Source of the DNA: Schmidtea nova
Taxonomy: Eukaryota
Length of the DNA: 64,000 nucleotides
Direction: 5' to 3'
NCBI GenBank assembly: GCA_044892505.1
Contig: CM097883.1
Location: 83,514,001 to 83,578,000, forward strand
In this document: positions 1 through 64,000 of the stretch, piece by piece
Layout of the letters: every line of letters starts with the position of its first letter
Numbering within the stretch: position 1 is the first letter of the stretch
Made by a program: the position numbers and the translations under genes
The notes under the pieces: generated by a model
Told to the model about the DNA's origin: nothing
The model's database searches: none
The model's input: the letters and a program-made list of their open reading frames with translations, nothing else

Positions 1-2
1 CA

Positions 3-164
3 GCAAAACAATATAAACAATGTTACATATGCGAAGACAGTGAAATCCAAATAATGTTTCTACCATGCGGACATTTTCGATTTTGTAAAAACTGTGCGAA
101 TAAGTGTGATGAGTGCCCCATGTGCAATTTCTCTGTAGCTGATAAAATTGTAGTTTATTTATAA
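3..164 (+). CDS. C-terminal IAP/BIRC-type RING finger (5'-partial; not in the ORF track)
   Basis: Frame 3 reads AKQYKQCYICEDSEIQIMFLPCGHFRFCKNCANKCDECPMCNFSVADKIVVYL*, matching the IAP RING pattern C-x2-C...FLPCGH..C..C.....CP.C ending a few residues before the stop. Confidence 0.85.
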   Translation, partial: AKQYKQCYICEDSEIQIMFLPCGHFRFCKNCANKCDECPMCNFSVADKIVVYL

Positions 165-636
165 TAAATATTTAGAGTGTTAATATATTGTATCGAATGA
201 CAAAGTCAAGGGAGCAATCAACAATGTTAATTAATTTTTGAGCTACTATCAAGTAGTCCGTTAAGCACCCATTGGGAGGTACCAGTTGATCAACCCACTC
301 GGGGTATATAGAAAGGGGCCAATCGCAAATGTTGGAAAGCTTTTGTGATGTGATTGATCACCACATCCCGCATTAGTAGACCAACGCGATCTTTTTGTAT
401 ATTTTGGTTGGGGAGAGAAATAGGGAAACCCTGATGAGGTAAGATGCGCGCAGAGAAAATAATAAAAATTGAATTATGACTGATCAGCGAAAGAATTAGT
501 AATAAAACAAAGAATCGAGGAATTATAGAGAAAAATAAGAGGTGCATAATCAGCTTGCATGAAATTGAGAGAACTCAGCTGAGAAATTGTAGTCGCTAGC
601 GAAGTTAAGAATTACGATTAACCGGTTAAGGAAAAG

Positions 637-880
637 TTATCAGCGGTTTGTCCCTTGAAACAAAGGGTTATTAGAATTTGTCCCTTGAAACAAAGGGTTA
701 TTAGAATTTGTCCCTTGAAACAAAGGGTTATCAGCGGTTTGTCCCTTGAAACAAAGGGTTATTAGAATTTGTCCCTTGAAACAAAGGGTTATCAGCGGTT
801 TGTCCCTTGAAACAAAGGGTTATTAGAATTTGTCCCTTGAAACAAAGGGTTATCAGCGGTTTGTCCCTTGAAACAAAGGG
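637..880 (+). repeat. Tandem array of 8 units of 30/31 bp (order A B B A B A B A), each with a CCCTT-GAAACA-AAGGG hairpin
   Basis: A = TTATCAGCGGTTTGTCCCTTGAAACAAAGGG; B = TTATTAGAATTTGTCCCTTGAAACAAAGGG. Confidence 0.97.
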
Positions 881-882
881 TT

Positions 883-1040
883 GAGGCCAAAGAGCCATAT
901 TGAATGACCTAGCTAGGCGTTATTGAGAGATATGATTTAAGGCCAATAGAGCCATTTGAGATAATAAGATATGAATTTGAGGCCATAAGAGCCATTTGAG
1001 ATAATTGATATTAATTAGAGGCCAAAGGAGCCAATAGGGA
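883..1040 (+). repeat. Four degenerate AGGCCA-x-AGAGCCA repeats in the element leader
   Basis: GAGGCCAAAGAGCCAT, AAGGCCAATAGAGCCAT, GAGGCCATAAGAGCCAT, GAGGCCAAAGGAGCCAA. Confidence 0.75.
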
Positions 1041-1053
1041 TATCCGGATATAT

Positions 1054-1270
1054 AGTAACGGAGGGAATATAGGCCAAGGGTTACAATTGTTGAGTAGCAA
1101 CGGAGGGAATATAGGCCCAGGGTTGCAATTATTTAAAATTAAAGGAAGATAGTAACGGAGGGAATATAAGCCCAGGGTTACAATCGTTTGAGTAGCAACG
1201 GAGGGAATATAGGCCCAGGGTTGCAAGTGATAAGAAATAACAACAGAGGGAATATAGGCCCAGAGTTGTG
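1054..1270 (+). repeat. Five spaced copies of AACGGAGGGAATATAGGCCCAGGGTT(A/G)CAA
   Basis: Copies begin near 1057, 1099, 1154, 1197 and 1242. Confidence 0.9.
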
Positions 1271-1817
1271 ATCGTCGACGATAATGAGAATAGTGCGCAC
1301 CGATAATAGAGAAATGCGAGTAAAGCTGATTATGCGACCTAAAATAATGCATGCAAGTAGAATTGAGAAATAGGAGCTGACCGGAAAGACCGGCAGAATT
1401 AATAATTAGAGGCTAGCAGAGAGAAAGATAAAGAGATGATAAAATAATAATCGAGTCAAATGACTCAGGGAATTAGAGCGTTCGAACGACAAATAAATTG
1501 GGAGACCGCGGGAAAAATAATTGATGTATTTTAATAACCGATAGATAATTGTTATGACTAAATAGATAATTGTGACTAGTATATAGATAATTTAAATAGA
1601 CTTAAATAAAGGGGAATCTGGGAATGGGGAAAAATAATAGAAACCCAGTAATGAGAAGTCCCGTAAAAAGGGAATAAAAGCGCAACGATAACAATAGAGT
1701 ATCGTTGAAGTGACATTTGTATTTTAGATAAATCAATCAAACCAAACCAAGCAACCAAGGAAGAAAAGAATCGGAACACGATAAGACAGGAAAATTGAGT
1801 ATACAAAAGTAATCCCG

Positions 1818-4800
1818 TTGAGAAAAGGAGAAAAGAGTGTCATAATAAAACCAGCAGAAAAGAATAAAGCTACCAAGAATAATAATCAGAAAGGCCTAAA
1901 AGGAAGTAAAGCAAGGCAGATAATAATACAAAAGTCGATTATCGAAAACGATAAATTATCAGTAACAAGCAACAGTTCAAGCAACAAAGAAAATCAAGCA
2001 GAACCCGAGAGAAACCCAATAAGTGAAATAGAAGTCGACAAAACCAACAACGATTATATAGAAGAAATAGAAGACGAAGTAGAACAAGAAACAGAAAGTG
2101 ACGATACCGATAACGATAGTAAAGCATCAGATAACGAATCAGCAAAAGAAACTGAGATCGACCGAAATTCGAGTGACGAACCTAACAGTGAACTAGAAAC
2201 AAGAGGAAACGAAAGTAAAATAACTACAGACAGCGGAATTGAAATGAGCGAACCCAGAGAAGAGATAAAAGACAAATTTTCCGGAGAACCGTTTAATGGA
2301 GATGCGAGTAAATTAGAAACTTTCTTAAAGGAATTTGGCATATTCGTGGAAGTATGCAAGTGGAAACCAGAAACAACTGTAAGCAGAATTCAGCTATATT
2401 TGAAAGATAGCGCATTAGATCTATATTTGGAAGCAAAAAATGGAACTAATCCACCTACAAGTTGGTCAGCGATAAAGGACTTTTTCCAACAAACCTTTGG
2501 AATAAACAAAGTATTGAATGAGGCATTCACGGAATTCTCAATGAGGAAACAAAAGATAAATGAATCGAATGCGGTATATGCAAGCGAATTAAAAAAGTTA
2601 GCAAAGTTGATTTTCAATCAAGACAGTCCAATAAATGAAGAGTTAATGGCAGCTATCTTTGTGGGAGGATTAAGAAGACCCGACATAAGAGCGCAAGTTG
2701 GATGTCAAGGGTGTAAAACTATTGACCAAGCATTAGAAACAGCTAATAGATTTGAACTACACATGATAGGAAATGATGGTAGAATCTATTTAGCTATGGA
2801 TACAGCACAAAACGAACAAGAAGTGAACCTGAATAACCACATTCCAAATTCACAACAATTAAACCGACCACCACCGCAACGAAGGAATGAAGGGAATAAA
2901 GTATCAAATTTCGGAAATCAAAGCAATTACAACCCCCAAGGACCAACGAAACAATGCAAAACATGTGGGAAATTGGGACATTGGCAACAAGAATGTTATC
3001 AGAACTTGAATTGTGGAAAATGTGGAGTAAAAGGGCATTCAGAGAGCAGATGTTACACAATAACCTGTTTTAATTGTGGACGACCTGGACACCTATCAAG
3101 AAATTGCGGACAAAGAAGCAATCAACGAGGAAACTGGCAGAATACCGGAAACCGACAAAACTATGGAAACCAACCAACTGGTGGAAACCGACAGAATTAT
3201 GGGAATCAGCCAAATAATGGAAACCAACCGGAATACGGAAACCAACCAAATAGTAATAATAATAACCAAAATAAAAATACCACTAAAGAGATACATCTAA
3301 TGCAAGAGGTTCAAAGATTGACGGAGCTGATAAACAATACAACCAGAGGAAATCCACAAACAGGTCAACAACAAATCAATATGATGAGAAAAATAGAAAG
3401 CGAAAACGAACGATTGAATCGGGAAAGTCAAGCACGACATGCTCAGGAATGGGCAAGAGTACAAAGAGAAGAGGAACAAAAACAGCAAGAAAGAGAACGA
3501 CAACCTCTAAGAATTAATATGATGAGAGCAACCAATCAAGCAAATACCCACGAGAAAGAGACTGTGCCAGAAATAAATCCAACAAACCTGAATCCAACCA
3601 ATAACGAAAGTCGAAAAGAAATAGTACCAGGAAGCGAAGAAACAGAAATAGAAAAGGAAGTGGAAACAGAGGCAAACCAGGAAGAGAAAAGAATGATTTG
3701 GAAAAAGGGAATGATGGTAATCCTGCCAAACGGTCATATGTTTCGATTCCAATATAACATAAAGGAAGAAGTAGGAACATTGTTCAACAAAGTGAATGAA
3801 ATGGCTCCAGGAGTAACGAAACTGCCCAGAGAAGCATTCCTAAAAATAGAAGGTGCACCAGAAGTAAAATTGAAACTAACGGATACATGGGAAAACATGG
3901 GAGTAGTAGAGACAAAAAGAAATGTGATGGTAATCAAGGAAATGGAACCGGAAGGAATTCCATCGCCAGTGCGTCACGAAACACGAATCAGTCGAATATT
4001 TAAAGGGAAAATGATACGAAGACGGTTGGGAGAAATAGACGAGTTAGAACGAAAAATGAGAAAGGTCGAAGTAGTAGACGACAAGAGTGAATCAACACAA
4101 AAAGCTATTAAAAGTGAAACAAGACCAACGGAAAATACACCAAGTGAAATCAACCAAATAAAACACATTAACATGTTGAGAGGCCAGGCAAAGAATTTTT
4201 CAGATGACGAAGAGGATAGTGACGTCAGTAGTCTAGCAGGGGACATGCTAAACGAACCGGAAATTGAAGACAAAAAGATAGAAGTAGTAAAGACACCAGA
4301 AACTATTCAAGTAAAAGAAGACGAGATCCAGAAATTACTAGATAATGCGCTAGAAGTAATATATAATGAGGAATTCATTGACAAGAAACACTATCGGAAA
4401 TTCATGAGAGCGATATTACAAATGAACTATAAAGAGTGGTTACCAGGCCGGGAAGTAGAAACACTAAGCCAATACGTAGGAAAATTATTAAAAGAACCAC
4501 TCCATGAATATATAATCCTAATAGAGATAAAAACATGCTTGCCAAGGATTTGGATCAAAACTCCACTCACGGAAGATATTTACCAATGGGTAGAAGACAG
4601 ATTAGGGAGCTCGTACAAGAACAAATTCCTCTATTCACAGAATGGACTAGTAAAGAAAAGGACGCATTTGATAGAAACAGGCATATGGCCAGGAGAGGTG
4701 ACAACATTATCGATATGCGATGATAAGAGAGAAGAGAACCTACAAGAAGTAGCAAAGGAAGCGAATACGTGTTTCGAGAAGAAGATAAAACCACGGTTAG

Positions 4801-7800
4801 AATATGAGAAAGGACGAATCTTACGAGGAAATCTAAATTCCATGATAGAACAAATCATCCCACAAATCAAAAAACATAGAAAGGAGTTAATGAGAAGCGA
4901 ATACGAAAGGTTGAAACGATGTATCGAGTGCATACGTGACACAAGTCACACGAGATGGTCACAGATCTCATACGGAAAAGTAGTTGCCAAAATGGGAAAA
5001 GCAATGTTCAGACAAGGGAAAATAACAGATCTAAAAATTTCAGTGGAATTGCCTAATGAGGATACCAAAGAAATTGAAGTGGTAGCAGATTGTACCATAA
5101 AAGAATTAGTAAATGTCATCAACGAGACCCTATTACAAAGAGAACCAGAAGAAGAATGGGAAGATGACATAATCATGAAATACAACGAACATGTATTATG
5201 GGATCACGATGAAAGACGGCTATATAAAATTGGTATATGGGATAATCACCAAACCATCCACGTTATCAGAATGGACGATACACCAAGAGAAACTGCTAAG
5301 GATGAGAAAAGAGAACGGGAACGACAAAAAGAAGTTGTGCATAAATTACAACAAATAGTAGACATTTATCGAAATTGGCGGATTTGGCCAGAATGGGAAG
5401 ATGTATTAGAAGAACTCAATCTCAACAGACGATTACGAACACCTGTAGAAAAACAATGGAACGAACGAGGAAAATGTTGGGAACCAAAAGCAGGCGAATA
5501 CGAAGAGGAATACGGAATAGGAATAGAAGACGATCACAAACCGGAAACCGGAAGAGTCTGTATGGTAACAAGAAAAGCCATGCCAGCAGATTTAGACGGA
5601 CCAGAAACAACAACCATGTGGTTGGAAAGAGAGAAACAAAAAACGGAAGAATTTGTCGAAATATTAAAAACCAATGCGCACGGCAAGAGAAAATTAGTAA
5701 AAGGTCTCGCAGATTTTTTCGTAGTTAACGGAGAAGACATAACCTGCCTGCGTAAAGTAGCAAAAGCAATCGCCGAATACAAAAGAGTTAACGAGTGGTG
5801 TCCAGAACAATTGGATCAAGTAATTAAAAAATGGAGAAACCAAGAATTCTCGCAGGAATCGCCACAGAAAGTACACCTAAGAATAGTATATCCGGACCAG
5901 GAAAAAGAAGAGTTTTGGGTAGGGATAGCGGAGAAAGTTCGAGACATTAAAAAGAAATTGAGATATGAACCACCATTCCATTTACAACACCAAGGACGAT
6001 CATTAGATAACAGCTTAGAAATTGGAATAACGCCAGCGCAATTAGATATCGCAAATACATTGACAGTAGCAGCAATAGCAGGTCAACCATTGAAATTGAA
6101 AGAGGAAAAGAAACCAAAAGGAAGTATGAGTACGCCGAGCCCAATGAAATCGGTAATGACTCCAGGAACAAGCTCAGAACAAGCTAGAACAACACCAAGA
6201 GAGACAAGAGAAAGAACACCACCAGAACCATACGATGTAGACGAAATTTTTACAGATAGCGATGATATGTTAGAGGAGTTAATAGAGCTAACAAAAGAGA
6301 AAGATGATAACATTTTCGAAAGAATCCAAGAATTACCAACAGCAATACCGGTAACCAACACCGAAGATGAAGTCGAACAAGAAATAATCATAGAGGAAGT
6401 AAATGAAATAGCAGAAGAGGAAGCAAGGAGGGCAAATGTAGAAAATGTACAATTCACACAAGAAATGGAAAGATGGTTAGAAGAAAGAGCCAATGAACCA
6501 AGAGACGTCACAGAAGAAACTGGACGAGAAACAAGATTAGTAGAAACGGGCACGACAATGGATAAACGACCTAGAGGTAGACCCAAGATGGATCCAGCAA
6601 ATGTAGTTATAAAATCAAGAGAGGAAAAAAGACGGGATCAATGGGATTTGTGTTTAAAGAAACTAAATAAAATAGCCGAAACGAAAGAAAAAGAAACAAC
6701 ACAAACATACCAAGGCGAAGAATGGATATCAAAGACGTTAATGGAAATACTAGCAATAATCGATCCGGAATTAAAGAAATGGTGGAGAATAAACGAAATA
6801 AGCGAAAGGGCGAAATCACTGCATAGCGCCATCGCACCAATCCTACCAGAACTAATAAAAGAGAAGACAAGGTCAAACCACCTAGATTGGCAAGGAACCA
6901 CGATGTTGATAAAGAAGTTAACGGAAGGAGCAGAGACGGATAACAAATATTTAATAGCTATGGCATACACCATTTACAATCTGCTGACACTGAGTAGAGG
7001 TCGACTGAAACCCACAGCACTTGAAAGACATATAAAGAATACAGCCAAAATTATAGAGAAGGAAATAGAACCGTACATCATCAGTAAAGGAGGATGGGAA
7101 ACATTCACAAAAACGAACCAAAAGAAAAACCAAGCCAAAAATATGAAAAGGAAATTCGAAGAGATATTGGGAGAATTGGAAAAGGAAAAGTCGGGAACAG
7201 GAAACGGGAAATCATCACTAAACTTGAGTTCTATCATTATGATGATGTTAATATGGATGATTAGTACTGACGGAGCAACAGCATTTGAAGTATTCGATTG
7301 TGATCAAATGGCATTAGGTGAGAAATATTCACTACGAGGGACAGAACAATGTAAGGACGCAACCCCAACGGAGCTAAAAACATTAAAAAAGAGACAATTA
7401 TACCACGTATATCAGGAAGCTGAACTGATAAGAACAATGGTCAGAGAATGCAAAGTTTATAAAACCAGATTTGCTTTTTATTGTGGGCACCGCCATTATT
7501 CAGCAATCGTGATGCCAGGAACGGAAAGAGAATCGGTAATGCTGCAAGGAGAAGACTGTGAAAAATTATTCAAACATGGAGAAGTAGAGACTAGAGATAG
7601 AGTAAAGATAAGAGGAAAAACGGGAGTGATATTACAACAAACATATTATGTAGCAGGAGCTATTACGGGAGGAGAAGGGTACTGCCAAGGAGCAACATAT
7701 CCAATATTCGGAGTAGCAGCAACAAACCTAGTGGTAATAGATACCTATACAGTAGAATTAAAAACGTACGAGGCATTCTTCGATCCAACAACGGGAGAAA

Positions 7801-10800
7801 TGAAAACCCTGCCCATGTGCAAAATTGAGTCAAACACTTGCCAAACCGGTATGTCAACCTTAACATACCAGATACGAGGAAAGGAATGTCAACTACAACT
7901 GTTAAAGGAAGCAGAATTCGATGAGATACAAGGGAAAACCTTCCAAGAGGAAGAAGAAGACGAGGCAGCAAGAGGAAAAATACTTCAAGACACCGTACGG
8001 GGAGAGAAAAAGATTGAAACCCGAACACAAGAAAAACAAATTAAAATGAGAAATACACCAACGGTACTAATTACCTCAGATGCAGATATCGGAATGAGGT
8101 TTGTAAAAGGAAAAACAGCCTTGAAATGCGGAGTAGCCATGTTGGAAACCAACTACCCCGGCATTTTTGTATCAAAACAAGAAGTACCTAGTGCGAAACG
8201 CAAAGTACACACGAACGATGTTAAATTACACCTGTACATGAACAATAAAATGGATTTTCTATTCCATAGAGGACAAGCGTCACTACAAAAAGTGTATTAC
8301 GATTTAATTAACAACGATTGCATATTAAATAGGGAAATATTAAAGACAAAATTAGCAGTAGCAATCACAAACCCGGATAGTGCAATGCCATTATTACCAT
8401 TAAGAGAAGGTCATTTTGGAAGGGTAGTCGGAGAGGTCATGTACGTATACATATGTAAAAAGACGAACGCAAAAGTAGCGACAATGACAAAACTACAACC
8501 AAGTCAGTGTACTAACGAACTAGAAATCGAATATAAAGGGAAAGTAAGATATGTGCAACCAGTGACAAGAATCATAAATCCAGTAAGCTTCGAACCAAAC
8601 CCTTTCAATTGCAGCAACGCATATGGACCACTATACCAAAAACCAGACGGGAATTGGGTTATGTTTCCGTCAAGAACAGAGGTACCAGCACCAAGAGAAT
8701 TTGAATTAATGCAACTATCAAAAGGAAGAAAATTTAAAGACGTAGATGTAAGCAATATGGGATTCTATAGTGCAAAGGATTTAGAAGCAGCAAGACAAAA
8801 CATACTATTTCCGGCAAGACGAGAAGCGGTGTTATCCAGTATTGTAACAATAACAGGAGGAACAAATTACCAAGGTGGACCAAATTACGAATTATTATTG
8901 TCACCGGCCCACTTTAAGAAGGCAACGGAAAACATGATGAAAGCGATGTGGGGAAGATTTTTAATATTTGGACAAATGATGGCAGGAATACTTGGTGTTA
9001 TACTAATTATACAAATAATACGGGTAATAATAACGCAAATGTTAGCCTGTTTTGACATCTATAAACGAGAAAAGAAAGTAAATTGGAAATTGGTGGTAGG
9101 ATTCTTACCATTTTTGGCTAAAACAATGGTATTACACGGTCATTCAAAAGATATTCACCGAATAAAGAGACTCCTAAAAATACTGGCAAAAATGAAAGGA
9201 ACCGATGAAGAGGTGGGACGAAAATTTAAAAAGATAATGAATAACGAGCAAGCAAGACAACAACTAAAGAAAGAGAGAAAAGGACTATGGGAAAGAATGA
9301 AAGGGTACAGAACCCAAGACGATTCCAGTGACGACGATGATGATGATAACGAAGGAGGTCAAGTATTTAAAAATCAAGTACCACAGTACGTCGAAAAGAA
9401 TCCAGCGGAAATGTGGAAGTGTTACGCACCCCCACCAACCATGTACCAAGAACCAACACCAGGGATGAGACAAAATACAATGCAAATGATGCCGATGACA
9501 AACATATATCCTATGATACCAGAAGACTATAGAACGAGACGGTGCAGAAGCGTAGATCCGCAAGGAGACTCACATACAATTGCAGTAATGTCATCAAACA
9601 CCGGTCCAGTATTAACTACAACAATCGAGATTAACGGAAGAGAAATTGAAGCGATGATTGATACAGGAGCAAATATCTCAGCAATAGATATAAAATGGAT
9701 ACCACAAGAACAAAGACGGGATATCGAGAGAACCAACGTTCATGTAATAGCATGCAGTAAAGAAGTAGTAGAAGTTGCCGGAAGATGGTGGGTAAAGATA
9801 AAACATCAAAACACAGAAATCGAAACGTACGTAGCAGTAATACCAGCACTAAGCGTACCATGCATTATAGGCACAGATTTAATGCCAGCATTATTTAAAG
9901 AAATAGTTATTGACCTGGGAACAATGAGATTGAAGGATAGGACAGGACAGATATGCGCAATAGAAGCAAAAGTAACAAGTTCGAAACAAATAATCGTACC
10001 AGCACGGAGAGAGAAAATATGTTTCGTAAAAATAGATCCTACAATAGAAGGTGACATGATCTTTGAACCCAGTAAAAGATTTGAAAAGAGAAAGTCGTTG
10101 CCAATGGCAAGAGGATTAGTGAGTGCGAATGACAACGGAGAAATCCCAATAAATGTAGTAAATTTCGATGAAGAGGATAAAATAATTTATGAAAATGAAA
10201 GACTAGGTAAACTAACTCCAATGATAGATATCGAAATACCAATAAAAGAAGGAGTAAAAGAGGAGGAACCCACCTGGAACATTGATAGCCAACTACTAAA
10301 TGAGGATCAAAAGAAACAGCTAGAAAGGTTACTGATGGAATATAAAGACATATTCGCAGCATCCGATTTAGATCTAGGGACATGCGACGTCACACTACAT
10401 ACGATTCCACTAACAGACGAAACGCCTATTGCGTTAAGACCATACAAGTTAGCTGAAGCGCAAAAATCAGTAGCAGAAGCAGAAGTACAGAAAATGCTAG
10501 ACGCAGAAGTAATTGAACCAAGCTGCTCACCGTGGCAATTCCCAGTTGTAATGGTGAAAAAGAAAGACGGAACACAACGGTTTTGTATTGATTATCGGAG
10601 ATTAAATGCGGTAACAAAAAGGGATACATACCCATTACCAGACATCAACGAGATGTTATTGACATTACAAGGAGCGGCATATTTTACATCATTGGATTTG
10701 AAAAGCGGATACTGGCAAATTAAAATGAAGGAGGAAGACAAAGAGAAAACTGCTTTCACTATCGGAAGAGACTTGTACCAATTTAGGAAAATGCCATTTG

Positions 10801-13800
10801 GACTAACCAATGCGCCAGCATCATTTCAAAGATGTATGAATTTCGTTACCCACGGCATAAAACAATGCATGGTTTACATTGACGACCTACTGATCTACTC
10901 AAGCACATTTGAACAACACATCCAAGATATCAGAGATGTATTTGTTAGATTGAGACAATGGAAACTCAAACTCAAACCATCGAAATGCGATTGGGCAAAG
11001 GAGAAAGTGACATTCTTAGGACATATTGTGTCCGCAAAAGGAAAGGAACCAGATCCCAGAAACATTGATAAAGTAAAAGAATGTCCAGTACCAAAGACGA
11101 TAACGCAGATCCAAGAATTTCTCGGATTATGCGGTTACTATAGAAAATTCATAAAGGATTACGCAGGAATTGCAAAACCAATCCAGGAGCTAGTAAAGAA
11201 AGACGTATCGTTCATATGGGGAAGCGAACAACAAACAGCCTTTGAAACATTGAGAGATAAGCTAATAACTGCACCAATATTGGTTCACCCGGACTTCAAA
11301 AAGCCATTTTTACTCGCAACCGACGCAAGTGGATATGCAGCAGGAGCAGTGTTAGGACAATATGATGACGAGGGAAAAGAGCGGGTAATCGGATATTATA
11401 GCAGAACATTCAAAAAACACGAGAAGAATTATTCAGTAACGGAAAGAGAAGCATTGGCAATAATATTAGCAATAAAACACTTTAAATATCTATTATGGGG
11501 ACACATTATATGCATAACCACGGATCATCAACCACTGGTATGGCTAGGACAACATAAGGAAACATCCAGCAGGTTGATGAGATGGGCGATGCAATTACAA
11601 GAATATTCACCAGATATAAAATTCAAATCAGGAAAAGCGAATGCCAACGCAGATTGCATGTCAAGATTAACGTTTCCAGAATTAACAGACCCAGAAGTGC
11701 AAAGAATATGCATAATGATAGCAGAGGATTTGGATTTCAGTGAGTTAAAGAAAGATCAGCAAGAGGATAAAGAACTAAGACCCATCATAGAATTCCTAAG
11801 CTCACGAAATATGGATGTATTCAAAGACAATGCAGAGTTAAAGGAACACATGAGGAAATACCAACATCGATACACAATAGAAAAAGGATGGTTATTAATA
11901 CGAGATGGAGAGAAACGATTAATGTGTCTGCCAGGTAATAGACGAAAAGAGATAATAACTCAATACCATGACGGAAAGTTGGGAGGACACATGTCCGATA
12001 AGAAAACATTAGATCGCATGAGACAAAAATATTATTGGCCAACAATGGACGAAGACGTAAAGGAATGGATAAAGAACTGTTTAACTTGTGCCACAAGAAA
12101 GGACAGTGGGAAGAAATGGAAAAATCCTTTAAAACCCATGCCAATACCAGCGGAACCAATGACTACCATTGCGATGGATGTAATAGGACCATTGCCAGAA
12201 AGTTTAAACGGGAATCAATATATACTGGTAATAACGGATTATTTGACTAAATTCCCTGAAGCATTTGCGATGCCGGATCAAAAAGCAAAGACCGTAGCAA
12301 GAATTTTAGTAGAGGAAATATGTTGTCGATACGGAACCCCGAAACAAATACTAACAGATCAAGGAACAAATTTTATGAGCGAAATATTAGATGAAGTAAC
12401 AAATTACTTCCGGATAGCTAAATTACGAACGTCACCATATCATCCGCAAACCAATGGACAAACGGAAAGATTTAACGGCACATTGATTCGAATGTTATCC
12501 AATTATGTAAGCAAACACCAAACAGATTGGGATGAATACGTAAAGCTATGTCTAATGGCATACAGAATGTCGATACACGCAGCAACAAAATTGAGTCCAT
12601 TTCAATTAATGTATGGAAGGGAATGCAATATGCCAATAGATCTTGAATATCAACCACCTTTGTCTCAATATATGGAGGAAGATGATTACGTCACCAAATT
12701 CAAAGAACGAATGCAAGAGATATGGAAGACAGCAGAACTGAACATAAAGTTTTACCAAGAAAGTTACAAGGACCTACACGATCAAAAGAAAAATGTTAAA
12801 ACAAATGATCTTAAACCAGGAGATTGGGTAATGATAGAAACCCCAGAAATAATACCAGGAACCGTTAAAAAACTACAAAGACCAGGAAAAGGCCCTTACG
12901 AAGTTATATACAAAAAGGAAAACAATGTGAAGGTAAAACTTGTTAATCGACCATTGATACGACCAATATACGTTAATACATGCAGATGTAAAAATGTACC
13001 AAAGACAATAACCACAGCGCCAGAAGAACGAATAATAACCAGATCCCAGACAGCCAGAATGAATATGCTCAGAGCAACCAATGAAAGTACCGAAGCAGAA
13101 AACAATCAACAAGAAAAAAGAAACAAGGAAATTGTACTAAAAGCCAGAGAAATAATGGGAAGATGGCATGTCAGAGACGATATATTAAGGGATATTCAGT
13201 CGATAATTAGTGATTACGCAAGGGGATTACCAACAAAACCAGTCATTTCAGAACTACTGGAAAAAATTCCAGAAATACTTTCACTAGAAGACATAGGAGG
13301 ACAACCAGCATTACATAACGCCATAAAATGGGGAGAAGTAGAGAGAGTAAAAGAATTTCTAAAAATCGCTAAGGAAACAAACCAACACCTTGGTTTTGGG
13401 AATAGCGAACAAGAAACACCATTAATGGTAGCAGCCATCTACAAATCGGATAAAGCAATAATAGACCTTTTGATAAATGCCGATTTCAACTGGACAGAAC
13501 GCGATAGAGAAAACAAAACAGTCTTGAATCACGCAATATGGAGCTCAAATCAGATAATGCTCAAACAAATAATCGAGAAGGCCACTTGGGAAATAGATGA
13601 ACTGATCAAAGGTGATATAATAAAGGAAGCAATAAAAATCGGTAACTGCAAAACAATACGCAAGCTAATAAAATGGAAAAGATCTGAAAATGATACATGG
13701 GTGTTAAATATAAACGAGGTATACAGTGAAGGACAAAACGCGTTATTACAATTCCTATTAAAATTAGTTTGTGATCAGAAAACACTGTTAATATTATTGG

Positions 13801-16800
13801 ACAGAAGAAAGATCACAATTTCCAAAAACAAAGAGGAGTGTAAATTCGAAAGCGAAAAAGAAGCATTATTCAGGAAAATTAGGGAATGGTGTGCAAAATC
13901 GCTAACCAAGTCGATAACTTACAAAGATATATCCAATTTTCAAGATAAGTACAAAACGGTGGAGGAAGAGTATGACAAACTAGTAGACATATTAAACCAC
14001 CCCGAAAAATGCAAACAATTCCTAGGTCGAAAGGAAAGAGAAAGCAAAAGGAAATTTACACCACTTTTCAGCGCAGAGGTACCATATCAAGAAAGGTTAG
14101 ATGCGATACAGGACAAAGCAAAAGAACTATTACCAGAATTCGAGAATTCTAAACATACACTGGAGATACTCGGATCAATTGTGGAAAAGGTACACGCATA
14201 TGCGGAAGGAACTTACAATGAAAACGATATGATGATCATAAAAAGAGAAATGCCAGTGACTTTCTTATTAACAAAAAATGGAGTATTGCCAATACATAGA
14301 GCCTTACGAGCAGGAAAAGATAGGAGGGTAGTCGAAATTGCACGGTTGATGCAAGATTGCGGAAGTGACATGAACATGAAAGATAAAAAGGGAGATACCC
14401 TCATGATATTCGCAGCAAGAGCGAACACAAAAACCCGAGTGTTACAGGAACTGTACGAAGCAGGTGCAGGACTCATGGGAAGAACTAACAAAGACAGCTC
14501 AATACTAGACGTAGCGTTGTTAGCGCACAATTGGGAGGTGATAAATTTCATAAAAACAATCACAAATCAGGAGGAAATAGAATACCTTACAAGGACAGTT
14601 AAAAAAGCTAGCGTACATTCCATGATGCATAACGCTGAACTAACTGAAGCAATACTCAATTGGATGAACCCAAACACCAATGAACCAGCATTCAGGATCA
14701 ACGAGTGCATGGAACAAGGCCAAAATTTGTATATAAAGTGTGCATTAATAATAAACAAATGGCCAAAGATAATAGATATCTTCATGAGAAGAAAAGATTT
14801 ACGATTCACAAACAACCCAAAGGAAACAGAACGTACGGACAAATGGAAAGAACTAATGAAAACGTACCTTAATAATTGGATAAAAGCCAAGAAAGAGATT
14901 CTAGATTGTAAATTAACCGATAAGGAAATACCTAAGCAGGCAGTAACACAAGAATATGAAGCAAGTATACTCACAACCATAACGTATGAAAAAATGATAG
15001 AAGCAATTAATGTCGAGGACGACATTTTCAACGACCAAAGGGGAGGCGACAATACAGGAAACGACGACGATAGTACTCGAGAAAATCCAGAGGATCATGA
15101 GTTATCAGATGAAGAGGACAGTGAAGAGAAAGGAAGGGACACAGAGAAAAATGATAAGAAAAATGAATTTGGGAAACAAAGAAACAACAACTATAAAAAT
15201 AAAAACGAAGCAAAAAGAACAGGCTACAAACAAACAATAAACCCATTCTTTAAACCAGAACTATTATTACTAACGGTAATCATGACCTTAATTAGTCCAA
15301 CTCAAGGGATGATATGTGAAGAAAGAGCGACAATACAAATTGGAAACGCAAAAGGAATCGAACGAGTATGTTGGTCAAAAAAGGACAAAATATCGGGACA
15401 AAATAGTCCAATGGATTGCAGGATCTCAGAATATGAACAAGAAATCATAGAGATCGATGACTTAGAGCTAGATACTTGGTACAAAATATGCACCATCAGA
15501 AAACAAAAGAATCCAAGATCACACAACACAATAGCATGTGCAAACTACCTAACGCCCAAAGTAACCATAACAATACAGCAGTCATCCAAAGGAGACTATG
15601 TTGTAGGAAAGTGTGGAAGAACAGAGACACAAGGAACAAAAAACAAGAAACCTCAGACAATAGACAGACGAACAACGCCAACTATACAAATTACCATAGA
15701 CAGGCCCGAAGTAAGAGTAACCACAAATGAAACCGAAAGAGTGACCTACCAAACAGAATTACTATGTTTAGCACTCATATTAACAATGTTAAAACGGTTA
15801 GAAGAAGGGATAGACATTGACACAATGGCAGTAACAGAGATGAACGACACCCAAAACACCAACCCAAAGTGTTGGGCCAGAAGCAACGAAGAAATTGGCG
15901 TAAGCGAAATAAAGACGAGTCGGAAAAGGAAAACAAATAAAGTAACCAAGATATCAGAAGTAAAAGCAGACAGGACGTATGAACTATGTTTACTAGAAAA
16001 AGAAAGACACAAGAAAGGAACGACAATTTGTAAAACATTTCAACCTGGGGAAACAATAAAGTTCATAAGAAGAAGAAGAAGAAATATACGCACCAAACGG
16101 AGGACAACTACAATGTTAGAGTTAACCGGAATAGAACCGGACGTCAAAGGCGTATGCTGGAAGAAGCAGGAAAAGAAAACAAACCAGAATACACCGCCGC
16201 AATGTCGAACAAACAGAGGAACAACCACAATACAGATAGAAGGGTTAGAAAGTAATCAAACGTACGAAATATGCCTGATTAGGAAAAGCGACAAAATAAC
16301 AGTAAATGAATTGGAATGCAAATTATATAAAACACCCACCAGAACAAGAGTTGGAAAGACAACGCGAAAAAGTAGAAGACAACGGAACAAAGGAAAAGCG
16401 AGGTATACCACTACCTTTAAACCTAATGGACAACAGAAAAACCAAGAAATACAAAGAAAAACCGAAAAGAATACTACAACAACTCTTATACTATGGAGAA
16501 TAGACAATAAAACGTTAGAAATATGTTGGGCAGTAGTTCAGGAACAAAAAGAAAGACAGCCACGATACTGCGAAAACGTAAAAGGAAAAGAAGAAATGAG
16601 TATCAAAAATCTGAAATTTAATAGAGAATACGAGATATGTGCGGTAGAAAAGACGGACATATTAGGAAATCAGCAGGAAAGATGCGAAACGTACTACACA
16701 CCGGTAAACTCAACGTCCAAAGGGAAAGTGAGAAAACTCGAATTTAAAGAATTAAGTCAGACAACGAAACAAATGGACGCGGAACAAGTAGTAATAGACC

Positions 16801-17201
16801 CTTACGCAAGATGGACGCCAGAAGAAGTAATTAAAGAAGTTAAAAGAAAACAACAAGAACGAGAACAATTACTAAATAAACTAAAGGGACAATACGGACC
16901 AATGATTAACCAGAGTGAAATTACGAAGATGGACGTAAACAAACAAGTTAGAGAACTAATTGGTCTAGGAATACTAGCAGCAACTATTCCAGTAATAACA
17001 GTATTATTAATAATATGGATATATGATGTATTCAACAAGAAACCAATAACACATTGGCCAGATATAAAGATTATGAACTACAGTATAGAATTACCGGAAG
17101 AAGTACAGAAAGAATTCCAAAGGAGGACGAAAGGTAAAGAATTTTGGAGACAAATAGAAGATGAAGAGCGATACGAAGGAAAGACAGTGATGGTGATATA
17201 G
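1818..17201 (+). CDS. 5127-aa Gag-accessory-Env-Pol-accessory polyprotein
   Basis: Uninterrupted ORF (open from 1785, TTG at 1818, first in-frame ATG at 2244). Contains CCHC x3, DTGA protease, YIDD RT, RNase H (TDAS...EALA...TDH), HHCC/DDE/GPY integrase and extra domains. Confidence 0.97.
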   Translation: MRKGEKSVIIKPAEKNKATKNNNQKGLKGSKARQIIIQKSIIENDKLSVTSNSSSNKENQAEPERNPISEIEVDKTNNDYIEEIEDEVEQETESDDTDNDSKASDNESAKETEIDRNSSDEPNSELETRGNESKITTDSGIEMSEPREEIKDKFSGEPFNGDASKLETFLKEFGIFVEVCKWKPETTVSRIQLYLKDSALDLYLEAKNGTNPPTSWSAIKDFFQQTFGINKVLNEAFTEFSMRKQKINESNAVYASELKKLAKLIFNQDSPINEELMAAIFVGGLRRPDIRAQVGCQGCKTIDQALETANRFELHMIGNDGRIYLAMDTAQNEQEVNLNNHIPNSQQLNRPPPQRRNEGNKVSNFGNQSNYNPQGPTKQCKTCGKLGHWQQECYQNLNCGKCGVKGHSESRCYTITCFNCGRPGHLSRNCGQRSNQRGNWQNTGNRQNYGNQPTGGNRQNYGNQPNNGNQPEYGNQPNSNNNNQNKNTTKEIHLMQEVQRLTELINNTTRGNPQTGQQQINMMRKIESENERLNRESQARHAQEWARVQREEEQKQQERERQPLRINMMRATNQANTHEKETVPEINPTNLNPTNNESRKEIVPGSEETEIEKEVETEANQEEKRMIWKKGMMVILPNGHMFRFQYNIKEEVGTLFNKVNEMAPGVTKLPREAFLKIEGAPEVKLKLTDTWENMGVVETKRNVMVIKEMEPEGIPSPVRHETRISRIFKGKMIRRRLGEIDELERKMRKVEVVDDKSESTQKAIKSETRPTENTPSEINQIKHINMLRGQAKNFSDDEEDSDVSSLAGDMLNEPEIEDKKIEVVKTPETIQVKEDEIQKLLDNALEVIYNEEFIDKKHYRKFMRAILQMNYKEWLPGREVETLSQYVGKLLKEPLHEYIILIEIKTCLPRIWIKTPLTEDIYQWVEDRLGSSYKNKFLYSQNGLVKKRTHLIETGIWPGEVTTLSICDDKREENLQEVAKEANTCFEKKIKPRLEYEKGRILRGNLNSMIEQIIPQIKKHRKELMRSEYERLKRCIECIRDTSHTRWSQISYGKVVAKMGKAMFRQGKITDLKISVELPNEDTKEIEVVADCTIKELVNVINETLLQREPEEEWEDDIIMKYNEHVLWDHDERRLYKIGIWDNHQTIHVIRMDDTPRETAKDEKRERERQKEVVHKLQQIVDIYRNWRIWPEWEDVLEELNLNRRLRTPVEKQWNERGKCWEPKAGEYEEEYGIGIEDDHKPETGRVCMVTRKAMPADLDGPETTTMWLEREKQKTEEFVEILKTNAHGKRKLVKGLADFFVVNGEDITCLRKVAKAIAEYKRVNEWCPEQLDQVIKKWRNQEFSQESPQKVHLRIVYPDQEKEEFWVGIAEKVRDIKKKLRYEPPFHLQHQGRSLDNSLEIGITPAQLDIANTLTVAAIAGQPLKLKEEKKPKGSMSTPSPMKSVMTPGTSSEQARTTPRETRERTPPEPYDVDEIFTDSDDMLEELIELTKEKDDNIFERIQELPTAIPVTNTEDEVEQEIIIEEVNEIAEEEARRANVENVQFTQEMERWLEERANEPRDVTEETGRETRLVETGTTMDKRPRGRPKMDPANVVIKSREEKRRDQWDLCLKKLNKIAETKEKETTQTYQGEEWISKTLMEILAIIDPELKKWWRINEISERAKSLHSAIAPILPELIKEKTRSNHLDWQGTTMLIKKLTEGAETDNKYLIAMAYTIYNLLTLSRGRLKPTALERHIKNTAKIIEKEIEPYIISKGGWETFTKTNQKKNQAKNMKRKFEEILGELEKEKSGTGNGKSSLNLSSIIMMMLIWMISTDGATAFEVFDCDQMALGEKYSLRGTEQCKDATPTELKTLKKRQLYHVYQEAELIRTMVRECKVYKTRFAFYCGHRHYSAIVMPGTERESVMLQGEDCEKLFKHGEVETRDRVKIRGKTGVILQQTYYVAGAITGGEGYCQGATYPIFGVAATNLVVIDTYTVELKTYEAFFDPTTGEMKTLPMCKIESNTCQTGMSTLTYQIRGKECQLQLLKEAEFDEIQGKTFQEEEEDEAARGKILQDTVRGEKKIETRTQEKQIKMRNTPTVLITSDADIGMRFVKGKTALKCGVAMLETNYPGIFVSKQEVPSAKRKVHTNDVKLHLYMNNKMDFLFHRGQASLQKVYYDLINNDCILNREILKTKLAVAITNPDSAMPLLPLREGHFGRVVGEVMYVYICKKTNAKVATMTKLQPSQCTNELEIEYKGKVRYVQPVTRIINPVSFEPNPFNCSNAYGPLYQKPDGNWVMFPSRTEVPAPREFELMQLSKGRKFKDVDVSNMGFYSAKDLEAARQNILFPARREAVLSSIVTITGGTNYQGGPNYELLLSPAHFKKATENMMKAMWGRFLIFGQMMAGILGVILIIQIIRVIITQMLACFDIYKREKKVNWKLVVGFLPFLAKTMVLHGHSKDIHRIKRLLKILAKMKGTDEEVGRKFKKIMNNEQARQQLKKERKGLWERMKGYRTQDDSSDDDDDDNEGGQVFKNQVPQYVEKNPAEMWKCYAPPPTMYQEPTPGMRQNTMQMMPMTNIYPMIPEDYRTRRCRSVDPQGDSHTIAVMSSNTGPVLTTTIEINGREIEAMIDTGANISAIDIKWIPQEQRRDIERTNVHVIACSKEVVEVAGRWWVKIKHQNTEIETYVAVIPALSVPCIIGTDLMPALFKEIVIDLGTMRLKDRTGQICAIEAKVTSSKQIIVPARREKICFVKIDPTIEGDMIFEPSKRFEKRKSLPMARGLVSANDNGEIPINVVNFDEEDKIIYENERLGKLTPMIDIEIPIKEGVKEEEPTWNIDSQLLNEDQKKQLERLLMEYKDIFAASDLDLGTCDVTLHTIPLTDETPIALRPYKLAEAQKSVAEAEVQKMLDAEVIEPSCSPWQFPVVMVKKKDGTQRFCIDYRRLNAVTKRDTYPLPDINEMLLTLQGAAYFTSLDLKSGYWQIKMKEEDKEKTAFTIGRDLYQFRKMPFGLTNAPASFQRCMNFVTHGIKQCMVYIDDLLIYSSTFEQHIQDIRDVFVRLRQWKLKLKPSKCDWAKEKVTFLGHIVSAKGKEPDPRNIDKVKECPVPKTITQIQEFLGLCGYYRKFIKDYAGIAKPIQELVKKDVSFIWGSEQQTAFETLRDKLITAPILVHPDFKKPFLLATDASGYAAGAVLGQYDDEGKERVIGYYSRTFKKHEKNYSVTEREALAIILAIKHFKYLLWGHIICITTDHQPLVWLGQHKETSSRLMRWAMQLQEYSPDIKFKSGKANANADCMSRLTFPELTDPEVQRICIMIAEDLDFSELKKDQQEDKELRPIIEFLSSRNMDVFKDNAELKEHMRKYQHRYTIEKGWLLIRDGEKRLMCLPGNRRKEIITQYHDGKLGGHMSDKKTLDRMRQKYYWPTMDEDVKEWIKNCLTCATRKDSGKKWKNPLKPMPIPAEPMTTIAMDVIGPLPESLNGNQYILVITDYLTKFPEAFAMPDQKAKTVARILVEEICCRYGTPKQILTDQGTNFMSEILDEVTNYFRIAKLRTSPYHPQTNGQTERFNGTLIRMLSNYVSKHQTDWDEYVKLCLMAYRMSIHAATKLSPFQLMYGRECNMPIDLEYQPPLSQYMEEDDYVTKFKERMQEIWKTAELNIKFYQESYKDLHDQKKNVKTNDLKPGDWVMIETPEIIPGTVKKLQRPGKGPYEVIYKKENNVKVKLVNRPLIRPIYVNTCRCKNVPKTITTAPEERIITRSQTARMNMLRATNESTEAENNQQEKRNKEIVLKAREIMGRWHVRDDILRDIQSIISDYARGLPTKPVISELLEKIPEILSLEDIGGQPALHNAIKWGEVERVKEFLKIAKETNQHLGFGNSEQETPLMVAAIYKSDKAIIDLLINADFNWTERDRENKTVLNHAIWSSNQIMLKQIIEKATWEIDELIKGDIIKEAIKIGNCKTIRKLIKWKRSENDTWVLNINEVYSEGQNALLQFLLKLVCDQKTLLILLDRRKITISKNKEECKFESEKEALFRKIREWCAKSLTKSITYKDISNFQDKYKTVEEEYDKLVDILNHPEKCKQFLGRKERESKRKFTPLFSAEVPYQERLDAIQDKAKELLPEFENSKHTLEILGSIVEKVHAYAEGTYNENDMMIIKREMPVTFLLTKNGVLPIHRALRAGKDRRVVEIARLMQDCGSDMNMKDKKGDTLMIFAARANTKTRVLQELYEAGAGLMGRTNKDSSILDVALLAHNWEVINFIKTITNQEEIEYLTRTVKKASVHSMMHNAELTEAILNWMNPNTNEPAFRINECMEQGQNLYIKCALIINKWPKIIDIFMRRKDLRFTNNPKETERTDKWKELMKTYLNNWIKAKKEILDCKLTDKEIPKQAVTQEYEASILTTITYEKMIEAINVEDDIFNDQRGGDNTGNDDDSTRENPEDHELSDEEDSEEKGRDTEKNDKKNEFGKQRNNNYKNKNEAKRTGYKQTINPFFKPELLLLTVIMTLISPTQGMICEERATIQIGNAKGIERVCWSKKDKISGQNSPMDCRISEYEQEIIEIDDLELDTWYKICTIRKQKNPRSHNTIACANYLTPKVTITIQQSSKGDYVVGKCGRTETQGTKNKKPQTIDRRTTPTIQITIDRPEVRVTTNETERVTYQTELLCLALILTMLKRLEEGIDIDTMAVTEMNDTQNTNPKCWARSNEEIGVSEIKTSRKRKTNKVTKISEVKADRTYELCLLEKERHKKGTTICKTFQPGETIKFIRRRRRNIRTKRRTTTMLELTGIEPDVKGVCWKKQEKKTNQNTPPQCRTNRGTTTIQIEGLESNQTYEICLIRKSDKITVNELECKLYKTPTRTRVGKTTRKSRRQRNKGKARYTTTFKPNGQQKNQEIQRKTEKNTTTTLILWRIDNKTLEICWAVVQEQKERQPRYCENVKGKEEMSIKNLKFNREYEICAVEKTDILGNQQERCETYYTPVNSTSKGKVRKLEFKELSQTTKQMDAEQVVIDPYARWTPEEVIKEVKRKQQEREQLLNKLKGQYGPMINQSEITKMDVNKQVRELIGLGILAATIPVITVLLIIWIYDVFNKKPITHWPDIKIMNYSIELPEEVQKEFQRRTKGKEFWRQIEDEERYEGKTVMVI
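2244..3110 (+). other. gag: Gag capsid plus three CX2CX4HX4C zinc knuckles (2955-3107)
   Basis: FSGEPFNGDASKLETFLKEF...; CKTCGKLGHWQQEC, CGKCGVKGHSESRC, CFNCGRPGHLSRNC. Confidence 0.93.
3711..6070 (+). other. Three putative ubiquitin-like domains (about 3711-3930, 5031-5275, 5868-6070) in the Gag-Env spacer
   Basis: LKISVELPNEDTKEIEVVADCTIKELVNVINE...IIMKYNEHVLWD..RRLYKIGIWDNHQTIHVIR and KVHLRIVYPDQEKEEFWVGIAEKVRDIKKKL...LQHQGRSLD follow the beta-grasp ubiquitin pattern; the first copy is weaker. Confidence 0.6.
6564..6587 (+). other. AT-hook motif
   Basis: KRPRGRPK. Confidence 0.7.
6720..7110 (+). other. Bcl-2-like domain inside the polyprotein
   Basis: Helical domain ending IEPYIISKGGWETF (BH2-like, cf. 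WIQDNGGWDAF), with a BH1-position segment DNKYLIAMAYTIY upstream. Confidence 0.72.
7221..9135 (+). other. env: Envelope glycoprotein, chuvirus-like / class III (gB-type), with internal signal peptide and C-terminal TM
   Basis: Signal LSSIIMMMLIWMISTDGATA|FEVFDC; CKVYKTRFAFYCGHRHYSAIV; LYMNNKMDF; DCILNREILK; GEVMYVYIC; CTNEL; GFYSAKDLEAARQNILFP; TM WGRFLIFGQMMAGILGVILIIQII. These match chuviral glycoprotein motifs as recalled. Confidence 0.82.
9600..9930 (+). other. Retropepsin aspartic protease
   Basis: IEAMIDTGANISAID...CIIGTDLM. Confidence 0.95.
10430..11660 (+). other. pol: Reverse transcriptase and RNase H (Ty3/gypsy type)
   Basis: RFCIDYRRLN, YPLP, LDLKSGYWQI, MPFGLTNAPASFQ, YIDDLL, FLGH, ATDASG, YSVTEREALA, TDHQPL. 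Confidence 0.98.
11950..13000 (+). other. Integrase (HHCC, DDE, GPY/F)
   Basis: HDGKLGGH...CLTC; MDVIG; TDQGTNF; NGQTERFN; KGPYEV. Confidence 0.97.
13290..14560 (+). other. Two clusters of ankyrin-like repeats after the integrase
   Basis: GGQPALHNAIKWG, QETPLMVAAIY, NKTVLNHAIWS, NGVLPIHRAL, KGDTLMIFAA, DSSILDVALL. Confidence 0.85.
15255..17201 (+). other. C-terminal type I membrane protein: signal peptide, 4 FN3-like repeats, TM (16956-17024), cytoplasmic tail
   Basis: PELLLLTVIMTLISPTQG|MIC; four units of CW...I..L....YEIC...C (e.g. IEGLESNQTYEICL); TM LIGLGILAATIPVITVLLIIWIY. Confidence 0.7.
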
Positions 17202-17326
17202 GAGGCGGGATATGACTGTAAATAATAGTGTAAATAACAATGCATTACCGTAATAGTATGGGTATCGATATTATAAAAATATAAAAAGAGAAATCGAGAA
17301 AACGATTAATGTATATAATTTAGAAA

Positions 17327-17683
17327 ATGAACGAACAGGAAGAAATAGCAGAAACTACTATGGCTATGCGATGGAAAGCCCAGTGTGACATGTTAATACG
17401 AACAATCAACTCACTACAAAATCAGTTAATTGAGAAACAGAATTTGTTATCCGAAAGTTATAATAATAGTTTTGAACAACTCCACAGAATCGAGGAGCAA
17501 CAGAGATTGATAACGCAACTTACCAGAGAGAATCAAGTGATGAGCGACATAAATCAGAGACAAGCAATAGAGATAGACCGTTTAACAATGGGAGAGACAG
17601 AAGAAGCAGAGGATGGATGGACAAATTGGGCAATAAACAGATCAGAAAATGACCCAGAACCAGATTCAACAAACGAGCCGTAG
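17327..17683 (+). CDS. Accessory ORF A, 118 aa coiled-coil protein of unknown function
   Basis: ATG-initiated, heptad-rich, same codon bias as the polyprotein, inside the element. Confidence 0.7.
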   Translation: MNEQEEIAETTMAMRWKAQCDMLIRTINSLQNQLIEKQNLLSESYNNSFEQLHRIEEQQRLITQLTRENQVMSDINQRQAIEIDRLTMGETEEAEDGWTNWAINRSENDPEPDSTNEP

Positions 17684-17774
17684 ATAAATAAAGCGAAAAA
17701 TTGTAAATATGTAAAAACAAAAACAAGAAAAATCAAAAAATAGATAACAAATCAAGTGTATATATCATTGTAGA

Positions 17775-19157
17775 ATGAATACAGAAGGAAAAGCCGAAGA
17801 GCGGATAATCGAAATTTTGAGAGCCGAGAACAGGAAATGGAGTCAGAGACTCACTTGTGTAAATTGTAAAAACATAATATTGAAACCAAGACAAACCCTA
17901 TGCGGATGCAGAGTATGTACCAAATGCATACACGAGTTAAGTATGAAAAGACCACCAGAATGTCCAGAATGCAAAGAAGGACAAATAAAATTCGAAGAAA
18001 CCGGACCAGATAGAGCAACTCAGAGAGAAATCATGAACACGAAAACCGAATGTATAAATCAATCATGTATATGGCAAGGACAAATACGCGATCTCGAGAA
18101 CCATCTGGAGAACTGCGAAGAGAAGAGAACTGAATGTAACAAATGCCAACAAAAAATAACTATAAAGAATAAAGAGCAGCACAAAGATGAATGTAAAGAA
18201 GAGGAAAGTCTATGCGAATATTGTGGAACTCGAGAAACGAGGAGAAAGATCGAAGAAGAACACCTGAATGTAAAAGAGGAGAAAGTATGTAGACAATATG
18301 TAGGAATATGTTCAAACGAATGCGAGATAACGGTAGAAGTAAAATTACAAGAACATTGGAAAGTGTGCACGGAGAAACCAAGGGAATGTCCTTATAACAA
18401 ACAGGGATGTATGGAGAAAAGAACGCAAAAAACCATGAAACAACATCTGGAGGAAGCATTGCTAAAGCATGCGGAAATGACAAACGAAGCAACAAAAGAA
18501 ACCGAACAAACAATCAAAAAATTAGAAAGAGAAATAGAGTCACACAAGATAATGGTAAACCTACTGTTGGAAACCAGAGAGCAATTCGAACTAACACGAG
18601 AAAAGATGGAGGAAAAGATAAAAGCTATCGAAGAACTGGCTAAAGGAATGAAAATCCAGTACAACAAACTCACCCAGGATACCGAGGAAAAGTTACCAAT
18701 CGCACCCTATGTGTGGAAAGTGACAGATTTTAGAAACAAATTAACAGAGGCCAGAAATATGACGAAAACAGCAGTAATAAGCCCACCATTTTATTTATGG
18801 AGAAACGGAGCTAAAGTGAGATTGAAGCTATACCCAAATGGAGACGGAAGAGGACGAGGAACACATGTGTCAATATTTTTCTCGCTATGTAAAGGAGAAT
18901 ACGACGACCTAGTAGAATGGCCCTTGAAAGTAGGAGTCATTGTAAGAATCAGAAGTGTAACAAAACCAGTAGAAAAATTCTTTGAGACAGAGAAACATGC
19001 GAGTACGAGCGAGAAACCAACCACAGAATGTGGATTAGCAGCGAGAGAACCGATGTTTATAACGAAAGAAAGCCTATGGGAACGATTATATGCAGACACC
19101 CTATACATAGAAATGGAAAGGAATGAGAAAGCGGATAGAAAAGGATGGTTGACGTAA
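17775..19157 (+). CDS. TRAF homolog (RING, TRAF zinc fingers, coiled coil, MATH), intronless, element-borne
   Basis: RING CVNC...CGCRVC..C...CPEC; TRAF Zn fingers; MATH VWKVTDF...SPPFY...LYPNGDGRGRGTHVSIFFSLCKGEYDDLVEWP. Confidence 0.93.
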   Translation: MNTEGKAEERIIEILRAENRKWSQRLTCVNCKNIILKPRQTLCGCRVCTKCIHELSMKRPPECPECKEGQIKFEETGPDRATQREIMNTKTECINQSCIWQGQIRDLENHLENCEEKRTECNKCQQKITIKNKEQHKDECKEEESLCEYCGTRETRRKIEEEHLNVKEEKVCRQYVGICSNECEITVEVKLQEHWKVCTEKPRECPYNKQGCMEKRTQKTMKQHLEEALLKHAEMTNEATKETEQTIKKLEREIESHKIMVNLLLETREQFELTREKMEEKIKAIEELAKGMKIQYNKLTQDTEEKLPIAPYVWKVTDFRNKLTEARNMTKTAVISPPFYLWRNGAKVRLKLYPNGDGRGRGTHVSIFFSLCKGEYDDLVEWPLKVGVIVRIRSVTKPVEKFFETEKHASTSEKPTTECGLAAREPMFITKESLWERLYADTLYIEMERNEKADRKGWLT

Positions 19158-19271
19158 CCAGAAAAGTGATCATGTAAATAATATGTACAGTTAAATACCC
19201 AAAAAATTATTATATAAACAAAAATAACTGATATATAAACCGATTAAAATTTTCATTCTGTAATTATAGCA

Positions 19272-20333
19272 ATGGGAAATATCGAGGTATGCTTACAGGA
19301 AATTACGATGCATCAAGCAGAAGCGATTAGCGATCATCTAGAACAGATTGAAATATGGGTCAATGCATATTATGGAAAGCAAGAGGAGATAGAGAGACAA
19401 GCCGAATTATTAAAAGAAGCGGAAAGATCAAGTCAAAGAAGTCGAGAAAAAATAGAAGAAGTATACAAAATGCTACAACAACAAAAGGAATATTACCAGA
19501 GAATGATGAAAGAGCGACGAGAGGAAAGAGACAGACAGCAGATGGAAGCTGAACACAAGATGTATTCGATTACAGAACAAGCAAGATACTGGAAGAAAGA
19601 AGCGAAAGAATCTTACGAAAAAGCTAGAGAAATAATAGAAAGGACAGCTTATAGTGATGACTGGAAGTTATATAAAGAGATCGATGAACTAAAAGACGAG
19701 TTAGAACAAAAAATCAACCAGGAAGTGTTAAATAAAAGATGGAATACAAAAAGACAGCAATTTATCCGCGAACAAGCAAAGAAAATTAAAGGACTAACCT
19801 ATCAAGTTCAAAGAATGGGAGAAGAACTAGCTAATCAAGAACAACTGAAAACTATGCTCACCGGAATATGGAATCAGAAAGAAGAAGAGATGAAGAGAGA
19901 TATAAATGGTTATCAAGGGGTGATCACTCAAAAGAAAATAGAGCTAAAAAGAACCAGGGAAAGGTTAAAGGAAGAGAAACAAAGTTACGAGGAAAATTTA
20001 ACGAATTTGATGAAAGAAAACGAAGAATTGAAACAGAAACGAGTAACAGTATCAGTAATACCCAAAGAAGCAAGTATAACGGCAGCCGTAACAAAAATGA
20101 TAAAAGAAGACGAACAAAAGACAAAAGTAATCGAATTAGAGAAACAAATAGAAACATTAACAGAACAAGCAAATTACCTAGAATATTTGCTAGACGAGGA
20201 GATCCAGATATCTCACATGTATCGAGATGAAGTCGAAATGTGGAGGAGCAGGGTTGTTTGGATACCACTCCCCACAAACCAAGTAGAGCCTCAGGACGAA
20301 GGTTTCTATGAACCAAATGAGACGATTGTGTAA
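19272..20333 (+). CDS. Accessory ORF C, 353 aa long coiled-coil protein
   Basis: E/K/Q/R-rich heptads over most of the length; inside the element. Confidence 0.8.
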   Translation: MGNIEVCLQEITMHQAEAISDHLEQIEIWVNAYYGKQEEIERQAELLKEAERSSQRSREKIEEVYKMLQQQKEYYQRMMKERREERDRQQMEAEHKMYSITEQARYWKKEAKESYEKAREIIERTAYSDDWKLYKEIDELKDELEQKINQEVLNKRWNTKRQQFIREQAKKIKGLTYQVQRMGEELANQEQLKTMLTGIWNQKEEEMKRDINGYQGVITQKKIELKRTRERLKEEKQSYEENLTNLMKENEELKQKRVTVSVIPKEASITAAVTKMIKEDEQKTKVIELEKQIETLTEQANYLEYLLDEEIQISHMYRDEVEMWRSRVVWIPLPTNQVEPQDEGFYEPNETIV

Positions 20334-20414
20334 ATAAAGCGGAAAATATATTTTTGTAAATAATTGTATGAAATGTAGTGTCAAATTGTATTGACCTATC
20401 TGTAAAGAAACAGT

Positions 20415-20987
20415 ATGAAAAAGCTCAGAATACCGATATTCCTATACCTAATAACAATCACCCTACAAAGAGAAGATCTTCAACTCACAGAGAAGGAGCT
20501 ACGAGCCCTACCCGAGAAAACCTATCAAGAACTAGATAAACTAATCAGCGAAGCAACACAAGAAATCACCCAACTTCAACAGATAACATCAGACAACCCA
20601 AACGATGAAAAATTTCAACAGGTCCTATATGAACATCGAATCAAATTGAAAACAATCAGAAAAACCCTAAAAGAAGGTCGAGAACCCATAAAAAGCTTAG
20701 CCCAAGCAGAGATAGAATATCAAGAAAAATGGATCATCGCAATTATAATAATCCTTGCACTCAGCGTGACCATTATCGCGATCACAATCCTCATAACATC
20801 ATACCGAGTGAAGATCCTAAAACAAAAACAAGTCATCCTGAATCGAACAACAATACAAGACAGCAGAACCCAAAAGCGAATGGGAAAACACCTAAACCGA
20901 ATCCAAAGCCACTACGAACTACGAACAATCAGCGAAAGAACCCCAATCCAATCCAATACCAATCATGAAATCAAAGAGCTTGTGTAA
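20415..20987 (+). CDS. Accessory ORF D, 190 aa predicted single-pass membrane protein
   Basis: Hydrophobic N-terminus IPIFLYLITITL, helical region, TM WIIAIIIILALSVTIIAITILIT, basic tail. Confidence 0.75.
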   Translation: MKKLRIPIFLYLITITLQREDLQLTEKELRALPEKTYQELDKLISEATQEITQLQQITSDNPNDEKFQQVLYEHRIKLKTIRKTLKEGREPIKSLAQAEIEYQEKWIIAIIIILALSVTIIAITILITSYRVKILKQKQVILNRTTIQDSRTQKRMGKHLNRIQSHYELRTISERTPIQSNTNHEIKELV

Positions 20988-21157
20988 AACTGATACATTA
21001 CATTCACTTTATGTATGATCCACGTACAATTAACAATAATATGACTTTGTGCTTAAGTATAAAAACTTATCACCTTATGTGATTCTTTGTGTATATGTAA
21101 ATTGACATTTATCTGCTTAATTTTTATGTATGATGATATAGGTGTAAATGTATAATT

Positions 21158-21192
21158 AATTGCGGGACGCAATTTTAGGGGTCCCCGAGTGA
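21158..21192 (+). promoter_or_regulatory. Plus-strand priming (PPT-position) region before the 3' LTR
   Basis: AATTGCG-GGA-CGCAATT hairpin then TTAGGGGTCCCCGAGTGA directly before TGTTGGG; not a pure purine tract. Confidence 0.6.
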
Positions 21193-22524
21193 TGTTGGGC
21201 CAGCCAAATAGAGGGAACAGTGAAATAAAAGTAGATTAATTAAAACAAAAAAGAGAAAAATAAGGTAAAAAGGGGAATATTTATTTATTAAAAGAAAGGA
21301 ATAATATAGTAAAAATATAGAATAACTAAGTACAAGCTATAAATAAAAATAAATGAATTTATAGATATTAACGGGCCCAGGAGACATCTAAAAACAAATA
21401 AAATACAAATAATAATAATTAAAACCAAATAAAAGTACTTGTTATTGAATAATTGTTTTTGAAACCCGGACCTCCAAGGAAGAATACAATCTAAAAAATA
21501 AAAATTAATTAGAATCAAAAACAATAATTAAAAACCACCATGAAACTGGCCAAACCTGATTGGTCAGTCTAGACACGACTGATCAGTATAAATACTGATC
21601 AGATTTTTCATAAAATCAGACTTTGGTAGACTAGACGTTTGACTAGAGTGAGACTTTAGTAGACTTTGTTAGACTGAAATTTAGACTTTAACTAAAAATT
21701 CGCATTAGATTGCACATTGCCCCGACGACGATCACCGTTTAGACCGATTTTGATCAATAAATTTTCAGAATTCAATTGAGGTATTTTTGGTACATTATTT
21801 GATGTTGTATTCATATGTCATTATCATATTATAATATATTATTCATCTCATTATGATTTACGTTATATTTAAACTATTTAAACTATCATATTAATCTCGC
21901 GCCGTTGGGAGCTTTAGGTTCCCAAGGTGTTCGTCCGTGGCGTGGTGCTCGAGGGCTCCACACACGGTAAAGTAATAAATAACAAAGCATAATTTTATTA
22001 GTGATGGTGGAGATTTGCACATGGGACACCCAACAAATCCGGGGAATTATTTTCCGATCATTTTAGCTACAGAGGGGACGAAAATTTTTTGATAACGCTT
22101 AAAGATATGAAAGAATTTTTTTTTTAACCGTGAGGAGGCACAAATTGTTCACCCTCCCCAGAGCACAATGGCTAGATAAACGTCTAATAAACCTTAGAAA
22201 AATTAGGTCGACCGCATTTGGTACAAAAGAGCGTTTTTCGAATAAGCTAGGGATACATGACGGGAGAGAGCTTCCGTTTTGAGGTATCAATATTTTGAAA
22301 ATCCAAGCAGACAAATCACCATTTTTTCGTCTATAATATTGATCGTAAACAGATAAAGCTAAGTAGATACGAGAGTAATGTATACGTAACGAACGACAGT
22401 TTCTCTTGATTTCAGCTAAGGGGTAGGCAAATAATAAAGATATCACGATGAGAGATAACATTTACTATGATTAATTATTGATGTAAATTGTAACTATTAT
22501 AAAATTCAGCATCGTTTTGGAATC

Positions 22525-23001
22525 ATGACTAAGCATAGATACACTATCAAAAAACGACAAGAACGAGCCCGAGTTAGCCCATTAAAGCCGGCTCCTTTCG
22601 AGATTTTACAGCAAATCCATCAAAAGATGTGGGCATGGCGCCGAGAGCTCGAAACCGCCTGTCCATTTACAGTATGGGACCATCCACGGCACCACGTCTG
22701 GTACCGGGGATGCGCTAGTTGGCCAATCATTCCAGATGAGGAATTCGAATCATGGCACGCCGCCTGGTTCATCATGATGTTGGACAAAGGAGGATTCCCG
22801 AAATGTGTGATTTATTGGGGGTTCATTCCAGCCTCTACCTTCAAGGAATTGGGGTTCAAGTTCAATACAGCCATACGACCCCTTCGAGAAGCTGAGAGAA
22901 TCCGCTTCCAGCAAGCCTCCTCCAATAGCACGGGAATCCACACAAATTTGCAAATTAAATCGATATTTTCGTATCGGGGAAAAACGACCGGAGATGGATA
23001 A
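22525..23001 (+). CDS. LTR-embedded ORF 1, 158 aa Trp-rich protein of unknown function
   Basis: ATG-initiated, GC-richer than flanks, open for 158 codons in AT-rich context. Confidence 0.55.
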   Translation: MTKHRYTIKKRQERARVSPLKPAPFEILQQIHQKMWAWRRELETACPFTVWDHPRHHVWYRGCASWPIIPDEEFESWHAAWFIMMLDKGGFPKCVIYWGFIPASTFKELGFKFNTAIRPLREAERIRFQQASSNSTGIHTNLQIKSIFSYRGKTTGDG

Positions 23002-23319
23002 TTGAATAAATGGCCACCTATTTTTGAATTTAATAAATGTTTTAAAGAAGTCTGAAGTGTCTCATTTTGTTAATAGTGTTGTCATGTAGATTTAGTATTG
23101 TAGTTGTTATAGTCATTAGGAAATTCATTTATTAATACAAAATTAGTTTAATAAATCTTTTGAGTCTTCAATGGTTAGATAGTTAAATACTTCTGTAAAG
23201 AACTCGATAATTAAAAACATTAGTATACATCTCGTTTAATAATAATAAAGAGTAGACTAAATAAAATAACATTGTTGATAGGTCCTCCAGCGAATTTATC
23301 GTTATAATATTCAGACAAC

Positions 23320-23904
23320 ATGCCGACTACAGAAAATTCCAAGAAAATCATGGGACAAATCCAAGAAAGGAAGTTGAGGGACCAGCAGCGACAGATCAAG
23401 CGACTCACGGTCGCCAATGATGAATTGAGAGCGAAGTGGTTCTCACCCGGACAAATGAAGGACCAGTCGAAAAAACTTGAGCGAGTGCAGGAAGCACTGG
23501 CCACAACCAAATTGGAACTAGATGCCGTCCAGCGAGAACTCCGAAATTGCCTGAACGCAGTAACAAGAAGTTACATCGACTCCGAATTGCGAGCGCTAAT
23601 CCGGCCGATCACGGCTCAGCGCTGGATACAATGCACTCACCAAGATGTCGCTTGCGGGACAGAAGATGATATCATCATGGCACCCACTCTTACAACGGAA
23701 GATTTGCCTATTTTTCTCAGTGATCCCCCGAGAATAATAGCGTCAGCACCGGTCATAAACCAACAGCTTCGAAAACATCGAATGGGATCGCGACAGCGCC
23801 GTCGTCGCCGAGAATTTGCAAAGCGCCTGGATGAACGAATCTACCACCTGAACTCCTTAACCGAAGCAGAGTTAATCCAGGAGATTAGCCTGGAGTTTGA
23901 ATAG
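23320..23904 (+). CDS. LTR-embedded ORF 2, 194 aa coiled coil plus Arg-rich motif
   Basis: ATG after TTCAG-ACAAC; RQRRRRREFAKR near the C-terminus; AATAAA-rich signal downstream (~23996). Confidence 0.62.
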   Translation: MPTTENSKKIMGQIQERKLRDQQRQIKRLTVANDELRAKWFSPGQMKDQSKKLERVQEALATTKLELDAVQRELRNCLNAVTRSYIDSELRALIRPITAQRWIQCTHQDVACGTEDDIIMAPTLTTEDLPIFLSDPPRIIASAPVINQQLRKHRMGSRQRRRRREFAKRLDERIYHLNSLTEAELIQEISLEFE

Positions 23905-25829
23905 GAAAACCTCAATGTAAAATAACAACCTGTCTTTATTATTTTAATAAAAGTATTACTGTGTAAAATTTTTCTCTCATCGTGTGAATTCACTAAATAA
24001 AATAAAATAACAATAGCTAAATCCTAGAAGTAAAAAATCGCAGCCGCATTTTTCTCAAACCGACCGTTTCTACGCAGGAGCTGATTAATTACCTTGTAGA
24101 TCAGTTAAGGACAGTGAAATTGAGGAAAAGCGTGTGATAGATCATAAGGATGTGTAGTATAAAATTCAGTAGGAAGCGAACATCCATAGAATGTAAATGC
24201 GTAAGACCTTCTATCGGCAGCAAGGACCCGAGGGAAGATAAATGGGGAGTAGTTTTGGCAACAAAGCTCACCTGCCCATCATTTTTCCACCACCGTATGC
24301 AGTACCAACTTGGCTAGTAGGGAATAGTCAAGGGCATACGCGTGTAGTAGTCATGTTATGTATGGTTATGGGCGTGGAATCCCTAGTATACGTACTCATC
24401 AATAGTCGTTCAATTAATGATTAACTATTTATTTGAATTACTTAAAACCCACCCATAATCCCAACAATATATTCAACTCAAAAAATAGAATAGTCTCCGT
24501 TCTTTGCCCTTTTGAACTTTTTAGTTTTATTGTTACGGTCCGTAACAAGTAACTAAATTTAATTTTAAATCGTTTTAAAATCATTGTGGAATAATATTTT
24601 TCATTCGTTAGATGGCGAAACAGTACTTAATTTATACAAGTTAAATGTAAAATCAGAACAAGCAGTGGCAAATTTAACAATTAATTCTTTTCATCCATTT
24701 ATTAATGTAAATCATTGTTTTCTTCAATGAACTTTATTAAGTCAGACATGATAATAGATTAAAAGGTGGGAGTAGTGCTGTTTGTATCCTGCTAAAGCGA
24801 CCAGTTAGACAGGTATGATACTTTATTATTTTCTTATGTAGTCTTTTCATGTTTCAAGTAAAAACAAATTATAACAAAACTGTTGATTCAAGTTATTTTA
24901 TAATGTTGGGTTATTAATGAGTAGTCGATGGTACCTGACTCCTGTGTTCTCTTTTTATCACTACAAGAAATCAGACCCAACACCATAAATTTTATTTTTG
25001 ATTCAATACAATACTGCTAATCACAGAAAGTTACAATTGTTCTACAATCTGCGATAGGGTAGAACACCCAATGGGATATCTCCCTTTCTGATACGCAGGA
25101 ATTGATGGATCGATACTTTATAACTTTTAATTACCGTTTCCGTTGCCTTTTCTATGTTCCAATCACTCGCTCGACTCTTCGAGATTTTCTTCGACAAACT
25201 GGCTTCGACCAACTGGATTCGACCAACTGGCGAGTACGGCAATTTTGACTTAACTTTTATAGTGATTTTTCGATTGGTCCTGTCACGTCTTAATGTATCA
25301 GTCAATTGGTAAATTAACTGGAAGCTGCTGCTAAGTGAATTTTCCCGGGACCTTCTGTAATTAATCAAATTATTAATAAATTTATTGATGTCCCGAGTTT
25401 CCCACGTAGCTCGGGTTTCATATTAGGCAATTAATTATTTTAATTAATTTGTATTTTCTTAATATTTCTTTCTTTGGGTCCCTTTTTAATTGTATACACG
25501 CATATTTGAACTCGTCTCATCATTTGGCATCCTCCCATACCAGTTTCCCCTTCTCAATATTTATTTTGAATTTTTATAAATTTTTAATTAATGTTTGCAT
25601 ATTGATCATTATTTTTCCTATTTTCGTATTTTTATCTATTTGCACATAGTTTTTGTGCTTTTTGTGCTTTTTAACTTTTTATTTCAGCCTATTCAGGCAA
25701 CCCTAAAAAATAAAATCAAATAAATAATTCATGGCACGTCAGCTAGTAAATAAGTAATTTTTGGCACGCGCACTCAAAAAGGTTTGCCACCACTCGTCTA
25801 GATATTATAATATTTTATTAATTATGTAT

Positions 25830-26750
25830 TAATAATGTTTCATTACTTTGAAAATTAAAACTGACGAATGCCTGCATGTACTAAAGAAATTATCCATTAT
25901 TTCTTGTGTTGTTTTGATGACTTCTTTCATCTTATTACAAAAGTGAGGCTTTCCATGGAATATTTAGAATTTCTTTGTATCACACAATGAATTTGGTAAA
26001 GACGTCAGTTTTGCCAAAGAAAAGTCTGAATCGCCCGATGGATTATTTTGAAGTCTTTGAAGCTGATTTAGTATTTGTATGGATCCGTGATGTTGTATTT
26101 CGTGGTAATATATCTGTCTAATGCACTGGAGGCTATGAATATTAAAATTAGCTTATGTGTTATCAATGAGTGACCTAATCTTTCATTTGACTCAAAGCCA
26201 ACCCTTACGCCAATCTTTCAGTCAACTGATAAAATGCATACTAGATACTCAAAAGGATAAACCTTTTTAATAGGGAACTGTTTGAGATTTCATTTATACA
26301 TTTTTAAGGACTCGAAGTTGATTTTCCAATTAGCAGTAATTTAAGTAAAGCTAACTTTACAGTCTGTATCCACACTATAAAATACTTTGATGCCCCACTA
26401 CCATTTTGCTTTTGGGAAGAGATTTCTTTCTAAACAACAATGAAGGATCTGATGTAGCTCATAGTCTGTCTCATTTGCTTTGTAAAATTTTCTCGTTTAT
26501 ATTAATTGATAAGCCGCAAAACGAATGAATAAGTGTATTTTTTTGCATCTTCATGTTATTCACTATGAGACTCTCCATGATTTCACTTAAAGACATTCGT
26601 AACTCCATTTTTGATCAACTGAACTATTTCCCAGTAATAGTAAAATCTTAAAGTTCTATACAAGTAGCCAGTGAAGCAACTTCTTCTTTAAAAACAGGTC
26701 CACAGACTGGTTATATCTTGGATGTTAATATATGTTGACAACAAAAAATT
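25830..26750 (-). pseudogene. Degenerate hAT (Charlie/SPIN-like) transposase relic
   Basis: Minus-strand fragments PVCGPVFKEEVASL, YQIHCVIQR and HAGIRQF, with many stops. Confidence 0.5.
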
Positions 26751-28976
26751 ATTTCTTTCAATTCAGAATATTGTTATGATCAAAGCTTCTGTTTTTCATT
26801 TGAAGTATTTTATCAGTTTTACTACAACATGAAACCGTTTCGCTCAGTGAAACTTCAGATACGCATCGAGTTCCCATTGACTGATGTAGAAGTAAAAGTA
26901 TATCAGGATTGAGAAAAATATGCAAAATTAATGTTAACAAAATTTCATAAAACATCGAGAATTCTCAAGGATCAGTGATCCAGTTTTCTTACACTAACGG
27001 ATTTCTGTCCTTGGTCCAATAGGCTCACACCCTCAAATTGCATGGATTTGGTGGAATAATAATTTAACATTCTTATTGACAAGTATATAAATGTAACAAA
27101 TATATAACATATATAAATTTTAAAAGTTTATTCATGTAAAGGTTATTGATAACATGTTCAAAAAATTGTATATCACTTTATCCAAACTCTCACGATCTGT
27201 GGTACGCGTACTGATACGCGATAAGTGATGAATTAATAATGGAAATAATATATTGCGTAATATGTTTTTTTCTATGTCGATTACATTCATGTTCGGCGTA
27301 AAAGTTTATAGAAAATGTTTGAGACTTTTTATCCCGAGTTTAAAAATCAACGAGTCCCCATTTGCTGGATAATCTGAGTGGTGGGCAATAAATGCAACAA
27401 TAGATCCAAAATAATTATCGGTTAATAGAGACAAGCGAGAAAAAAGAGTCATTAATTGAGAATTTAGGAAGTTTTTTAGGATTCGTTTTTCCAACAATAT
27501 TTACCTGTTCACCCTATTAAAAGGATTTGGAACCTCTGGTTAAATATATTGCCTAAGTAAAAAATAAATTTTTTTTTCAATCATAATTATGATAATAATT
27601 AAACTTTATTTCAATTAATTAACTATAAAGTGCTTCGTATTATCATTTGGCAACAAATTTGATTTTATTCTCTTTCAGTGAATGAAATAAATTTTGAGTT
27701 GGCAATTAATCATAGATTATTAACCCCTCGTATAATTTATATGTTTATGTTTATTTTTTCACTTTACCATTTAATAAATAAAATTCTTTATTTTGCTGTT
27801 ATGAAATTTCTTTTTATTCTTTGAGGCATTTGAATTTTGTCAAATAAAAAAGCCCGTGTTGCACAAAAATTTTTTTTATTAAAATTTTAACAATTTTGGT
27901 TTATTATTATTAATAAAGAAATAAAACTACAAAAAATATAAAAAAAATAAAAATACATCTAGGTTTTTAATTATAGGGTGGGACTTAATTAATCCCACTC
28001 TGCAGATTCAAATAACAAAAATGTGGGACACTTTTATTCCTGCCATGCCCCAAATAGTTAAATAATCATTATAGGGTAAAATTACAAGGGATTATTTGTA
28101 ATTTAATATTTATTTTATTTATCAAATTATTGTCAATATATATATACAATCCAACACAATTGTCCGTAAAAATTAAAATTTTTAATTACTTATTTTATTA
28201 ATTATCATTAAATAAATAAATATAAAAAATCAACTTTACAACAGATTAAATTTTTATTCAATGTCAATTTGTCGATGCCATAAACCGATTTTCTACTGTT
28301 ATTTTTCTGACATACAAACACAAACGCAATCTCTACTGCCGTAGACATCGCAACATCTCAGATGCATCAGATGCAATTACTTTAATGCGTATGTCGATGA
28401 AGTCTTTCCCTGGTCATTTCCGGATATAATCAACAACTATCATTTTGTTTCAATATTTATCTCGTCTTATAATTATCATCGTTGGAAATTAATTTCTTTT
28501 CATACTTAACTTCGGGATTGTTAAAAATTTTGCGTGACAAATTTATCAATTTCAGTTATTTTCAGCCAAAAATAGCATAAGACAATATTTTTAAAATTTT
28601 CCTTTATCAATTTCTTTTACAAAGAAAATAAAAATATAATAATAAAAACTAATTATAATCAAAATATTTATATCAATAATTTTCATAATTGAATGGCTAT
28701 AGATCAAAAAATCTTTTGATATATAGTCATAAAATTATGAAAATTTTTGATATAAATAAAAAGTGACCCAAGGTGAAACCAANNNNNNNNNNNNNNNNNN
28801 NNNNNNNNNNNNNNNNNNNNNNNNNNNNNNNNNNNNNNNNNNNNNNNNNNNNNNNNNNNNNNNNNNNNNNNNNNNNNNNNNNNNNNNNNNNNNNNNNNNN
28901 NNNNNNNNNNNNNNNNNNNNNNNNNNNNNNNNNNNNNNNNNNNNNNNNNNNNNNNNNNNNNNNNNNNNNNNNNNNN

Positions 28977-29149
28977 NACTATAGATCAAAATTTTTTTTA
29001 TAAATAATAACACAATATTTCGGCACAGCCTTTATCAAATACACACTTGATAAAGGCTGTGCCGAAATATTGTATTATTGTTTATAAAAAAAATTTTGAT
29101 CTATAGTCATTATGAGAATTATTGATAATAATAATAAAAAAAGATCAAA
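28977..29149. mobile_element. Foldback/palindromic MITE family, copy 1
   Basis: ACTATAGATCAAAA...GGCACAGCCTTTATCAA / TTGATAAAGGCTGTGCC...TTTTGATCTATAGT inverted arms; flanked by N-runs. Confidence 0.8.
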
Positions 29150-29747
29150 NNNNNNNNNNNNNNNNNNNNNNNNNNNNNNNNNNNNNNNNNNNNNNNNNNN
29201 NNNNNNNNNNNNNNNNNNNNNNNNNNNNNNNNNNNNNNNNNNNNNNNNNNNNNNNNNNNNNNNNNNNNNNNNNNNNNNNNNNNNNNNNNNNNNNNNNNNN
29301 NNNNNNNNNNNNNNNNNNNNNNNNNNNNNNNNNNNNNNNNNNNNNNNNNNNNNNNNNNNNNNNNNNNNNNNNNNNNNNNNNNNNNNNNNNNNNNNNNNNN
29401 NNNNNNNNNNNNNNNNNNNNNNNNNNNNNNNNNNNNNNNNNNNNNNNNNNNNNNNNAAAAATATAAAAATCATTTAAAATATATTTAAAATATTTTTAAT
29501 ATTTGAAACGTTAAATTTAATATCAGATGATTTATTTACTCTTATCAATATAAAATAGAAAACCAAATGAGTTGAAAACAAATAATACCATCAGTATTTA
29601 AATTTAATATTAAATTCAGTTAAAAATTAAATTTATAAAATATAAAAAAATTAATTATTAATAAATTTTATTAAATTAAATATCATTTTAAAAATATAAA
29701 TAAAAATCAACAAATAATTATAAATAACTTAAATAGACAAAAAAAAC

Positions 29748-29951
29748 CTCCAATCCAGCTTCTTCCAAAGAGGCATGATTTAAATCATTGGGAACATATG
29801 TTAAATTATATCCGATTCCTTTGCACATTGCAATTTCAATGGGAATACAAGTCGACGGTCTCAAATCCGGTTTGTTAATTGAAAACGATTGTCCACAGAT
29901 TCGAAACAAAACCCACGAAAATAACAACGAAATCCCAATTGAAACCGTCAT
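29748..29951 (-). CDS. fzd: Frizzled (Fz5/8-like) first coding exon: signal peptide and start of the CRD
   Basis: MTVSIGISLLFSWVLFRICGQ...CIPIEIAMCKGIGYNLTYVPNDLNHASLEEAGLE, followed by a GT donor at 29747-29746. Confidence 0.88.
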
Positions 29952-30989
29952 TGAAAATCGACAGTTGACGTTTTTTTTGTCTATCAACAAAATAAACTCG
30001 GCAAAAATTCAAAGCCAAAAAATTGTTTTTCTATTGTTTTTCTTTAGTTTTTTTTTAATTTTGAAAATTATTATAATTTTAAATATAAATCGAAAATTTT
30101 TTTCCCAACCAAGAAGAAAAAACAAAATTTACAAATCGGCCAATGGAAAATGTTTCTCTTGCATTTGCTCGACGTAGTCGTTGTGAGACGAACATAAATG
30201 CGTTTTCATCTCAACAAGAGTGAAAGCAGAGAAAAATATCCCCATTTTCTATTTGTTGATTCACTGTGTCAATTGCTCACTGGCCAAGAATGTTTTTTTA
30301 TATTTATCAAATACTGATGATAACAGATGTAAGATAGATGATAACAATTTGAGATTGCAATTGAAGTTGCAGTTTTGTTTCGATGGGCATGCGATGGAGA
30401 AAAAGACATCTAAAAAAGGTTAAATGGGCTTCGTGGAAAAATGGATAAACAAAGTTGATTTTAAAATGGGAAAAATGAAATATTTATTCAATAGTAAACA
30501 AACAAAATTTCTTTGTTGACACTTCATTGGGAGGATTTAAAAAGGATTTCTGAATTTCAAACTCATTATAAAAAATATTCTTTAAATTAATTTTTAAATT
30601 TTGTTTTAGTAACCGTATCAGACGTTATATTATTATTTTTTATTTTAAAATGTCTTGAATTTATTAATTAATAAAAAGTATACTGATTTTATTAAAAACA
30701 CATTTGAATGAGCGGAATCAAAGATCACAAGAGCCCTAAGTCTGGGAAATAGAGTGAGAAAGTTAAAGGAATTCCTAAGTTTAATAATAATAATAAAAAT
30801 TTATAGTAATATTAACAATACAAATTATAATGTTAATATTAATAATAATTGTTGGATTATTTTAATTTAAAATAATCAACATTTTTTTAAATAAAAGTTT
30901 GTTTAAATAAAGAAAAAAAAGATGAAGAATAGAAATTTAAAAAATTAAATAAATATTATTTCTTGTCATTTTATTATATTTTAAGAATT

Positions 30990-31795
30990 ATGAATGACTC
31001 GAACAATGGTGTCAGAAACCACAACTTCGCCACAGAAGGTCCACCGGAGTGCTCTCATATAGCAGTCAAGATTCCAGTCTTTTATTCGAACGTAGAAGTT
31101 TGGTTCAAACAGATTGAGTGCTCCTTCAACATCTCAAAGATATCAACCAAGATATCAAAATACCAGCACCTCATTTGTAATCTACCAGCCGAAGTTCTAG
31201 AAAACTACATTGACAGTATAGATGACCAGTCAAAATCTCCGTTTTCGGACCTTAAGGACGAGATCATACGGCATTATTCAAAATCAAAACAACAATATCT
31301 TCAGATGTTTTTTAACGAGAAACAATTAGGCAACAGAAAGCCGTCCAGAGCCCTGAGAGATCTGGAAACACTCCTAAAAAAGCGGGAATACAAACTAACA
31401 GATCAGACGAAGCTATGCTTAGACATGCTTTTATGGAGTTGTTGCCAGAAAATATTCAGCAAGGACTATTATTCAAAGATAGTGACGACTTAAGTGAACT
31501 CGCAGCTTTCGCAGATAAAATTCAAGATTCCAAATGGAACAAAGGCTCAGGATTGAACGTAATCGTCCAAAAATCAATACCAGCGCAGGAGCCAAACAGC
31601 GCTGATATCTTATCTGAAATCAACAGCTTAAAAAGAATGTTCATTGATGCGAATATGAACAAAACAGTCCAAGCAAAGAACAAAAATCCTAATTGGTGTT
31701 ACTTTCACAACACTTTTGGAGAACGAGCCAGGAAGTGTGTCAAGCCGTGCACATGGGAATCTAATCCATCTTTAAACGAGAAGAGGCTTCAGTAA
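30990..31795 (+). pseudogene. gag: gag of the small gypsy (frameshifted near 31400)
   Basis: KIPVFYSNVEVWFKQIE...; WCYFHNTFGERARKC in a second frame. Confidence 0.85.
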
Positions 31796-31859
31796 CTCCG
31801 GGTCCTGAAGCCTTCGAAGTCAGTTCTTCGTTTATTCCCGGAACATCCCAGTCTTTTTT

Positions 31860-34767
31860 GTGGCGGCGACAGTGCAGAACCTACTGATAAATTTCCTTAT
31901 AGATACAGGTGCAGACGTAAGTATTTTGCACACTAATATTTTTCCAATAGAAACGTCAAACTATTCCATATCATTAATCTTAGCAAATAATCAACCAATA
32001 AAATGTCATGGTCGAAAAACTGCTCAAATCAGATTCAACAACAACAACAACGAATCGTTCACATGGTGTTTCGTCGTAGCAGACATTTCTAAACCAATCC
32101 TCGGATCTGATTTTCTGGCGTACTTCGATTTTGATGTTAACTGCAAATACACAATCATTTCAAACAAGCAACACAACATTACAATAAAAGGTTTCACGAA
32201 GTCAACCTCAGTATTCTCAATCCAATTAAAAGACGAAGAATACCGAAAAGCAATAAAGAATCTCGAAAAGACGAAAGATAATCCAATTACCAAATGTTTC
32301 TTTACAGATTAAAACGAATGGATCGCCAGTGATACAAAGATCCCGGAAACTATTCGGCGAAAAGCTCATAGCTACCGAATCAGAGTTTAAGTCACTCTTA
32401 AAAAAAGGAATCATTCGAGAAAGTAACAGTCAATGGGCGTCCCCATTAGTCGTCGTAAAGAAGTCTGACGGAACGTGGCGGCCATGCGGAGATTATAGAA
32501 TGTTAAACAGCATAACAACACCCGATCAATATCCACTACCACGAATCCAGGACTTATTGGACAAAATACATGACAGCTAGTACTTTTCAAAATTAGATTT
32601 GACTAAAGTCTACAATCAAATACCTATTAACGAGGCATACATACACAAAACGGCAGTAATAACTCCATTCGGTCTATTAGAATATACGAAAATGCCATTC
32701 GGATTACGTAATGCTGCTCCAACATTTTAAAGATTCATTGATTCAACGCTGAGAGAAACACAGGAATTCACGGTCGCGTACGTTGATGACATTCTCATTT
32801 TCTCCAAAACAGCTGATCAGCACAAGCAGCATGTAACAATAGTGGTTGACAAATTACTCAAAGCGGGTTTATTTATAAAATTACAGAAATGTGAATTTGA
32901 AAAAAAACATGTGAATTTCCTCGGGTTTAAAATTAATTCACTAGGTATTAGTCCAATGGATGAAAGGATCGCAGCAATAACATCAATAAAAAGCCCAAAC
33001 AATGCAAAAACCTTAAGAAAATTCATTGGCGCAATAAGCTATTATCATTGGCTTTTGCCAAAGCTATCGGAATTGCTATCACCTTTACATTCACTAGTAA
33101 AAATGTCGAACTTAGATAAGAATAAGTTCAAATGGGAAGACAAACACGAAGAGGCCTTCCAGAATGCAAAGGTCGTATTAGATACGAAAACACAATCTAT
33201 TTATCCTAATTATAAGAAGCCTTTCGTCATTCACACAGATGCCTCAGTCATAGCAATTGGAGCAAGCCTAAATCAAGCAGACGAACAAGGTCAGTTAGCT
33301 CCTATAAGTTTTTATTCCAGAAAATTAACAGATACCGAACGGAATTATTCCACCTTCGATCGAGAACTGTTGGCGATGTACGCGGCAATTAAAAATTTCA
33401 AATATTATGTCGAAGCATCAGATTTCATTCTTCAAACCGATCACAAACCATTACTACAGGTCATGTCAATGAAAGAACCTACACCGCGACAATGGAGAAT
33501 AATCAAATACCTGAATAACTTCTCGTTCAAATTAGAACACATAAAGGGAAAAGACAACGTAATAGCGGATTATCTATCGAGATGCGAAAGAATAGAAATA
33601 AGGAGCGATATAATGATTTCAACAATATCAATCAAAGATCTCGTGAATGAACAAAAACAGGATTCATCACTGCAATCATTAGAAAACTCGTCCTTAATAT
33701 TAAAAGTCACAGAAGATAACATTCTTGTCGATGTATCACAAACTTCACCGAGAATAGTTTTGCCAAAAACAATGAGATTTTCAGAATTCAAGAGATTACA
33801 TGGCCTATCACATCCTGGACCAAAACCAACATTAGAGTTAGTTCAGAAACGATATGTTTGGTCTCTGATGAGGAAAGATGTAAAAGCCTGGTGTAGAGAA
33901 TGCTTAGATTGCCAAAAGTCAAAGATAACGAGACATACTAAGATGCCTCTCAAAGGTATTCCTACAACGGGAAGGTTCCGAGACGTACATATTGATATAG
34001 TGGGTCCACTCCATCCAGCAGAAAACAAAAGATATCTCTTTACGATGATTGACAGAGCAACCTCTTGGATGGAAGCGATACCACTTAGTGACATCACAGC
34101 CAGTTCAATCAATAGAACATTTGAAGAAACATGGGTAAGTCGTTTTGGACCTCCAGAGACAGTAATTTCAGATCAATGTCTTCAGTTTGAATCAAGTATT
34201 TTTAACAAGTATTGTCGAGAAATGGGCATCACACATAATCGAACTACTGCCTATCACCCTCAAGCAAATGTCAAAGTTGAGAGATGGCACAGAGCTCTTA
34301 AAAATGCACTAAGAACCCATTCGGAAGACGCCAATAAAACATGGATACGGAGTTTGCCAAAAGTCTTACTAGGTCTTCGGAATCGTGTAACTTCTGAGGG
34401 ACAAGCTTCACCAGCCCGAAAGACTTTCGGAGCGATGGTTAGGCTCCCAGGCGATTTTATATTAAACTATTCAGAAGACGATGGGACGATATGTCTAAAA
34501 TGCTTCAAGGCGAATTTGAAAGACATGGTTGACAGAGATAATGCGCATTTGCAAACAATTAAACCATTCATGCCATCAGGACTAAAAGAAAGTTCGAAAG
34601 TATGGATAAGACGAGAAATTAGATCTGGTTTACAATCGATATACGAAGGTCCATTCGATGTGATATCGCGTTCTGATGATCTGAAGACCTTTCAAATAGA
34701 CGTAGATGGCAAAAGAAAGACAATGTCAGCCGATCGTCTGAAGCCAGCATTCATACCTTCGGTCTAG
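31860..34767 (+). pseudogene. pol: pol of the small gypsy (PR, RT, RH, IN) with frameshift and stops
   Basis: LIDTGAD; WRPCGDYRMLN; YVDD; HTDAS; HGLSH..CLDC; YEGPF. Confidence 0.92.
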
Positions 34768-35302
34768 AGGGGAGATATGTTGGATTATTTTAATTTAAAA
34801 TAATCAACATTTTTTTAAATAAAAGTTTGTTTAAATAAAGAAGAAAAGATGAAGAATAGAAATTTAAAAAATTAAATAAATATTATTTCTTGTCATTTTA
34901 TTATATTTTAAGAATTATGAATGACTCGAACAATAATATTAACAATATTAATTATAATATTAATAATATTAATAATATTAACNNNNNNNNNNNNNNNNNN
35001 NNNNNNNNNNNNNNNNNNNNNNNNNNNNNNNNNNNNNNNNNNNNNNNNNNNNNNNNNNNNNNNNNNNNNNNNNNNNNNNNNNNNNNNNNNNNNNNNNNNN
35101 NNNNNNNNNNNNNNNNNNNNNNNNNNNNNNNNNNNNNNNNNNNNNNNNNNNNNNNNNNNNNNNNNNNNNNNNNNNNNNNNNNNNNNNNNNNNNNNNNNNN
35201 NNNNNNNNNNNNNNNNNNNNNNNNNNNNNNNNNNNNNNNNNNNNNNNNNNNNNNNNNNNNNNNNNNNNNNNNNNNNNNNNNNNNNNNNNNNNNNNNNNNN
35301 NN

Positions 35303-35530
35303 ACTATAGATCAAAATTTTTTTTTATAAACAATAACACAATATTTCGGCACAGCCTTTATCAAGTGTGAAATACACAAGAAAAAAAATACACAAGAAAT
35401 ACACACTTGATAAAGGCTGTGCCGAAATATTGTGTTATTGTTTATAAAAAAAAATTTTGATCTATAGTCATTATGAGAATTATTGATAATAATAATAAAA
35501 AAAGATCAAAGGTGAAAAAAGATAATTATG
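35303..35530. mobile_element. Foldback MITE, copy 2, followed by (ATT)n
   Basis: Same inverted arms as 28977; ends GATCAAAGGTGAAAAAAGATAATTAT. Confidence 0.85.
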
Positions 35531-35531
35531 A

Positions 35532-35570
<39 letters not shown>

Positions 35571-36928
35571 GATTATTATTATTATTACTATTAGCATTCA
35601 TTACATATTTTAAATAAAATGTGGAGTGTGCCACCAAAGAAGAGTGCATAATGGACACATGTCCTTCTAGTCTTCACAGAAATAAATTGACTCAAGAGTC
35701 ATTTTACAATTTTAAAATGTATTGTCTTAGTCATTGTGATTACTCTGTCAAAGTATGTACAAATAAAATACTGTTTAAGTTCGGTTGAGTCACTAAAAGC
35801 CGTTTGAAGACTGCGGTTCGCAACCTATTTGAGCAACTAACTTCAAGTTCATTCAAGTCGTTTAACAAATCAGATATTCCTGCTTGATCTAGATTCTAGA
35901 TTGAGAAGTCCGCTCTGTTATATTGGTAAAGTATTTAAATTTGTGATATCCTGCAAACTTTCTTCCAAATTTAAGCTAATATGATAAAAACGATTCTTGG
36001 TATCAATAAATGTAATGAAATACAAATTTTTTGTTTTTTTTGCGAAATTTATCAAATTACTCACTAGGGCAAGTAAAAATTGAAATATAAATTGATTTTT
36101 AAAAATACATTATTATTTTCTTTAAAAGTAATTTTGCGAGAAAATCTAGCTACCCGATTTAATATTTGTAAGCAGTACTGCTTGAAATGGGATAACGCCG
36201 AGTATTTTATACGTAAAAATTACATTATTTCGTAAAAGAGAATAAACTTATTAGCTTATATTTAAAGTATTCTTTCGATTCCCATAGTTTGTGAGCTACA
36301 TCAATCATTGATCGTAAATAATGTTCAGCCAATCAAAAAGTCGATGACTCATTCGCGTGCTGTCGTTGTGTGGCTCGGATGAATTACTGAGCAACCATAT
36401 GCCAACGCATTCTATTATAAATTTATTATAAATATGAAATAAAAATGAGTGCCACATACTAATTGTAATTGTAATCTAGTCATTTATTTTCACTTTAAAA
36501 TAATTTCAAGCTATATGCTTGCATTCGCTTCAAGATTCCAATGATTACTGAATTAAAATCGGTTGAACCATAAAAGACTATATAGCCATGCAATTGACCA
36601 CTGATGCTATTGTTAGTGTACTACAGAAACTATAACCATAGCAACCCAAATCTATTTTGTAAAGCAATAGTTATCCGTTGCAAATCAACGTTGGTGATAT
36701 AACTAATAGGAGGATACCCGCAAAAAGTGGCCGTGTTTCCATAATTATAATTAATTTATTATCTCAATGGGTTCAAGAGCTATCGATATAAACTTACACT
36801 CATTTTAAGGACCCGTCTTGCTGAAAGAAAATCAATTTAAACATTAATTTCTACTGTACAATATTTTAATCATTAATATGATATTATTAAAACCCTTAAA
36901 TACTGATACTAAAATCAATAATTAAATA

Positions 36929-38175
36929 CTTCCTCCGTCCCATAATAATAGTAGCAGTTGGCGAATTTAATTTGTTCCATAATAACAGTAGCGAAGGAAA
37001 ATAAATATCAAACGCAAAATTTATTATCACAAAATATTATTCCTAATTAGGAGTATTATTTTTGAGTGTTCAGATAGTTTCTGCATTTTTCTATAATTTC
37101 CTAGCTGCATTTTAAACTTGTATGTAGGATCCCTTGGTTGCGAAGCTTTTCTTTCCTTATATGCGTGAGCTTAAAATTATTGGAACCAAGGTTCTTCATT
37201 GCTTCCAGCATAACTTGTTGAAGTGACAGAAACGTATTATCTAGTATTTCGGGAGCAATATTATAAAATGCTGTTTTACTGCTTTTATCAATTCATCCGT
37301 ATTATTGGCCAAGACTTCATGCTGTACTGACTGTATTGAGTTAAAAAAACACAAGTCCAACAAATTAAAATCGGGACTGTTTGGTGGCTGTGATTTCCCG
37401 TTTTATGTAGAATATCTTCGTCTAAAGGCATATAATAAGATCACATGCATTTTTTCAAGTTGAACCACTTTTCATCAATGTGAATAGAATCCTTAAAATC
37501 CATAAACTTTCCATCCGGGTGTACTTTTGACAGCTAAAATTCTACGCTATCTTTCTTATTCTTTTCTGTAAGAAAATGTTTGATAGTGTTTAAAACTCAT
37601 TTTATGGCTTTTCCGTTTTTACAAAATTTAGAATAATGTAGATTTGGGAACTCCAATGGCGTGAGCTGCTGATCTTAAGGTGCCTTTTCTGCAATGAGGA
37701 ATATCTCTAAGTGTTTCAAGCTGTTCCCCATAATTTTGGCTTTTAAGTCCACATTTTTATTTTTTCAAAGAATCAACATTACCATAAGACTCACCTTGAC
37801 AATGATTTTAGGAAGTACGTTTCCGAATTCTCGATATAGTCATTCTGTTGCATTTACAGCTAACGTAATTGCACCTTTATGAAACTTCGTTTTTCTTGTG
37901 ATGTATCAAGAACTGAACAATTGCAACTCGATCTTTGTTTGAAAACTCTTTTTTCCTCATTTTACTTTTACAATGGGTTGATATTCAACCGATCAGCGGA
38001 TAAAATATGAAAAAGAGTTATTATTCGCAATACTAGGTTAACTAAAAAAAATGACAGATGCCATGAAACATTGATTTTGATTGAATGATTCACAAATCTG
38101 CACTACAATATAACTCACAGCTGCATTTGCCAATAATTCCCGCTTTAATATTCACTTGCTACTATTATTATTATT
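36929..38175 (-). mobile_element. Degenerate DD39D (Soymar/plant-type) mariner with internal deletion
   Basis: TA|CTTCCTCCGTCCC terminus; minus-strand HIDEKWF, QPPNSPDFNLLDLCFFNSIQS, GSNNFKLTH; partial right TIR TTGCTACTATTATTAT near 38157-38172. Confidence 0.8.
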
Positions 38176-38656
38176 AATAATATACATTCATGACAAAAAC
38201 ACAATATTAGATTACACAGAAGGATAAAAACATGAGTCTAGAGTTAAGTCGACTTAGTGTGGCAATGAGGATGCAAGATTGACTCAACAGAAGTGTCTCG
38301 CGTTACCGATTGTTTCGATTTTGTTCTGTTTTTCAGGGTTTGTATCTTTTTGGCATCACCGCTAATTGAGCTTCCATTTCTGGGGGAATGATTCCGTCGG
38401 ATTAACGTCCTTTGCCAATCCATAATCAACGCTGAGCTAATTGATTTCACAATCTCTCTCCTTGATCGTGATTTGAAACATCCGTTGTTGCAGAACATTA
38501 TTTTTGCTCCGTTTCCGCATTTACCTTCTTCATTATTTTAGTACAGAACCATAAGCCTGCACGTTGGATAAACATTCCAAATCTTTGTTTCAGCTTTTCA
38601 TTTTCTTCTGTTTCTATCTTTGAAACGAGCCATTATTCGATTCATATTGCTCATTG

Positions 38657-39387
38657 TGTTGGGCAGGTAGAAGTGAAGTTAAAATTTTATTGTAATGCGT
38701 TGTAAAATAAATACACACAAAAAGAAGAGAACTTAAAGCTCACAAAAGCGCATAAGAGCATTAAGCAGAAAACATAGAAAAACAATATATAGAATAGTAA
38801 GGCACAAATAAGCTCAAATAGTAGACATACGAACCTCAATTCATAAGTAGTTCGATGAAGGGAGAAAACAAAAAGAAGAGGCATCTCAAAAGAGAGCACA
38901 CAATTTGAGTATAGGTCAAATTTAAATACGAAAAACAGCACAAAGAATTGAACGGGGAAGGCCAAAAGTTTCCGATCGGATAAAGAACCTTGAATTCAAT
39001 GATCAAGTTGAGTCCCCTGTGTAATTGGAAAGCGAATCTGGAGAAATAAACGAGGTGTAATTCAGATATCTTTGGGAAGAGAGTCTTATATGTTAAATAT
39101 CATAAACCGATGTCATAGAAAGTTAAGAGCTAATAAATTTAAGACGACCTTTAGAGTAAAGAGTAATTATTAGCGAAGGTCATTCCATTGGCAGCAGGAA
39201 CCCGAAAGAGAGAATACAACGAGGAGAATCTTTTGCAATGAATTTTTGCACCACTGTGTGCATTTAAACATAAATTACTAGGGAGTAACTATGGGCACAT
39301 GAGTGGGAAAGATTTAATCATTTTCATGAATGTTTGCCGGTTATAGTAATTCTAGTGAAAACAAATTTTAACAACCATACACCAACA
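38657..39387 (+). repeat. Degenerate solo LTR related to the 39836 LTR and the giant-element LTR
   Basis: Starts TGTTGGGC, ends ACCAACA; shares blocks such as GAGAGCACACAATTTGAGT and GGCAGCAGGAACCCG; flanks ATTG/ATTA. Confidence 0.6.
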
Positions 39388-39835
39388 ATTACCTGATCCA
39401 TCATATATAATAACATACAATTTTCTATTTTTCTATTCTAGGAGAATGGATGGAACCTTTTCATTCAATGGGTAAGCTAAGTTTATATAACTTCCTAAGT
39501 ACTAAGATTTAGCTTGACGATTTACAATGACGATTTTTCGAACCCCTTACTATAACTAATCTAAACTTCTGAATTTGATTCAGAATCATGGTAATGTTTA
39601 ACTATCAATTTATTAACAATTATGAACGTCAAAGATGTAAACAGCTGAACTTAATTCTCTAACTCATCACCGATAAATGCCAGTTAACCAGCTTAAAAAA
39701 ATAGAACCAAAAGACACTAATTTTTAGACGCTCAGAATAATAACAACATGGAAAATGTGTAAATGACAATCTATAGCACTAAATAAGGAAAATTTAAAAC
39801 TATAAATTTAAAGAATAACTAATTCAAGTAAGTAC

Positions 39836-41562
39836 TGTTGGGCTGGTGAAATCAAAAATAAAATTTAATTAAAAATTATTAAAAATTAAATACATACAAT
39901 GAGAAACAAAGAGAAACGCACGACAAGACGTTAAGCAGCAAAATAACGCAAGGAAAAATAAAAACAGTTAAGTACAATAGTAGTCATACGAACCGCATCT
40001 TATAAGTCGATCGAGATAGGGCTGAAGCGATAAAAAAGATGCATCTCAAGGGAGAGCACACAATTTGAGTGCAGGTCGGATTTACACACGAAGGACCGCA
40101 CGAGAATTGAATGGGGAAGATCAGTGCTTGTAAAGTGATTATGAAAAGTATGATCAAAGAATAAAATCGGTATCAGAATAAAGAAAATAATTTATTAAAA
40201 ATTATAGAATAAATCCCCATTGAAATATCGCAAAAATTAACAGAGATAGGAATGAAAATAGATTTAAAATTAAATTGTTTTAATCAATAAATGCACAATA
40301 AAACAATAGATACACACCTAATTTAAAAAAATTAAAAACAAATATTTTCGAAATAAATAAATCAAATTATAAAGTTAAATTTATGAAAGATAAATAAATG
40401 CTCACTTATTAAAACTAATAAGTAAGTTTAAATTGTTAATAAATTATGTAAATATTAAATTATGTAAAATAAGCGTTAGTAAAATTAGTATAAATAGATG
40501 CTGAAAAATCACAATCTAAACTTACCTGGCATTAATTTACTGAGAGCAAAATTTTGGTTTTGATTTCGCCAGTCGTGTGGATCGATTTTGAACGGGTATT
40601 TTTGTGTTATTTTAGTATTTTTGTGTGAGATGTGTTGGGTAATTTGTTATGTAGTGGTCATAGTAAAGTTTTGAGGCTAATTTTTCCGAAAATAAATATT
40701 TGATGATGAGTATTATTGTAGTCATTATATAAAATTTTTATATAGATATGCTTCCTATGCTGCTAACGCGGCGAGGGAGACATAGTCGTCATCGTGGAGC
40801 CTTGTAGCTTCACACGGCGGTTGTAACTTTTTATAATTTATGTATCTGGGATTTTTTCGGATATTTTTGAGGTTGCACATAATGAATCGTTACACATAGA
40901 GAATAGTTTTGGTAATTGCGATAGATTTTGAGGGTTTCATATAGTGATAGGATCTTTGAGTGTTGAACGATAGATTTTGAGGTTTGCGCATTTTTCAGCG
41001 ATAATTTTGGAGTTTTACAGGAATTTTACATCTTATGTAGTGATTTAATTTCAAAATAAAAATGTTAGCAAGTCGAACTTGATCAATATATTTTGTTACG
41101 CATAGCGATGTAACGACATAGCGGTGATTTTGAGTAAAGGAAATTTTAGAGAGTTTTTATAAATAAATATAATTTTAAGGTGCAGCGCATTATTTTGGGT
41201 TTTATATAGTGTAAGGAGTTTGTAGCTAAATCAAATCTCTATTTAAAAGACGTTTGTTAATTTTTTTAAGGAAGTTGAGCGTAAACATTGAGAGAATAAC
41301 GCATAAGACCTTCTAGTGGCAGCGGGAACCCGTGAAAATAAATGGGGAGTAGTTTCAGCGATGGAGCTCACCTGCCCATCATTTTTCAACCACCGCGCGC
41401 AGTTCCAACCTAACTAGATAGGGAATAGTTAGGGGCGTGCGAGTGAGACGATTTGTTTTTATGTATGGTTATGGGTGAGGCATCCCTAGTATACTTATTT
41501 ATGATTATTTGTTTAATTATTATTTATTATTAATTATTTAAAACCCACCCATAAACCCAGCA
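39836..41562 (+). repeat. Solo LTR (1727 bp) of a family related to the giant element
   Basis: TGTTGGG...CCCAGCA, 4-bp TSD GTAC; 41300-41562 aligns with 24200-24466. Confidence 0.88.
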
Positions 41563-42144
41563 GTACTGAAACTGATACTATAAGAGTTTAGAATCAATTG
41601 GTACACGATTTAATAATTTGATAGAATCTAAAATTAAATTCTTTAGAAAATATGACATAAAAAGGATCACAGTCCATGTATGACAACACTAAAGGTAATT
41701 CAAATAACTTTCTATTTAACATTTCAGAATGAATATTAATCAAATATGATATCGACTATTTATGTGGCATAGAATACAAATTTCTCGATAAATATTGATT
41801 TTCTTGTATTTTGCACAATAATTTGTTGATTTCATCCAGATTCGGGATTTTGTTGTTAGACGCAATAATAAAATTTAAATAATAAATCGCGCACGCAGAC
41901 GTGAGCCAAAATACATACACGATCAGACAAATAGTAAATTATCTATCTGAGCTAACACAAAAACGCAGCTGAATCAATTTAGGTCAAATGATGTAAGTCT
42001 TTCGGCAAAAAAATTGTCAATGAATGTTCAGATGGCTGCATTATTCTCAAAGGTATGTCCCAGTTATAATCTCTTCATAACTCATAATAATAACCAAAAT
42101 ATGTTTCAATAAAAAGTGCCGAATTCTGTAATATTAAAACAAAG

Positions 42145-42149
<5 letters not shown>

Positions 42150-42228
<79 letters not shown>
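42150..42228. repeat. (TA)n microsatellite
   Basis: Direct observation. Confidence 0.99.
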
Positions 42229-42230
<2 letters not shown>

Positions 42231-42231
<1 letters not shown>

Positions 42232-42720
42232 TATTGAACATCACTCTGCTCCTCTTCATTTTCTTTGCATCTCTTCTTCCAGTCAATTCTTCTTGATCTG
42301 ATTGAGTTTGGAAATTGTAATTCAACTTGTCTTGGTGATAAAAATTTTAAAATTTTGTAAGGTCCTTCATATTGGATTCCCTCCTTCTTTCGTCTATGTG
42401 GTTCCAAGCGAACTAATACTTTCTTACCCACCGTGAATACTCTATTTTGCATTGTTGTAGCTGTTGTTTCTATATTAGTTTTTGTTTAAACCATAATTTC
42501 TTTGTTTTTTTGTATATGTCTTAATCTAGAATATAAATTAATCTTTCGACCAAATACAATTTTAAAAGGTGTGAAATTTGTTGAGTTTTGTATTATAGCA
42601 TTCAAACTAAACAGGGTCCATCATGTAGGTTGGAATTGCCTCCTCAAAACTTATTAAACCATTTTTGTGTAGTTCACTCAGTTATCACTTCTTCTAATTA
42701 ACCTTGTAAATATTTCCGGC
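42231..42720 (-). pseudogene. Gypsy integrase C-terminal relic
   Basis: QYEGPYKILK (GPY/F motif). Confidence 0.6.
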
Positions 42721-42973
42721 TTCCTCAGACAGAAGTAGATATCGGAAATGAATTAATTTCAATTTGACACTTCACCTGAAATAGAAAAGAATAATGCTGT
42801 CTTTTTATAAACAGAGAAATAAGGAATAATAAACATACACATAAATAATAAAGCCGAACAAACTTATATGACGTTTCTTTATTTTTGAAAAATATATAAC
42901 GTATAAATGTAAACAAATATATAAAGATTATATATACAATACTCTTTAAAAGTCTATAGTTCTTTATTAAAAA

Positions 42974-43274
42974 CTAGAGGTTTACCCGTCCTAAAACGGG
43001 GCAGTTTTATTTTTAAAAAATTGTACTAATTTGAAACAATTTCTTTGTAAACAATGTTCTGAGTGTAATGGTTTGTAATGTTTTGAAGCCTTCCTTGGAG
43101 TTTGTTGGCCTTGATATGAACTATGAGATGTTGAGGATTCCTACATCTTGTTAGAGCGACATACAACTGGCCATGTGAAAAGACTGGCTCTTTGAGGTGA
43201 ATCCATATGTAATCAAAGGTTTGACCCTGGGATTTGTAGTATAATAAATTATTATTAACTAGGTAATGCAGCAT
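42974..43274 (-). mobile_element. Helitron 3' end: PIF1-type helicase C-terminus, hairpin and CTAG
   Basis: KSQGQTF...VFSHGQLYVALTR; hairpin CCCGT...ACGGG (42985-43000), then CTAG|T on the minus strand. Confidence 0.88.
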
Positions 43275-44928
43275 TACTCAGTATTTCATTATTATATAGT
43301 ATAATCATGGAAAAACTTAAAGGTATAAAACCGAACAAAGTTATATAATACTACTTTTTCACAATGGCAATGTCACTAAATTTAATTTAATGTATTCAGT
43401 AGTTATTCCGCAACAGTATATATTTTTTAAACACTGACTGTTGTGGATAATTCGCAATTTCTAGCATAAATTTGATTGTTGAATGTGAACTCTAGTGCGA
43501 TACCAAGAGCTGCCATTAATAATTGAAAGGACTGTGCTGAGTTGCTTAATCGGTAAGTATCATCTTGTAAATATTCTGCAAGGTTTATGCATTTATATGA
43601 TTTTTTTAAAGCAACCACAGAATTCAAGATTTGAGTCCTAACAATATGTTTATCTTTATCGGTAAATTGGATGCTCCGCTGCAATTGCTGTCCATTAATA
43701 TTCTTTAATTGAATTTCTGTAATATATTGAATTCATTTCTTAACGAGGATGGAGAATAAATTGGAGAAATAATTTGATTTTGCGGATAATTCATTGAGTT
43801 TCATTGCAGCTCTTTGGATAATTGAAGAATTGTCAGACAACATCAAAATAAATAAGCCGGAAAACACAAGAAAAATTCCAAGCTGAATAAAAATTTTTTT
43901 TTGAAATCCAAAATCAACCAAAAATCCGACTAATAACCACAAAATTTTTAAAGTTCCAAAAAGCAGCTATAGTTCATTCGCAAAGAAAAATCAATCCACA
44001 CAAAGAGTTTCTTTTTTAAAAACCACAGGCCGATCAAAGAGGACTAAAAAATTCAACAACAAACCTACACAAAAATTCAAGCAATTTAAAACAGTAAAAA
44101 CTAAAATCCAAAACCATTGGTCGCACACCCAATGGTTTTGGTAAAATTCCAACACACAAAATTCCACACATACACCGTGTTTCATTGGATATGGCGACCT
44201 ATAATACAGGTGAGTGATATACATCACGAGTTATTATAGTTATTTTTAATGCTTGAAACCGGGTGTATACGGTGTATTTTTCAGATATGTGGCCGAGCAT
44301 TGTCACACGCTAACAAATCCATTCAAATATTCTAGCACACTGATAATCAAAATACATATAAAATCATGTGCACAGTAAGGTATAGTACACTTCAAAATCC
44401 AAACTCAGTTCGTTTCATAAACGTTCCGTCGACTCTTCCGTACGAATGGAAGAATACAAAACAGTTAAGCAAAGTATTCATCCATAGATAAACATCGCAC
44501 AGCACTCAGATAATCTTAGATTTAGAACTGCGGCATTTTTAAGCACTATTCCATAAAAAATATTCAATTATAATATAAAATTTATATATAAAATTTATAT
44601 CCAAATTCTTTAAAAACCAATAAAATAATTATGAAGAATTAAATATTTTATGTGAATGTCAAAATTTCCAACCTAACGCGTTTTTCGGTTCAAAATATTT
44701 TTAAAAACTTTCACCAAAAAAATAATAAACATCAGCCTTCCATCAACACTTTGGGAACCCTTGCTCTATAATTATTCATGTTTTTGTTGAATGCGCTCTT
44801 AATTAACATTAATAAAGAAATAAAAACGCGGAAATAATGGACTCATCAAATAATATATTATGCAATATTACGTAAACAATTAATATATAATTAAACTCTC
44901 AAGTCATTATTATCATTCTAATAATTAC

Positions 44929-46098
44929 ATGGACCAATATCTAAAGAATTCTGACAATTTCAGTCCCACTAAAAACGAATTCGTTCGAGATTTCTCGGAT
45001 AAAATTTCCATTATTTCTGTAGTACTGCTGCTGGCAGCAAGTGGGATAATTTCCAACAAATTGTATTACATTAACCCCTTACAATGCTACACGGCGGTCC
45101 ACCCGACCGGCGACAAGATTGACAAATTCATCAATGCTTACACTTGGACTCATGGAACTATTCCAAAATCGTCGTTTTCCGACCAGCTCCCTGAAACGAA
45201 AAAACAATGGATTGAGGTATATGACAAATATGGGATCCAATATTACCAATGGATCCCGTTTATTTTGATTTTACAAGCTGCCTTGTTGTATTTGCCCATT
45301 CTACTTTGGGATCATTGCTGCTCTTTTGCAATGAGAATCGATTTGGTTTCCGTATTCAATGAAGCGAGAAACGCGTTGTATAAAGGTGACGAGGCGCGAA
45401 AGACAAGTATTGAGAAAGTATCAAATTCATTGGAATTAATATTATCGAAAAAAGAAAAGAAAAGCGGATTAATCGCAAAGATTCGCCGAAAGATTCGCAA
45501 CTGGATGATTGCTTACACATTTTCTCAATCACAGAGGAACTTTTTATTTTCTTCGTACATTGGATTAAAAGTTTTATCTTTGGTAATGTGCATGCTTGAA
45601 ATTGTGATGCTCCATTTCATGTTCAACATCAACCTGATCTCGATGATTAACTATTTCCAAGGAAATCCCAATGACATCTCATTGGCGTTCCCAATCGAAA
45701 CGTACGGATTTATGAGCGATCTTCGGGTTCTCGGAGCTGACAACATTTACTACAGTGAATGCCGATTGACGGTCAACATGATCAATGAGAAATTATTCGT
45801 CATGATTTGGATTGGATTGGTATTTATTGGAATTTTACAGCTGATCTCATTGTTGATCTGGATCAGTCGAGTGAAATTGTTTTACAGACAGATGAGAATA
45901 GTCAAAAAGGTTTTCGAAATCAAAGGAATTGAAGTTCCAGACTCAAAGATGTTGAAAGGATTTTTGTGCGAATTTCTTAAAACCGATGGAATATTTCTGA
46001 TAAATATGCTGGAACGAAACGCAGGAGACTTAGTTTCAACGGATGTCGTGTATGAAATGTGGATGAAATATTCGAGCAACTTACTTTTCTTGGAATAA
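44929..46098 (+). CDS. inx: Innexin, intronless, 389 aa
   Basis: YYQWIPFILILQAALLYLP signature; FP..T...F, C.LTVNMINEKLF and DGIFL motifs; four hydrophobic segments. Confidence 0.95.
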   Translation: MDQYLKNSDNFSPTKNEFVRDFSDKISIISVVLLLAASGIISNKLYYINPLQCYTAVHPTGDKIDKFINAYTWTHGTIPKSSFSDQLPETKKQWIEVYDKYGIQYYQWIPFILILQAALLYLPILLWDHCCSFAMRIDLVSVFNEARNALYKGDEARKTSIEKVSNSLELILSKKEKKSGLIAKIRRKIRNWMIAYTFSQSQRNFLFSSYIGLKVLSLVMCMLEIVMLHFMFNINLISMINYFQGNPNDISLAFPIETYGFMSDLRVLGADNIYYSECRLTVNMINEKLFVMIWIGLVFIGILQLISLLIWISRVKLFYRQMRIVKKVFEIKGIEVPDSKMLKGFLCEFLKTDGIFLINMLERNAGDLVSTDVVYEMWMKYSSNLLFLE

Positions 46099-49073
46099 TT
46101 GTCCAAGGATCAGATGTCGCATAAATATTCTGAATAATGTTATTATATAAATTTGATTTTGTGCGTATTTGGGACTTTATTCAAAATGAAATCTATTTCT
46201 CCTTTGGATATAATATTTTTTTGTGAGTCCAAGGACAATAATATCTGTTGCGAAATTTATTTTATTCTTGAATGTTTCTCATCAGTAAGTCGAAAAATAA
46301 AATGCAGAAAATCTGGCATACAATTGCCTTGCAATGTTAAAAATGCGTTTAAAATTTCTTGATCATATATTATTAATAAATTATTTTATTTTATTCATTT
46401 ATCTATATTATTTTATATTCTATACACTACTCTTAGAAACAGATATTTGTTTTTGTCATTATATTTTAATTATAAAAATTTGCTTTAATTAAATTATATT
46501 ATTACAGTTGTACGAAATCACGCACGTCCGTAACTTTTGTATTTTTAAGTAATTTATAAATAAATTTTATTATTAATTATTATTAATATTATTTAAAATA
46601 AATAAAAATATTAACATTTTATTGTTTGTCAGTAGTGGAGTATTTTTAAAAAATAATAAAAATAAAATTCCTAATCTACATTGTGTCGGTATGTTTTCCA
46701 CATAAAATTTTCTGATTTTTTAACCCGCCACTAAATTAATTAACTTTTGATTAATTTTGATTAATTATTGACATCTTTAATGTAACTCTTTAATTGCTTA
46801 TTAATTTAAATTATCACATTTTTATACAACCAAAAAACACAATTTTTCAAATGATTTTTATAAATAATTAAATATTTCTAAATTAAATTTTTATCAAATA
46901 TTTTAATTCCTCATTTTCATTCTTGCGACTTGATGCCAATCAAAACAACTCATTATTTATATTTCACCTGCCAGATTAGGAATATTTCATTGTTTGTTTT
47001 TATCAACTGTCAGAAACATTTTCCATTGTTTTCTCACGATTTCATCAAATTACGTTTTGTTTGAATTACTAACAAATTTTATTCGAAATTAAATGCAACA
47101 TATATTAAATTAATCAACAATTATGATTAGTCTTTAATTACCAAATGAGTCATTGTTAAAACAAAACCGTACTCAAATAATTTGTTTTAATTTTCAAATA
47201 ATTTCATTAATCTTGCGACGATTATGAGGAAAATAAAATTTCCAAGAATCCATTTCCACAGAATTTCTAAACTTTTGTAGAAAATACCAAAATTCCTTAT
47301 CAAAGGTCATCTCAAGTATGTTTCACATACAGATTAAGTAATTATGGCACTTTTTCTAAGTTTTCTAAACTAATATTAGTTTTGTAAAAAAAATAAAAAA
47401 ATAAACTCTGTAACTATTATGCAAATATTATTAATTTTTTAAAGTGAGAAATTGAAAAAAAAGAGACATGGACTAACTTTGATCAAATTACATTACTGAT
47501 AAAAGCTACAAAGCAAATAATACAAAAGCTCGTCAAGTTTAGGTTTCAGACCGATGTTTGGGGGGCTTATTTCGTGAATTATTTTACTTCTTATTTTGTG
47601 AAGATTTTCTAAAGTTTTATTCGATTAAAATCATATCAGTTAATTTAATTAAATTGCAAAATCTTTTTTCTAAAATCGTTTAATTTTCCAAATGTCATTG
47701 GCAAAATGACATATACTTTGAAGAAGACTGATCGTCTTCTCTGTACTCGAGTTTTACATCATTGTCAACTGATGATTATGGCTTTGGTTTTCAATAATAC
47801 TGTCTATATAAACATGAAAATATAAAAGTTTTGATAAGTTTTAATAAAATTTTAAAATACATTTTTTACAAATTATGATTAATTTGTTTAAAATCAACCT
47901 TTTATTTATATTTTAATATTTGACTGAAAAGCATCTGATTAAGAGAAGTTTCTCGAAATATATTGTGTGGAATATAATTTTNNNNNNNNNNNNNNNNNNN
48001 NNNNNNNNNNNNNNNNNNNNNNNNNNNNNNNNNNNNNNNNNNNNNNNNNNNNNNNNNNNNNNNNNNNNNNNNNNNNNNNNNNNNNNNNNNNNNNNNNNNN
48101 NNNNNNNNNNNNNNNNNNNNNNNNNNNNNNNNNNNNNNNNNNNNNNNNNNNNNNNNNNNNNNNNNNNNNNNNNNNNNNNNNNNNNNNNNNNNNNNNNNNN
48201 NNNNNNNNNNNNNNNNNNNNNNNNNNNNNNNNNNNNNNNNNNNNNNTTTGAAATTCTTTCTAAGGTTTTCACTGTAAATTAAAACATAATAATTGTTTGA
48301 ATATTTAATTAAATTGGAATTCAACTACTTAAATGGAAGGATGGCCATCTGCCACTGGATATCTCTCTATCAGGGATTCTATAATAAATTATGCTTGCTG
48401 GATTAAAATAATAATGTAATGAAATATGATAGTTTTCAAATACAACTCGTTCTTTTTAATTTATATTAATTAAATAATTCAAATAAATTATATCTAAATA
48501 AATTTCCATTTATTAAGAAAAATAAACTATTGTTAAGTACGTATAATTCACAGGGAATATTGTATTTGGATGAAAGTTGTAAGAGAAAACGAAAACAAAA
48601 GTCATTTGTTCTGAATTAATAGCCAAATAAACAATTCTAAACAAATAAGCAACAAAAAAGTCAACTTTCAGAAAACTAATTAAAGAAAAATTTTTAAATT
48701 TTTTCAAAATTATTCATATGTTATATTTAAAAACCTTTGAAATATTCAGTCTATTGGGATATGTTGCAAAAATTAATACATTGTGAGTCGTAATTTGTGA
48801 AACCTAAGAATGAGAAATAAATTTTGGAAACCGGATCCCTGGGCGTTGTAATGCAGTGTTAAATTTATATGAAACAAAAAACAATGCTAAATTTGGATTT
48901 TCTTAATATATTATCTGAAGAAATCGAAATATAAATAATTTGGCTCATATCTAGAAAGAGAAAAATTAATTCTTATAAAGTAGAATTTTTTTTCAGAATA
49001 TAATTAAAAAAAATTTAAATTAAAAAATTAATTTAAATTTGAAATCTAAATATCGAAAAAATGATGGTCTATT

Positions 49074-50213
49074 ATTAATAAAAACACGAAATCGCCAAAC
49101 AATAGAAATATATTTCAAGGACACAGTCCTCATCATCAGTCTGCCATCATAATCTAAATCAAATGCTATATACGGAAACAGTAATGACGTAATGGCTATG
49201 ATTTAATGAGTTAATTAAATAATCTCAATAAATTCGTCGTTGCTGATTGAATATTAATTGTAGGGGATTGTGATTTAATCACCAACGCCTCACATAAAAT
49301 TCTTTCCCATTTATTATTAAAGTTTTTTAATATAATTTTAAAATCTTTTAAATCAGTTTCTCCTTTACACATTTTCTATGCTCAATAATATTACTCACAC
49401 CTTTCAATCGGCTTTGTTCCTGAACCCGTGTGCGGAGATGATGGGAAGTCTCTCCAATGTATGTGGCATTGCACCCATTACATGAAAACTCATACACTAG
49501 ATCAGAAACTAAACCTATTGGGGTTTGAGATTTTTTACTGAACATATTTACTGATTTTAAAGACTTTGACACTATGTTAAATATGTTAAAATTTCCTAAG
49601 GATTTCATTACAGAACACTTAAAGTTTTAAAAACCTTCCGAATATGGAATTACTAAAACATTCGGAAGGTTTTAAAAACTTTAAGTGTTCTGTAATGAAA
49701 TAAATAGGAAATTCAAACAAATTTAACATAGTGTCAAAGTCTTTAAAATCAGTAAATATGTTCTGTAATAAATCTCAAACCCCAATAGTTTTAGTGTCTG
49801 ATTTCGTGTATAAGTTTTCATGTAATGGGTGCAATGCCACATACATTGGAGAGACTTCCCGTCATCTCCGCACACGGGTTCAGGAACAAAGCCGATTGAA
49901 AGGTGTGAGTAATATTATTGATCATAGAAAAATGTGTAAAGGAGAAACTGATTTAAAAGATTTTAAAATTATATTGAAAAACTTTAACAACAAATGGGAA
50001 AGAATTTTATGTGAGGCGTTGGTGATTAAATCACAATCCCCTACAATTAATATTCAATCAGCAACGAATTTATTGAGATTATTAAATTAACTCATTAAAT
50101 CATAGCCATTAGATCATTACTATTTCCGTAAATAGCATTTGATTTAGATTATGATGAAGACTATGTCCTTGAAATATATTTCGATTATTTGGCAATTTCG
50201 TGTTTTTATTAAT
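49074..50213. mobile_element. Inverted duplication of a Penelope-like element 3' end (GIY-YIG endonuclease C-terminus)
   Basis: Arms 49074-49643 and 49660-50213 around a 16-nt spacer; VYKFSCNGCNATYIGETSRHLRTRVQE...EALVIK on both strands. Confidence 0.9.
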
Positions 50214-50399
50214 TTAAATTGTTAGATTTTTGAGGTTAAGCAAATAAGTAAAACAAAATTGATCAAATGAAAATTAATTCATGTTTAAAAATAACAAATC
50301 AAATGTAAAAGTTAAATAATAAAATCAATATGTTTCAAACAGGAAAAGACATCATAATAGTCTTTTGGTTTCACATTTGATCTTTTTTTTATATGAATA

Positions 50400-50620
50400 A
50401 TTTTCATAATTAGATGACTATAGATCAAAAAACCTTTTTTGATTTGGGTTTACACTTATTACATACACAATATTTCGGCACAGCCTTTATCAAGTGTGTA
50501 TATCAAGTATGTATATAACGTGTGTATATCCAGTGTGTATATTAAGCAAGTATACAATTTGATAAAGGCTGTGCCGAAATATTGTGTCATATAATTATGG
50601 AAATTATTGATATAAAGAAA
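50400..50620. mobile_element. Foldback MITE variant
   Basis: CACAATATTTCGGCACAGCCTTTATCAA ... TTGATAAAGGCTGTGCCGAAATATTGTG inverted arms. Confidence 0.75.
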
Positions 50621-51110
50621 AAGACATAAAAATAAATGAAAAGTTAAATGTAAATATAATAATTTTAAATAGATAGGTGTCATCAAATAATACGATTCCA
50701 AAAAAACAAACTAATTATTTAAAATATTATTCACCATCATATTTATCAAAATGTTAGCACTTATTCACATACTATAATACTAAACCACATAATATATTAC
50801 TAATCCACACACTATATTACTAATATAAACACTGTATTACTAATTAAATTTATTTATACACACTATAAAAACACCAAATACAAAACAATATATTTTGAAA
50901 GGAAATATCACAAGTCACAGTAAGTACACAAAATAATAAGAAAAACCAAAAAACTTTACTTAAGTAACGTATTGTCTGGTAGTTTTTTCAGAGCCGAATG
51001 TTTTTGAATTTTAGCAGTTTGTCTTCCTTTTTGTTTTCTCCTTTTAACAATCGAACAACAAATAATATTCAACTTATAATTACTTTTCATAAAGTTAAAG
51101 ATATGATTAC

Positions 51111-53120
51111 TGAAATCGAACGCACAAGAATGACTTTATTTATAAATTCATAAAATTAACAATAACGTTTTTAACATTATTAAAACAAACATAATAATCA
51201 ATTATCACATTCCCCCGTGATGTCAACATCATCTTCAAGCGCGTCGTTGCCGAGAACATAATCTTGTAGGTATGCTGGTACGTATCGGTTTCTTTGTTGC
51301 CTATCGGTTGACATTTCAGTCGTAAGTTGACCATTATTTTCAATAGTTTGCTTTTCTCCCGTCATGTCAGTCGGCTCAACCTGTCTGATGTCAGCTATGT
51401 GCCTGAACACTATCCACCTCGATATTCGTGGACGAGTGAACGTTTGTGACGGTACCCTCCGCCCAAACACTTGTACATCTTGCATTCGGCGGCTTACAGA
51501 ATACTTTGTCTCCTCTAGCATAACGACTCAGAATTTCGTCTTTCTTGATTTCCACTTCTTGCATATCCTTCCAGTAATATGTAAATAGTTGTCGCAAAGG
51601 CGCTTCAAAGTCGCCATTGGAGCTCACGTTGAACCAGTAAACCATGTCAAGGGGTACCCTTCCGTCCGGGCCGCTATTCTCTTCACGGTTCTGTGGTTCC
51701 TCTCAACAATTCCGTTTCCCAATGGTCGGTAAGCGCATTGAAAAATACGACCAACACCCCACTTTGCACATAATTCCTCTAATTGACGAAACCTAAATGA
51801 ACTGTTATTATCCATGAGCAACTGGCACGGAGGTCCGCGTTCTCTGAATATTTGTTCACAGATTCTAGTAATGGTCACATAATCGCGATAGTCGAGTACT
51901 GGTAGTATTTTTCCTTTGTTAGACTGATTAACTGCCATTAATGGTAGGATGTCATCAGAGTTTCCTTCATAAGGCGTTAACCAACTGTTTCTAATCCATT
52001 CTGTAATTTCCGCGTCGAATCCATTGCGTAGCTCTGGTTTAATTCCATAGTTGGCACATGTATTACCAAGTTTAAGAGGTTGATTTTTCCATTTCCAGCT
52101 CACTGTCTAATTGCCGGAAAGGAAATCGGCTTGAAAGTCATCATCTCTAATTTCCAGAGACTCGGTATGTCGTTCGTCTGCCCTCAAGAAATCGGACTTT
52201 CTCCCCACGGGGCTGGCCAAAGGAAACGATACCCCTTGCCTTGATATATTCACCCCGCCGAGCATTCCTATAACATCCATTCCCAAAATTACACCAAAAT
52301 CTCTTGGAAGGTTTTCCATCATCAGACAGACCACTCGCAGACTGGCGAACGTGTTACTCCAATAGCGTTTCCCGTCTGTTTCTTTGGGCACCATCGCGCT
52401 AGGAGGGCTTTATCACCACATATCTAACATTGTTTGTTTTTTCGGAAACATGAATCTTCATTGTGCCCTTTCTTTCCACAAAACGAACACATTTAGTCAT
52501 TAAGATTGGCAATTCTTCTTTCTTTTACTCCCAGCATACAACTTTATTGAGGAACTGCATTACTTAACATAGCTCGAGCTATCTGTACGACCGCATCCAT
52601 TGCCATTGTTTCAATTTTCGGAATAGCCTGTGGAAGTCCATTAACAAATGAACATCCAATAACGGCATGATTGACTCCAGATAACTTACCCAGAGATGTT
52701 AGTTCGGCCAGATAAACATCGACAGGCTCGTTGCTCCATGATCGATTCTTCAATTTCTCAAAGGCAAGAAACATTGACATAGAGAATGCTCTCTTCATTG
52801 CTGCTTCGGTCTTGATGAAACTACCTCTGACTTCATCGCTGAGATGCTGATACACCGCATATGCGTCTCCTTTCATCAGTATCGGCAGAAACATCTCCAG
52901 GTTTTCAATCTTTTGCATGAGAGCTATCGTTCTTACTTATGAGAACCATATCGTCACGTCACCCGTTCCATCAAATTTCTCAATATATTTAACAAATTCC
53001 ATGAATTTAGCCGCGATAGCTTGAAGTCGAACGCACAAGAATGACTTTATTTATAAATTCATAAAATTAACAATAACGTTTTTGACATTATTAAAACAAA
53101 TATAATAATCAATTATCACA
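51111..53120 (-). mobile_element. Internally deleted non-autonomous gypsy element, 99-bp LTRs (51111-51209 and 53022-53120)
   Basis: LTRs TG...CA with 3 differences; 5-bp TSD ATTAC; PPT GGGGGAA; gag, protease (ILGMD) and integrase (NGIVERNHR) remnants. Confidence 0.93.

Positions 53121-64000: not shown

What the first reader, a model, noticed from the sequence alone, without database searches (positions are those of the whole stretch)
1..24466. Giant enveloped Ty3/gypsy element carrying a coherent apoptosis/TNF-NF-kB manipulation kit
Seen: one element of at least 24.5 kb contains an IAP-type RING, a Bcl-2-like domain, a full TRAF, ankyrin repeats, ubiquitin-like domains and a receptor-like FN3 membrane protein around an intact Gag-Env-Pol. 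Known: TRAF2 and cIAP act together at TNF receptors, and large DNA viruses carry vBcl-2, IAP and IkB-like ankyrin genes; retroelements normally do not. As I recall, planarian Burro elements were reported with BCL/BIR/MATH/ankyrin domains, so the family may be known. Inference: this complete gene set plus an envelope points to an infectious retrovirus-like agent that protects its host cell (e.g. neoblast or germline) from death. The intact 15.4-kb ORF suggests recent activity.
Basis: partly seen in the sequence, partly recalled or inferred. Interest (0 to 1): 0.95.

Follow-up and report, generated by a model that had tools for sequence, protein, structure and literature searches.

The report
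Giant Burro-type enveloped gypsy retroelement
Window 1-24466 is the larger part of an unbroken giant retrovirus-like element of the already published planarian "Burro" type, which carries cell-death and ubiquitin-pathway genes, so it is a striking but known kind of thing.

Summary
Window 1-24466 is one retroelement that runs off the window's 5' edge. It holds one unbroken 5127-codon reading frame (1818-17201) in the order Gag, spacer, Env, protease, RT, RNase H, integrase, ankyrin blocks, C-terminal membrane module. Four short-spaced downstream cistrons follow, one a complete TRAF. A 3.3-kb 3' LTR is proposed at 21193-24466. The last 53 codons of an upstream ORF are an IAP-type RING.

- **Significant hits:** Gag, class III Env in frame, Pol, ankyrin, TRAF and the IAP-type RING.
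- **Below threshold:** the Bcl-2-like, ubiquitin-like and FN3-like calls. In each case the expected family is the top or only hit.

The kind is published: GYPSM1/Burro (2007, 2018), with env in frame and apoptosis and ubiquitin domains described in 2019. This copy differs from those descriptions in layout.

New here, all inferred:
- a polyprotein threaded through the membrane, with two lumenal modules;
- an operon-like accessory block with a fixed 8-nt motif after each stop and a splice-acceptor-like YAG before each ATG.

Infectivity, cell protection and the NF-kB reading are untested.

The parts
1..164 (+). 3' end (53 codons plus stop) of an upstream accessory ORF cut by the window start. It is a C-terminal RING finger of the IAP type.
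   Evidence: zf-C3HC4_3 E 4.9e-13. Best PDB sequence matches are the XIAP, cIAP1/2 and livin RINGs at E about 3e-11. Sequence read.
165..1784 (+). Non-coding leader between the upstream ORF and ORF1. It holds tandem arrays at 647-882 (30-nt unit, about 8 copies), 928-1033, about 1050-1268 and 1541-1592.
   Evidence: It has no similarity to the rest of the window, so no 5' LTR lies in the window. The 30-nt array folds no better than shuffles, z -0.74.
1818..17201 (+). ORF1, a 5127-codon unbroken polyprotein frame. It is open from 1785, and the first ATG is at 2244.
2244..3122 (+). Gag: capsid-like region and three CCHC zinc knuckles (aa 380-430).
   Evidence: Retrotrans_gag E 4e-4 and zf-CCHC E 2.8e-9. 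Three knuckles counted. Weak gag similarity to P0014 and P0015.
3681..6092 (+). Spacer with four putative ubiquitin-like modules: 3681-3962, 4491-4733, 5007-5285 and 5853-6092.
   Evidence: All below threshold. Ubiquitin_4 E 0.033 for module 3. A profile of the four modules has a redesigned ubiquitin as top PDB hit, E 0.22. The Foldseek list is dominated by ubiquitin-like folds, best E 0.14, from a low-confidence model. One relative exists, P0027, at 30% identity over aa 710-1228.
6690..7142 (+). Putative Bcl-2-like helical domain ending in a BH2-like motif.
   Evidence: Below threshold. Pfam Bcl-2 is the top hit, E 0.15, on the C-terminal 30 profile positions. The only PDB sequence hit is Bcl-xL, E 1.3, at its BH2 region. 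Predicted all-helical, with Bcl-xL entries in the Foldseek list.
7224..9053 (+). Env: internal signal-like hydrophobic segment (aa 1803-1822), class III-type fusion glycoprotein ectodomain, and transmembrane anchor (aa 2387-2412).
   Evidence: PF24664 Monjiviricetes_fusion E 3.8e-70. Hydropathy. 14 invariant Cys columns shared with P0013-P0015. No R-x-K/R-R site.
9618..12503 (+). Pol: protease (9618-9890), reverse transcriptase (10554-11030), RNase H (11217-11606) and integrase (11931-12503).
   Evidence: RVP 1.8e-8, RVT_1 7.7e-38, RT_RNaseH 2.7e-38, Integrase_H2C2 8e-22, rve 1.1e-10. The D-T-G, Y-I-D-D and HHCC motifs are present.
13308..14747 (+). Two ankyrin-repeat blocks, 13308-13760 and 14289-14747.
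   Evidence: Ank_2 E 2.4e-15. Block 2 is related to block 1, E 9e-6.
15261..17201 (+). C-terminal membrane module of ORF1. It has a signal-like segment (15261-15317), four Cys-bearing repeats of about 85 aa that are possibly FN3-like (15324-16733), a transmembrane segment (16959-17015) and a 61-aa tail.
   Evidence: Hydropathy. Internal repeats. The only PDB hits of the repeat profile are tenascin FN3, E 0.28-0.72. The AlphaFold model is unusable.
17327..17683 (+). Accessory cistron 1, a 118-aa coiled-coil-like protein.
   Evidence: no family
17775..19157 (+). Accessory cistron 2, a complete TRAF-like protein: RING, TRAF zinc fingers, coiled coil and MATH.
   Evidence: MATH_2 1.3e-19 and zf-TRAF 7.8e-5. 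PDB matches are TRAF5/3/2 MATH at about 2e-21 and TRAF6/2/5 RING plus zinc fingers at aa 22-151. Its MATH is 32% identical to the in-frame MATH of P0027.
19272..20333 (+). Accessory cistron 3, a 353-aa coiled-coil-like protein.
   Evidence: no family
20415..20987 (+). Accessory cistron 4, a 190-aa small membrane protein with a hydrophobic N-terminus and one transmembrane segment at aa 107-131.
21193..24466 (+). Proposed 3' LTR of 3274 bp, with 7-nt inverted termini TGTTGGG...CCCAACA. It encloses ORFs 22525-23001 and 23320-23904. ATAT follows at 24467-24470.
   Evidence: Its first roughly 10 nt and last 288 nt (76% identity) match the ends of the solo LTR at 39836-41562. Composition changes at about 24400.
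39836..41562 (+). Solo LTR of a related family, flanked by the 4-bp direct repeat GTAC on both sides. It is not part of the element but calibrates its LTR ends.
   Evidence: No Burro-like coding remnant lies nearby.

Best explanation
This is the larger part of a young copy of a Burro-type giant Ty3/gypsy (Metaviridae, errantivirus-like) LTR retroelement. Nothing in it is broken within the window. The host has innexins and is very probably a triclad planarian.

**Shown**
- One 5127-codon frame reads Gag (three CCHC knuckles), a roughly 1370-aa spacer, a class III-type fusion glycoprotein, protease, RT, RNase H, integrase, two ankyrin blocks and a C-terminal membrane module.
- An IAP-type RING ORF lies upstream.
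- Four closely spaced cistrons lie downstream: a coiled-coil protein, a full TRAF, a second coiled-coil protein and a small membrane protein.
- A 3' LTR follows.

**Inferred mechanism**
1. The polyprotein is threaded through the ER membrane. Gag and the spacer stay cytosolic. A signal-like segment just before Env puts the ectodomain in the lumen, and the Env anchor returns the chain to the cytosol for PR-RT-RH-IN-Ank. A second signal-like segment and anchor do the same for the repeat module. Host signal peptidase and the element's protease would cut the chain.
2. The downstream cistrons would be expressed from processed RNAs. Each stop codon is followed 15-21 nt later by the same motif, and each ATG has a YAG 1-3 nt upstream.
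3. The cargo (IAP-like, TRAF-like, probably Bcl-2-like and ubiquitin-like, ankyrin) would act on the host's cell-death and TRAF/ubiquitin signalling, as analogous genes of large DNA viruses do.

The cargo function is an inference from domain families only.
For: **Identity and architecture**
-.
- The published description of Burro matches point by point: giant ORF1, env in frame between gag and pol, MATH_TRAF, BIR, BCL2-like, ankyrin and Ubi2/SUMO-like domains, tandem repeats and accessory ORFs (PMC6431247).
- Gag-Env-Pol order with a class III Env is also reported for flatworm errantiviruses (PMC13524379).

**Relatives**
- Three polyproteins, P0013-P0015, share env-PR-RT-RH-IN in one frame at 38-44% identity. 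They share 14 invariant Env cysteine columns with ORF1.
- P0027 shares the spacer at 30% identity and carries an in-frame MATH that is 32% identical to this element's TRAF MATH.

**Youth or constraint**
- No stop in 5127 codons, against 9.1 expected per 1% neutral divergence.

**Topology**
- Hydrophobic segments lie at aa 1803-1822, 2387-2412, 4482-4500 and 5048-5066.
- The same pattern (env start, then two segments after integrase) occurs in P0013-P0015.

**Cistron signals**
- Seven of the eleven plus-strand TGTAAAT sites in 1-21192 lie in the 616 nt of the five spacers after ORF1 and the four cistrons (Fisher p 5e-9). An eighth straddles a stop codon.
- YAG lies 1-3 nt before all four ATGs, against a background of 0.10 per ATG, so p is about 1e-4.

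**LTR ends**
-.
Against: - The 5' LTR, primer-binding site, target-site duplication and the start of the upstream ORF lie outside the window. Completeness and age by LTR divergence are therefore unknown.
- The host was not identified by name. The innexin's best match is an unnamed protein at 90% identity.
- No reference Burro sequence could be compared.
- The Bcl-2-like, ubiquitin-like and FN3-like calls are all below significance, and both structure models failed.
- No dUTPase-like or BIR domain was detected in ORF1.
- ORF1 has no ATG in its first 142 codons, so its true start is unknown.
- No RNA or protein data were available. Splicing, processing, topology and any cargo function are all untested.
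- The motif statistics were noticed first and tested afterwards.
Confidence: 0.75

Rival explanations
1. The cargo domains serve the element's own replication cycle rather than control of host cell death. Possible roles are particle assembly and budding through ubiquitin-like and RING/TRAF scaffolds, trafficking or nuclear entry through the ankyrin repeats, and membrane remodelling through the Bcl-2-like tail-anchored domain.
For: - The ubiquitin-like modules and the Bcl-2-like domain lie in the same chain as Gag, directly before Env.
- No classical late-domain motif was found in ORF1, so another budding route would be needed.
- MATH sits in frame inside the polyprotein in the relative P0027.
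Against: - The IAP-type RING and the TRAF are closest to the signalling and anti-death proteins XIAP, cIAP and TRAF2/3/5/6.
- P0013-P0015 have the gag-env-pol core without any of these domains, so the cargo is not needed for the core cycle.
Confidence: 0.2
2. The cargo consists of transduced host gene fragments carried as neutral passengers. It looks intact only because this copy is very young.
For: - Intactness alone cannot separate youth from selection.
- The cargo set differs between relatives.
- No copy-to-copy comparison was made.
Against: - The spacer region and the MATH domain are kept at 30-32% protein identity in the distant relative P0027. That depth of divergence would have destroyed a neutral passenger.
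- The TRAF has no close cellular source in 5.8 billion proteins; the best matches are 23-30% identical.
- The four cistrons share regular flanking signals.
Confidence: 0.1
3. The 24.5-kb unit is not one element. It would be an assembly chimera, or nested insertions of unrelated sequences beside an ordinary gypsy element.
For: - The window has masked or gap stretches elsewhere.
- The proposed LTR differs in composition from the body.
- The 5' end is missing.
Against: - There is no N in 1-24466.
- Gag, Env, Pol, the ankyrin blocks and the membrane module lie in one unbroken frame.
- The whole body shares a strong A-over-T skew on one strand up to about 20.8 kb.
- The same unusual layout is published for Burro and is present in independent relatives.
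Confidence: 0.03

Closest known systems
Burro / GYPSM1 giant gypsy-like LTR retrotransposons of Schmidtea mediterranea, and the Burro-like element of Girardia (Dugesia) tigrina (Jurka 2007; Grohme et al. 2018; Arkhipova and Yushenova 2019, PMC6431247)
   Same: - Giant size and one ORF1 of about 4.9-5.1 thousand codons.
- Gag with CCHC knuckles: three here, as reported for S. mediterranea.
- Env in frame between gag and pol.
- PR-RT-RH-IN order.
- MATH/TRAF, IAP-related, BCL2-like, ubiquitin-like and ankyrin domains.
- Tandem repeat arrays and accessory ORFs.
- ORF1 length (5127 aa) and the absence of MATH from ORF1 resemble the G. tigrina element (5140 aa).
   Different: - The TRAF here is a complete RING, zinc-finger, coiled-coil and MATH protein in a separate downstream cistron. 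In Burro1 it is an in-frame MATH, and in G. tigrina it is an upstream accessory ORF.
- The upstream ORF here ends in an IAP-type RING.
- No BIR and no dUTPase-like domain were detected in ORF1.
- The passages I read do not mention a C-terminal repeat-bearing membrane module or the cistron signals.
- No direct sequence comparison with reference Burro elements was possible.
Gag-Env-Pol errantivirus-like Ty3/gypsy elements with herpesvirus gB-type (class III) Env in Platyhelminthes, Nematoda and Bryozoa (PMC13524379)
   Same: The gene order gag-env-pol, and an Env of the class III fusogen kind, here matched by the Pfam family for Monjiviricetes fusion glycoproteins.
   Different: - That paper writes of ORFs arranged as GAG-ENV-POL. 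Here Env is fused in frame into one polyprotein.
- This element also carries about 3000 extra codons of cargo and four extra cistrons.
Anti-death and signalling genes of large DNA viruses: baculovirus and entomopoxvirus IAPs, viral Bcl-2 homologues and poxvirus ankyrin proteins (named from general knowledge)
   Same: The combination of IAP-type RING, Bcl-2-like and ankyrin-repeat proteins in one mobile genome.
   Different: - Those are DNA viruses with separate genes. Here the carrier is a reverse-transcribing element, and part of the set is fused into the Gag-Pol chain.
- No functional test exists here.
Membrane-threaded polyproteins of flavi- and pestiviruses (named from general knowledge, as an analogy for the mechanism only)
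   Same: Internal signal and anchor segments alternate cytosolic and lumenal parts of one chain. Host signal peptidase and a viral protease share the cutting.
   Different: There is no homology. Those are RNA viruses without reverse transcription, and the topology here is inferred from hydropathy only.

Membership tests
Ty3/gypsy (Metaviridae) LTR retroelement | Pol domain order protease, RT, RNase H, integrase | tested here: met
   Pfam hits in that order in one frame. Catalytic motifs present.
Ty3/gypsy (Metaviridae) LTR retroelement | Gag with capsid-like domain and CCHC knuckles | tested here: met
   Retrotrans_gag E 4e-4, below the cut-off. zf-CCHC E 2.8e-9, three knuckles.
Ty3/gypsy (Metaviridae) LTR retroelement | Two LTRs with TG...CA ends and a short target-site duplication | tested here: inconclusive
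   Only the 3' LTR is proposed (21193-24466, TGTTGGG...CCCAACA). Its ends match a solo LTR that has a 4-bp GTAC duplication. The 5' LTR is outside the window.
Burro family | Giant internal region and a single ORF1 of roughly 5000 codons | tested here: met
   At least 21.2 kb of internal sequence in the window. ORF1 has 5127 codons. Compare PMC6431247.
Burro family | env in frame between gag and pol | tested here: met
   PF24664 at ORF1 aa about 1807-2416, between the CCHC knuckles and RVP.
Burro family | Apoptosis and ubiquitin-related accessory domains (MATH/TRAF, BIR/IAP, BCL2-like, Ubi2/SUMO-like, ankyrin) | tested here: inconclusive
   Met for MATH/TRAF, ankyrin and the IAP-type RING. BIR was not seen in the window. 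The Bcl-2-like and ubiquitin-like calls are below threshold.
Burro family | Sequence similarity to reference Burro1-4 / GYPSM1 | not testable with these tools
   No reference sequence is held by any tool.
Burro family | Host is a dugesiid planarian | tested here: inconclusive
   The host has an innexin gene. Its best match is an unnamed protein at 90% identity, and there is no exact record.
Class III viral fusion glycoproteins (Monjiviricetes / gB-like) | Homology of the ectodomain, a signal segment and a C-terminal anchor | tested here: met
   PF24664 E 3.8e-70 over profile positions 6-579 of 653. Hydrophobic segments at both ends. No PDB sequence match. The fold itself was not tested.
TRAF family (ORF 17775-19157) | N-terminal RING, TRAF zinc fingers, coiled coil, C-terminal MATH | tested here: met
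   PDB matches to TRAF6/2/5 RING plus zinc fingers at aa 22-151 and to TRAF5/3/2 MATH at aa 311-446. Pfam zf-TRAF and MATH_2.
IAP family (upstream ORF) | C-terminal RING of the IAP type | tested here: met
IAP family (upstream ORF) | At least one BIR domain | not testable with these tools
   The rest of the ORF lies upstream of the window.
Bcl-2 family (ORF1 aa about 1625-1775) | Helical bundle with BH motifs | tested here: inconclusive
   Pfam Bcl-2 E 0.15. Bcl-xL is the only PDB hit, E 1.3, over its BH2 region. The model has pLDDT up to about 55 in this stretch only. No hit in 1.84 billion representatives.
Bcl-2 family (ORF1 aa about 1625-1775) | C-terminal hydrophobic anchor | tested here: met
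   A hydrophobic segment at aa 1803-1822 follows the domain. It doubles as the Env signal-like segment.
Fibronectin type III repeats (ORF1 aa 4503-4972) | FN3 beta-sandwich repeats | tested here: inconclusive
   Four repeats are real: E 1e-5 pairwise, with 7 invariant columns. No Pfam FN3 hit at E up to 10. The profile hits only tenascin FN3, E 0.28-0.72. The model is unusable.

The most novel reading that the evidence does not exclude
Burro-type elements would be retrovirus-like agents that make one polyprotein threaded through the membrane, with two lumenal glycoprotein modules. These are a class III fusogen between Gag and Pol and a second, repeat-bearing (FN3-like) module at the C-terminus, which is conserved in topology across the clade. 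Their accessory genes would be expressed from an operon-like block. A fixed gene-end motif follows each stop, and a splice acceptor lies directly in front of each start codon, possibly used by flatworm spliced-leader trans-splicing. As far as I read, neither feature is described for any reverse-transcribing element.
Probability: 0.3. Interest if true: 0.6.

Novelty: new member of a known kind. Interest (0 to 1): 0.4.

Why it matters
Burro-type elements are the largest known LTR retroelements. They are the only reverse-transcribing elements reported to carry a set of cell-death and ubiquitin-pathway genes like that of large DNA viruses.

An unbroken copy gives clean gene models for every part. 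These include a complete TRAF and a second membrane module.

It also yields two hypotheses that can be tested with existing RNA and proteome data. One is how an Env placed in the middle of Gag-Pol can reach the ER lumen. The other is how the extra genes are expressed.

The family and its cargo have been in the literature since 2007-2019. The finding therefore adds detail rather than a new kind of thing.

Tried and rejected
- **Structure prediction.** I modelled ORF1 aa 611-1810 (with the one relative as alignment) and aa 3928-5127 (single sequence). Both gave pLDDT 31-33. The second model was not searched. The first gave only sub-threshold PDB matches, and its BFVD matches were meaningless, with rmsd 25-70 Å.
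- **PDB sequence searches.** The spacer and Env gave nothing.
- **Profile comparison.** The four ubiquitin-like modules against the window's own ubiquitin-family ORF gave probability 0.7%.
- **Pfam on the reported dUTPase-like region.** A scan at E up to 10 between protease and RT found nothing.
- **Host identification.** The innexin ORF has no exact record and only unnamed homologues.
- **5' LTR.** I searched for it inside the window and found none.
- **Second Burro copy.** No coding remnant exists in the window. There is only a solo LTR and an unrelated gypsy pol.
- **RNA searches.** Rfam and tRNA scans of the window found nothing. The 30-nt leader array is not a better-than-random RNA fold.
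- **Short motifs in ORF1.** No 2A-like, late-domain or ubiquitin-type Gly-Gly ends were found.
- **Literature.** Grohme et al. 2018 is not held in the library.

Full report
**1. What is in the window**

Window 1-24466 holds no N. On the plus strand it carries one ORF of 5127 codons at 1818-17201. Mononucleotide shuffles of that stretch hold about 363 stops, and its other two forward frames hold 285 and 564. The frame is therefore real.

Pfam places the domains in this order:
- a weak Retrotrans_gag match and three CCHC knuckles;
- the viral fusion glycoprotein family PF24664 (E 3.8e-70);
- retroviral protease, RT, RNase H, and the integrase zinc and core domains;
- ankyrin repeats.

The D-T-G, Y-I-D-D and HHCC signatures are present. 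A second ankyrin block is related to the first.

The first 164 bases of the window are the end of another ORF. Its 53 residues are a RING finger whose best solved relatives are the RINGs of XIAP, cIAP1/2 and livin. The element therefore continues beyond the window's 5' edge.

Between that ORF and ORF1 lies a 1.6-kb leader with several tandem arrays.

**2. Downstream genes and the 3' end**

Four ORFs follow ORF1 on the same strand, separated by spacers of 81-125 nt:
- 17327-17683, coiled-coil-like;
- 17775-19157;
- 19272-20333, coiled-coil-like;
- 20415-20987, with one transmembrane segment.

The second ORF is a complete TRAF. Its N-terminus matches the RING plus zinc-finger region of TRAF6/2/5, and its C-terminus matches the MATH domain of TRAF5/3/2 at about 2e-21.

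The last 288 nt are 76% identical to 41284-41562, and the similarity stops exactly there.

That second sequence is a solo LTR at 39836-41562, flanked on both sides by GTAC. It starts with the same bases as window 21193.

I therefore propose a 3' LTR at 21193-24466, with 7-nt inverted ends, followed by ATAT. The start is less certain than the end. The 7-mer alone would occur by chance in a stretch of this size about one time in five (my estimate).

No part of 1-1817 matches anything else in the window. The 5' LTR lies outside it.

**3. The weaker domain calls**

None of the three calls below reaches significance. In each case the expected family is nonetheless the top or only hit.

| Call | Region | Evidence |
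|---|---|---|
| Bcl-2-like | ORF1 aa about 1625-1775 | Pfam Bcl-2 is the top hit, E 0.15. The only PDB sequence hit at E up to 10 is Bcl-xL, aligned over its BH2 region. |
| Ubiquitin-like | four modules between Gag and that domain | Module 3 has Ubiquitin_4 as top Pfam hit, E 0.033. A profile of all four has a redesigned ubiquitin as top PDB hit, E 0.22. |
| FN3-like | ORF1 aa 4503-4972 | A profile of the four C-terminal repeats hits only tenascin FN3 domains, E 0.28-0.72. |

The AlphaFold model of the spacer is poor, with mean pLDDT 31. Its PDB Foldseek list consists almost wholly of ubiquitin-like folds and Bcl-xL, best E 0.14.

A search of 1.84 billion representative proteins with the 1200-aa spacer found one relative and no cellular Bcl-2 protein. 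I count all three calls as probable, not shown. Published profile comparisons report BCL2-like and Ubi2/SUMO-like motifs in Burro elements.

**4. Relatives**

*ORF1-sized relatives.* Among proteins of comparable length, three (P0013, P0014, P0015) carry Env, protease, RT, RNase H and integrase in one chain. They are 38-44% identical to ORF1 over that core.
- All but one of the Env cysteines fall in 14 invariant columns.
- They have no ankyrin, MATH, RING or Bcl-2 hit. They do have an extra aspartyl-protease-like domain after the integrase.
- The gag-env-pol core is therefore older than the cell-death cargo.

*The spacer's one relative.* P0027 (882 aa) matches ORF1 aa 710-1228 and 1253-1323 at about 30% identity. 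Between those two stretches it carries an in-frame MATH domain that is 32% identical to the MATH of this element's TRAF.
- That is the arrangement published for S. mediterranea Burro1.
- The same module thus occurs in frame in one lineage and as a free, complete TRAF gene in this one.
- Conservation at this depth argues against the cargo being a neutral passenger.

*The TRAF.* It has no close cellular counterpart; the best matches are 23-30% identical.

**5. How it probably works**

The retroelement identity is shown by domain content and order. The rest of this section is inference.

*(a) Topology.* Hydrophobic segments lie at aa 1803-1822, 2387-2412, 4482-4500 and 5048-5066.
- The first segment sits directly after the Bcl-2-like domain and at the start of the Env match.
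- Read as signal, anchor, signal, anchor, the segments place Gag, the spacer, Pol and the ankyrin blocks in the cytosol. Env and the repeat module fall in the ER lumen, which is what each part needs.
- P0013-P0015 show the same pattern, although their C-terminal modules are not similar in sequence.
- No 2A-like motif and no dibasic cleavage site in Env were found.

*(b) Expression of the four cistrons.*
- In each of the four spacers that precede a cistron, the motif TGTAAAT(A) starts 15-21 nt after the stop codon.
- Counting also the spacer between the last cistron and the LTR, seven of the eleven plus-strand TGTAAAT sites in 1-21192 lie in 616 nt of spacer (Fisher p 5e-9). An eighth straddles a stop codon.
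- Every ATG has a YAG ending 1-3 nt upstream, against a background of 0.10 per ATG.
- This reads as a gene-end signal plus a splice acceptor. The acceptor could serve subgenomic splicing or spliced-leader trans-splicing, which flatworms use (titles and abstracts listed).
- I noticed the pattern first and tested it afterwards, so the p-values are generous.

*(c) Cargo.* The domain families point to the host's cell-death and TRAF/ubiquitin signalling. Planarians are reported to have TRAF2/3/6, XIAP and TAK1/p38/JNK components.

**6. Age**

About 5.9% of the possible point changes in ORF1 make a stop. That gives about 9 new stops per 1% neutral divergence. An open frame therefore means under roughly 0.3% neutral divergence from a working progenitor, or ongoing selection. 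LTR dating was impossible.

**7. Comparison with what is known**

The family is published:
- GYPSM1 (Jurka 2007) and Burro1-4 (Grohme et al. 2018).
- A domain-level description in Arkhipova and Yushenova 2019 lists Gag, MATH_TRAF, Ubi2/SUMO-like, BCL2-like, env in frame ('first case'), PR, dUTPase-like, RT, RH, IN, BIR, ankyrin, tandem repeats and accessory ORFs. It already suggests that the elements are proviruses meddling with apoptosis and ubiquitination.
- Gag-Env-Pol order with class III Env in flatworms is also described.
- BURRO1 is called highly abundant and active, with intestine-enriched RNA.

This copy differs from those descriptions in four ways:
- a complete TRAF as a downstream cistron;
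- an IAP-type RING ORF upstream;
- no BIR or dUTPase-like hit in ORF1;
- a C-terminal membrane module.

Its ORF1 length and its lack of an in-frame MATH recall the G. tigrina element. Its three knuckles recall S. mediterranea.

I could not compare it with reference sequences or name the host. It may be one of the already named Burro subfamilies. I therefore file it as a new member of a known kind.

**8. Steps left out, and a slip**

- I fetched no DNA of other copies or relatives of the element and made no cluster look-ups of its relatives.
- Because of that, I made no copy census, dN/dS estimate, 5' LTR search or LTR dating.
- I neither filled nor looked up any N stretch.
The element has no break within the window, so there is none to count.

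Noticed in passing
window 17202-21192: The four accessory cistrons have regular flanks. TGTAAAT(A) starts 15-21 nt after each stop codon, and a YAG ends 1-3 nt before each ATG. The layout resembles an operon resolved by RNA processing.
   Followed up: partly
window 1785-2243: ORF1 is open for 153 codons upstream of its first ATG (2244). By the stop frequency of shuffled sequence this is very unlikely by chance. The real start, whether non-AUG or supplied by splicing, is unknown.
   Followed up: partly
window 647-1268 and 1541-1592: Several different tandem arrays lie in the leader between the upstream RING ORF and ORF1. The 30-nt unit contains a small palindrome, but the array folds no better than shuffles (z -0.74).
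   Followed up: partly
window 22525-23001 and 23320-23904: Two ORFs (158 and 194 aa) lie inside the proposed 3' LTR, in a stretch richer in G+C than the element body. The second has an arginine-rich stretch near its end. Neither has a Pfam family, and whether they are genes is open.
   Followed up: partly
window 39836-41562: A solo LTR of a related family with a perfect 4-bp GTAC duplication. Only its first bases and its last 288 nt resemble the element's LTR.
   Followed up: yes
window about 30883-34934: A second, unrelated small Ty3/gypsy element. It has a DUF7041 ORF and an RNase H-integrase ORF, with pol 31% identical to ORF1. It is bounded by 125-nt direct repeats that are 90% identical.
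   Followed up: partly
window 44929-46098: An innexin ORF (Pfam E 3.8e-47), presumably a host gene. The best database match is an unnamed protein at 90% identity, so the host could not be named.
   Followed up: partly
window 51111-53120 and 55329-55880 (minus strand): An integrase-core fragment lies between 99-nt direct repeats that are 97% identical. A Tc5/pogo-type transposase DNA-binding ORF is also present. The region is a transposon-rich neighbourhood.
   Followed up: no
window 60830-61606: An ORF with a ubiquitin-family start and a Paf67 (eIF3L-like) segment. It may be part of a host gene.
   Followed up: no
window 28668-29500 and 61600-64000: An 8-9-nt microsatellite and a roughly 300-nt satellite, both interrupted by N runs. 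There are 13 N runs and 2575 N in the window, and all were left untouched.
   Followed up: no
proteins P0013, P0014, P0015: The distant relatives carry an extra DDI1-type aspartyl-protease-like domain after the integrase, and P0014 has repeated protease hits. They carry none of the cell-death cargo.
   Followed up: partly

Follow-up and report, generated by a model that had tools for sequence, protein, structure and literature searches.

The closest described systems are the Burro/GYPSM1 elements of planarians, which exceed 25 kb, have long LTRs and encode a ~5,000-aa polyprotein with Gag, Ubl, Bcl-2-like, Env, Pol and ankyrin parts (PMC6431247). In the section of that paper on these elements, Env is in frame between Gag and protease, and one member is described as having MATH/TRAF on an ORF of its own; neither a C-terminal signal peptide nor FN3 repeats nor a second membrane protein is named there for Burro, and the words 'fibronectin', 'FN3' and 'cytokine' are absent from the text of the paper. 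BURRO1 RNA goes up on piwi knockdown (PMC8532177, in part). The GAG-ENV-POL errantiviruses of flatworms, nematodes and bryozoans combine a gypsy Pol with a gB-type Env in the same order, have many intact copies and are described, in the accessible sections of a 2026 survey, with one Env only; these sections mention neither 'fibronectin', 'FN3' nor Burro (PMC13524379). Entry by gB-carrying errantiviruses is unexplained there, because herpes gB needs gD and gH/gL (PMC13524379). Atlas virus, a BEL/Pao element with a single Gag-Pol-Env polyprotein, has two predicted glycoproteins, for attachment and fusion, and its attachment protein GN is more variable than its fusogen GC; the two are adjacent, in one phlebovirus-like Env with a class II fusogen (PMC9094657, in part).

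The window analysed here is a 64,000-nucleotide stretch of Schmidtea nova DNA (contig CM097883.1, positions 83,514,001 to 83,578,000, forward strand). It carries a retroelement with 3.27-kb LTRs that are 99.7% identical, TG...CA ends and a 4-bp ATAT target-site duplication, which together mark it as a young element of ~28.4 kb; its 5' LTR lies just outside the window on the upstream side (L058:6074-9349). By Pfam, its long ORF (Table 1) encodes in order Gag with CCHC knuckles, Ubl and Bcl-2-like domains (weak matches, E 0.053 and 0.15), Env, PR-RT-RH-IN, ankyrin repeats and a C-terminal membrane protein. Env matches PF24664, a Monjiviricetes-type fusion glycoprotein, at E 7e-72. Assigned by architecture (LTR-bounded, >25 kb, a single Gag-(Ubl, Bcl-2)-Env-PR-RT-RH-IN-Ank polyprotein in which Ubl and Bcl-2 are weak), the element is a giant Burro-type gypsy of gag-env-pol order with a predicted gB/chuvirus-type fusogen (PMC6431247); named Burro1-4/GYPSM1 sequences were not among the matches to its Env-to-integrase part. 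The in-frame Env is shared with Burro/GYPSM1, and the gypsy Pol, gB-type Env, gene order and many intact copies with the errantiviruses, from which, as described, the element differs in having a predicted second membrane protein. A search of the host genome (G000) with the C-terminal 648 aa gave 3,110 candidates; among the 68 that were scored, identity is 94-100%, and all but five are stop-free in this segment (63 of 68).

Table 1. Features of the element in the window (positions are those of the window)
Feature	Position	Strand	Details
Single ORF, 5,138 aa	1785..17201	+	stop to stop; first Met 2244
First membrane protein	7230..9065	+	signal peptide ~7230; putative gB/chuvirus-type fusogen; TM 8976-9032; PF24664
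Protease, RT, RNase H, integrase	9618..12446	+	gypsy order; Pfam
Strongest ankyrin-repeat stretch	13311..13580	+	cytosolic, before second signal peptide; Ank_2 E 1e-15
Internal signal peptide	15255..15308	+	predicted cleavage after Thr-Gln-Gly by -3/-1 rule
Repeat 1, FN3-like	15309..15566	+	two Cys pairs; Fn3_ELFN E 0.27, weak
Linker, possibly degenerate partial fifth repeat	15567..15752	+	fn3_5 E 0.089
11-residue hydrophobic stretch	15753..15791	+	hydropathy
Repeat 2, most diverged	15804..16064	+	second Cys pair only
Repeat 3	16068..16349	+	polybasic start, RTKR 16089-16100; fn3 E 0.14
Repeat 4, FN3-like	16434..16715	+	two Cys pairs
Stalk	16716..16958	+	partly helical in low-confidence full model
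Transmembrane helix	16959..17015	+	KD19 2.65
Cytosolic tail, 58 aa	17025..17201	+	WPDI 17055-17066; no PxP
Separate TRAF-like ORF inside element	17748..19157	+	RING-like, zf-TRAF, coiled coil, MATH E 1e-19
3' LTR	21193..24466	+	TG...CA ends

Further features accompany the polyprotein. The TRAF-like ORF is complete and directly 3' of it. Between the 5' LTR and gag, a 154-aa ORF (window 3-164; L060:7679-8143) ends in a C3HC4 RING (zf-C3HC4_3, E 5e-13), which we take to be IAP-like, and the 5' leader before gag holds tandem arrays of 30-55 nt repeats (586-1285). A third membrane-protein ORF, of 193 aa with one strong TM (KD19 3.16), precedes the 3' LTR (20406-20987) and gave no clear match in Pfam. 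More ORFs of the coding strand occupy 17324-17683 and 19248-20333 and, inside the LTR, 22471-23001 (frameshifted in the 5' LTR copy) and 23308-23904. An I-N-M-M/L-R-like motif recurs at domain borders (polyprotein residues 503, 531, 577, 795 and 3759), marking candidate protease cleavage sites. Elsewhere the window holds an env-less gypsy pol fragment (32731-34767), whose ORF is 1,001 aa long in intact copies, and, at 44884-46098, a 404-aa innexin ORF with no introns (E 4e-47).

The C-terminal protein (residues 4491-5138, 15255-17201) is in frame with the long ORF and is laid out as a signal peptide, four related repeats of disulfide type, a stalk, a TM helix and a tail. By hydropathy, a short segment (residue 4493, 15261), one of 11 residues (4659, 15759) and a full TM (5059-5077) stood out; the ATGs from 15000 to the hydrophobic core of the signal peptide are out of frame. 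All six pairs of repeats beat shuffled sequences (0, 0, 1, 0, 10 and 0 of 2000 reach the score), and seven columns (C, W, I, Y, C, K, C) are invariant in all four. Seven Cys pairs are in register (4529/4545 and 4569/4585; 4735/4749; 4791/4807 and 4830/4845; 4914/4929 and 4952/4967). Repeat 2 deviates most, V replacing L and E-L-C replacing x-I-C, with a single Cys pair. The linker resembles repeats 1 and 3 (score reached by 2 and 5 of 1000 shuffles); its similarity to repeats 2 and 4 was not significant by shuffling. Seven sequons lie in the ectodomain, or 1.28 per 100 aa; the Gag part has 0.78, Pol-Ank 0.36 and Env 0.18. This density is soft evidence, since Env has the lowest value. The sequence-only reading had described a signal peptide, an extra hydrophobic stretch, an RTKR site, a TM and a tail motif, all of which were found in their places by hydropathy and in the sequence, and its four repeats proved real. 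Hydropathy, Cys pairs and sequons agree with the predicted type I membrane layout.

The full 648-aa protein gave a poor single-sequence model (pLDDT 39), and structural matches to it were used only as a hint. For repeat 3, an alignment in which 12 rows taken from five further copies joined the four repeats yielded a model with six strands at pLDDT 77 and pTM 0.63, the first strand lacking definition; RTKR falls in the low-confidence start of this model. By title, the PDB rows listed by Foldseek for repeat 3 were FN3 domains or FN3-derived binders, the best at E 5.5e-3, with none of those listed reaching E 0.001. VIA-align against 48,161 chains placed FN3-containing structures (by title) in 49 of the 50 best rows, with Z 8.3-7.0 and fibronectin, sDscam and LAR in the lead; the rmsd was ~2.3-4.3 Å over 64-81 residues, one ensemble row standing at 10.4, and the top row had Z 8.3 and 3.5 Å over 81 residues. 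Values of Z 7-8 are middling, so the support for the fold comes from the uniform FN3 list. Profile searches added hints below cut-off (fn3 E 0.14, Fn3_ELFN E 0.27, tenascin E 0.87), and the Atlas neighbours of the whole C-terminal protein, taken as a lead only, were FN3 single-pass proteins (FNDC5/4/9 at 0.85-0.87). BFVD returned weak rows only, one of which was walleye retrovirus Env (E 0.047); this likeness was dropped, the row being weak and an FN3 domain in that Env not having been found in the literature. The description of the repeats as FN3-like is thus borne out by the model of repeat 3, for which a predicted FN3-type beta-sandwich is supported; repeats 1, 2 and 4 would be FN3-like through homology to repeat 3 rather than through good models of their own. 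An FN3-type sandwich, a TM and a short tail are shared with cellular FN3 single-pass proteins (FNDC4/5/9, gp130/Domeless and ELFN-type LRR-FN3 proteins), but the window protein has no significant sequence match to them and lacks both WSxWS and the PxP of Box1. LRR-FN3 domains have an F-G strand Cys pair, comparable to those of the window repeats.

No homolog of the C-terminal protein was found by word search of proteins of 356-1134 and 2825-8992 aa, by phmmer against 1.84 billion representatives or in metagenome contigs, and alignment of Env to metagenome contigs gave no locus. A search with the Env-to-integrase part returned 30 long proteins, 10 with PF24664, nine of which have Env before Pol. 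Eight of these nine database polyproteins end, after integrase, in a signal-like segment, an ectodomain of 106-388 aa, a TM and a tail; P0004 has no terminal membrane protein, and the TM of P0009 is weak. Three other env families of the host genome (ORFs of 3,401, 3,393 and 3,232 aa) end likewise, the signal segment of the 3,393-aa family being under threshold and the TM of the 3,232-aa family broken by arginines. Counting the window, these three families and the nine database polyproteins, a signal peptide, ectodomain and TM follow integrase in 12 of 13 env-in-frame polyproteins, versus 0 of 10 env-less loci; P0026, with Env after Pol, and the 20 matches without PF24664 stand outside the count. 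The env-less control consisted of multi-copy pol loci of the host genome, from about six families, picked by ORF length (one split, one truncated), and in these ten loci neither an Env match nor a hydrophobic segment after integrase was found. In an RT tree of 12 rows, without P0013 and P0026 and with the window row on a long branch, the env-in-frame elements group as a single clade (95/97), so co-occurrence of this slot with Env amounts to one evolutionary event.

Motifs of the FN3 type, L-x-x-x-T-x-Y, are present in several relatives. A profile of them scored 23.8 against host FN3 domains, with 100 column shuffles at 13.4 or less (23 columns anchored on the motif), and 16.4 against the window repeats versus 14.3 for shuffles, a narrow difference over 23 columns chosen by the same motif. 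The relatives' repeat profile did not find the window repeats, nor the window profile theirs. Likewise, the window profile did not match the C-terminal protein of the 3,401-aa family, which is unalignable to that of the window and has the same Atlas neighbours (FNDC5 0.88). The ectodomains of different families may thus not share descent with that of the window, and independent captures are possible.

Other variations were seen among the relatives. P0004, P0007, P0008, P0009 and P0010 have three aspartic-protease-like domains, one of them after integrase. Two other env families are followed by an ORF that looks, by eye, like a DEDD exonuclease (L051:5486-6937 and L053:5451-6446); Pfam was blank for that of L051. 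The pol-env protein P0026 carries a chromodomain, and a protease-like end and a further hydrophobic segment follow its Env TM.

The window copy was compared with 19 other copies chosen as best protein matches, a choice that biases pN/pS down. The C-terminal segment gave 0.26 (84 synonymous and 84 non-synonymous variants in 648 codons), Env 0.05, RT-RH 0.06, IN 0.07 and the ankyrin/acidic end region 0.29; stalk and TM are the most constrained part of the C-terminal protein, at 0.12. Between families, identity was 92/86/49% for RT-RH, 85/76/36% for Env and 56%/~21%/undetectable for the C-terminal protein. We conclude that the C-terminal segment is under purifying selection and diverges far faster than Env or RT. 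Since the ankyrin region has a similar pN/pS, this rate is not diagnostic.

The reading that we favour, with about an even chance, is that the polyprotein ends in a second virion glycoprotein for attachment, a candidate partner of the class III fusogen. This option appears to gain support because the slot is family-wide in env-carrying relatives and absent from env-less elements. The ribosome, at the ER already for Env, would re-enter the translocon at the internal signal peptide, and signal peptidase would cut the ectodomain loose from Pol-ankyrin. The second hydrophobic stretch, as a duplicated signal remnant, would go into the lumen and the C-terminal TM would anchor the protein in type I orientation. 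Packaged with Env in budding particles, it would attach to a receptor on the surface of the host cell and thereby let the gB-type Env fuse; such binding would evolve fast, and its role would compare with that of gD for herpes gB or of GN for GC. Taken jointly, co-translational insertion, signal-peptidase release, anchoring in type I orientation and a receptor-binding role beside Env in the particle seem to us evenly poised between right and wrong. Some points speak against attachment: P0004 lacks the protein, arginines interrupt the TM of the 3,232-aa family, only repeat 3 folded well, and the element appears to carry many host-modulating cargoes. Moreover, some class III fusogens, such as rhabdovirus G and GP64, attach without a partner. 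Attachment and fusion proteins within one polyprotein are likewise proposed for Atlas virus (PMC9094657, in part), unlike which the window element has its class III fusogen and FN3-repeat protein on opposite sides of Pol. The broader picture, to which we give slightly less than even credence, is that Burro-type elements may be endogenous viruses with a two-component entry machine flanking Pol, in which a conserved class III fusogen is joined by an FN3 surface protein, captured and rapidly exchanged, by which the cells to be entered are chosen.

As the main rival reading, it is possible, if rather unlikely, that the same type I FN3 protein acts on the host side instead, whether as a decoy for adhesion or for ligands, as a shield from immunity or as a block to superinfection, perhaps with partial shedding by furin at RTKR. 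The cargo of the element (TRAF, IAP-type RING, Bcl-2-like, Ubl, ankyrin) fits such a role, as do the pN/pS shared with the ankyrin region and FNDC5 and FNDC4 among the Atlas look-alikes. Other cargoes, however, come and go or shift between families (ankyrin is found in one of the nine database proteins only, and there before Pol), whereas the terminal membrane protein is kept in 12 of 13. RTKR is retained in 19/19 other copies, which fits shedding, but an R-x-K/R-R site occurs in the ectodomain of only one of 11 relatives.

The type I layout had come with the caveat that the extra hydrophobic stretch could change the topology. Were it to stop transfer, only repeat 1 would be luminal, repeats 2-4 would be cytosolic and the last TM would be inverted. 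Its hydropathy (KD11 2.98, followed by Lys-Arg) and its hydrophobic character in 19/19 copies are what such a segment would show. It is only 11 residues long, however, and on a rough scale its 19-residue insertion score (+2.9) is the worst of five segments, compared with -2.4 for the TM. It also aligns gap-free with the signal peptide, a score reached by 3 of 10,000 shuffles (for a pair picked by eye), and lies 38 residues before the conserved CW of repeat 2, much as the signal peptide lies 37 before that of repeat 1. Repeats 2-4 have paired Cys and sequons, and most relatives have two strong segments only, which argues further against stop-transfer, a reading that we regard as improbable. Likely the leftover of a duplicated signal peptide, the stretch stands where repeat 2 begins. 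In the simplest reading, repeat 1 and its signal peptide were duplicated as a unit and the leftover is carried into the lumen. The caveat is thereby largely answered by the register with the signal peptide; what stays of it is the hydrophobicity conserved in the 19 copies read.

The sequence-only reading had also raised a cytokine-receptor decoy with a tail lacking the PxP of Box1. The tail is indeed without PxP over its 58 aa, the motif by which Box1 of gp130-type receptors is defined; the Box1 comparison itself rests on the gp130 motif given in that reading. A captured gp130/Domeless-type receptor that acts as a dominant-negative decoy, with a Box1-like tail that binds JAK or holds it in the wrong place, would agree with tandem FN3 repeats, a TM and W-P-x-I ~13 residues below it. 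This motif was selected after the fact and is uncommon: in the cytosolic polyprotein, W-P-x-[VI] occurs in 17 and [WFY]-P-x-[VIL] in 68 of 3,760 20-aa windows. Clusters of IL-11R and IL-27R were among the lower Atlas rows, and gp130 D4-6 ranked 15th in VIA-align (Z 7.5), but tied with fibronectin, Dscam, LAR, NCAM and tenascin. WSxWS is absent from the window protein and from 11 relatives, and a W-P-x-I-type motif from the tails of the same number (0/11). Profiles of STAT_bind, STAT_int, FERM_F1 and FERM_F2 had no match in the host genome, in a search with no positive control for them, in which the fn3 profile does match. With WSxWS and PxP absent, gp130 tied with other FN3 proteins and the tail motif missing from the relatives, the decoy idea is weak, and we hold it to be quite unlikely. 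That the segment is a recently captured host fragment, a passive passenger without function, is very improbable: it would agree with the lack of a homolog in any protein library searched, but pN/pS is 0.26, 63 of 68 copies have no internal stop and the slot is kept across families.

In the literature searched, a second membrane protein of these elements was not found described; the original Burro paper, the Repbase entry, figures and most supplements fall outside this scope and may mark TM segments. The accessible parts of PMC11410931, PMC4795655, bioRxiv 10.1101/2021.11.05.467493 and PMC8532177 have nothing on the C-terminal protein. The giant Burro-type architecture was already known; new is the signal peptide, ectodomain and TM after integrase in 12 of 13 env-in-frame polyproteins. 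If the host-side role holds instead, the protein would still be a surface cargo not described before, in an element family that is very abundant and was recently active. From the layout, the polyprotein of this reverse-transcribing element would resemble those of alphaviruses or flaviviruses and would pass through the ER membrane both before and after Pol. Nearly all env-in-frame elements examined have a candidate gB partner at the same place, which makes the question of errantivirus entry testable. If the pairing of attachment protein and fusogen is real, a retroelement would divide labour between the two as herpesviruses do, and the way in which gB-carrying errantiviruses attach would be explained.

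Follow-up and report, generated by a model that had tools for sequence, protein, structure and literature searches.

The element and its genes

The window, the 64-kb stretch of Schmidtea nova DNA analysed here, contains a Burro-like giant Ty3/gypsy retroelement, identified as such by its domains and laid out as a gag-env-pol polyprotein followed by four accessory ORFs, one of them a TRAF according to Pfam (Table 1). The polyprotein comprises a Gag with three CCHC knuckles, a mononegavirus-type fusion glycoprotein, protease, RT, RNase H, integrase and ankyrin repeats; the Pfam matches run in the order zf-CCHC, Monjiviricetes_fusion, RVP, RVT_1, RT_RNaseH and rve, with an Ank match at residues 3690-3779. 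The same gag-env-pol layout is seen in P0013. Burro (GYPSM1), the giant planarian element described in excerpts of PMC6431247, likewise encodes a single polyprotein of ~5,000 aa, in which a mononegavirus-like env lies in frame between gag and pol, and shares with the element here the three CCHC knuckles, ankyrin repeats, a MATH/TRAF domain, accessory ORFs, tandem repeats and many copies. As to the last of these, the element here is a high-copy one: in four of four runs of one study, read contigs identical to the window had depths of 340-420 and others depths of 4-20 (depth is not itself a copy number).

There are differences from the known elements. Here the TRAF has an ORF of its own, downstream of pol, whereas it lies inside the polyprotein in S. 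mediterranea and in an upstream ORF in D. tigrina (PMC6431247, in part). Burro also has BIR and BCL2 motifs, neither of which was seen here by Pfam; BIR, BCL2-like and dUTPase-like motifs gave no match at E 0.01, and some such motifs in Burro-type elements are detectable by HHpred only, according to the same excerpts. Giant elements of this type have two LTRs and a total length of over 30 kb; within the 64-kb window a 5' LTR copy was not found, the only LTR-like unit being that at 21193-22035, and read depth was still high past 22035.

Table 1. Features of the retroelement, in positions of the window
Feature	Position	Strand	Description
Candidate major 5' splice donor	436..445	+	AG/GTAAGA, GT at 439-440; sole donor-like word in 1-2300
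Candidate leader splice acceptor	1712..1727	+	Branch-like GTGAC, TTTGTATTTTAG; T-rich tract
Polyprotein	2244..17201	+	4985 aa; single ORF
Spacer S1	17202..17326	+	125 nt, between polyprotein and ORF A
S1 stop-proximal element	17217..17236	+	Two TGTAAATA (17217, 17229), 16 nt past stop
S1 candidate acceptor tract	17306..17323	+	Branch-like TTAAT, TGTATATA (17310), TTTAG; 3 nt ahead of ATG
Accessory ORF A	17327..17683	+	118 aa; without convincing family
Spacer S2	17684..17774	+	91 nt; AATAAA 17687; TGTAAATA-TGTA 17702-17713, 19 nt past stop
S2 candidate acceptor	ends 17773	+	TGTATATA 17757 and TTGTAG; 1 nt ahead of ATG
Accessory ORF B	17775..19157	+	460 aa; TRAF-like (zf-TRAF, MATH; Pfam)
Spacer S3	19158..19271	+	114 nt; TGTAAATA-N3-TGTA 19173-19187, 16 nt past stop
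S3 candidate acceptor	ends 19269	+	TGTAATTATAG; 2 nt ahead of ATG
Accessory ORF C	19272..20333	+	353 aa; no family; stop codon inside TGTAAATA 20329
Spacer S4	20334..20414	+	81 nt; AATAAA 20333; TGTAAATA-N2-TGTA 20355-20368, 22 nt past stop
S4 candidate acceptor	ends 20413	+	Weaker; TTGAC ... AACAG; 1 nt ahead of ATG
Accessory ORF D	20415..20987	+	190 aa; a single strongly hydrophobic stretch around residue 107
Terminal UTR ahead of LTR	20988..21189	+	Six TGTA, three TGTAHAT 7-mers, no perfect 8-mer
Probable 3' LTR	21193..22035	+	TGTTGGG...CCCAACA; TATA-like 21587, AATAAA 21756; right boundary approximate

The accessory ORFs look selected, because 13 of their 23 substitutions among the 40 listed (of 741) are synonymous and 11 of the 23 fall at third positions. 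ORFs A and C were considered as paralogs, and comparison gave no paralogy. An Atlas search returned only generic coiled-coil neighbours for ORF C and no neighbours for ORF D, whose stop codon lies inside TGTAAA, and no exact copy of any of the seven window proteins was found in the protein collection searched. Upstream of the polyprotein, the candidate donor and leader acceptor bracket tandem repeats at 636-1268, and ATG is absent from all frames of 1728-2243. Rfam gave no match in 1-25000, and a tRNA scan found none.

Pumilio-type words in the spacers

UGUAHAUA is the response element of Pumilio/PUF proteins. An earlier note on this DNA had claimed eight perfect TGTAHATA words in four spacers of about 410 bp, and all eight are present on the + strand, TGTAAATA at 17217, 17229, 17702, 19173, 20329 and 20355 and TGTATATA at 17310 and 17757, in spacers that total 411 nt; the overlap of the site at 20329 with a stop codon was likewise borne out. 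The enrichment that had been claimed holds against shuffled spacers (416 nt, the 411 nt having been extended by five bases to take in the whole of the site at 20329), which contained on average 0.12 (mononucleotide), 0.36 (dinucleotide), 0.84 (trinucleotide) or 1.48 (tetranucleotide) such words against the 8 observed. None of 20,000, 20,000, 10,000 and 10,000 shuffles, respectively, reached 8, and a count of 7 came from one tetranucleotide shuffle and from none of the 20,000 dinucleotide shuffles. In a post-hoc control that admitted low-complexity, overlapping words, the best gapped 8-mer reached 8 in 219 of 3,000 dinucleotide shuffles; without such words it reached at most 5 (1,500 dinucleotide shuffles) or 6 (1,500 trinucleotide shuffles). 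Across the 18.3 kb of the five ORFs, TGTAHATA occurs once on the sense strand, against 1.2 expected.

The treatment of the eight as one set did not stand, however: the sites at 17310 and 17757 overlap acceptor tracts and that at 20329 a stop codon, and both the acceptors and the fixed distance of the motif from the stop had been overlooked. Forkhead proteins recognize RYAAAYA in either orientation, with GTAAACA optimal, and a Forkhead reading of TGTAAATA had also been put forward. The six GTAAATA do fit that consensus, but there is no GTAAACA, no site on the reverse strand, and other Forkhead words occur about as often as expected (2 against 2.15). The words found only under the PUF consensus number 2 against 0.14 expected (42 of 5,000 shuffles), the sites occur on the sense strand only, and their variation is confined to position 5, a pattern that appears to fit PUF better than Forkhead.

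Two ends of each spacer

Towards its 5' end each spacer carries the same composite, TGTAAATA-N0-4-TGTA, which has four matches in the 64 kb (shuffle mean 0.15), one 16-22 nt past each of the four stops and none elsewhere. All four spacers contained it in 41 of 50,000 permutations that preserved motif counts, and the offsets of 16, 19, 16 and 22 nt had P about 0.002 under uniform placement, for an interval picked after seeing the data. On the sense strand, TGTA occurs 16 times in the spacers against 5.55 expected, and TACA once against 1.86; these shuffle expectations were used in place of a 50:50 binomial of TGTA and TACA (P 0.0003), which overstates the bias. Outside the 8-mers TGTA is not separately enriched (8 against 5.2 expected, P 0.11). 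None of the spacers folds stably relative to shuffles (z -0.35 to -1.24), and the sites are predicted to lie in an accessible, unstructured context. The junction motif is not a generic gypsy trait, because of 51 distant gypsy pol stops only 3 are followed within 125 nt by one 8-mer and none by the composite. This background came from 80 of 519 loci obtained with an integrase query of metagenome_contigs (27-39% identity, many from two samples), of which 72 had 125 nt past the stop and 51 a plausible true stop.

The other end of each spacer resembles a splice acceptor. A YAG lies 1-3 nt upstream of the next ATG in four of four spacers and at 54 of 446 control ATGs, and all four spacers ended in YAG in 2 of 20,000 mononucleotide and 0 of 20,000 dinucleotide shuffles. 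The tracts upstream of the spacer-end YAG are T-richer than those of other YAG in the element (P 0.0006), the S4 acceptor being weak (rank 112 of 631 YAG) and the leader acceptor among the four most T-rich of the 631 YAG in 1400-21190. Within the ORFs, donor-like words are depleted about 1.5-2x relative to 300 synonymous shuffles (AGGTA 11 against 20.2; GTAAG 9 against 15.2). GT..AG ends were absent among 15 read joints listed of 29, in runs that look like DNA, and none of 24 loose ends listed of 1,171 fell at the acceptors. The candidate acceptors are quite probably used in splicing.

Variation among copies

One sister lineage carries a 4-nt deletion at 17315, inside the 17310 site, in contigs of depth 360-410, about that of the window-identical contigs; the contig with the deletion has 44 further differences. 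No change was seen in the other seven 8-mers among the 40 substitutions listed of 741 and the 12 indels listed of 79. In another copy, seen as a loose end, ATTGAT replaces the ATTAAT of the window, by which a branch-like word is kept, and the TATA-like word at 17281 is lost. The spacers are not fully independent of each other, because 17 nt outside the motif are common to S2 and S4 (0 of 500 shuffles), and duplication would thus explain part of the recurrence of the motif; with the motif masked, S1/S2 and S1/S3 also show a weak, A-rich likeness (P 0.014 and 0.03). Relatives with spacers were found neither in viral_contigs nor, with an env query, in metagenome_contigs. The single viral_contigs locus considered as a relative was rejected, its 28-residue match lying in a dense array of short ORFs.

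A model for accessory gene expression, and its rivals

We propose that each spacer acts as a two-ended junction cassette. Its 3' end would be the splice acceptor ahead of the next ATG, and the accessory mRNAs would most likely arise through alternative cis-splicing from the leader donor (candidate 439) to the spacer acceptors, all of them terminating at the poly(A) site of the LTR in the manner of complex retroviruses. Its 5' end, just past the upstream stop, would be an RNA element made of TGTAAATA and a second TGTA half-site, with a host Pumilio/PUF protein as its likely reader. With a common 3' end, such mRNAs would contain a graded dose of perfect sites at or downstream of the stop, 8 for the polyprotein, 5 for A, 3 for the TRAF, 2 for C and 0 for D, and the outcome of the gradient would be PUF-dependent repression, decay or granule targeting. 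What the sequence shows is the enrichment, position and strand of the motif, the acceptor-like ends and the identity of the element by its domains; splicing and the direction of any PUF effect are what we infer. That the stop-proximal element functions at the RNA level is probable, and, given such function, the balance leans towards a PUF protein as its reader. The PUF-type reading that had been proposed for all eight words is the best fit for the stop-proximal sites, but two of the eight belong to acceptor tracts. Among the points against the model are that the one informative change among the copies destroys a site, that duplication accounts for some of the recurrence, that the S4 acceptor is weak, that the last ORF, D, has no perfect site, and that it would be odd for a selfish element to select its own repression in stem cells. 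As a whole, we give the model a probability of about 0.42.

An operon-like arrangement, in which spliced-leader trans-splicing at each acceptor and 3'-end formation in each spacer would yield monocistronic mRNAs, each upstream one with its own short 3' UTR bearing a PUF-type site, is unlikely. In its favour, the spacers are close in length to the ~100-bp operon spacing of Macrostomum (PMC8629364, in part) and the median of 99 bp in Schistosoma (PMC12582326, in part), and in flatworm operons, too, the acceptor lies directly ahead of the downstream gene (PMC8629364, PMC12582326). The S2, S3 and leader acceptors fit the trans-splice motif UUNYAG of PMC12582326, the gypsy-type element Cer1 is known to undergo SL1 trans-splicing (PMC3315495, in part), and the AATAAA at 20333 is followed by a T-rich stretch. 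Yet UUNYAG is matched in two of the four spacers only, not in S1 or S4, the spacers show no excess of poly(A) hexamers (AATAAA 2 against 4.0; four planarian variants 4 against 5.4), and both spacer AATAAA sit upstream of the motif. A flatworm leader, moreover, ends in AUG (PMC12582326, in part), which would be in frame at one of the four acceptors and would open an overlapping uORF of 23-41 codons at the other three. A good cis donor is present at 439, and internal cleavage would cost a retroelement the full-length genomes that it needs. Cis-splicing is favoured over trans-splicing by about two to one.

It is also unlikely that UGUA itself is the unit, that a factor other than PUF recognizes it in the nucleus or during termination, and that the likeness to Pumilio response elements (PREs) is partly incidental. 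Such a factor might regulate processing or splicing in the way of CFIm25, or might act close to the stop to protect the mRNA from nonsense-mediated decay, as at the RSV RNA stability element. A TGTA pair follows every stop, and each of the five acceptors, those of the four spacers (P 0.04 for this set) and that of the leader, has a TGTA at most 16 nt ahead of it, which hints that UGUA is bound by a factor for splicing or processing and not by a cytoplasmic PUF. The predicted 3' UTRs of 0.8-4.6 kb would be decay-prone, and the RSV element, for which PTBP1 protection is documented within 50 nt of the stop (PMC4764554, in part), resembles the candidate here as a protein-binding element just past a stop with a very long 3' UTR behind it. 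However, the RSV element has CU-rich PTBP1 sites where there is UGUA(H)AUA here, the excerpts of PMC4764554 contain no PUF role in decay protection, and the enrichment comes from the complete 8-mer and not from TGTA on its own. As to CFIm, its order (UGUA upstream of AAUAAA) does not hold, as both spacer AATAAA (17687 and 20333) come before the UGUA pairs, and poly(A) sites of S. mediterranea are without upstream UGUA and CFIm59/68 was not found there (PMC5068929, in part).

Slightly less probable is a lack of present function, the spacers all deriving from one duplicated junction and the word being kept by descent in T-rich, A-rich noncoding DNA. The S2/S4 identity, the weaker S1 likenesses and the loss of one site in the sister lineage agree with this; but the likeness is confined to islands in otherwise diverged spacers, the flanking ORFs are unrelated, and the offset from the stop is preserved. 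We regard as a long shot a combination in which an SL-resolved operon and a PRE-laden, many-copy RNA would titrate Pumilio in flatworm stem cells as a NORAD-like sponge; if true, a retroelement that delivers a captured TRAF would at the same time tune the fate of stem cells. Internal promoters, with Forkhead sites and TATA-like words driving each accessory gene at the DNA level, are the least probable: TATAWA words are in mild excess (8 against 4.06, P 0.05) and those in S1 and S3 lie at a plausible distance, but beside the Forkhead counts given above, T precedes all six GTAAATA, neither TGTATATA is a Forkhead site, two other lineages (loose ends) have an altered TATA-like word at 17281, and the acceptors are left unexplained.

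Relation to known systems

Complex retroviruses produce subgenomic mRNAs by alternative splicing. They and Cer1 of C. elegans (PMC3315495, in part) resemble the proposed cis-spliced scheme in making subgenomic mRNAs of an LTR element via host splice sites that are skipped for the genomic RNA; they differ in that here four serial candidate acceptors abut ATGs past a 15-kb ORF, and env would be translated unspliced, within the polyprotein. For the PRE likeness there are HSUR1/2 of Herpesvirus saimiri as viral carriers (PMC12687793, in part) and NORAD (cited in PMC5855632), with which the element has in common perfect, clustered sense-strand 8-mers in what would be an unstructured, AU-rich RNA of a parasite. 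Unlike HSUR1/2 and NORAD, it has one candidate composite for every gene junction, placed at a constant distance past the stop, in what would be the coding RNA of a retroelement. The expression of accessory ORFs and the spacer motifs of Burro elements are not addressed in the excerpts of PMC6431247, and PREs or splicing of Burro elements did not come up in the literature listings obtained; Burro annotations in the supplements of PMC8532177 may bear on novelty.

The spacers give exact coordinates for four candidate subgenomic mRNAs and a candidate host regulator, and the signals that recur at the junctions suggest a way in which the element could produce its extra proteins, and set their amounts, with host machinery. 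Should PUF control prove false, the acceptors would still define the expression plan of the element; if it is true, a retroelement has wired a stem-cell RNA regulator to every one of its gene junctions, with a predicted gradient of dose.

The Element and Its Copies

The giant Ty3/gypsy element of the window is a Burro-like variant of an already known type: its polyprotein carries three CCHC knuckles, a mononegavirus-type fusion glycoprotein, protease, RT, RNase H, integrase and ankyrin repeats, a layout common to planarian Burro elements, and differs in that TRAF is here an ORF downstream of the polyprotein (PMC6431247, in part). The other three accessory ORFs were without a convincing family. 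A 3865-aa protein (P0013) shares the gag-env-pol layout. In contigs from four runs of one study, window-identical pieces at a depth of 340–420 stood beside pieces at 4–20, so that the family is multi-copy and includes diverged lineages, and the accessory ORFs look selected, since 13 of 23 substitutions listed for ORFs B–D (among 40 of 741 rows) were synonymous.

Features of the element and its surroundings
Feature	Position	Strand	Length
Polyprotein ORF	2244-17201	+	4985 aa
Spacer S1	17202-17326		125 nt
ORF A	17327-17683		
Spacer S2	17684-17774		91 nt
ORF B, TRAF-like	17775-19157		
Spacer S3	19158-19271		114 nt
ORF C	19272-20333		
Spacer S4	20334-20414		81 nt
ORF D	20415-20987		
LTR-like unit	21193-22035		
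Second, ordinary gypsy fragment (RH-IN)	32956-34790		603 aa
Host-like intronless innexin	44929-46098		
ORF fusing ubiquitin-like domain with Paf67/eIF3L fragment	60830-61606		

The polyprotein continues for ~1,400 aa past the integrase (window 13000-17200); this tail carries ankyrin repeats, hydrophobic segments and three Cys-spaced repeats that look like an extracellular domain, and P0013 likewise has a membrane segment after its integrase. In the LTR, a 9-bp inverted repeat with CTGATCAGT arms (21578-21602) has the TATA-like word within its loop. TGGTGGAGAT at 22005 resembles a tRNA-Ala primer site, although its place is inside the TG...CA boundaries. Contig depth was still high beyond 22035, and two further ORFs, 22525-23001 and 23320-23904, follow (window 21193-24000), with TTCAG 15 and 5 nt upstream of their ATGs and TGTAAAATA at +12 after 23904; this stretch belongs either to the 5' part of a tandem copy or to an LTR longer than that unit. 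No stop interrupts the gag frame between 1785 and the ATG at 2244 (the preceding stop is at 1782), which gives 5138 codons from stop to stop, near the 5,140 aa stated for a D. tigrina element (PMC6431247, in part).

A Motif Enriched in the Spacers

The eight TGTAHATA sites that the earlier note had placed between the ORFs were all confirmed on the forward strand, and their enrichment is real: in 416 nt (the four spacers plus five bases for the stop-overlapping site), none of 60,000 shuffles reached eight under any null, with means of 0.12, 0.36, 0.84 and 1.48 when mono-, di-, tri- and tetranucleotides were preserved. In a post hoc control, the best gapped 8-mer of any kind reached eight in 219 of 3,000 dinucleotide shuffles with A-run words allowed, and peaked at 5 or 6 (1,500 di- and 1,500 trinucleotide shuffles) once low-complexity and overlapping words were excluded. 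The element's ORFs held one sense-strand TGTAHATA versus 1.2 expected, bare TGTA outside the 8-mers was not enriched in the spacers (P 0.11), and ORF D, the last, had 7-mers only. In the distant gypsy background, an 8-mer lay at most 125 nt past the pol stop in 3 of 51.

Past the four stops, TGTAAATA lies at +16, +19, +16 and +22, with another TGTA 0-4 nt further; this composite has four matches in 64 kb, one in each spacer, and was absent from 601,038 nt of distant gypsy elements. All four arose in 41 of 50,000 permutations keeping motif number, and the tight offset has a post hoc P of about 0.002. Duplication accounts for part of the recurrence, as S2 and S4 have 17 nt in common outside the motif (0/500 shuffles). 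ORF C and ORF D share the ending TTGTG-TAA-A (20329, 20983), so that TGTAAA overlaps each of the two stops. A GCG word, presumably E2F-like, stands shortly 5' of TGTAAATA in three of the four spacers (GCGGGA, 17202-17215; GCGAAA, 17692-17700; GCGGAA, 20337-20346).

Candidate Splice Acceptors

Every spacer also ends in YAG, 1-3 nt upstream of the next ATG, as happens at 54 of the element's 446 other ATGs; all four together arose in 2 of 20,000 mononucleotide and 0 of 20,000 dinucleotide shuffles. For T-richness, three of the four tracts fall within the top 16 of 631 YAG, the S4 candidate being weak (rank 112). Both TGTATATA sites (17310, 17757) overlap acceptor tracts, and the acceptor regions of S3, S4 and the leader contain bare TGTA. 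One lineage, at depth 360-410, has a 4-base deletion at 17315, inside the 17310 site, which would make the S1 end that of the leader acceptor, provided no further base differs (that contig has 44 more differences); a loose end of another lineage keeps a branch-like word at the matching place, and has TGTA for the TATA-like word at 17281. From tract overlap, deletion and kept branch-like word, the downstream TGTATATA sites are better read as candidate acceptor sequence. The single PUF-type class of the earlier note thus shrinks to the five sites after stops (17217, 17229, 17702, 19173, 20355) and one on a stop (20329).

The leader has one good candidate donor, 439, and its candidate acceptor, 1727, is the most T-rich of the element; the two flank tandem repeats, and all frames are free of ATG over the next 516 nt (1728-2243). 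The ORFs contain fewer donor-like words than expected from 300 synonymous shuffles. As in retroviral splicing logic, the simplest model on these sequence features would be alternative cis-splicing from 439 to five acceptors, with accessory mRNAs all ending close to the AATAAA of the LTR (21756). Its rival is operon-like trans-splicing at the spacer acceptors, for which Cer1 (PMC3315495, in part) is a precedent and with which the spacer lengths agree, matching flatworm operon spacing (excerpts of PMC8629364 and PMC12582326). Against it, the spacers show no excess of poly(A) hexamers, and an AUG supplied by the leader would be in the wrong frame at three of the four acceptors.

Four distant gypsy loci (L002, L003, L006, L007) have an additional ORF past pol (197 aa at 52-56 nt; 482-490 aa at about 445 nt), with neither the motif nor YAG adjoining its ATG. 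The gypsy fragment of the window has no 3' UTR, its stop adjoining a purine tract and LTR start.

Candidate Readers of the Stop-Proximal Element

A PUF protein fits best as reader, because the word is sense-specific and varies at position 5 only, PUF-only variants are enriched (2 versus 0.14 expected), and the spacers are unstructured. The suggested Forkhead DNA site fared poorly: Forkhead-only variants numbered 2 versus 2.15 expected, and neither GTAAACA nor a reverse site occurred. A decay-protection role, analogous to that of PTBP1 (PMC4764554, in part), may also apply, since the element keeps a set distance from the stop and the 3' UTRs are predicted at 0.8-4.6 kb. A CFIm role for UGUA is made less likely by where AATAAA lies relative to it, and S. 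mediterranea poly(A) sites, which are reported to lack UGUA, also speak against that role (PMC5068929, in part).

PUF control of the element's mRNAs is plausible; were these coterminal, the polyprotein, A, TRAF, C and D messages would have 8, 5, 3, 2 and 0 perfect sites. The full model, a junction cassette of splice acceptor and PUF-type site, is tentative, and we would put it at somewhat under an even chance (about 0.4). PREs in viral RNA were already known (PMC12687793 and PMC12441121, in part); the literature searched, outside of which lay the original Burro description, showed no stop/PRE/acceptor/ATG cassette repeated in a Burro-like element, and searches of the viral and metagenome contig collections yielded no related element that has such spacers. 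A review gives the PUF consensus and describes DjPum as acting in stem cells (PMC5855632, in part). In excerpts of PMC8532177, BURRO1 RNA is found in differentiated tissue, and smedwi-2 RNAi leaves transposons in neoblasts mostly as they were; these data are compatible with PUF repression in stem cells, but that paper accounts for them by other PIWI proteins.

Follow-up and report, generated by a model that had tools for sequence, protein, structure and literature searches.

Burro elements are giant Ty3/Gypsy retroelements of planarians, and those of S. mediterranea exceed 30 kb according to PMC6431247. The same source places a MATH_TRAF_C domain within the polyprotein of Burro1 (GYPSM1) of S. 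mediterranea and, in a Burro-like element of D. tigrina, in an upstream accessory ORF (PMC6431247, Arkhipova & Yushenova 2019). An IAP of Burro1, B-IAP, is attributed to Lee et al. 2026 (Dev Cell) in PMC13465017, and by this secondary citation it shields stem cells from apoptosis. Burro, the MATH/TRAF cargo in it and its IAP are therefore already known. In the literature on TRAFs in retroelements, PMC6431247 alone was found to describe such cargo, and none of the papers listed for trans-splicing together with transposons concerned Burro. Apparently new are a complete TRAF gene under selection in several element families, its planarian donor clade, a TRAF-IAP tandem in one non-autonomous family (D) and a grammar of the spacers between accessory genes; Grohme 2018 and Lee 2026 may already contain the TRAF gene or its transcripts and so part of this.

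The window studied here is a 64,000-nt stretch of the Schmidtea nova genome (assembly GCA_044892505.1, contig CM097883.1, positions 83,514,001 to 83,578,000). On its sequence, the element that carries the TRAF is a relative of Burro and not Burro1 itself. Shared with Burro1 and the D. tigrina element are the giant Gypsy organization with long LTRs, an ORF1 of about 5000 aa with Gag and, judged by weak matches, perhaps ubiquitin-like and BCL2-like parts, an env in the middle of gag-pol, ankyrins, MATH_TRAF cargo and accessory ORFs. With 28.4 kb the element is slightly smaller than the Burro elements of more than 30 kb; its LTRs of 3.27 kb have TG..CA ends and its target duplication is 4 nt long. 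Unlike in Burro1 and the D. tigrina element, the TRAF is a complete separate RING-zinc finger-coiled coil-MATH gene 3' of the polyprotein, and, in contrast to Burro1, the element has neither a BIR nor a polyprotein MATH.

The element and its TRAF gene

The 3' LTR lies at 21193..24466 on the forward strand (3274 nt, ends TGTTGGG...CCCAACA). Its twin, the 5' LTR, is situated directly upstream of the window at G000:C2:83510074-83513349, and for this reason a self-repeat search inside the window did not find an LTR pair. The two LTRs are 99.8% identical, with 5 substitutions and one 2-nt gap over 3276 nt, and the target-site duplication reads ATAT. A primer-binding-like site, which we take to resemble tRNA-Pro, follows the 5' LTR. 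Two ORFs within the LTR (22525-23001 and 23320-23904; 158 and 194 aa) gave no Pfam match; related families have similar ORFs in their LTRs, as do solo-LTR fragments. A stretch at 41284-41565 is 76% alike to the LTR end (24179-24469) and is a relic of a related element.

The order of genes is RING-only ORF, polyprotein, 118-aa ORF, TRAF, 353-aa ORF, 190-aa ORF and LTR, all on the forward strand. The RING-only ORF (153 aa) starts 298 nt upstream of the window at G000:C2:83513703, with its 3' part at 1..164, and consists of a helical part and an IAP-type RING (zf-C3HC4_3, E 5e-13). Tandem repeats of units of about 30 nt and of 42-55 nt fill parts of the leader between this ORF and gag (636-882, 1048-1285), and a candidate splice donor was noted at 437. 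The polyprotein (2244..17201, 4985 aa) comprises a Gag with CCHC knuckles, a chuvirus-type fusion glycoprotein (env), protease, RT, RNase H, integrase and ankyrin repeats, and ends in a hydrophobic segment; the catalytic motifs are present, and env is placed between gag and PR-RT-RH-IN. Burro polyproteins have ubiquitin/SUMO-like, BCL2-like and dUTPase-like segments; here, weak matches were located at the expected places for Ubiquitin_4 (E 0.058) and Bcl-2 (E 0.12). The BCL2-like part had no PDB match, and neither a dUTPase nor a MATH domain was found in this polyprotein. The accessory ORFs are located at 17327..17683 (118 aa; dN/dS 0.08; families A2, B and D each have a homologue 5' of the TRAF), 19272..20333 (353 aa, reads as a coiled coil; dN/dS 0.05; A2, B and D likewise have homologues) and 20415..20987 (190 aa, with a hydrophobic N-terminus and one membrane segment predicted by eye). 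Rfam gave no match over positions 1-25000.

The TRAF ORF (17775..19157, forward strand) encodes 460 aa in a single intact frame in the ORF list. RING, TRAF zinc fingers, coiled coil and TRAF-C/MATH are all present and place the protein in the TRAF family, as the original prediction had stated for all four modules. The RING occupies residues 28-66, four TRAF-type zinc fingers residues 93-224 approximately, the coiled coil residues 229-303 and the MATH domain residues 312-447. Eight cysteines (28/31/43/45/48/51/63/66) form the RING, with cysteine in place of the usual histidine. Pfam recognized the RING weakly (TRAF3_RING, E 0.058), a zf-TRAF (170-224) under the cut-off (E 8e-5) and MATH clearly (E 1e-19). 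Against known structures, the RING and first zinc finger matched TRAF2 (3knv, E 6e-10) and TRAF6 (E 5e-9). The AlphaFold model, computed from a 35-row alignment (mean pLDDT 89.9, pTM 0.45), consists of a RING/zinc-finger chain, a single 75-residue helix (229-303) and a beta-sandwich, and every match listed by Foldseek was one of TRAF1-6. The fold and module order are those of vertebrate TRAF2/3/5, with a TRAF2-like RING start; by contrast, the element TRAF is not orthologous to these proteins, its coiled coil is shorter and its receptor-groove residues are changed.

The location between the polyprotein and the 3' LTR is as predicted, except that the TRAF adjoins neither: the 118-aa ORF lies within the 573 nt that separate it from the polyprotein stop, and two further ORFs (353 and 190 aa) follow it. 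The A-rich, element-like codons are likewise borne out. Third-position A amounts to 0.51 both in the TRAF and in the polyprotein, versus 0.26-0.37 in host MATH-bearing frames, so by this measure the codon use of the TRAF is fully converted to that of the element.

In active E3 ligases of the TRAF6 type, hydrophobic residues that flank the first RING cysteine pair are E2 contacts. The RING of the element TRAF has polar residues at this pair, like TRAF2, and lacks the hydrophobic ones of the TRAF6 type; autonomous E3 activity, part of the original prediction, is therefore doubtful. The TRAF2 RING is reported as unsuited to Ubc13 binding in PMC6262405. In alignments, the receptor-peptide groove region of the MATH domain has diverged from TRAF2/3/5, so that the ligand may be something other than a receptor tail. 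Two substitutions, at residues 97 and 424, are private to the window copy and absent from 29 other copies, and residue 424 is a nearly invariant MATH position; this particular copy may therefore be impaired.

Other features were observed elsewhere in the window. In a second, ordinary Gypsy element (30883-34934), with direct repeats of about 125 nt, one ORF is gag-like (DUF7041) and a pol fragment lies at 32956-34767. An innexin ORF in a single frame (389 aa, Pfam E 4e-47) is located at 44929-46098, a foldback-like long inverted repeat with arms of about 500 nt that are 93-98% complementary at 49145-50156, and a Tc5/pogo-type transposase fragment on the reverse strand at 55329-55856. In a chimeric ORF at 60830-61606, a ubiquitin-like N-terminus, presumably RAD23-like, is joined to a Paf67/eIF3L fragment; the ORF adjoins a palindromic tandem array with a period of about 300 nt (61740-63950) and looks like captured gene fragments.

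Copies, families and origin of the TRAF gene

A genome search with the TRAF scored 92 of 6467 candidates, which were classified by hand count. Full length at 92% identity or more was reached by 82 of the 92, so the TRAF is not restricted to the copy in the window; 71 of these 82 have no internal stop and 11 have one. Five further matches form a subfamily, A2, at 78%, and five are partial or more diverged. Element flanks surround the TRAF at all 30 top loci, one of which is internally rearranged, and the frame is intact in 29. Of ten loci with greater divergence, those of the five A2 copies show the ORF order preserved, while several others are truncated or recombined. An assembly artefact or a lone host gene was ruled out by the multicopy state and the element flanks. 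The copies of family A, to which the window element belongs, differ by 0.4-1.3% from the window copy, and in 8/9 other family A copies fetched the RING ORF has the same BIR-less 153-aa form. At two loci, family A TRAF cassettes adjoin an ORF resembling a membrane ORF of family D, which suggests nested or recombined elements. The 40 matches that a DNA search aimed at processed (spliced) TRAF copies gave out of 368 candidates are full length and uninformative on such copies.

A MATH profile search of the genome scored 150 of 2419 candidates, again sorted by hand count. About 72 of the scored matches are host-type, and distal C2 (405-455 Mb) holds about 63 of these. A further 76 or so are dispersed and resemble a second family, B; in the one opened, the TRAF of 470 aa is about 52-53% identical to that of the window and lies in the same gene order. 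Two sit in long polyprotein frames and represent family C. The one opened (G000:C1:97570001-97598000) has a 4606-aa polyprotein with an internal MATH domain, a layout like that of Burro1, and an upstream RING-only frame and is devoid of a BIR; of the TRAF modules the family keeps MATH only, RING and coiled coil being absent. The RT of the opened element has 90% identity to that of the window element while its gag is only 34% identical, which suggests recombination between families.

Family D was exposed by a BIR search of the genome (150 scored of 1295 candidates), where it dominates the scored matches. It is a non-autonomous Burro derivative of about 24-27 kb, found for example at G000:C1:552695001-552725000 and mapped at four other loci. 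The LTRs are 99.7-100% identical, and gag, env, RT, RNase H and integrase gave no match in any of the five mapped elements. All five carry a cassette of a 211-aa ORF, TRAF, BIR+RING IAP, coiled-coil ORF and membrane ORFs, in which the IAP (389 aa) is directly the next gene, 220 nt 3' of the TRAF. The ORFs on either side of the TRAF-IAP pair have their homologues in the window element. The family D TRAF is 35% identical to the window TRAF with the full architecture kept, and in a search with it 91/91 scored matches had 99-100% identity and no stops. The LTRs are about 82% alike to those of family C, which may be the helper of family D. Two family D insertions have Polinton/adintovirus-like ORFs beside them, judged by eye to be ATPase-, capsid- and integrase-like.

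A complete TRAF gene is thus cargo in four element families (A, A2, B and D), and TRAF and RING ORFs occur together in all four. Against subfamily A2, the dN/dS of the TRAF is 0.116 and 0.135 at a dS of about 1, with 0.17 for the RING, 0.08 for the zinc fingers and 0.14 for MATH; inside family A, 29 pairs that are not independent give a pN/pS of 0.17. Purifying selection acts across all four TRAF modules. All element copies examined are young and dispersed with near-identical LTRs (99.3-100%), and no fixed solo TRAF copy was found among the loci opened.

In a full-length tree of 32 rows picked from 117 plus family D, the element TRAFs (A, A2, B, D and sequence P0014) form one clade with a support of 99/97, nested inside a planarian clade with 99/98; a quick tree of 59 rows agrees, and the biased letter make-up of the element rows can draw them together in trees. 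In a MATH tree of 54 rows picked from 129 plus family D, the element TRAFs join the polyprotein MATH and the long-branch protein P0037 (95/94). P0037 is the nearest candidate for the host sister of the element TRAFs (94/89). Grouping the element TRAFs with the canonical TRAF2/3 of other animals was rejected (p-AU 0.0047, the group having been chosen after earlier trees). The window TRAF therefore goes back to a planarian-specific TRAF clade and has a common origin with its counterparts in three other element families; that the polyprotein MATH of the fifth family arose from this origin too is probable. The nesting within the planarian clade sets the direction from host to element, and, with the many copies in element flanks and the purifying selection, upholds the predicted capture of a host TRAF as cargo. 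The predicted TRAF2/3 likeness is correct for the fold and the best PDB matches and incorrect for descent. A word-indexed protein search with the TRAF gave 12 distant TRAFs at 23-50% identity and is uninformative beyond these; a search of the same kind with the family D IAP gave nothing, a blank that is likewise uninformative.

Planarian host TRAFs (D. japonica TRAF2-like A, ADF47429.1; Dendrocoelum TRAF-2/-4/-5) resemble the element TRAF in size (about 440-490 aa), in the cysteine-for-histidine RING, in zinc-finger spacing and, at the host loci that were opened, in a coding sequence confined to one frame, and they belong to the same tree clade. The element TRAF is set apart from them by an identity of 25-31%, by its codon use and by its separate clade, which contains no host gene. 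Of the two outcomes that would have spoken against the original prediction, a TRAF limited to this copy and orthology to a syntenic host gene, neither occurred. The cysteine for histidine is common to planarian host TRAFs and is also found in a few TRAFs of other animals, and one host TRAF of the S. nova genome pairs with D. japonica TRAF2-like A. At seven host loci, where codon use is that of the host, a single frame extends from RING to MATH. The lack of introns, correctly described for the element TRAF, is therefore no proof of retro-capture, and the argument from intronless to retro-capture was rejected; capture through RNA would nevertheless be the natural route for an LTR element.

The host TRAF/MATH cluster at G000:C2:405-455 Mb is dense, in part with tandem units of about 4-4.7 kb. 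The 11 host cluster genes sampled form a clade of their own in the MATH tree (98/96), which led to the rejection of host TRAF expansion from the element, and none of the 20 host MATH loci of the genome in the tree is an element-derived host gene. Of the proposed contribution to TRAF expansion, what remains is that the elements themselves add at least about 250 TRAF ORFs.

Spacers of the accessory genes and the possible IAP partner

The spacer before the TRAF (17684..17774, forward strand, 91 nt) has AATAAA at +4 and TGTAAATA at +19 after the upstream stop, and a TAG acceptor lies 1 nt ahead of the TRAF ATG (17773). The spacer after the TRAF (19158..19271, forward strand, 114 nt) has TGTAAATA at +16 and a TAG before the next ATG; the place of this spacer is taken by the BIR-RING IAP gene in family D. 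The acceptor before the TRAF and the TGTAWA after it are kept in 30/30 copies, and TGTAAATA has zero occurrences in the 15-kb polyprotein. Over 18 spacers of 73-262 nt from the four families A, A2, B and D, which are related and not independent, TGTAWA starts 15-22 nt past the stop in 18/18, and a YAG ends within 5 nt of the next ATG in 17/18. In 2000 base shuffles the corresponding means were 0.9 and 2.8 and the maxima 6 and 8. An additional family D spacer outside this set, between a 274-aa and a 264-aa ORF, has neither feature at those positions. The four spacers of the window element are only weakly alike, and both motifs occurred in all four in 0/20000 shuffles. A YAG stands within a few bases ahead of every accessory ATG, of none of the three gag ATGs checked, and of only 12/154 internal polyprotein ATGs. 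TGTAWA is often doubled, and AATAAA is present in some spacers only. We take the doubled motif to resemble the target of the 3'-end factor CFIm, and it also fits a Pumilio site.

Short same-strand spacers, 3'-end signals and an acceptor before each downstream ATG, the features of an SL operon, are present here. The row of cargo genes would fit an operon resolved by trans-splicing and, equally well, a transcript spliced several times in cis from a 5' donor in the manner of complex retroviruses. In flatworm operons, as given in PMC12582326, same-strand genes lie no more than 300 nt apart, the intercistronic median is 99 nt in S. mansoni, and SL trans-splicing is reported in S. mediterranea. The spacers of 73-262 nt found here match this spacing. 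The row differs from flatworm SL operons in being located inside an LTR element that also needs a full-length genomic RNA, and in that no SL-bearing read was found. Reads of four runs covered all 30 bins including the spacers, with no joint at the predicted acceptors; this coverage is DNA-like and uninformative on expression.

The partner proposed by the original prediction, an IAP RING of the element, did not find support. No BIR was detected in six frames of the window element, and Pfam BIR was absent from the RING ORF and the polyprotein. A BIR profile was run against five elements, one for each of A, A2, B, C and D, and matched only that of D; the profile was built mostly from family D rows, and a very divergent BIR could escape it. 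In A and A2, the sequence that follows the TRAF up to the next ORF holds no IAP remnant. Because cIAPs bind TRAF trimers via BIR1 (PMC6262405), the RING protein of the window would be a poor cis partner, and, compared with the TRAF2-cIAP module, the family of the window has no cis BIR partner. The adjacency of TRAF and IAP in family D is the better sign of a module, and it is to this family that the TRAF-IAP idea fits. With its 389-aa BIR+RING IAP, family D resembles Burro1, where B-IAP is likewise a captured host cell-death regulator, while the family of the window has no such IAP. Either the IAP was lost in A, A2 and B or it was gained in D.

Function and significance

The reading that we favor, with a probability of roughly 0.6, is that the TRAF is a long-retained accessory gene of an env-bearing Burro-type Ty3/Gypsy element, whose product would enter host TRAF-IAP and death signaling as a scaffold to the benefit of the element. 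From the spacers, we infer that the protein is made from its own mRNA, separate from the polyprotein; this mRNA would be spliced onto the AG just 5' of the ATG and would probably end through the UGUA/AAUAAA signals past the stop. Going by what is known of the family, the protein would trimerize through its coiled coil and MATH domain and serve, in the manner of TRAF2, as a scaffold whose RING is weak. By entering host TRAF-IAP-TAK1/p38 and cell-death signaling, it would let cells in which the element is expressed survive or would lower their defense. If it has an IAP partner, this would come in trans, from the host or from family D with its BIR-RING IAP, and would not be the product of the RING-only ORF. 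Burro1 RNAi did not rescue a smedwi-2 phenotype in PMC8532177, which lends no support to a strong effect in that setting.

Several other readings were weighed. For a neutral passenger, recently acquired and copied along with the element, speaks the youth of family A (0.4-1.3% from the window copy), where intact frames alone prove little; this reading is refuted by the divergence data, namely a dN/dS of 0.12-0.14 at a dS of about 1, the retention of the whole architecture at 53% (B) and 35% (D) identity and the fully converted codon use. Another idea is a decoy that blocks signaling, rather than passing it on, by trimerizing together with host TRAFs or by taking up the sites where these dock. 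The absence of a BIR in families A, A2 and B, a RING without TRAF6-type E2-contact residues and a diverged MATH groove would all suit a decoy, and planarian homologues of TRAF2/3/6 are immune genes according to PMC7958881. A pure decoy would, however, have no need of a RING and zinc fingers under purifying selection (0.17 and 0.08), and four families retain the whole gene even though a RING-less form, the MATH of family C, exists; we regard a decoy as unlikely.

Somewhat more plausible than a decoy, and still only tentative, is a host-beneficial gene selected through host survival or regeneration more than through spread of the element, a reading that overlaps the favored one. The Burro1 IAP provides a precedent by secondary citation (PMC13465017), and the non-autonomous family D keeps TRAF and IAP intact (5/5 mapped; 91/91 scored TRAFs without stops), a state that recent amplification alone explains. 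The copies examined are all in young dispersed elements with LTRs of 99.3-100% identity, and the loci opened included no fixed solo copy, both of which count against selection through the host. Considerably less probable is an active E3 that pairs with the IAP-type RING protein of the element through a RING-RING heterodimer or a helical contact. The two ORFs are found together in families A, A2, B and D and the 153-aa RING ORF is conserved in 8/9 other family A copies fetched; yet it has no BIR, while the known TRAF-IAP interface requires BIR1 (PMC6262405), and it is also present in family C, which lacks the TRAF RING and coiled coil, so that it does not track with the TRAF.

The favored reading, an accessory scaffold gene, may be taken further as a conjecture, to which we give a rather low probability. 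Burro-type elements would carry an operon, in which one LTR transcript is cut into single mRNAs by 3'-end formation at the doubled UGUA motif behind every stop and by SL trans-splicing onto the AG ahead of every ATG, with a captured TRAF-IAP module as core that is intact in the high-copy non-autonomous family, while autonomous families, that of the window included, keep the TRAF only and use an IAP in trans. If this is true, a retroelement exploits host trans-splicing for a multi-gene anti-death and anti-immune cassette, and its TRAF-IAP core is a miniature TRAF2-cIAP complex. The spacer grammar predicts the exact RNA junctions.

PMC6109357 counts 121 MATH domains in a planarian gene set, and TRAF/MATH counts in such sets may blend element cargo with true tandem expansions of the host. 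The published MATH_TRAF domain label in Burro becomes a testable full gene, selected in four families and placed beside an IAP in one, which bears on the persistence of giant planarian retroelements in stem cells.
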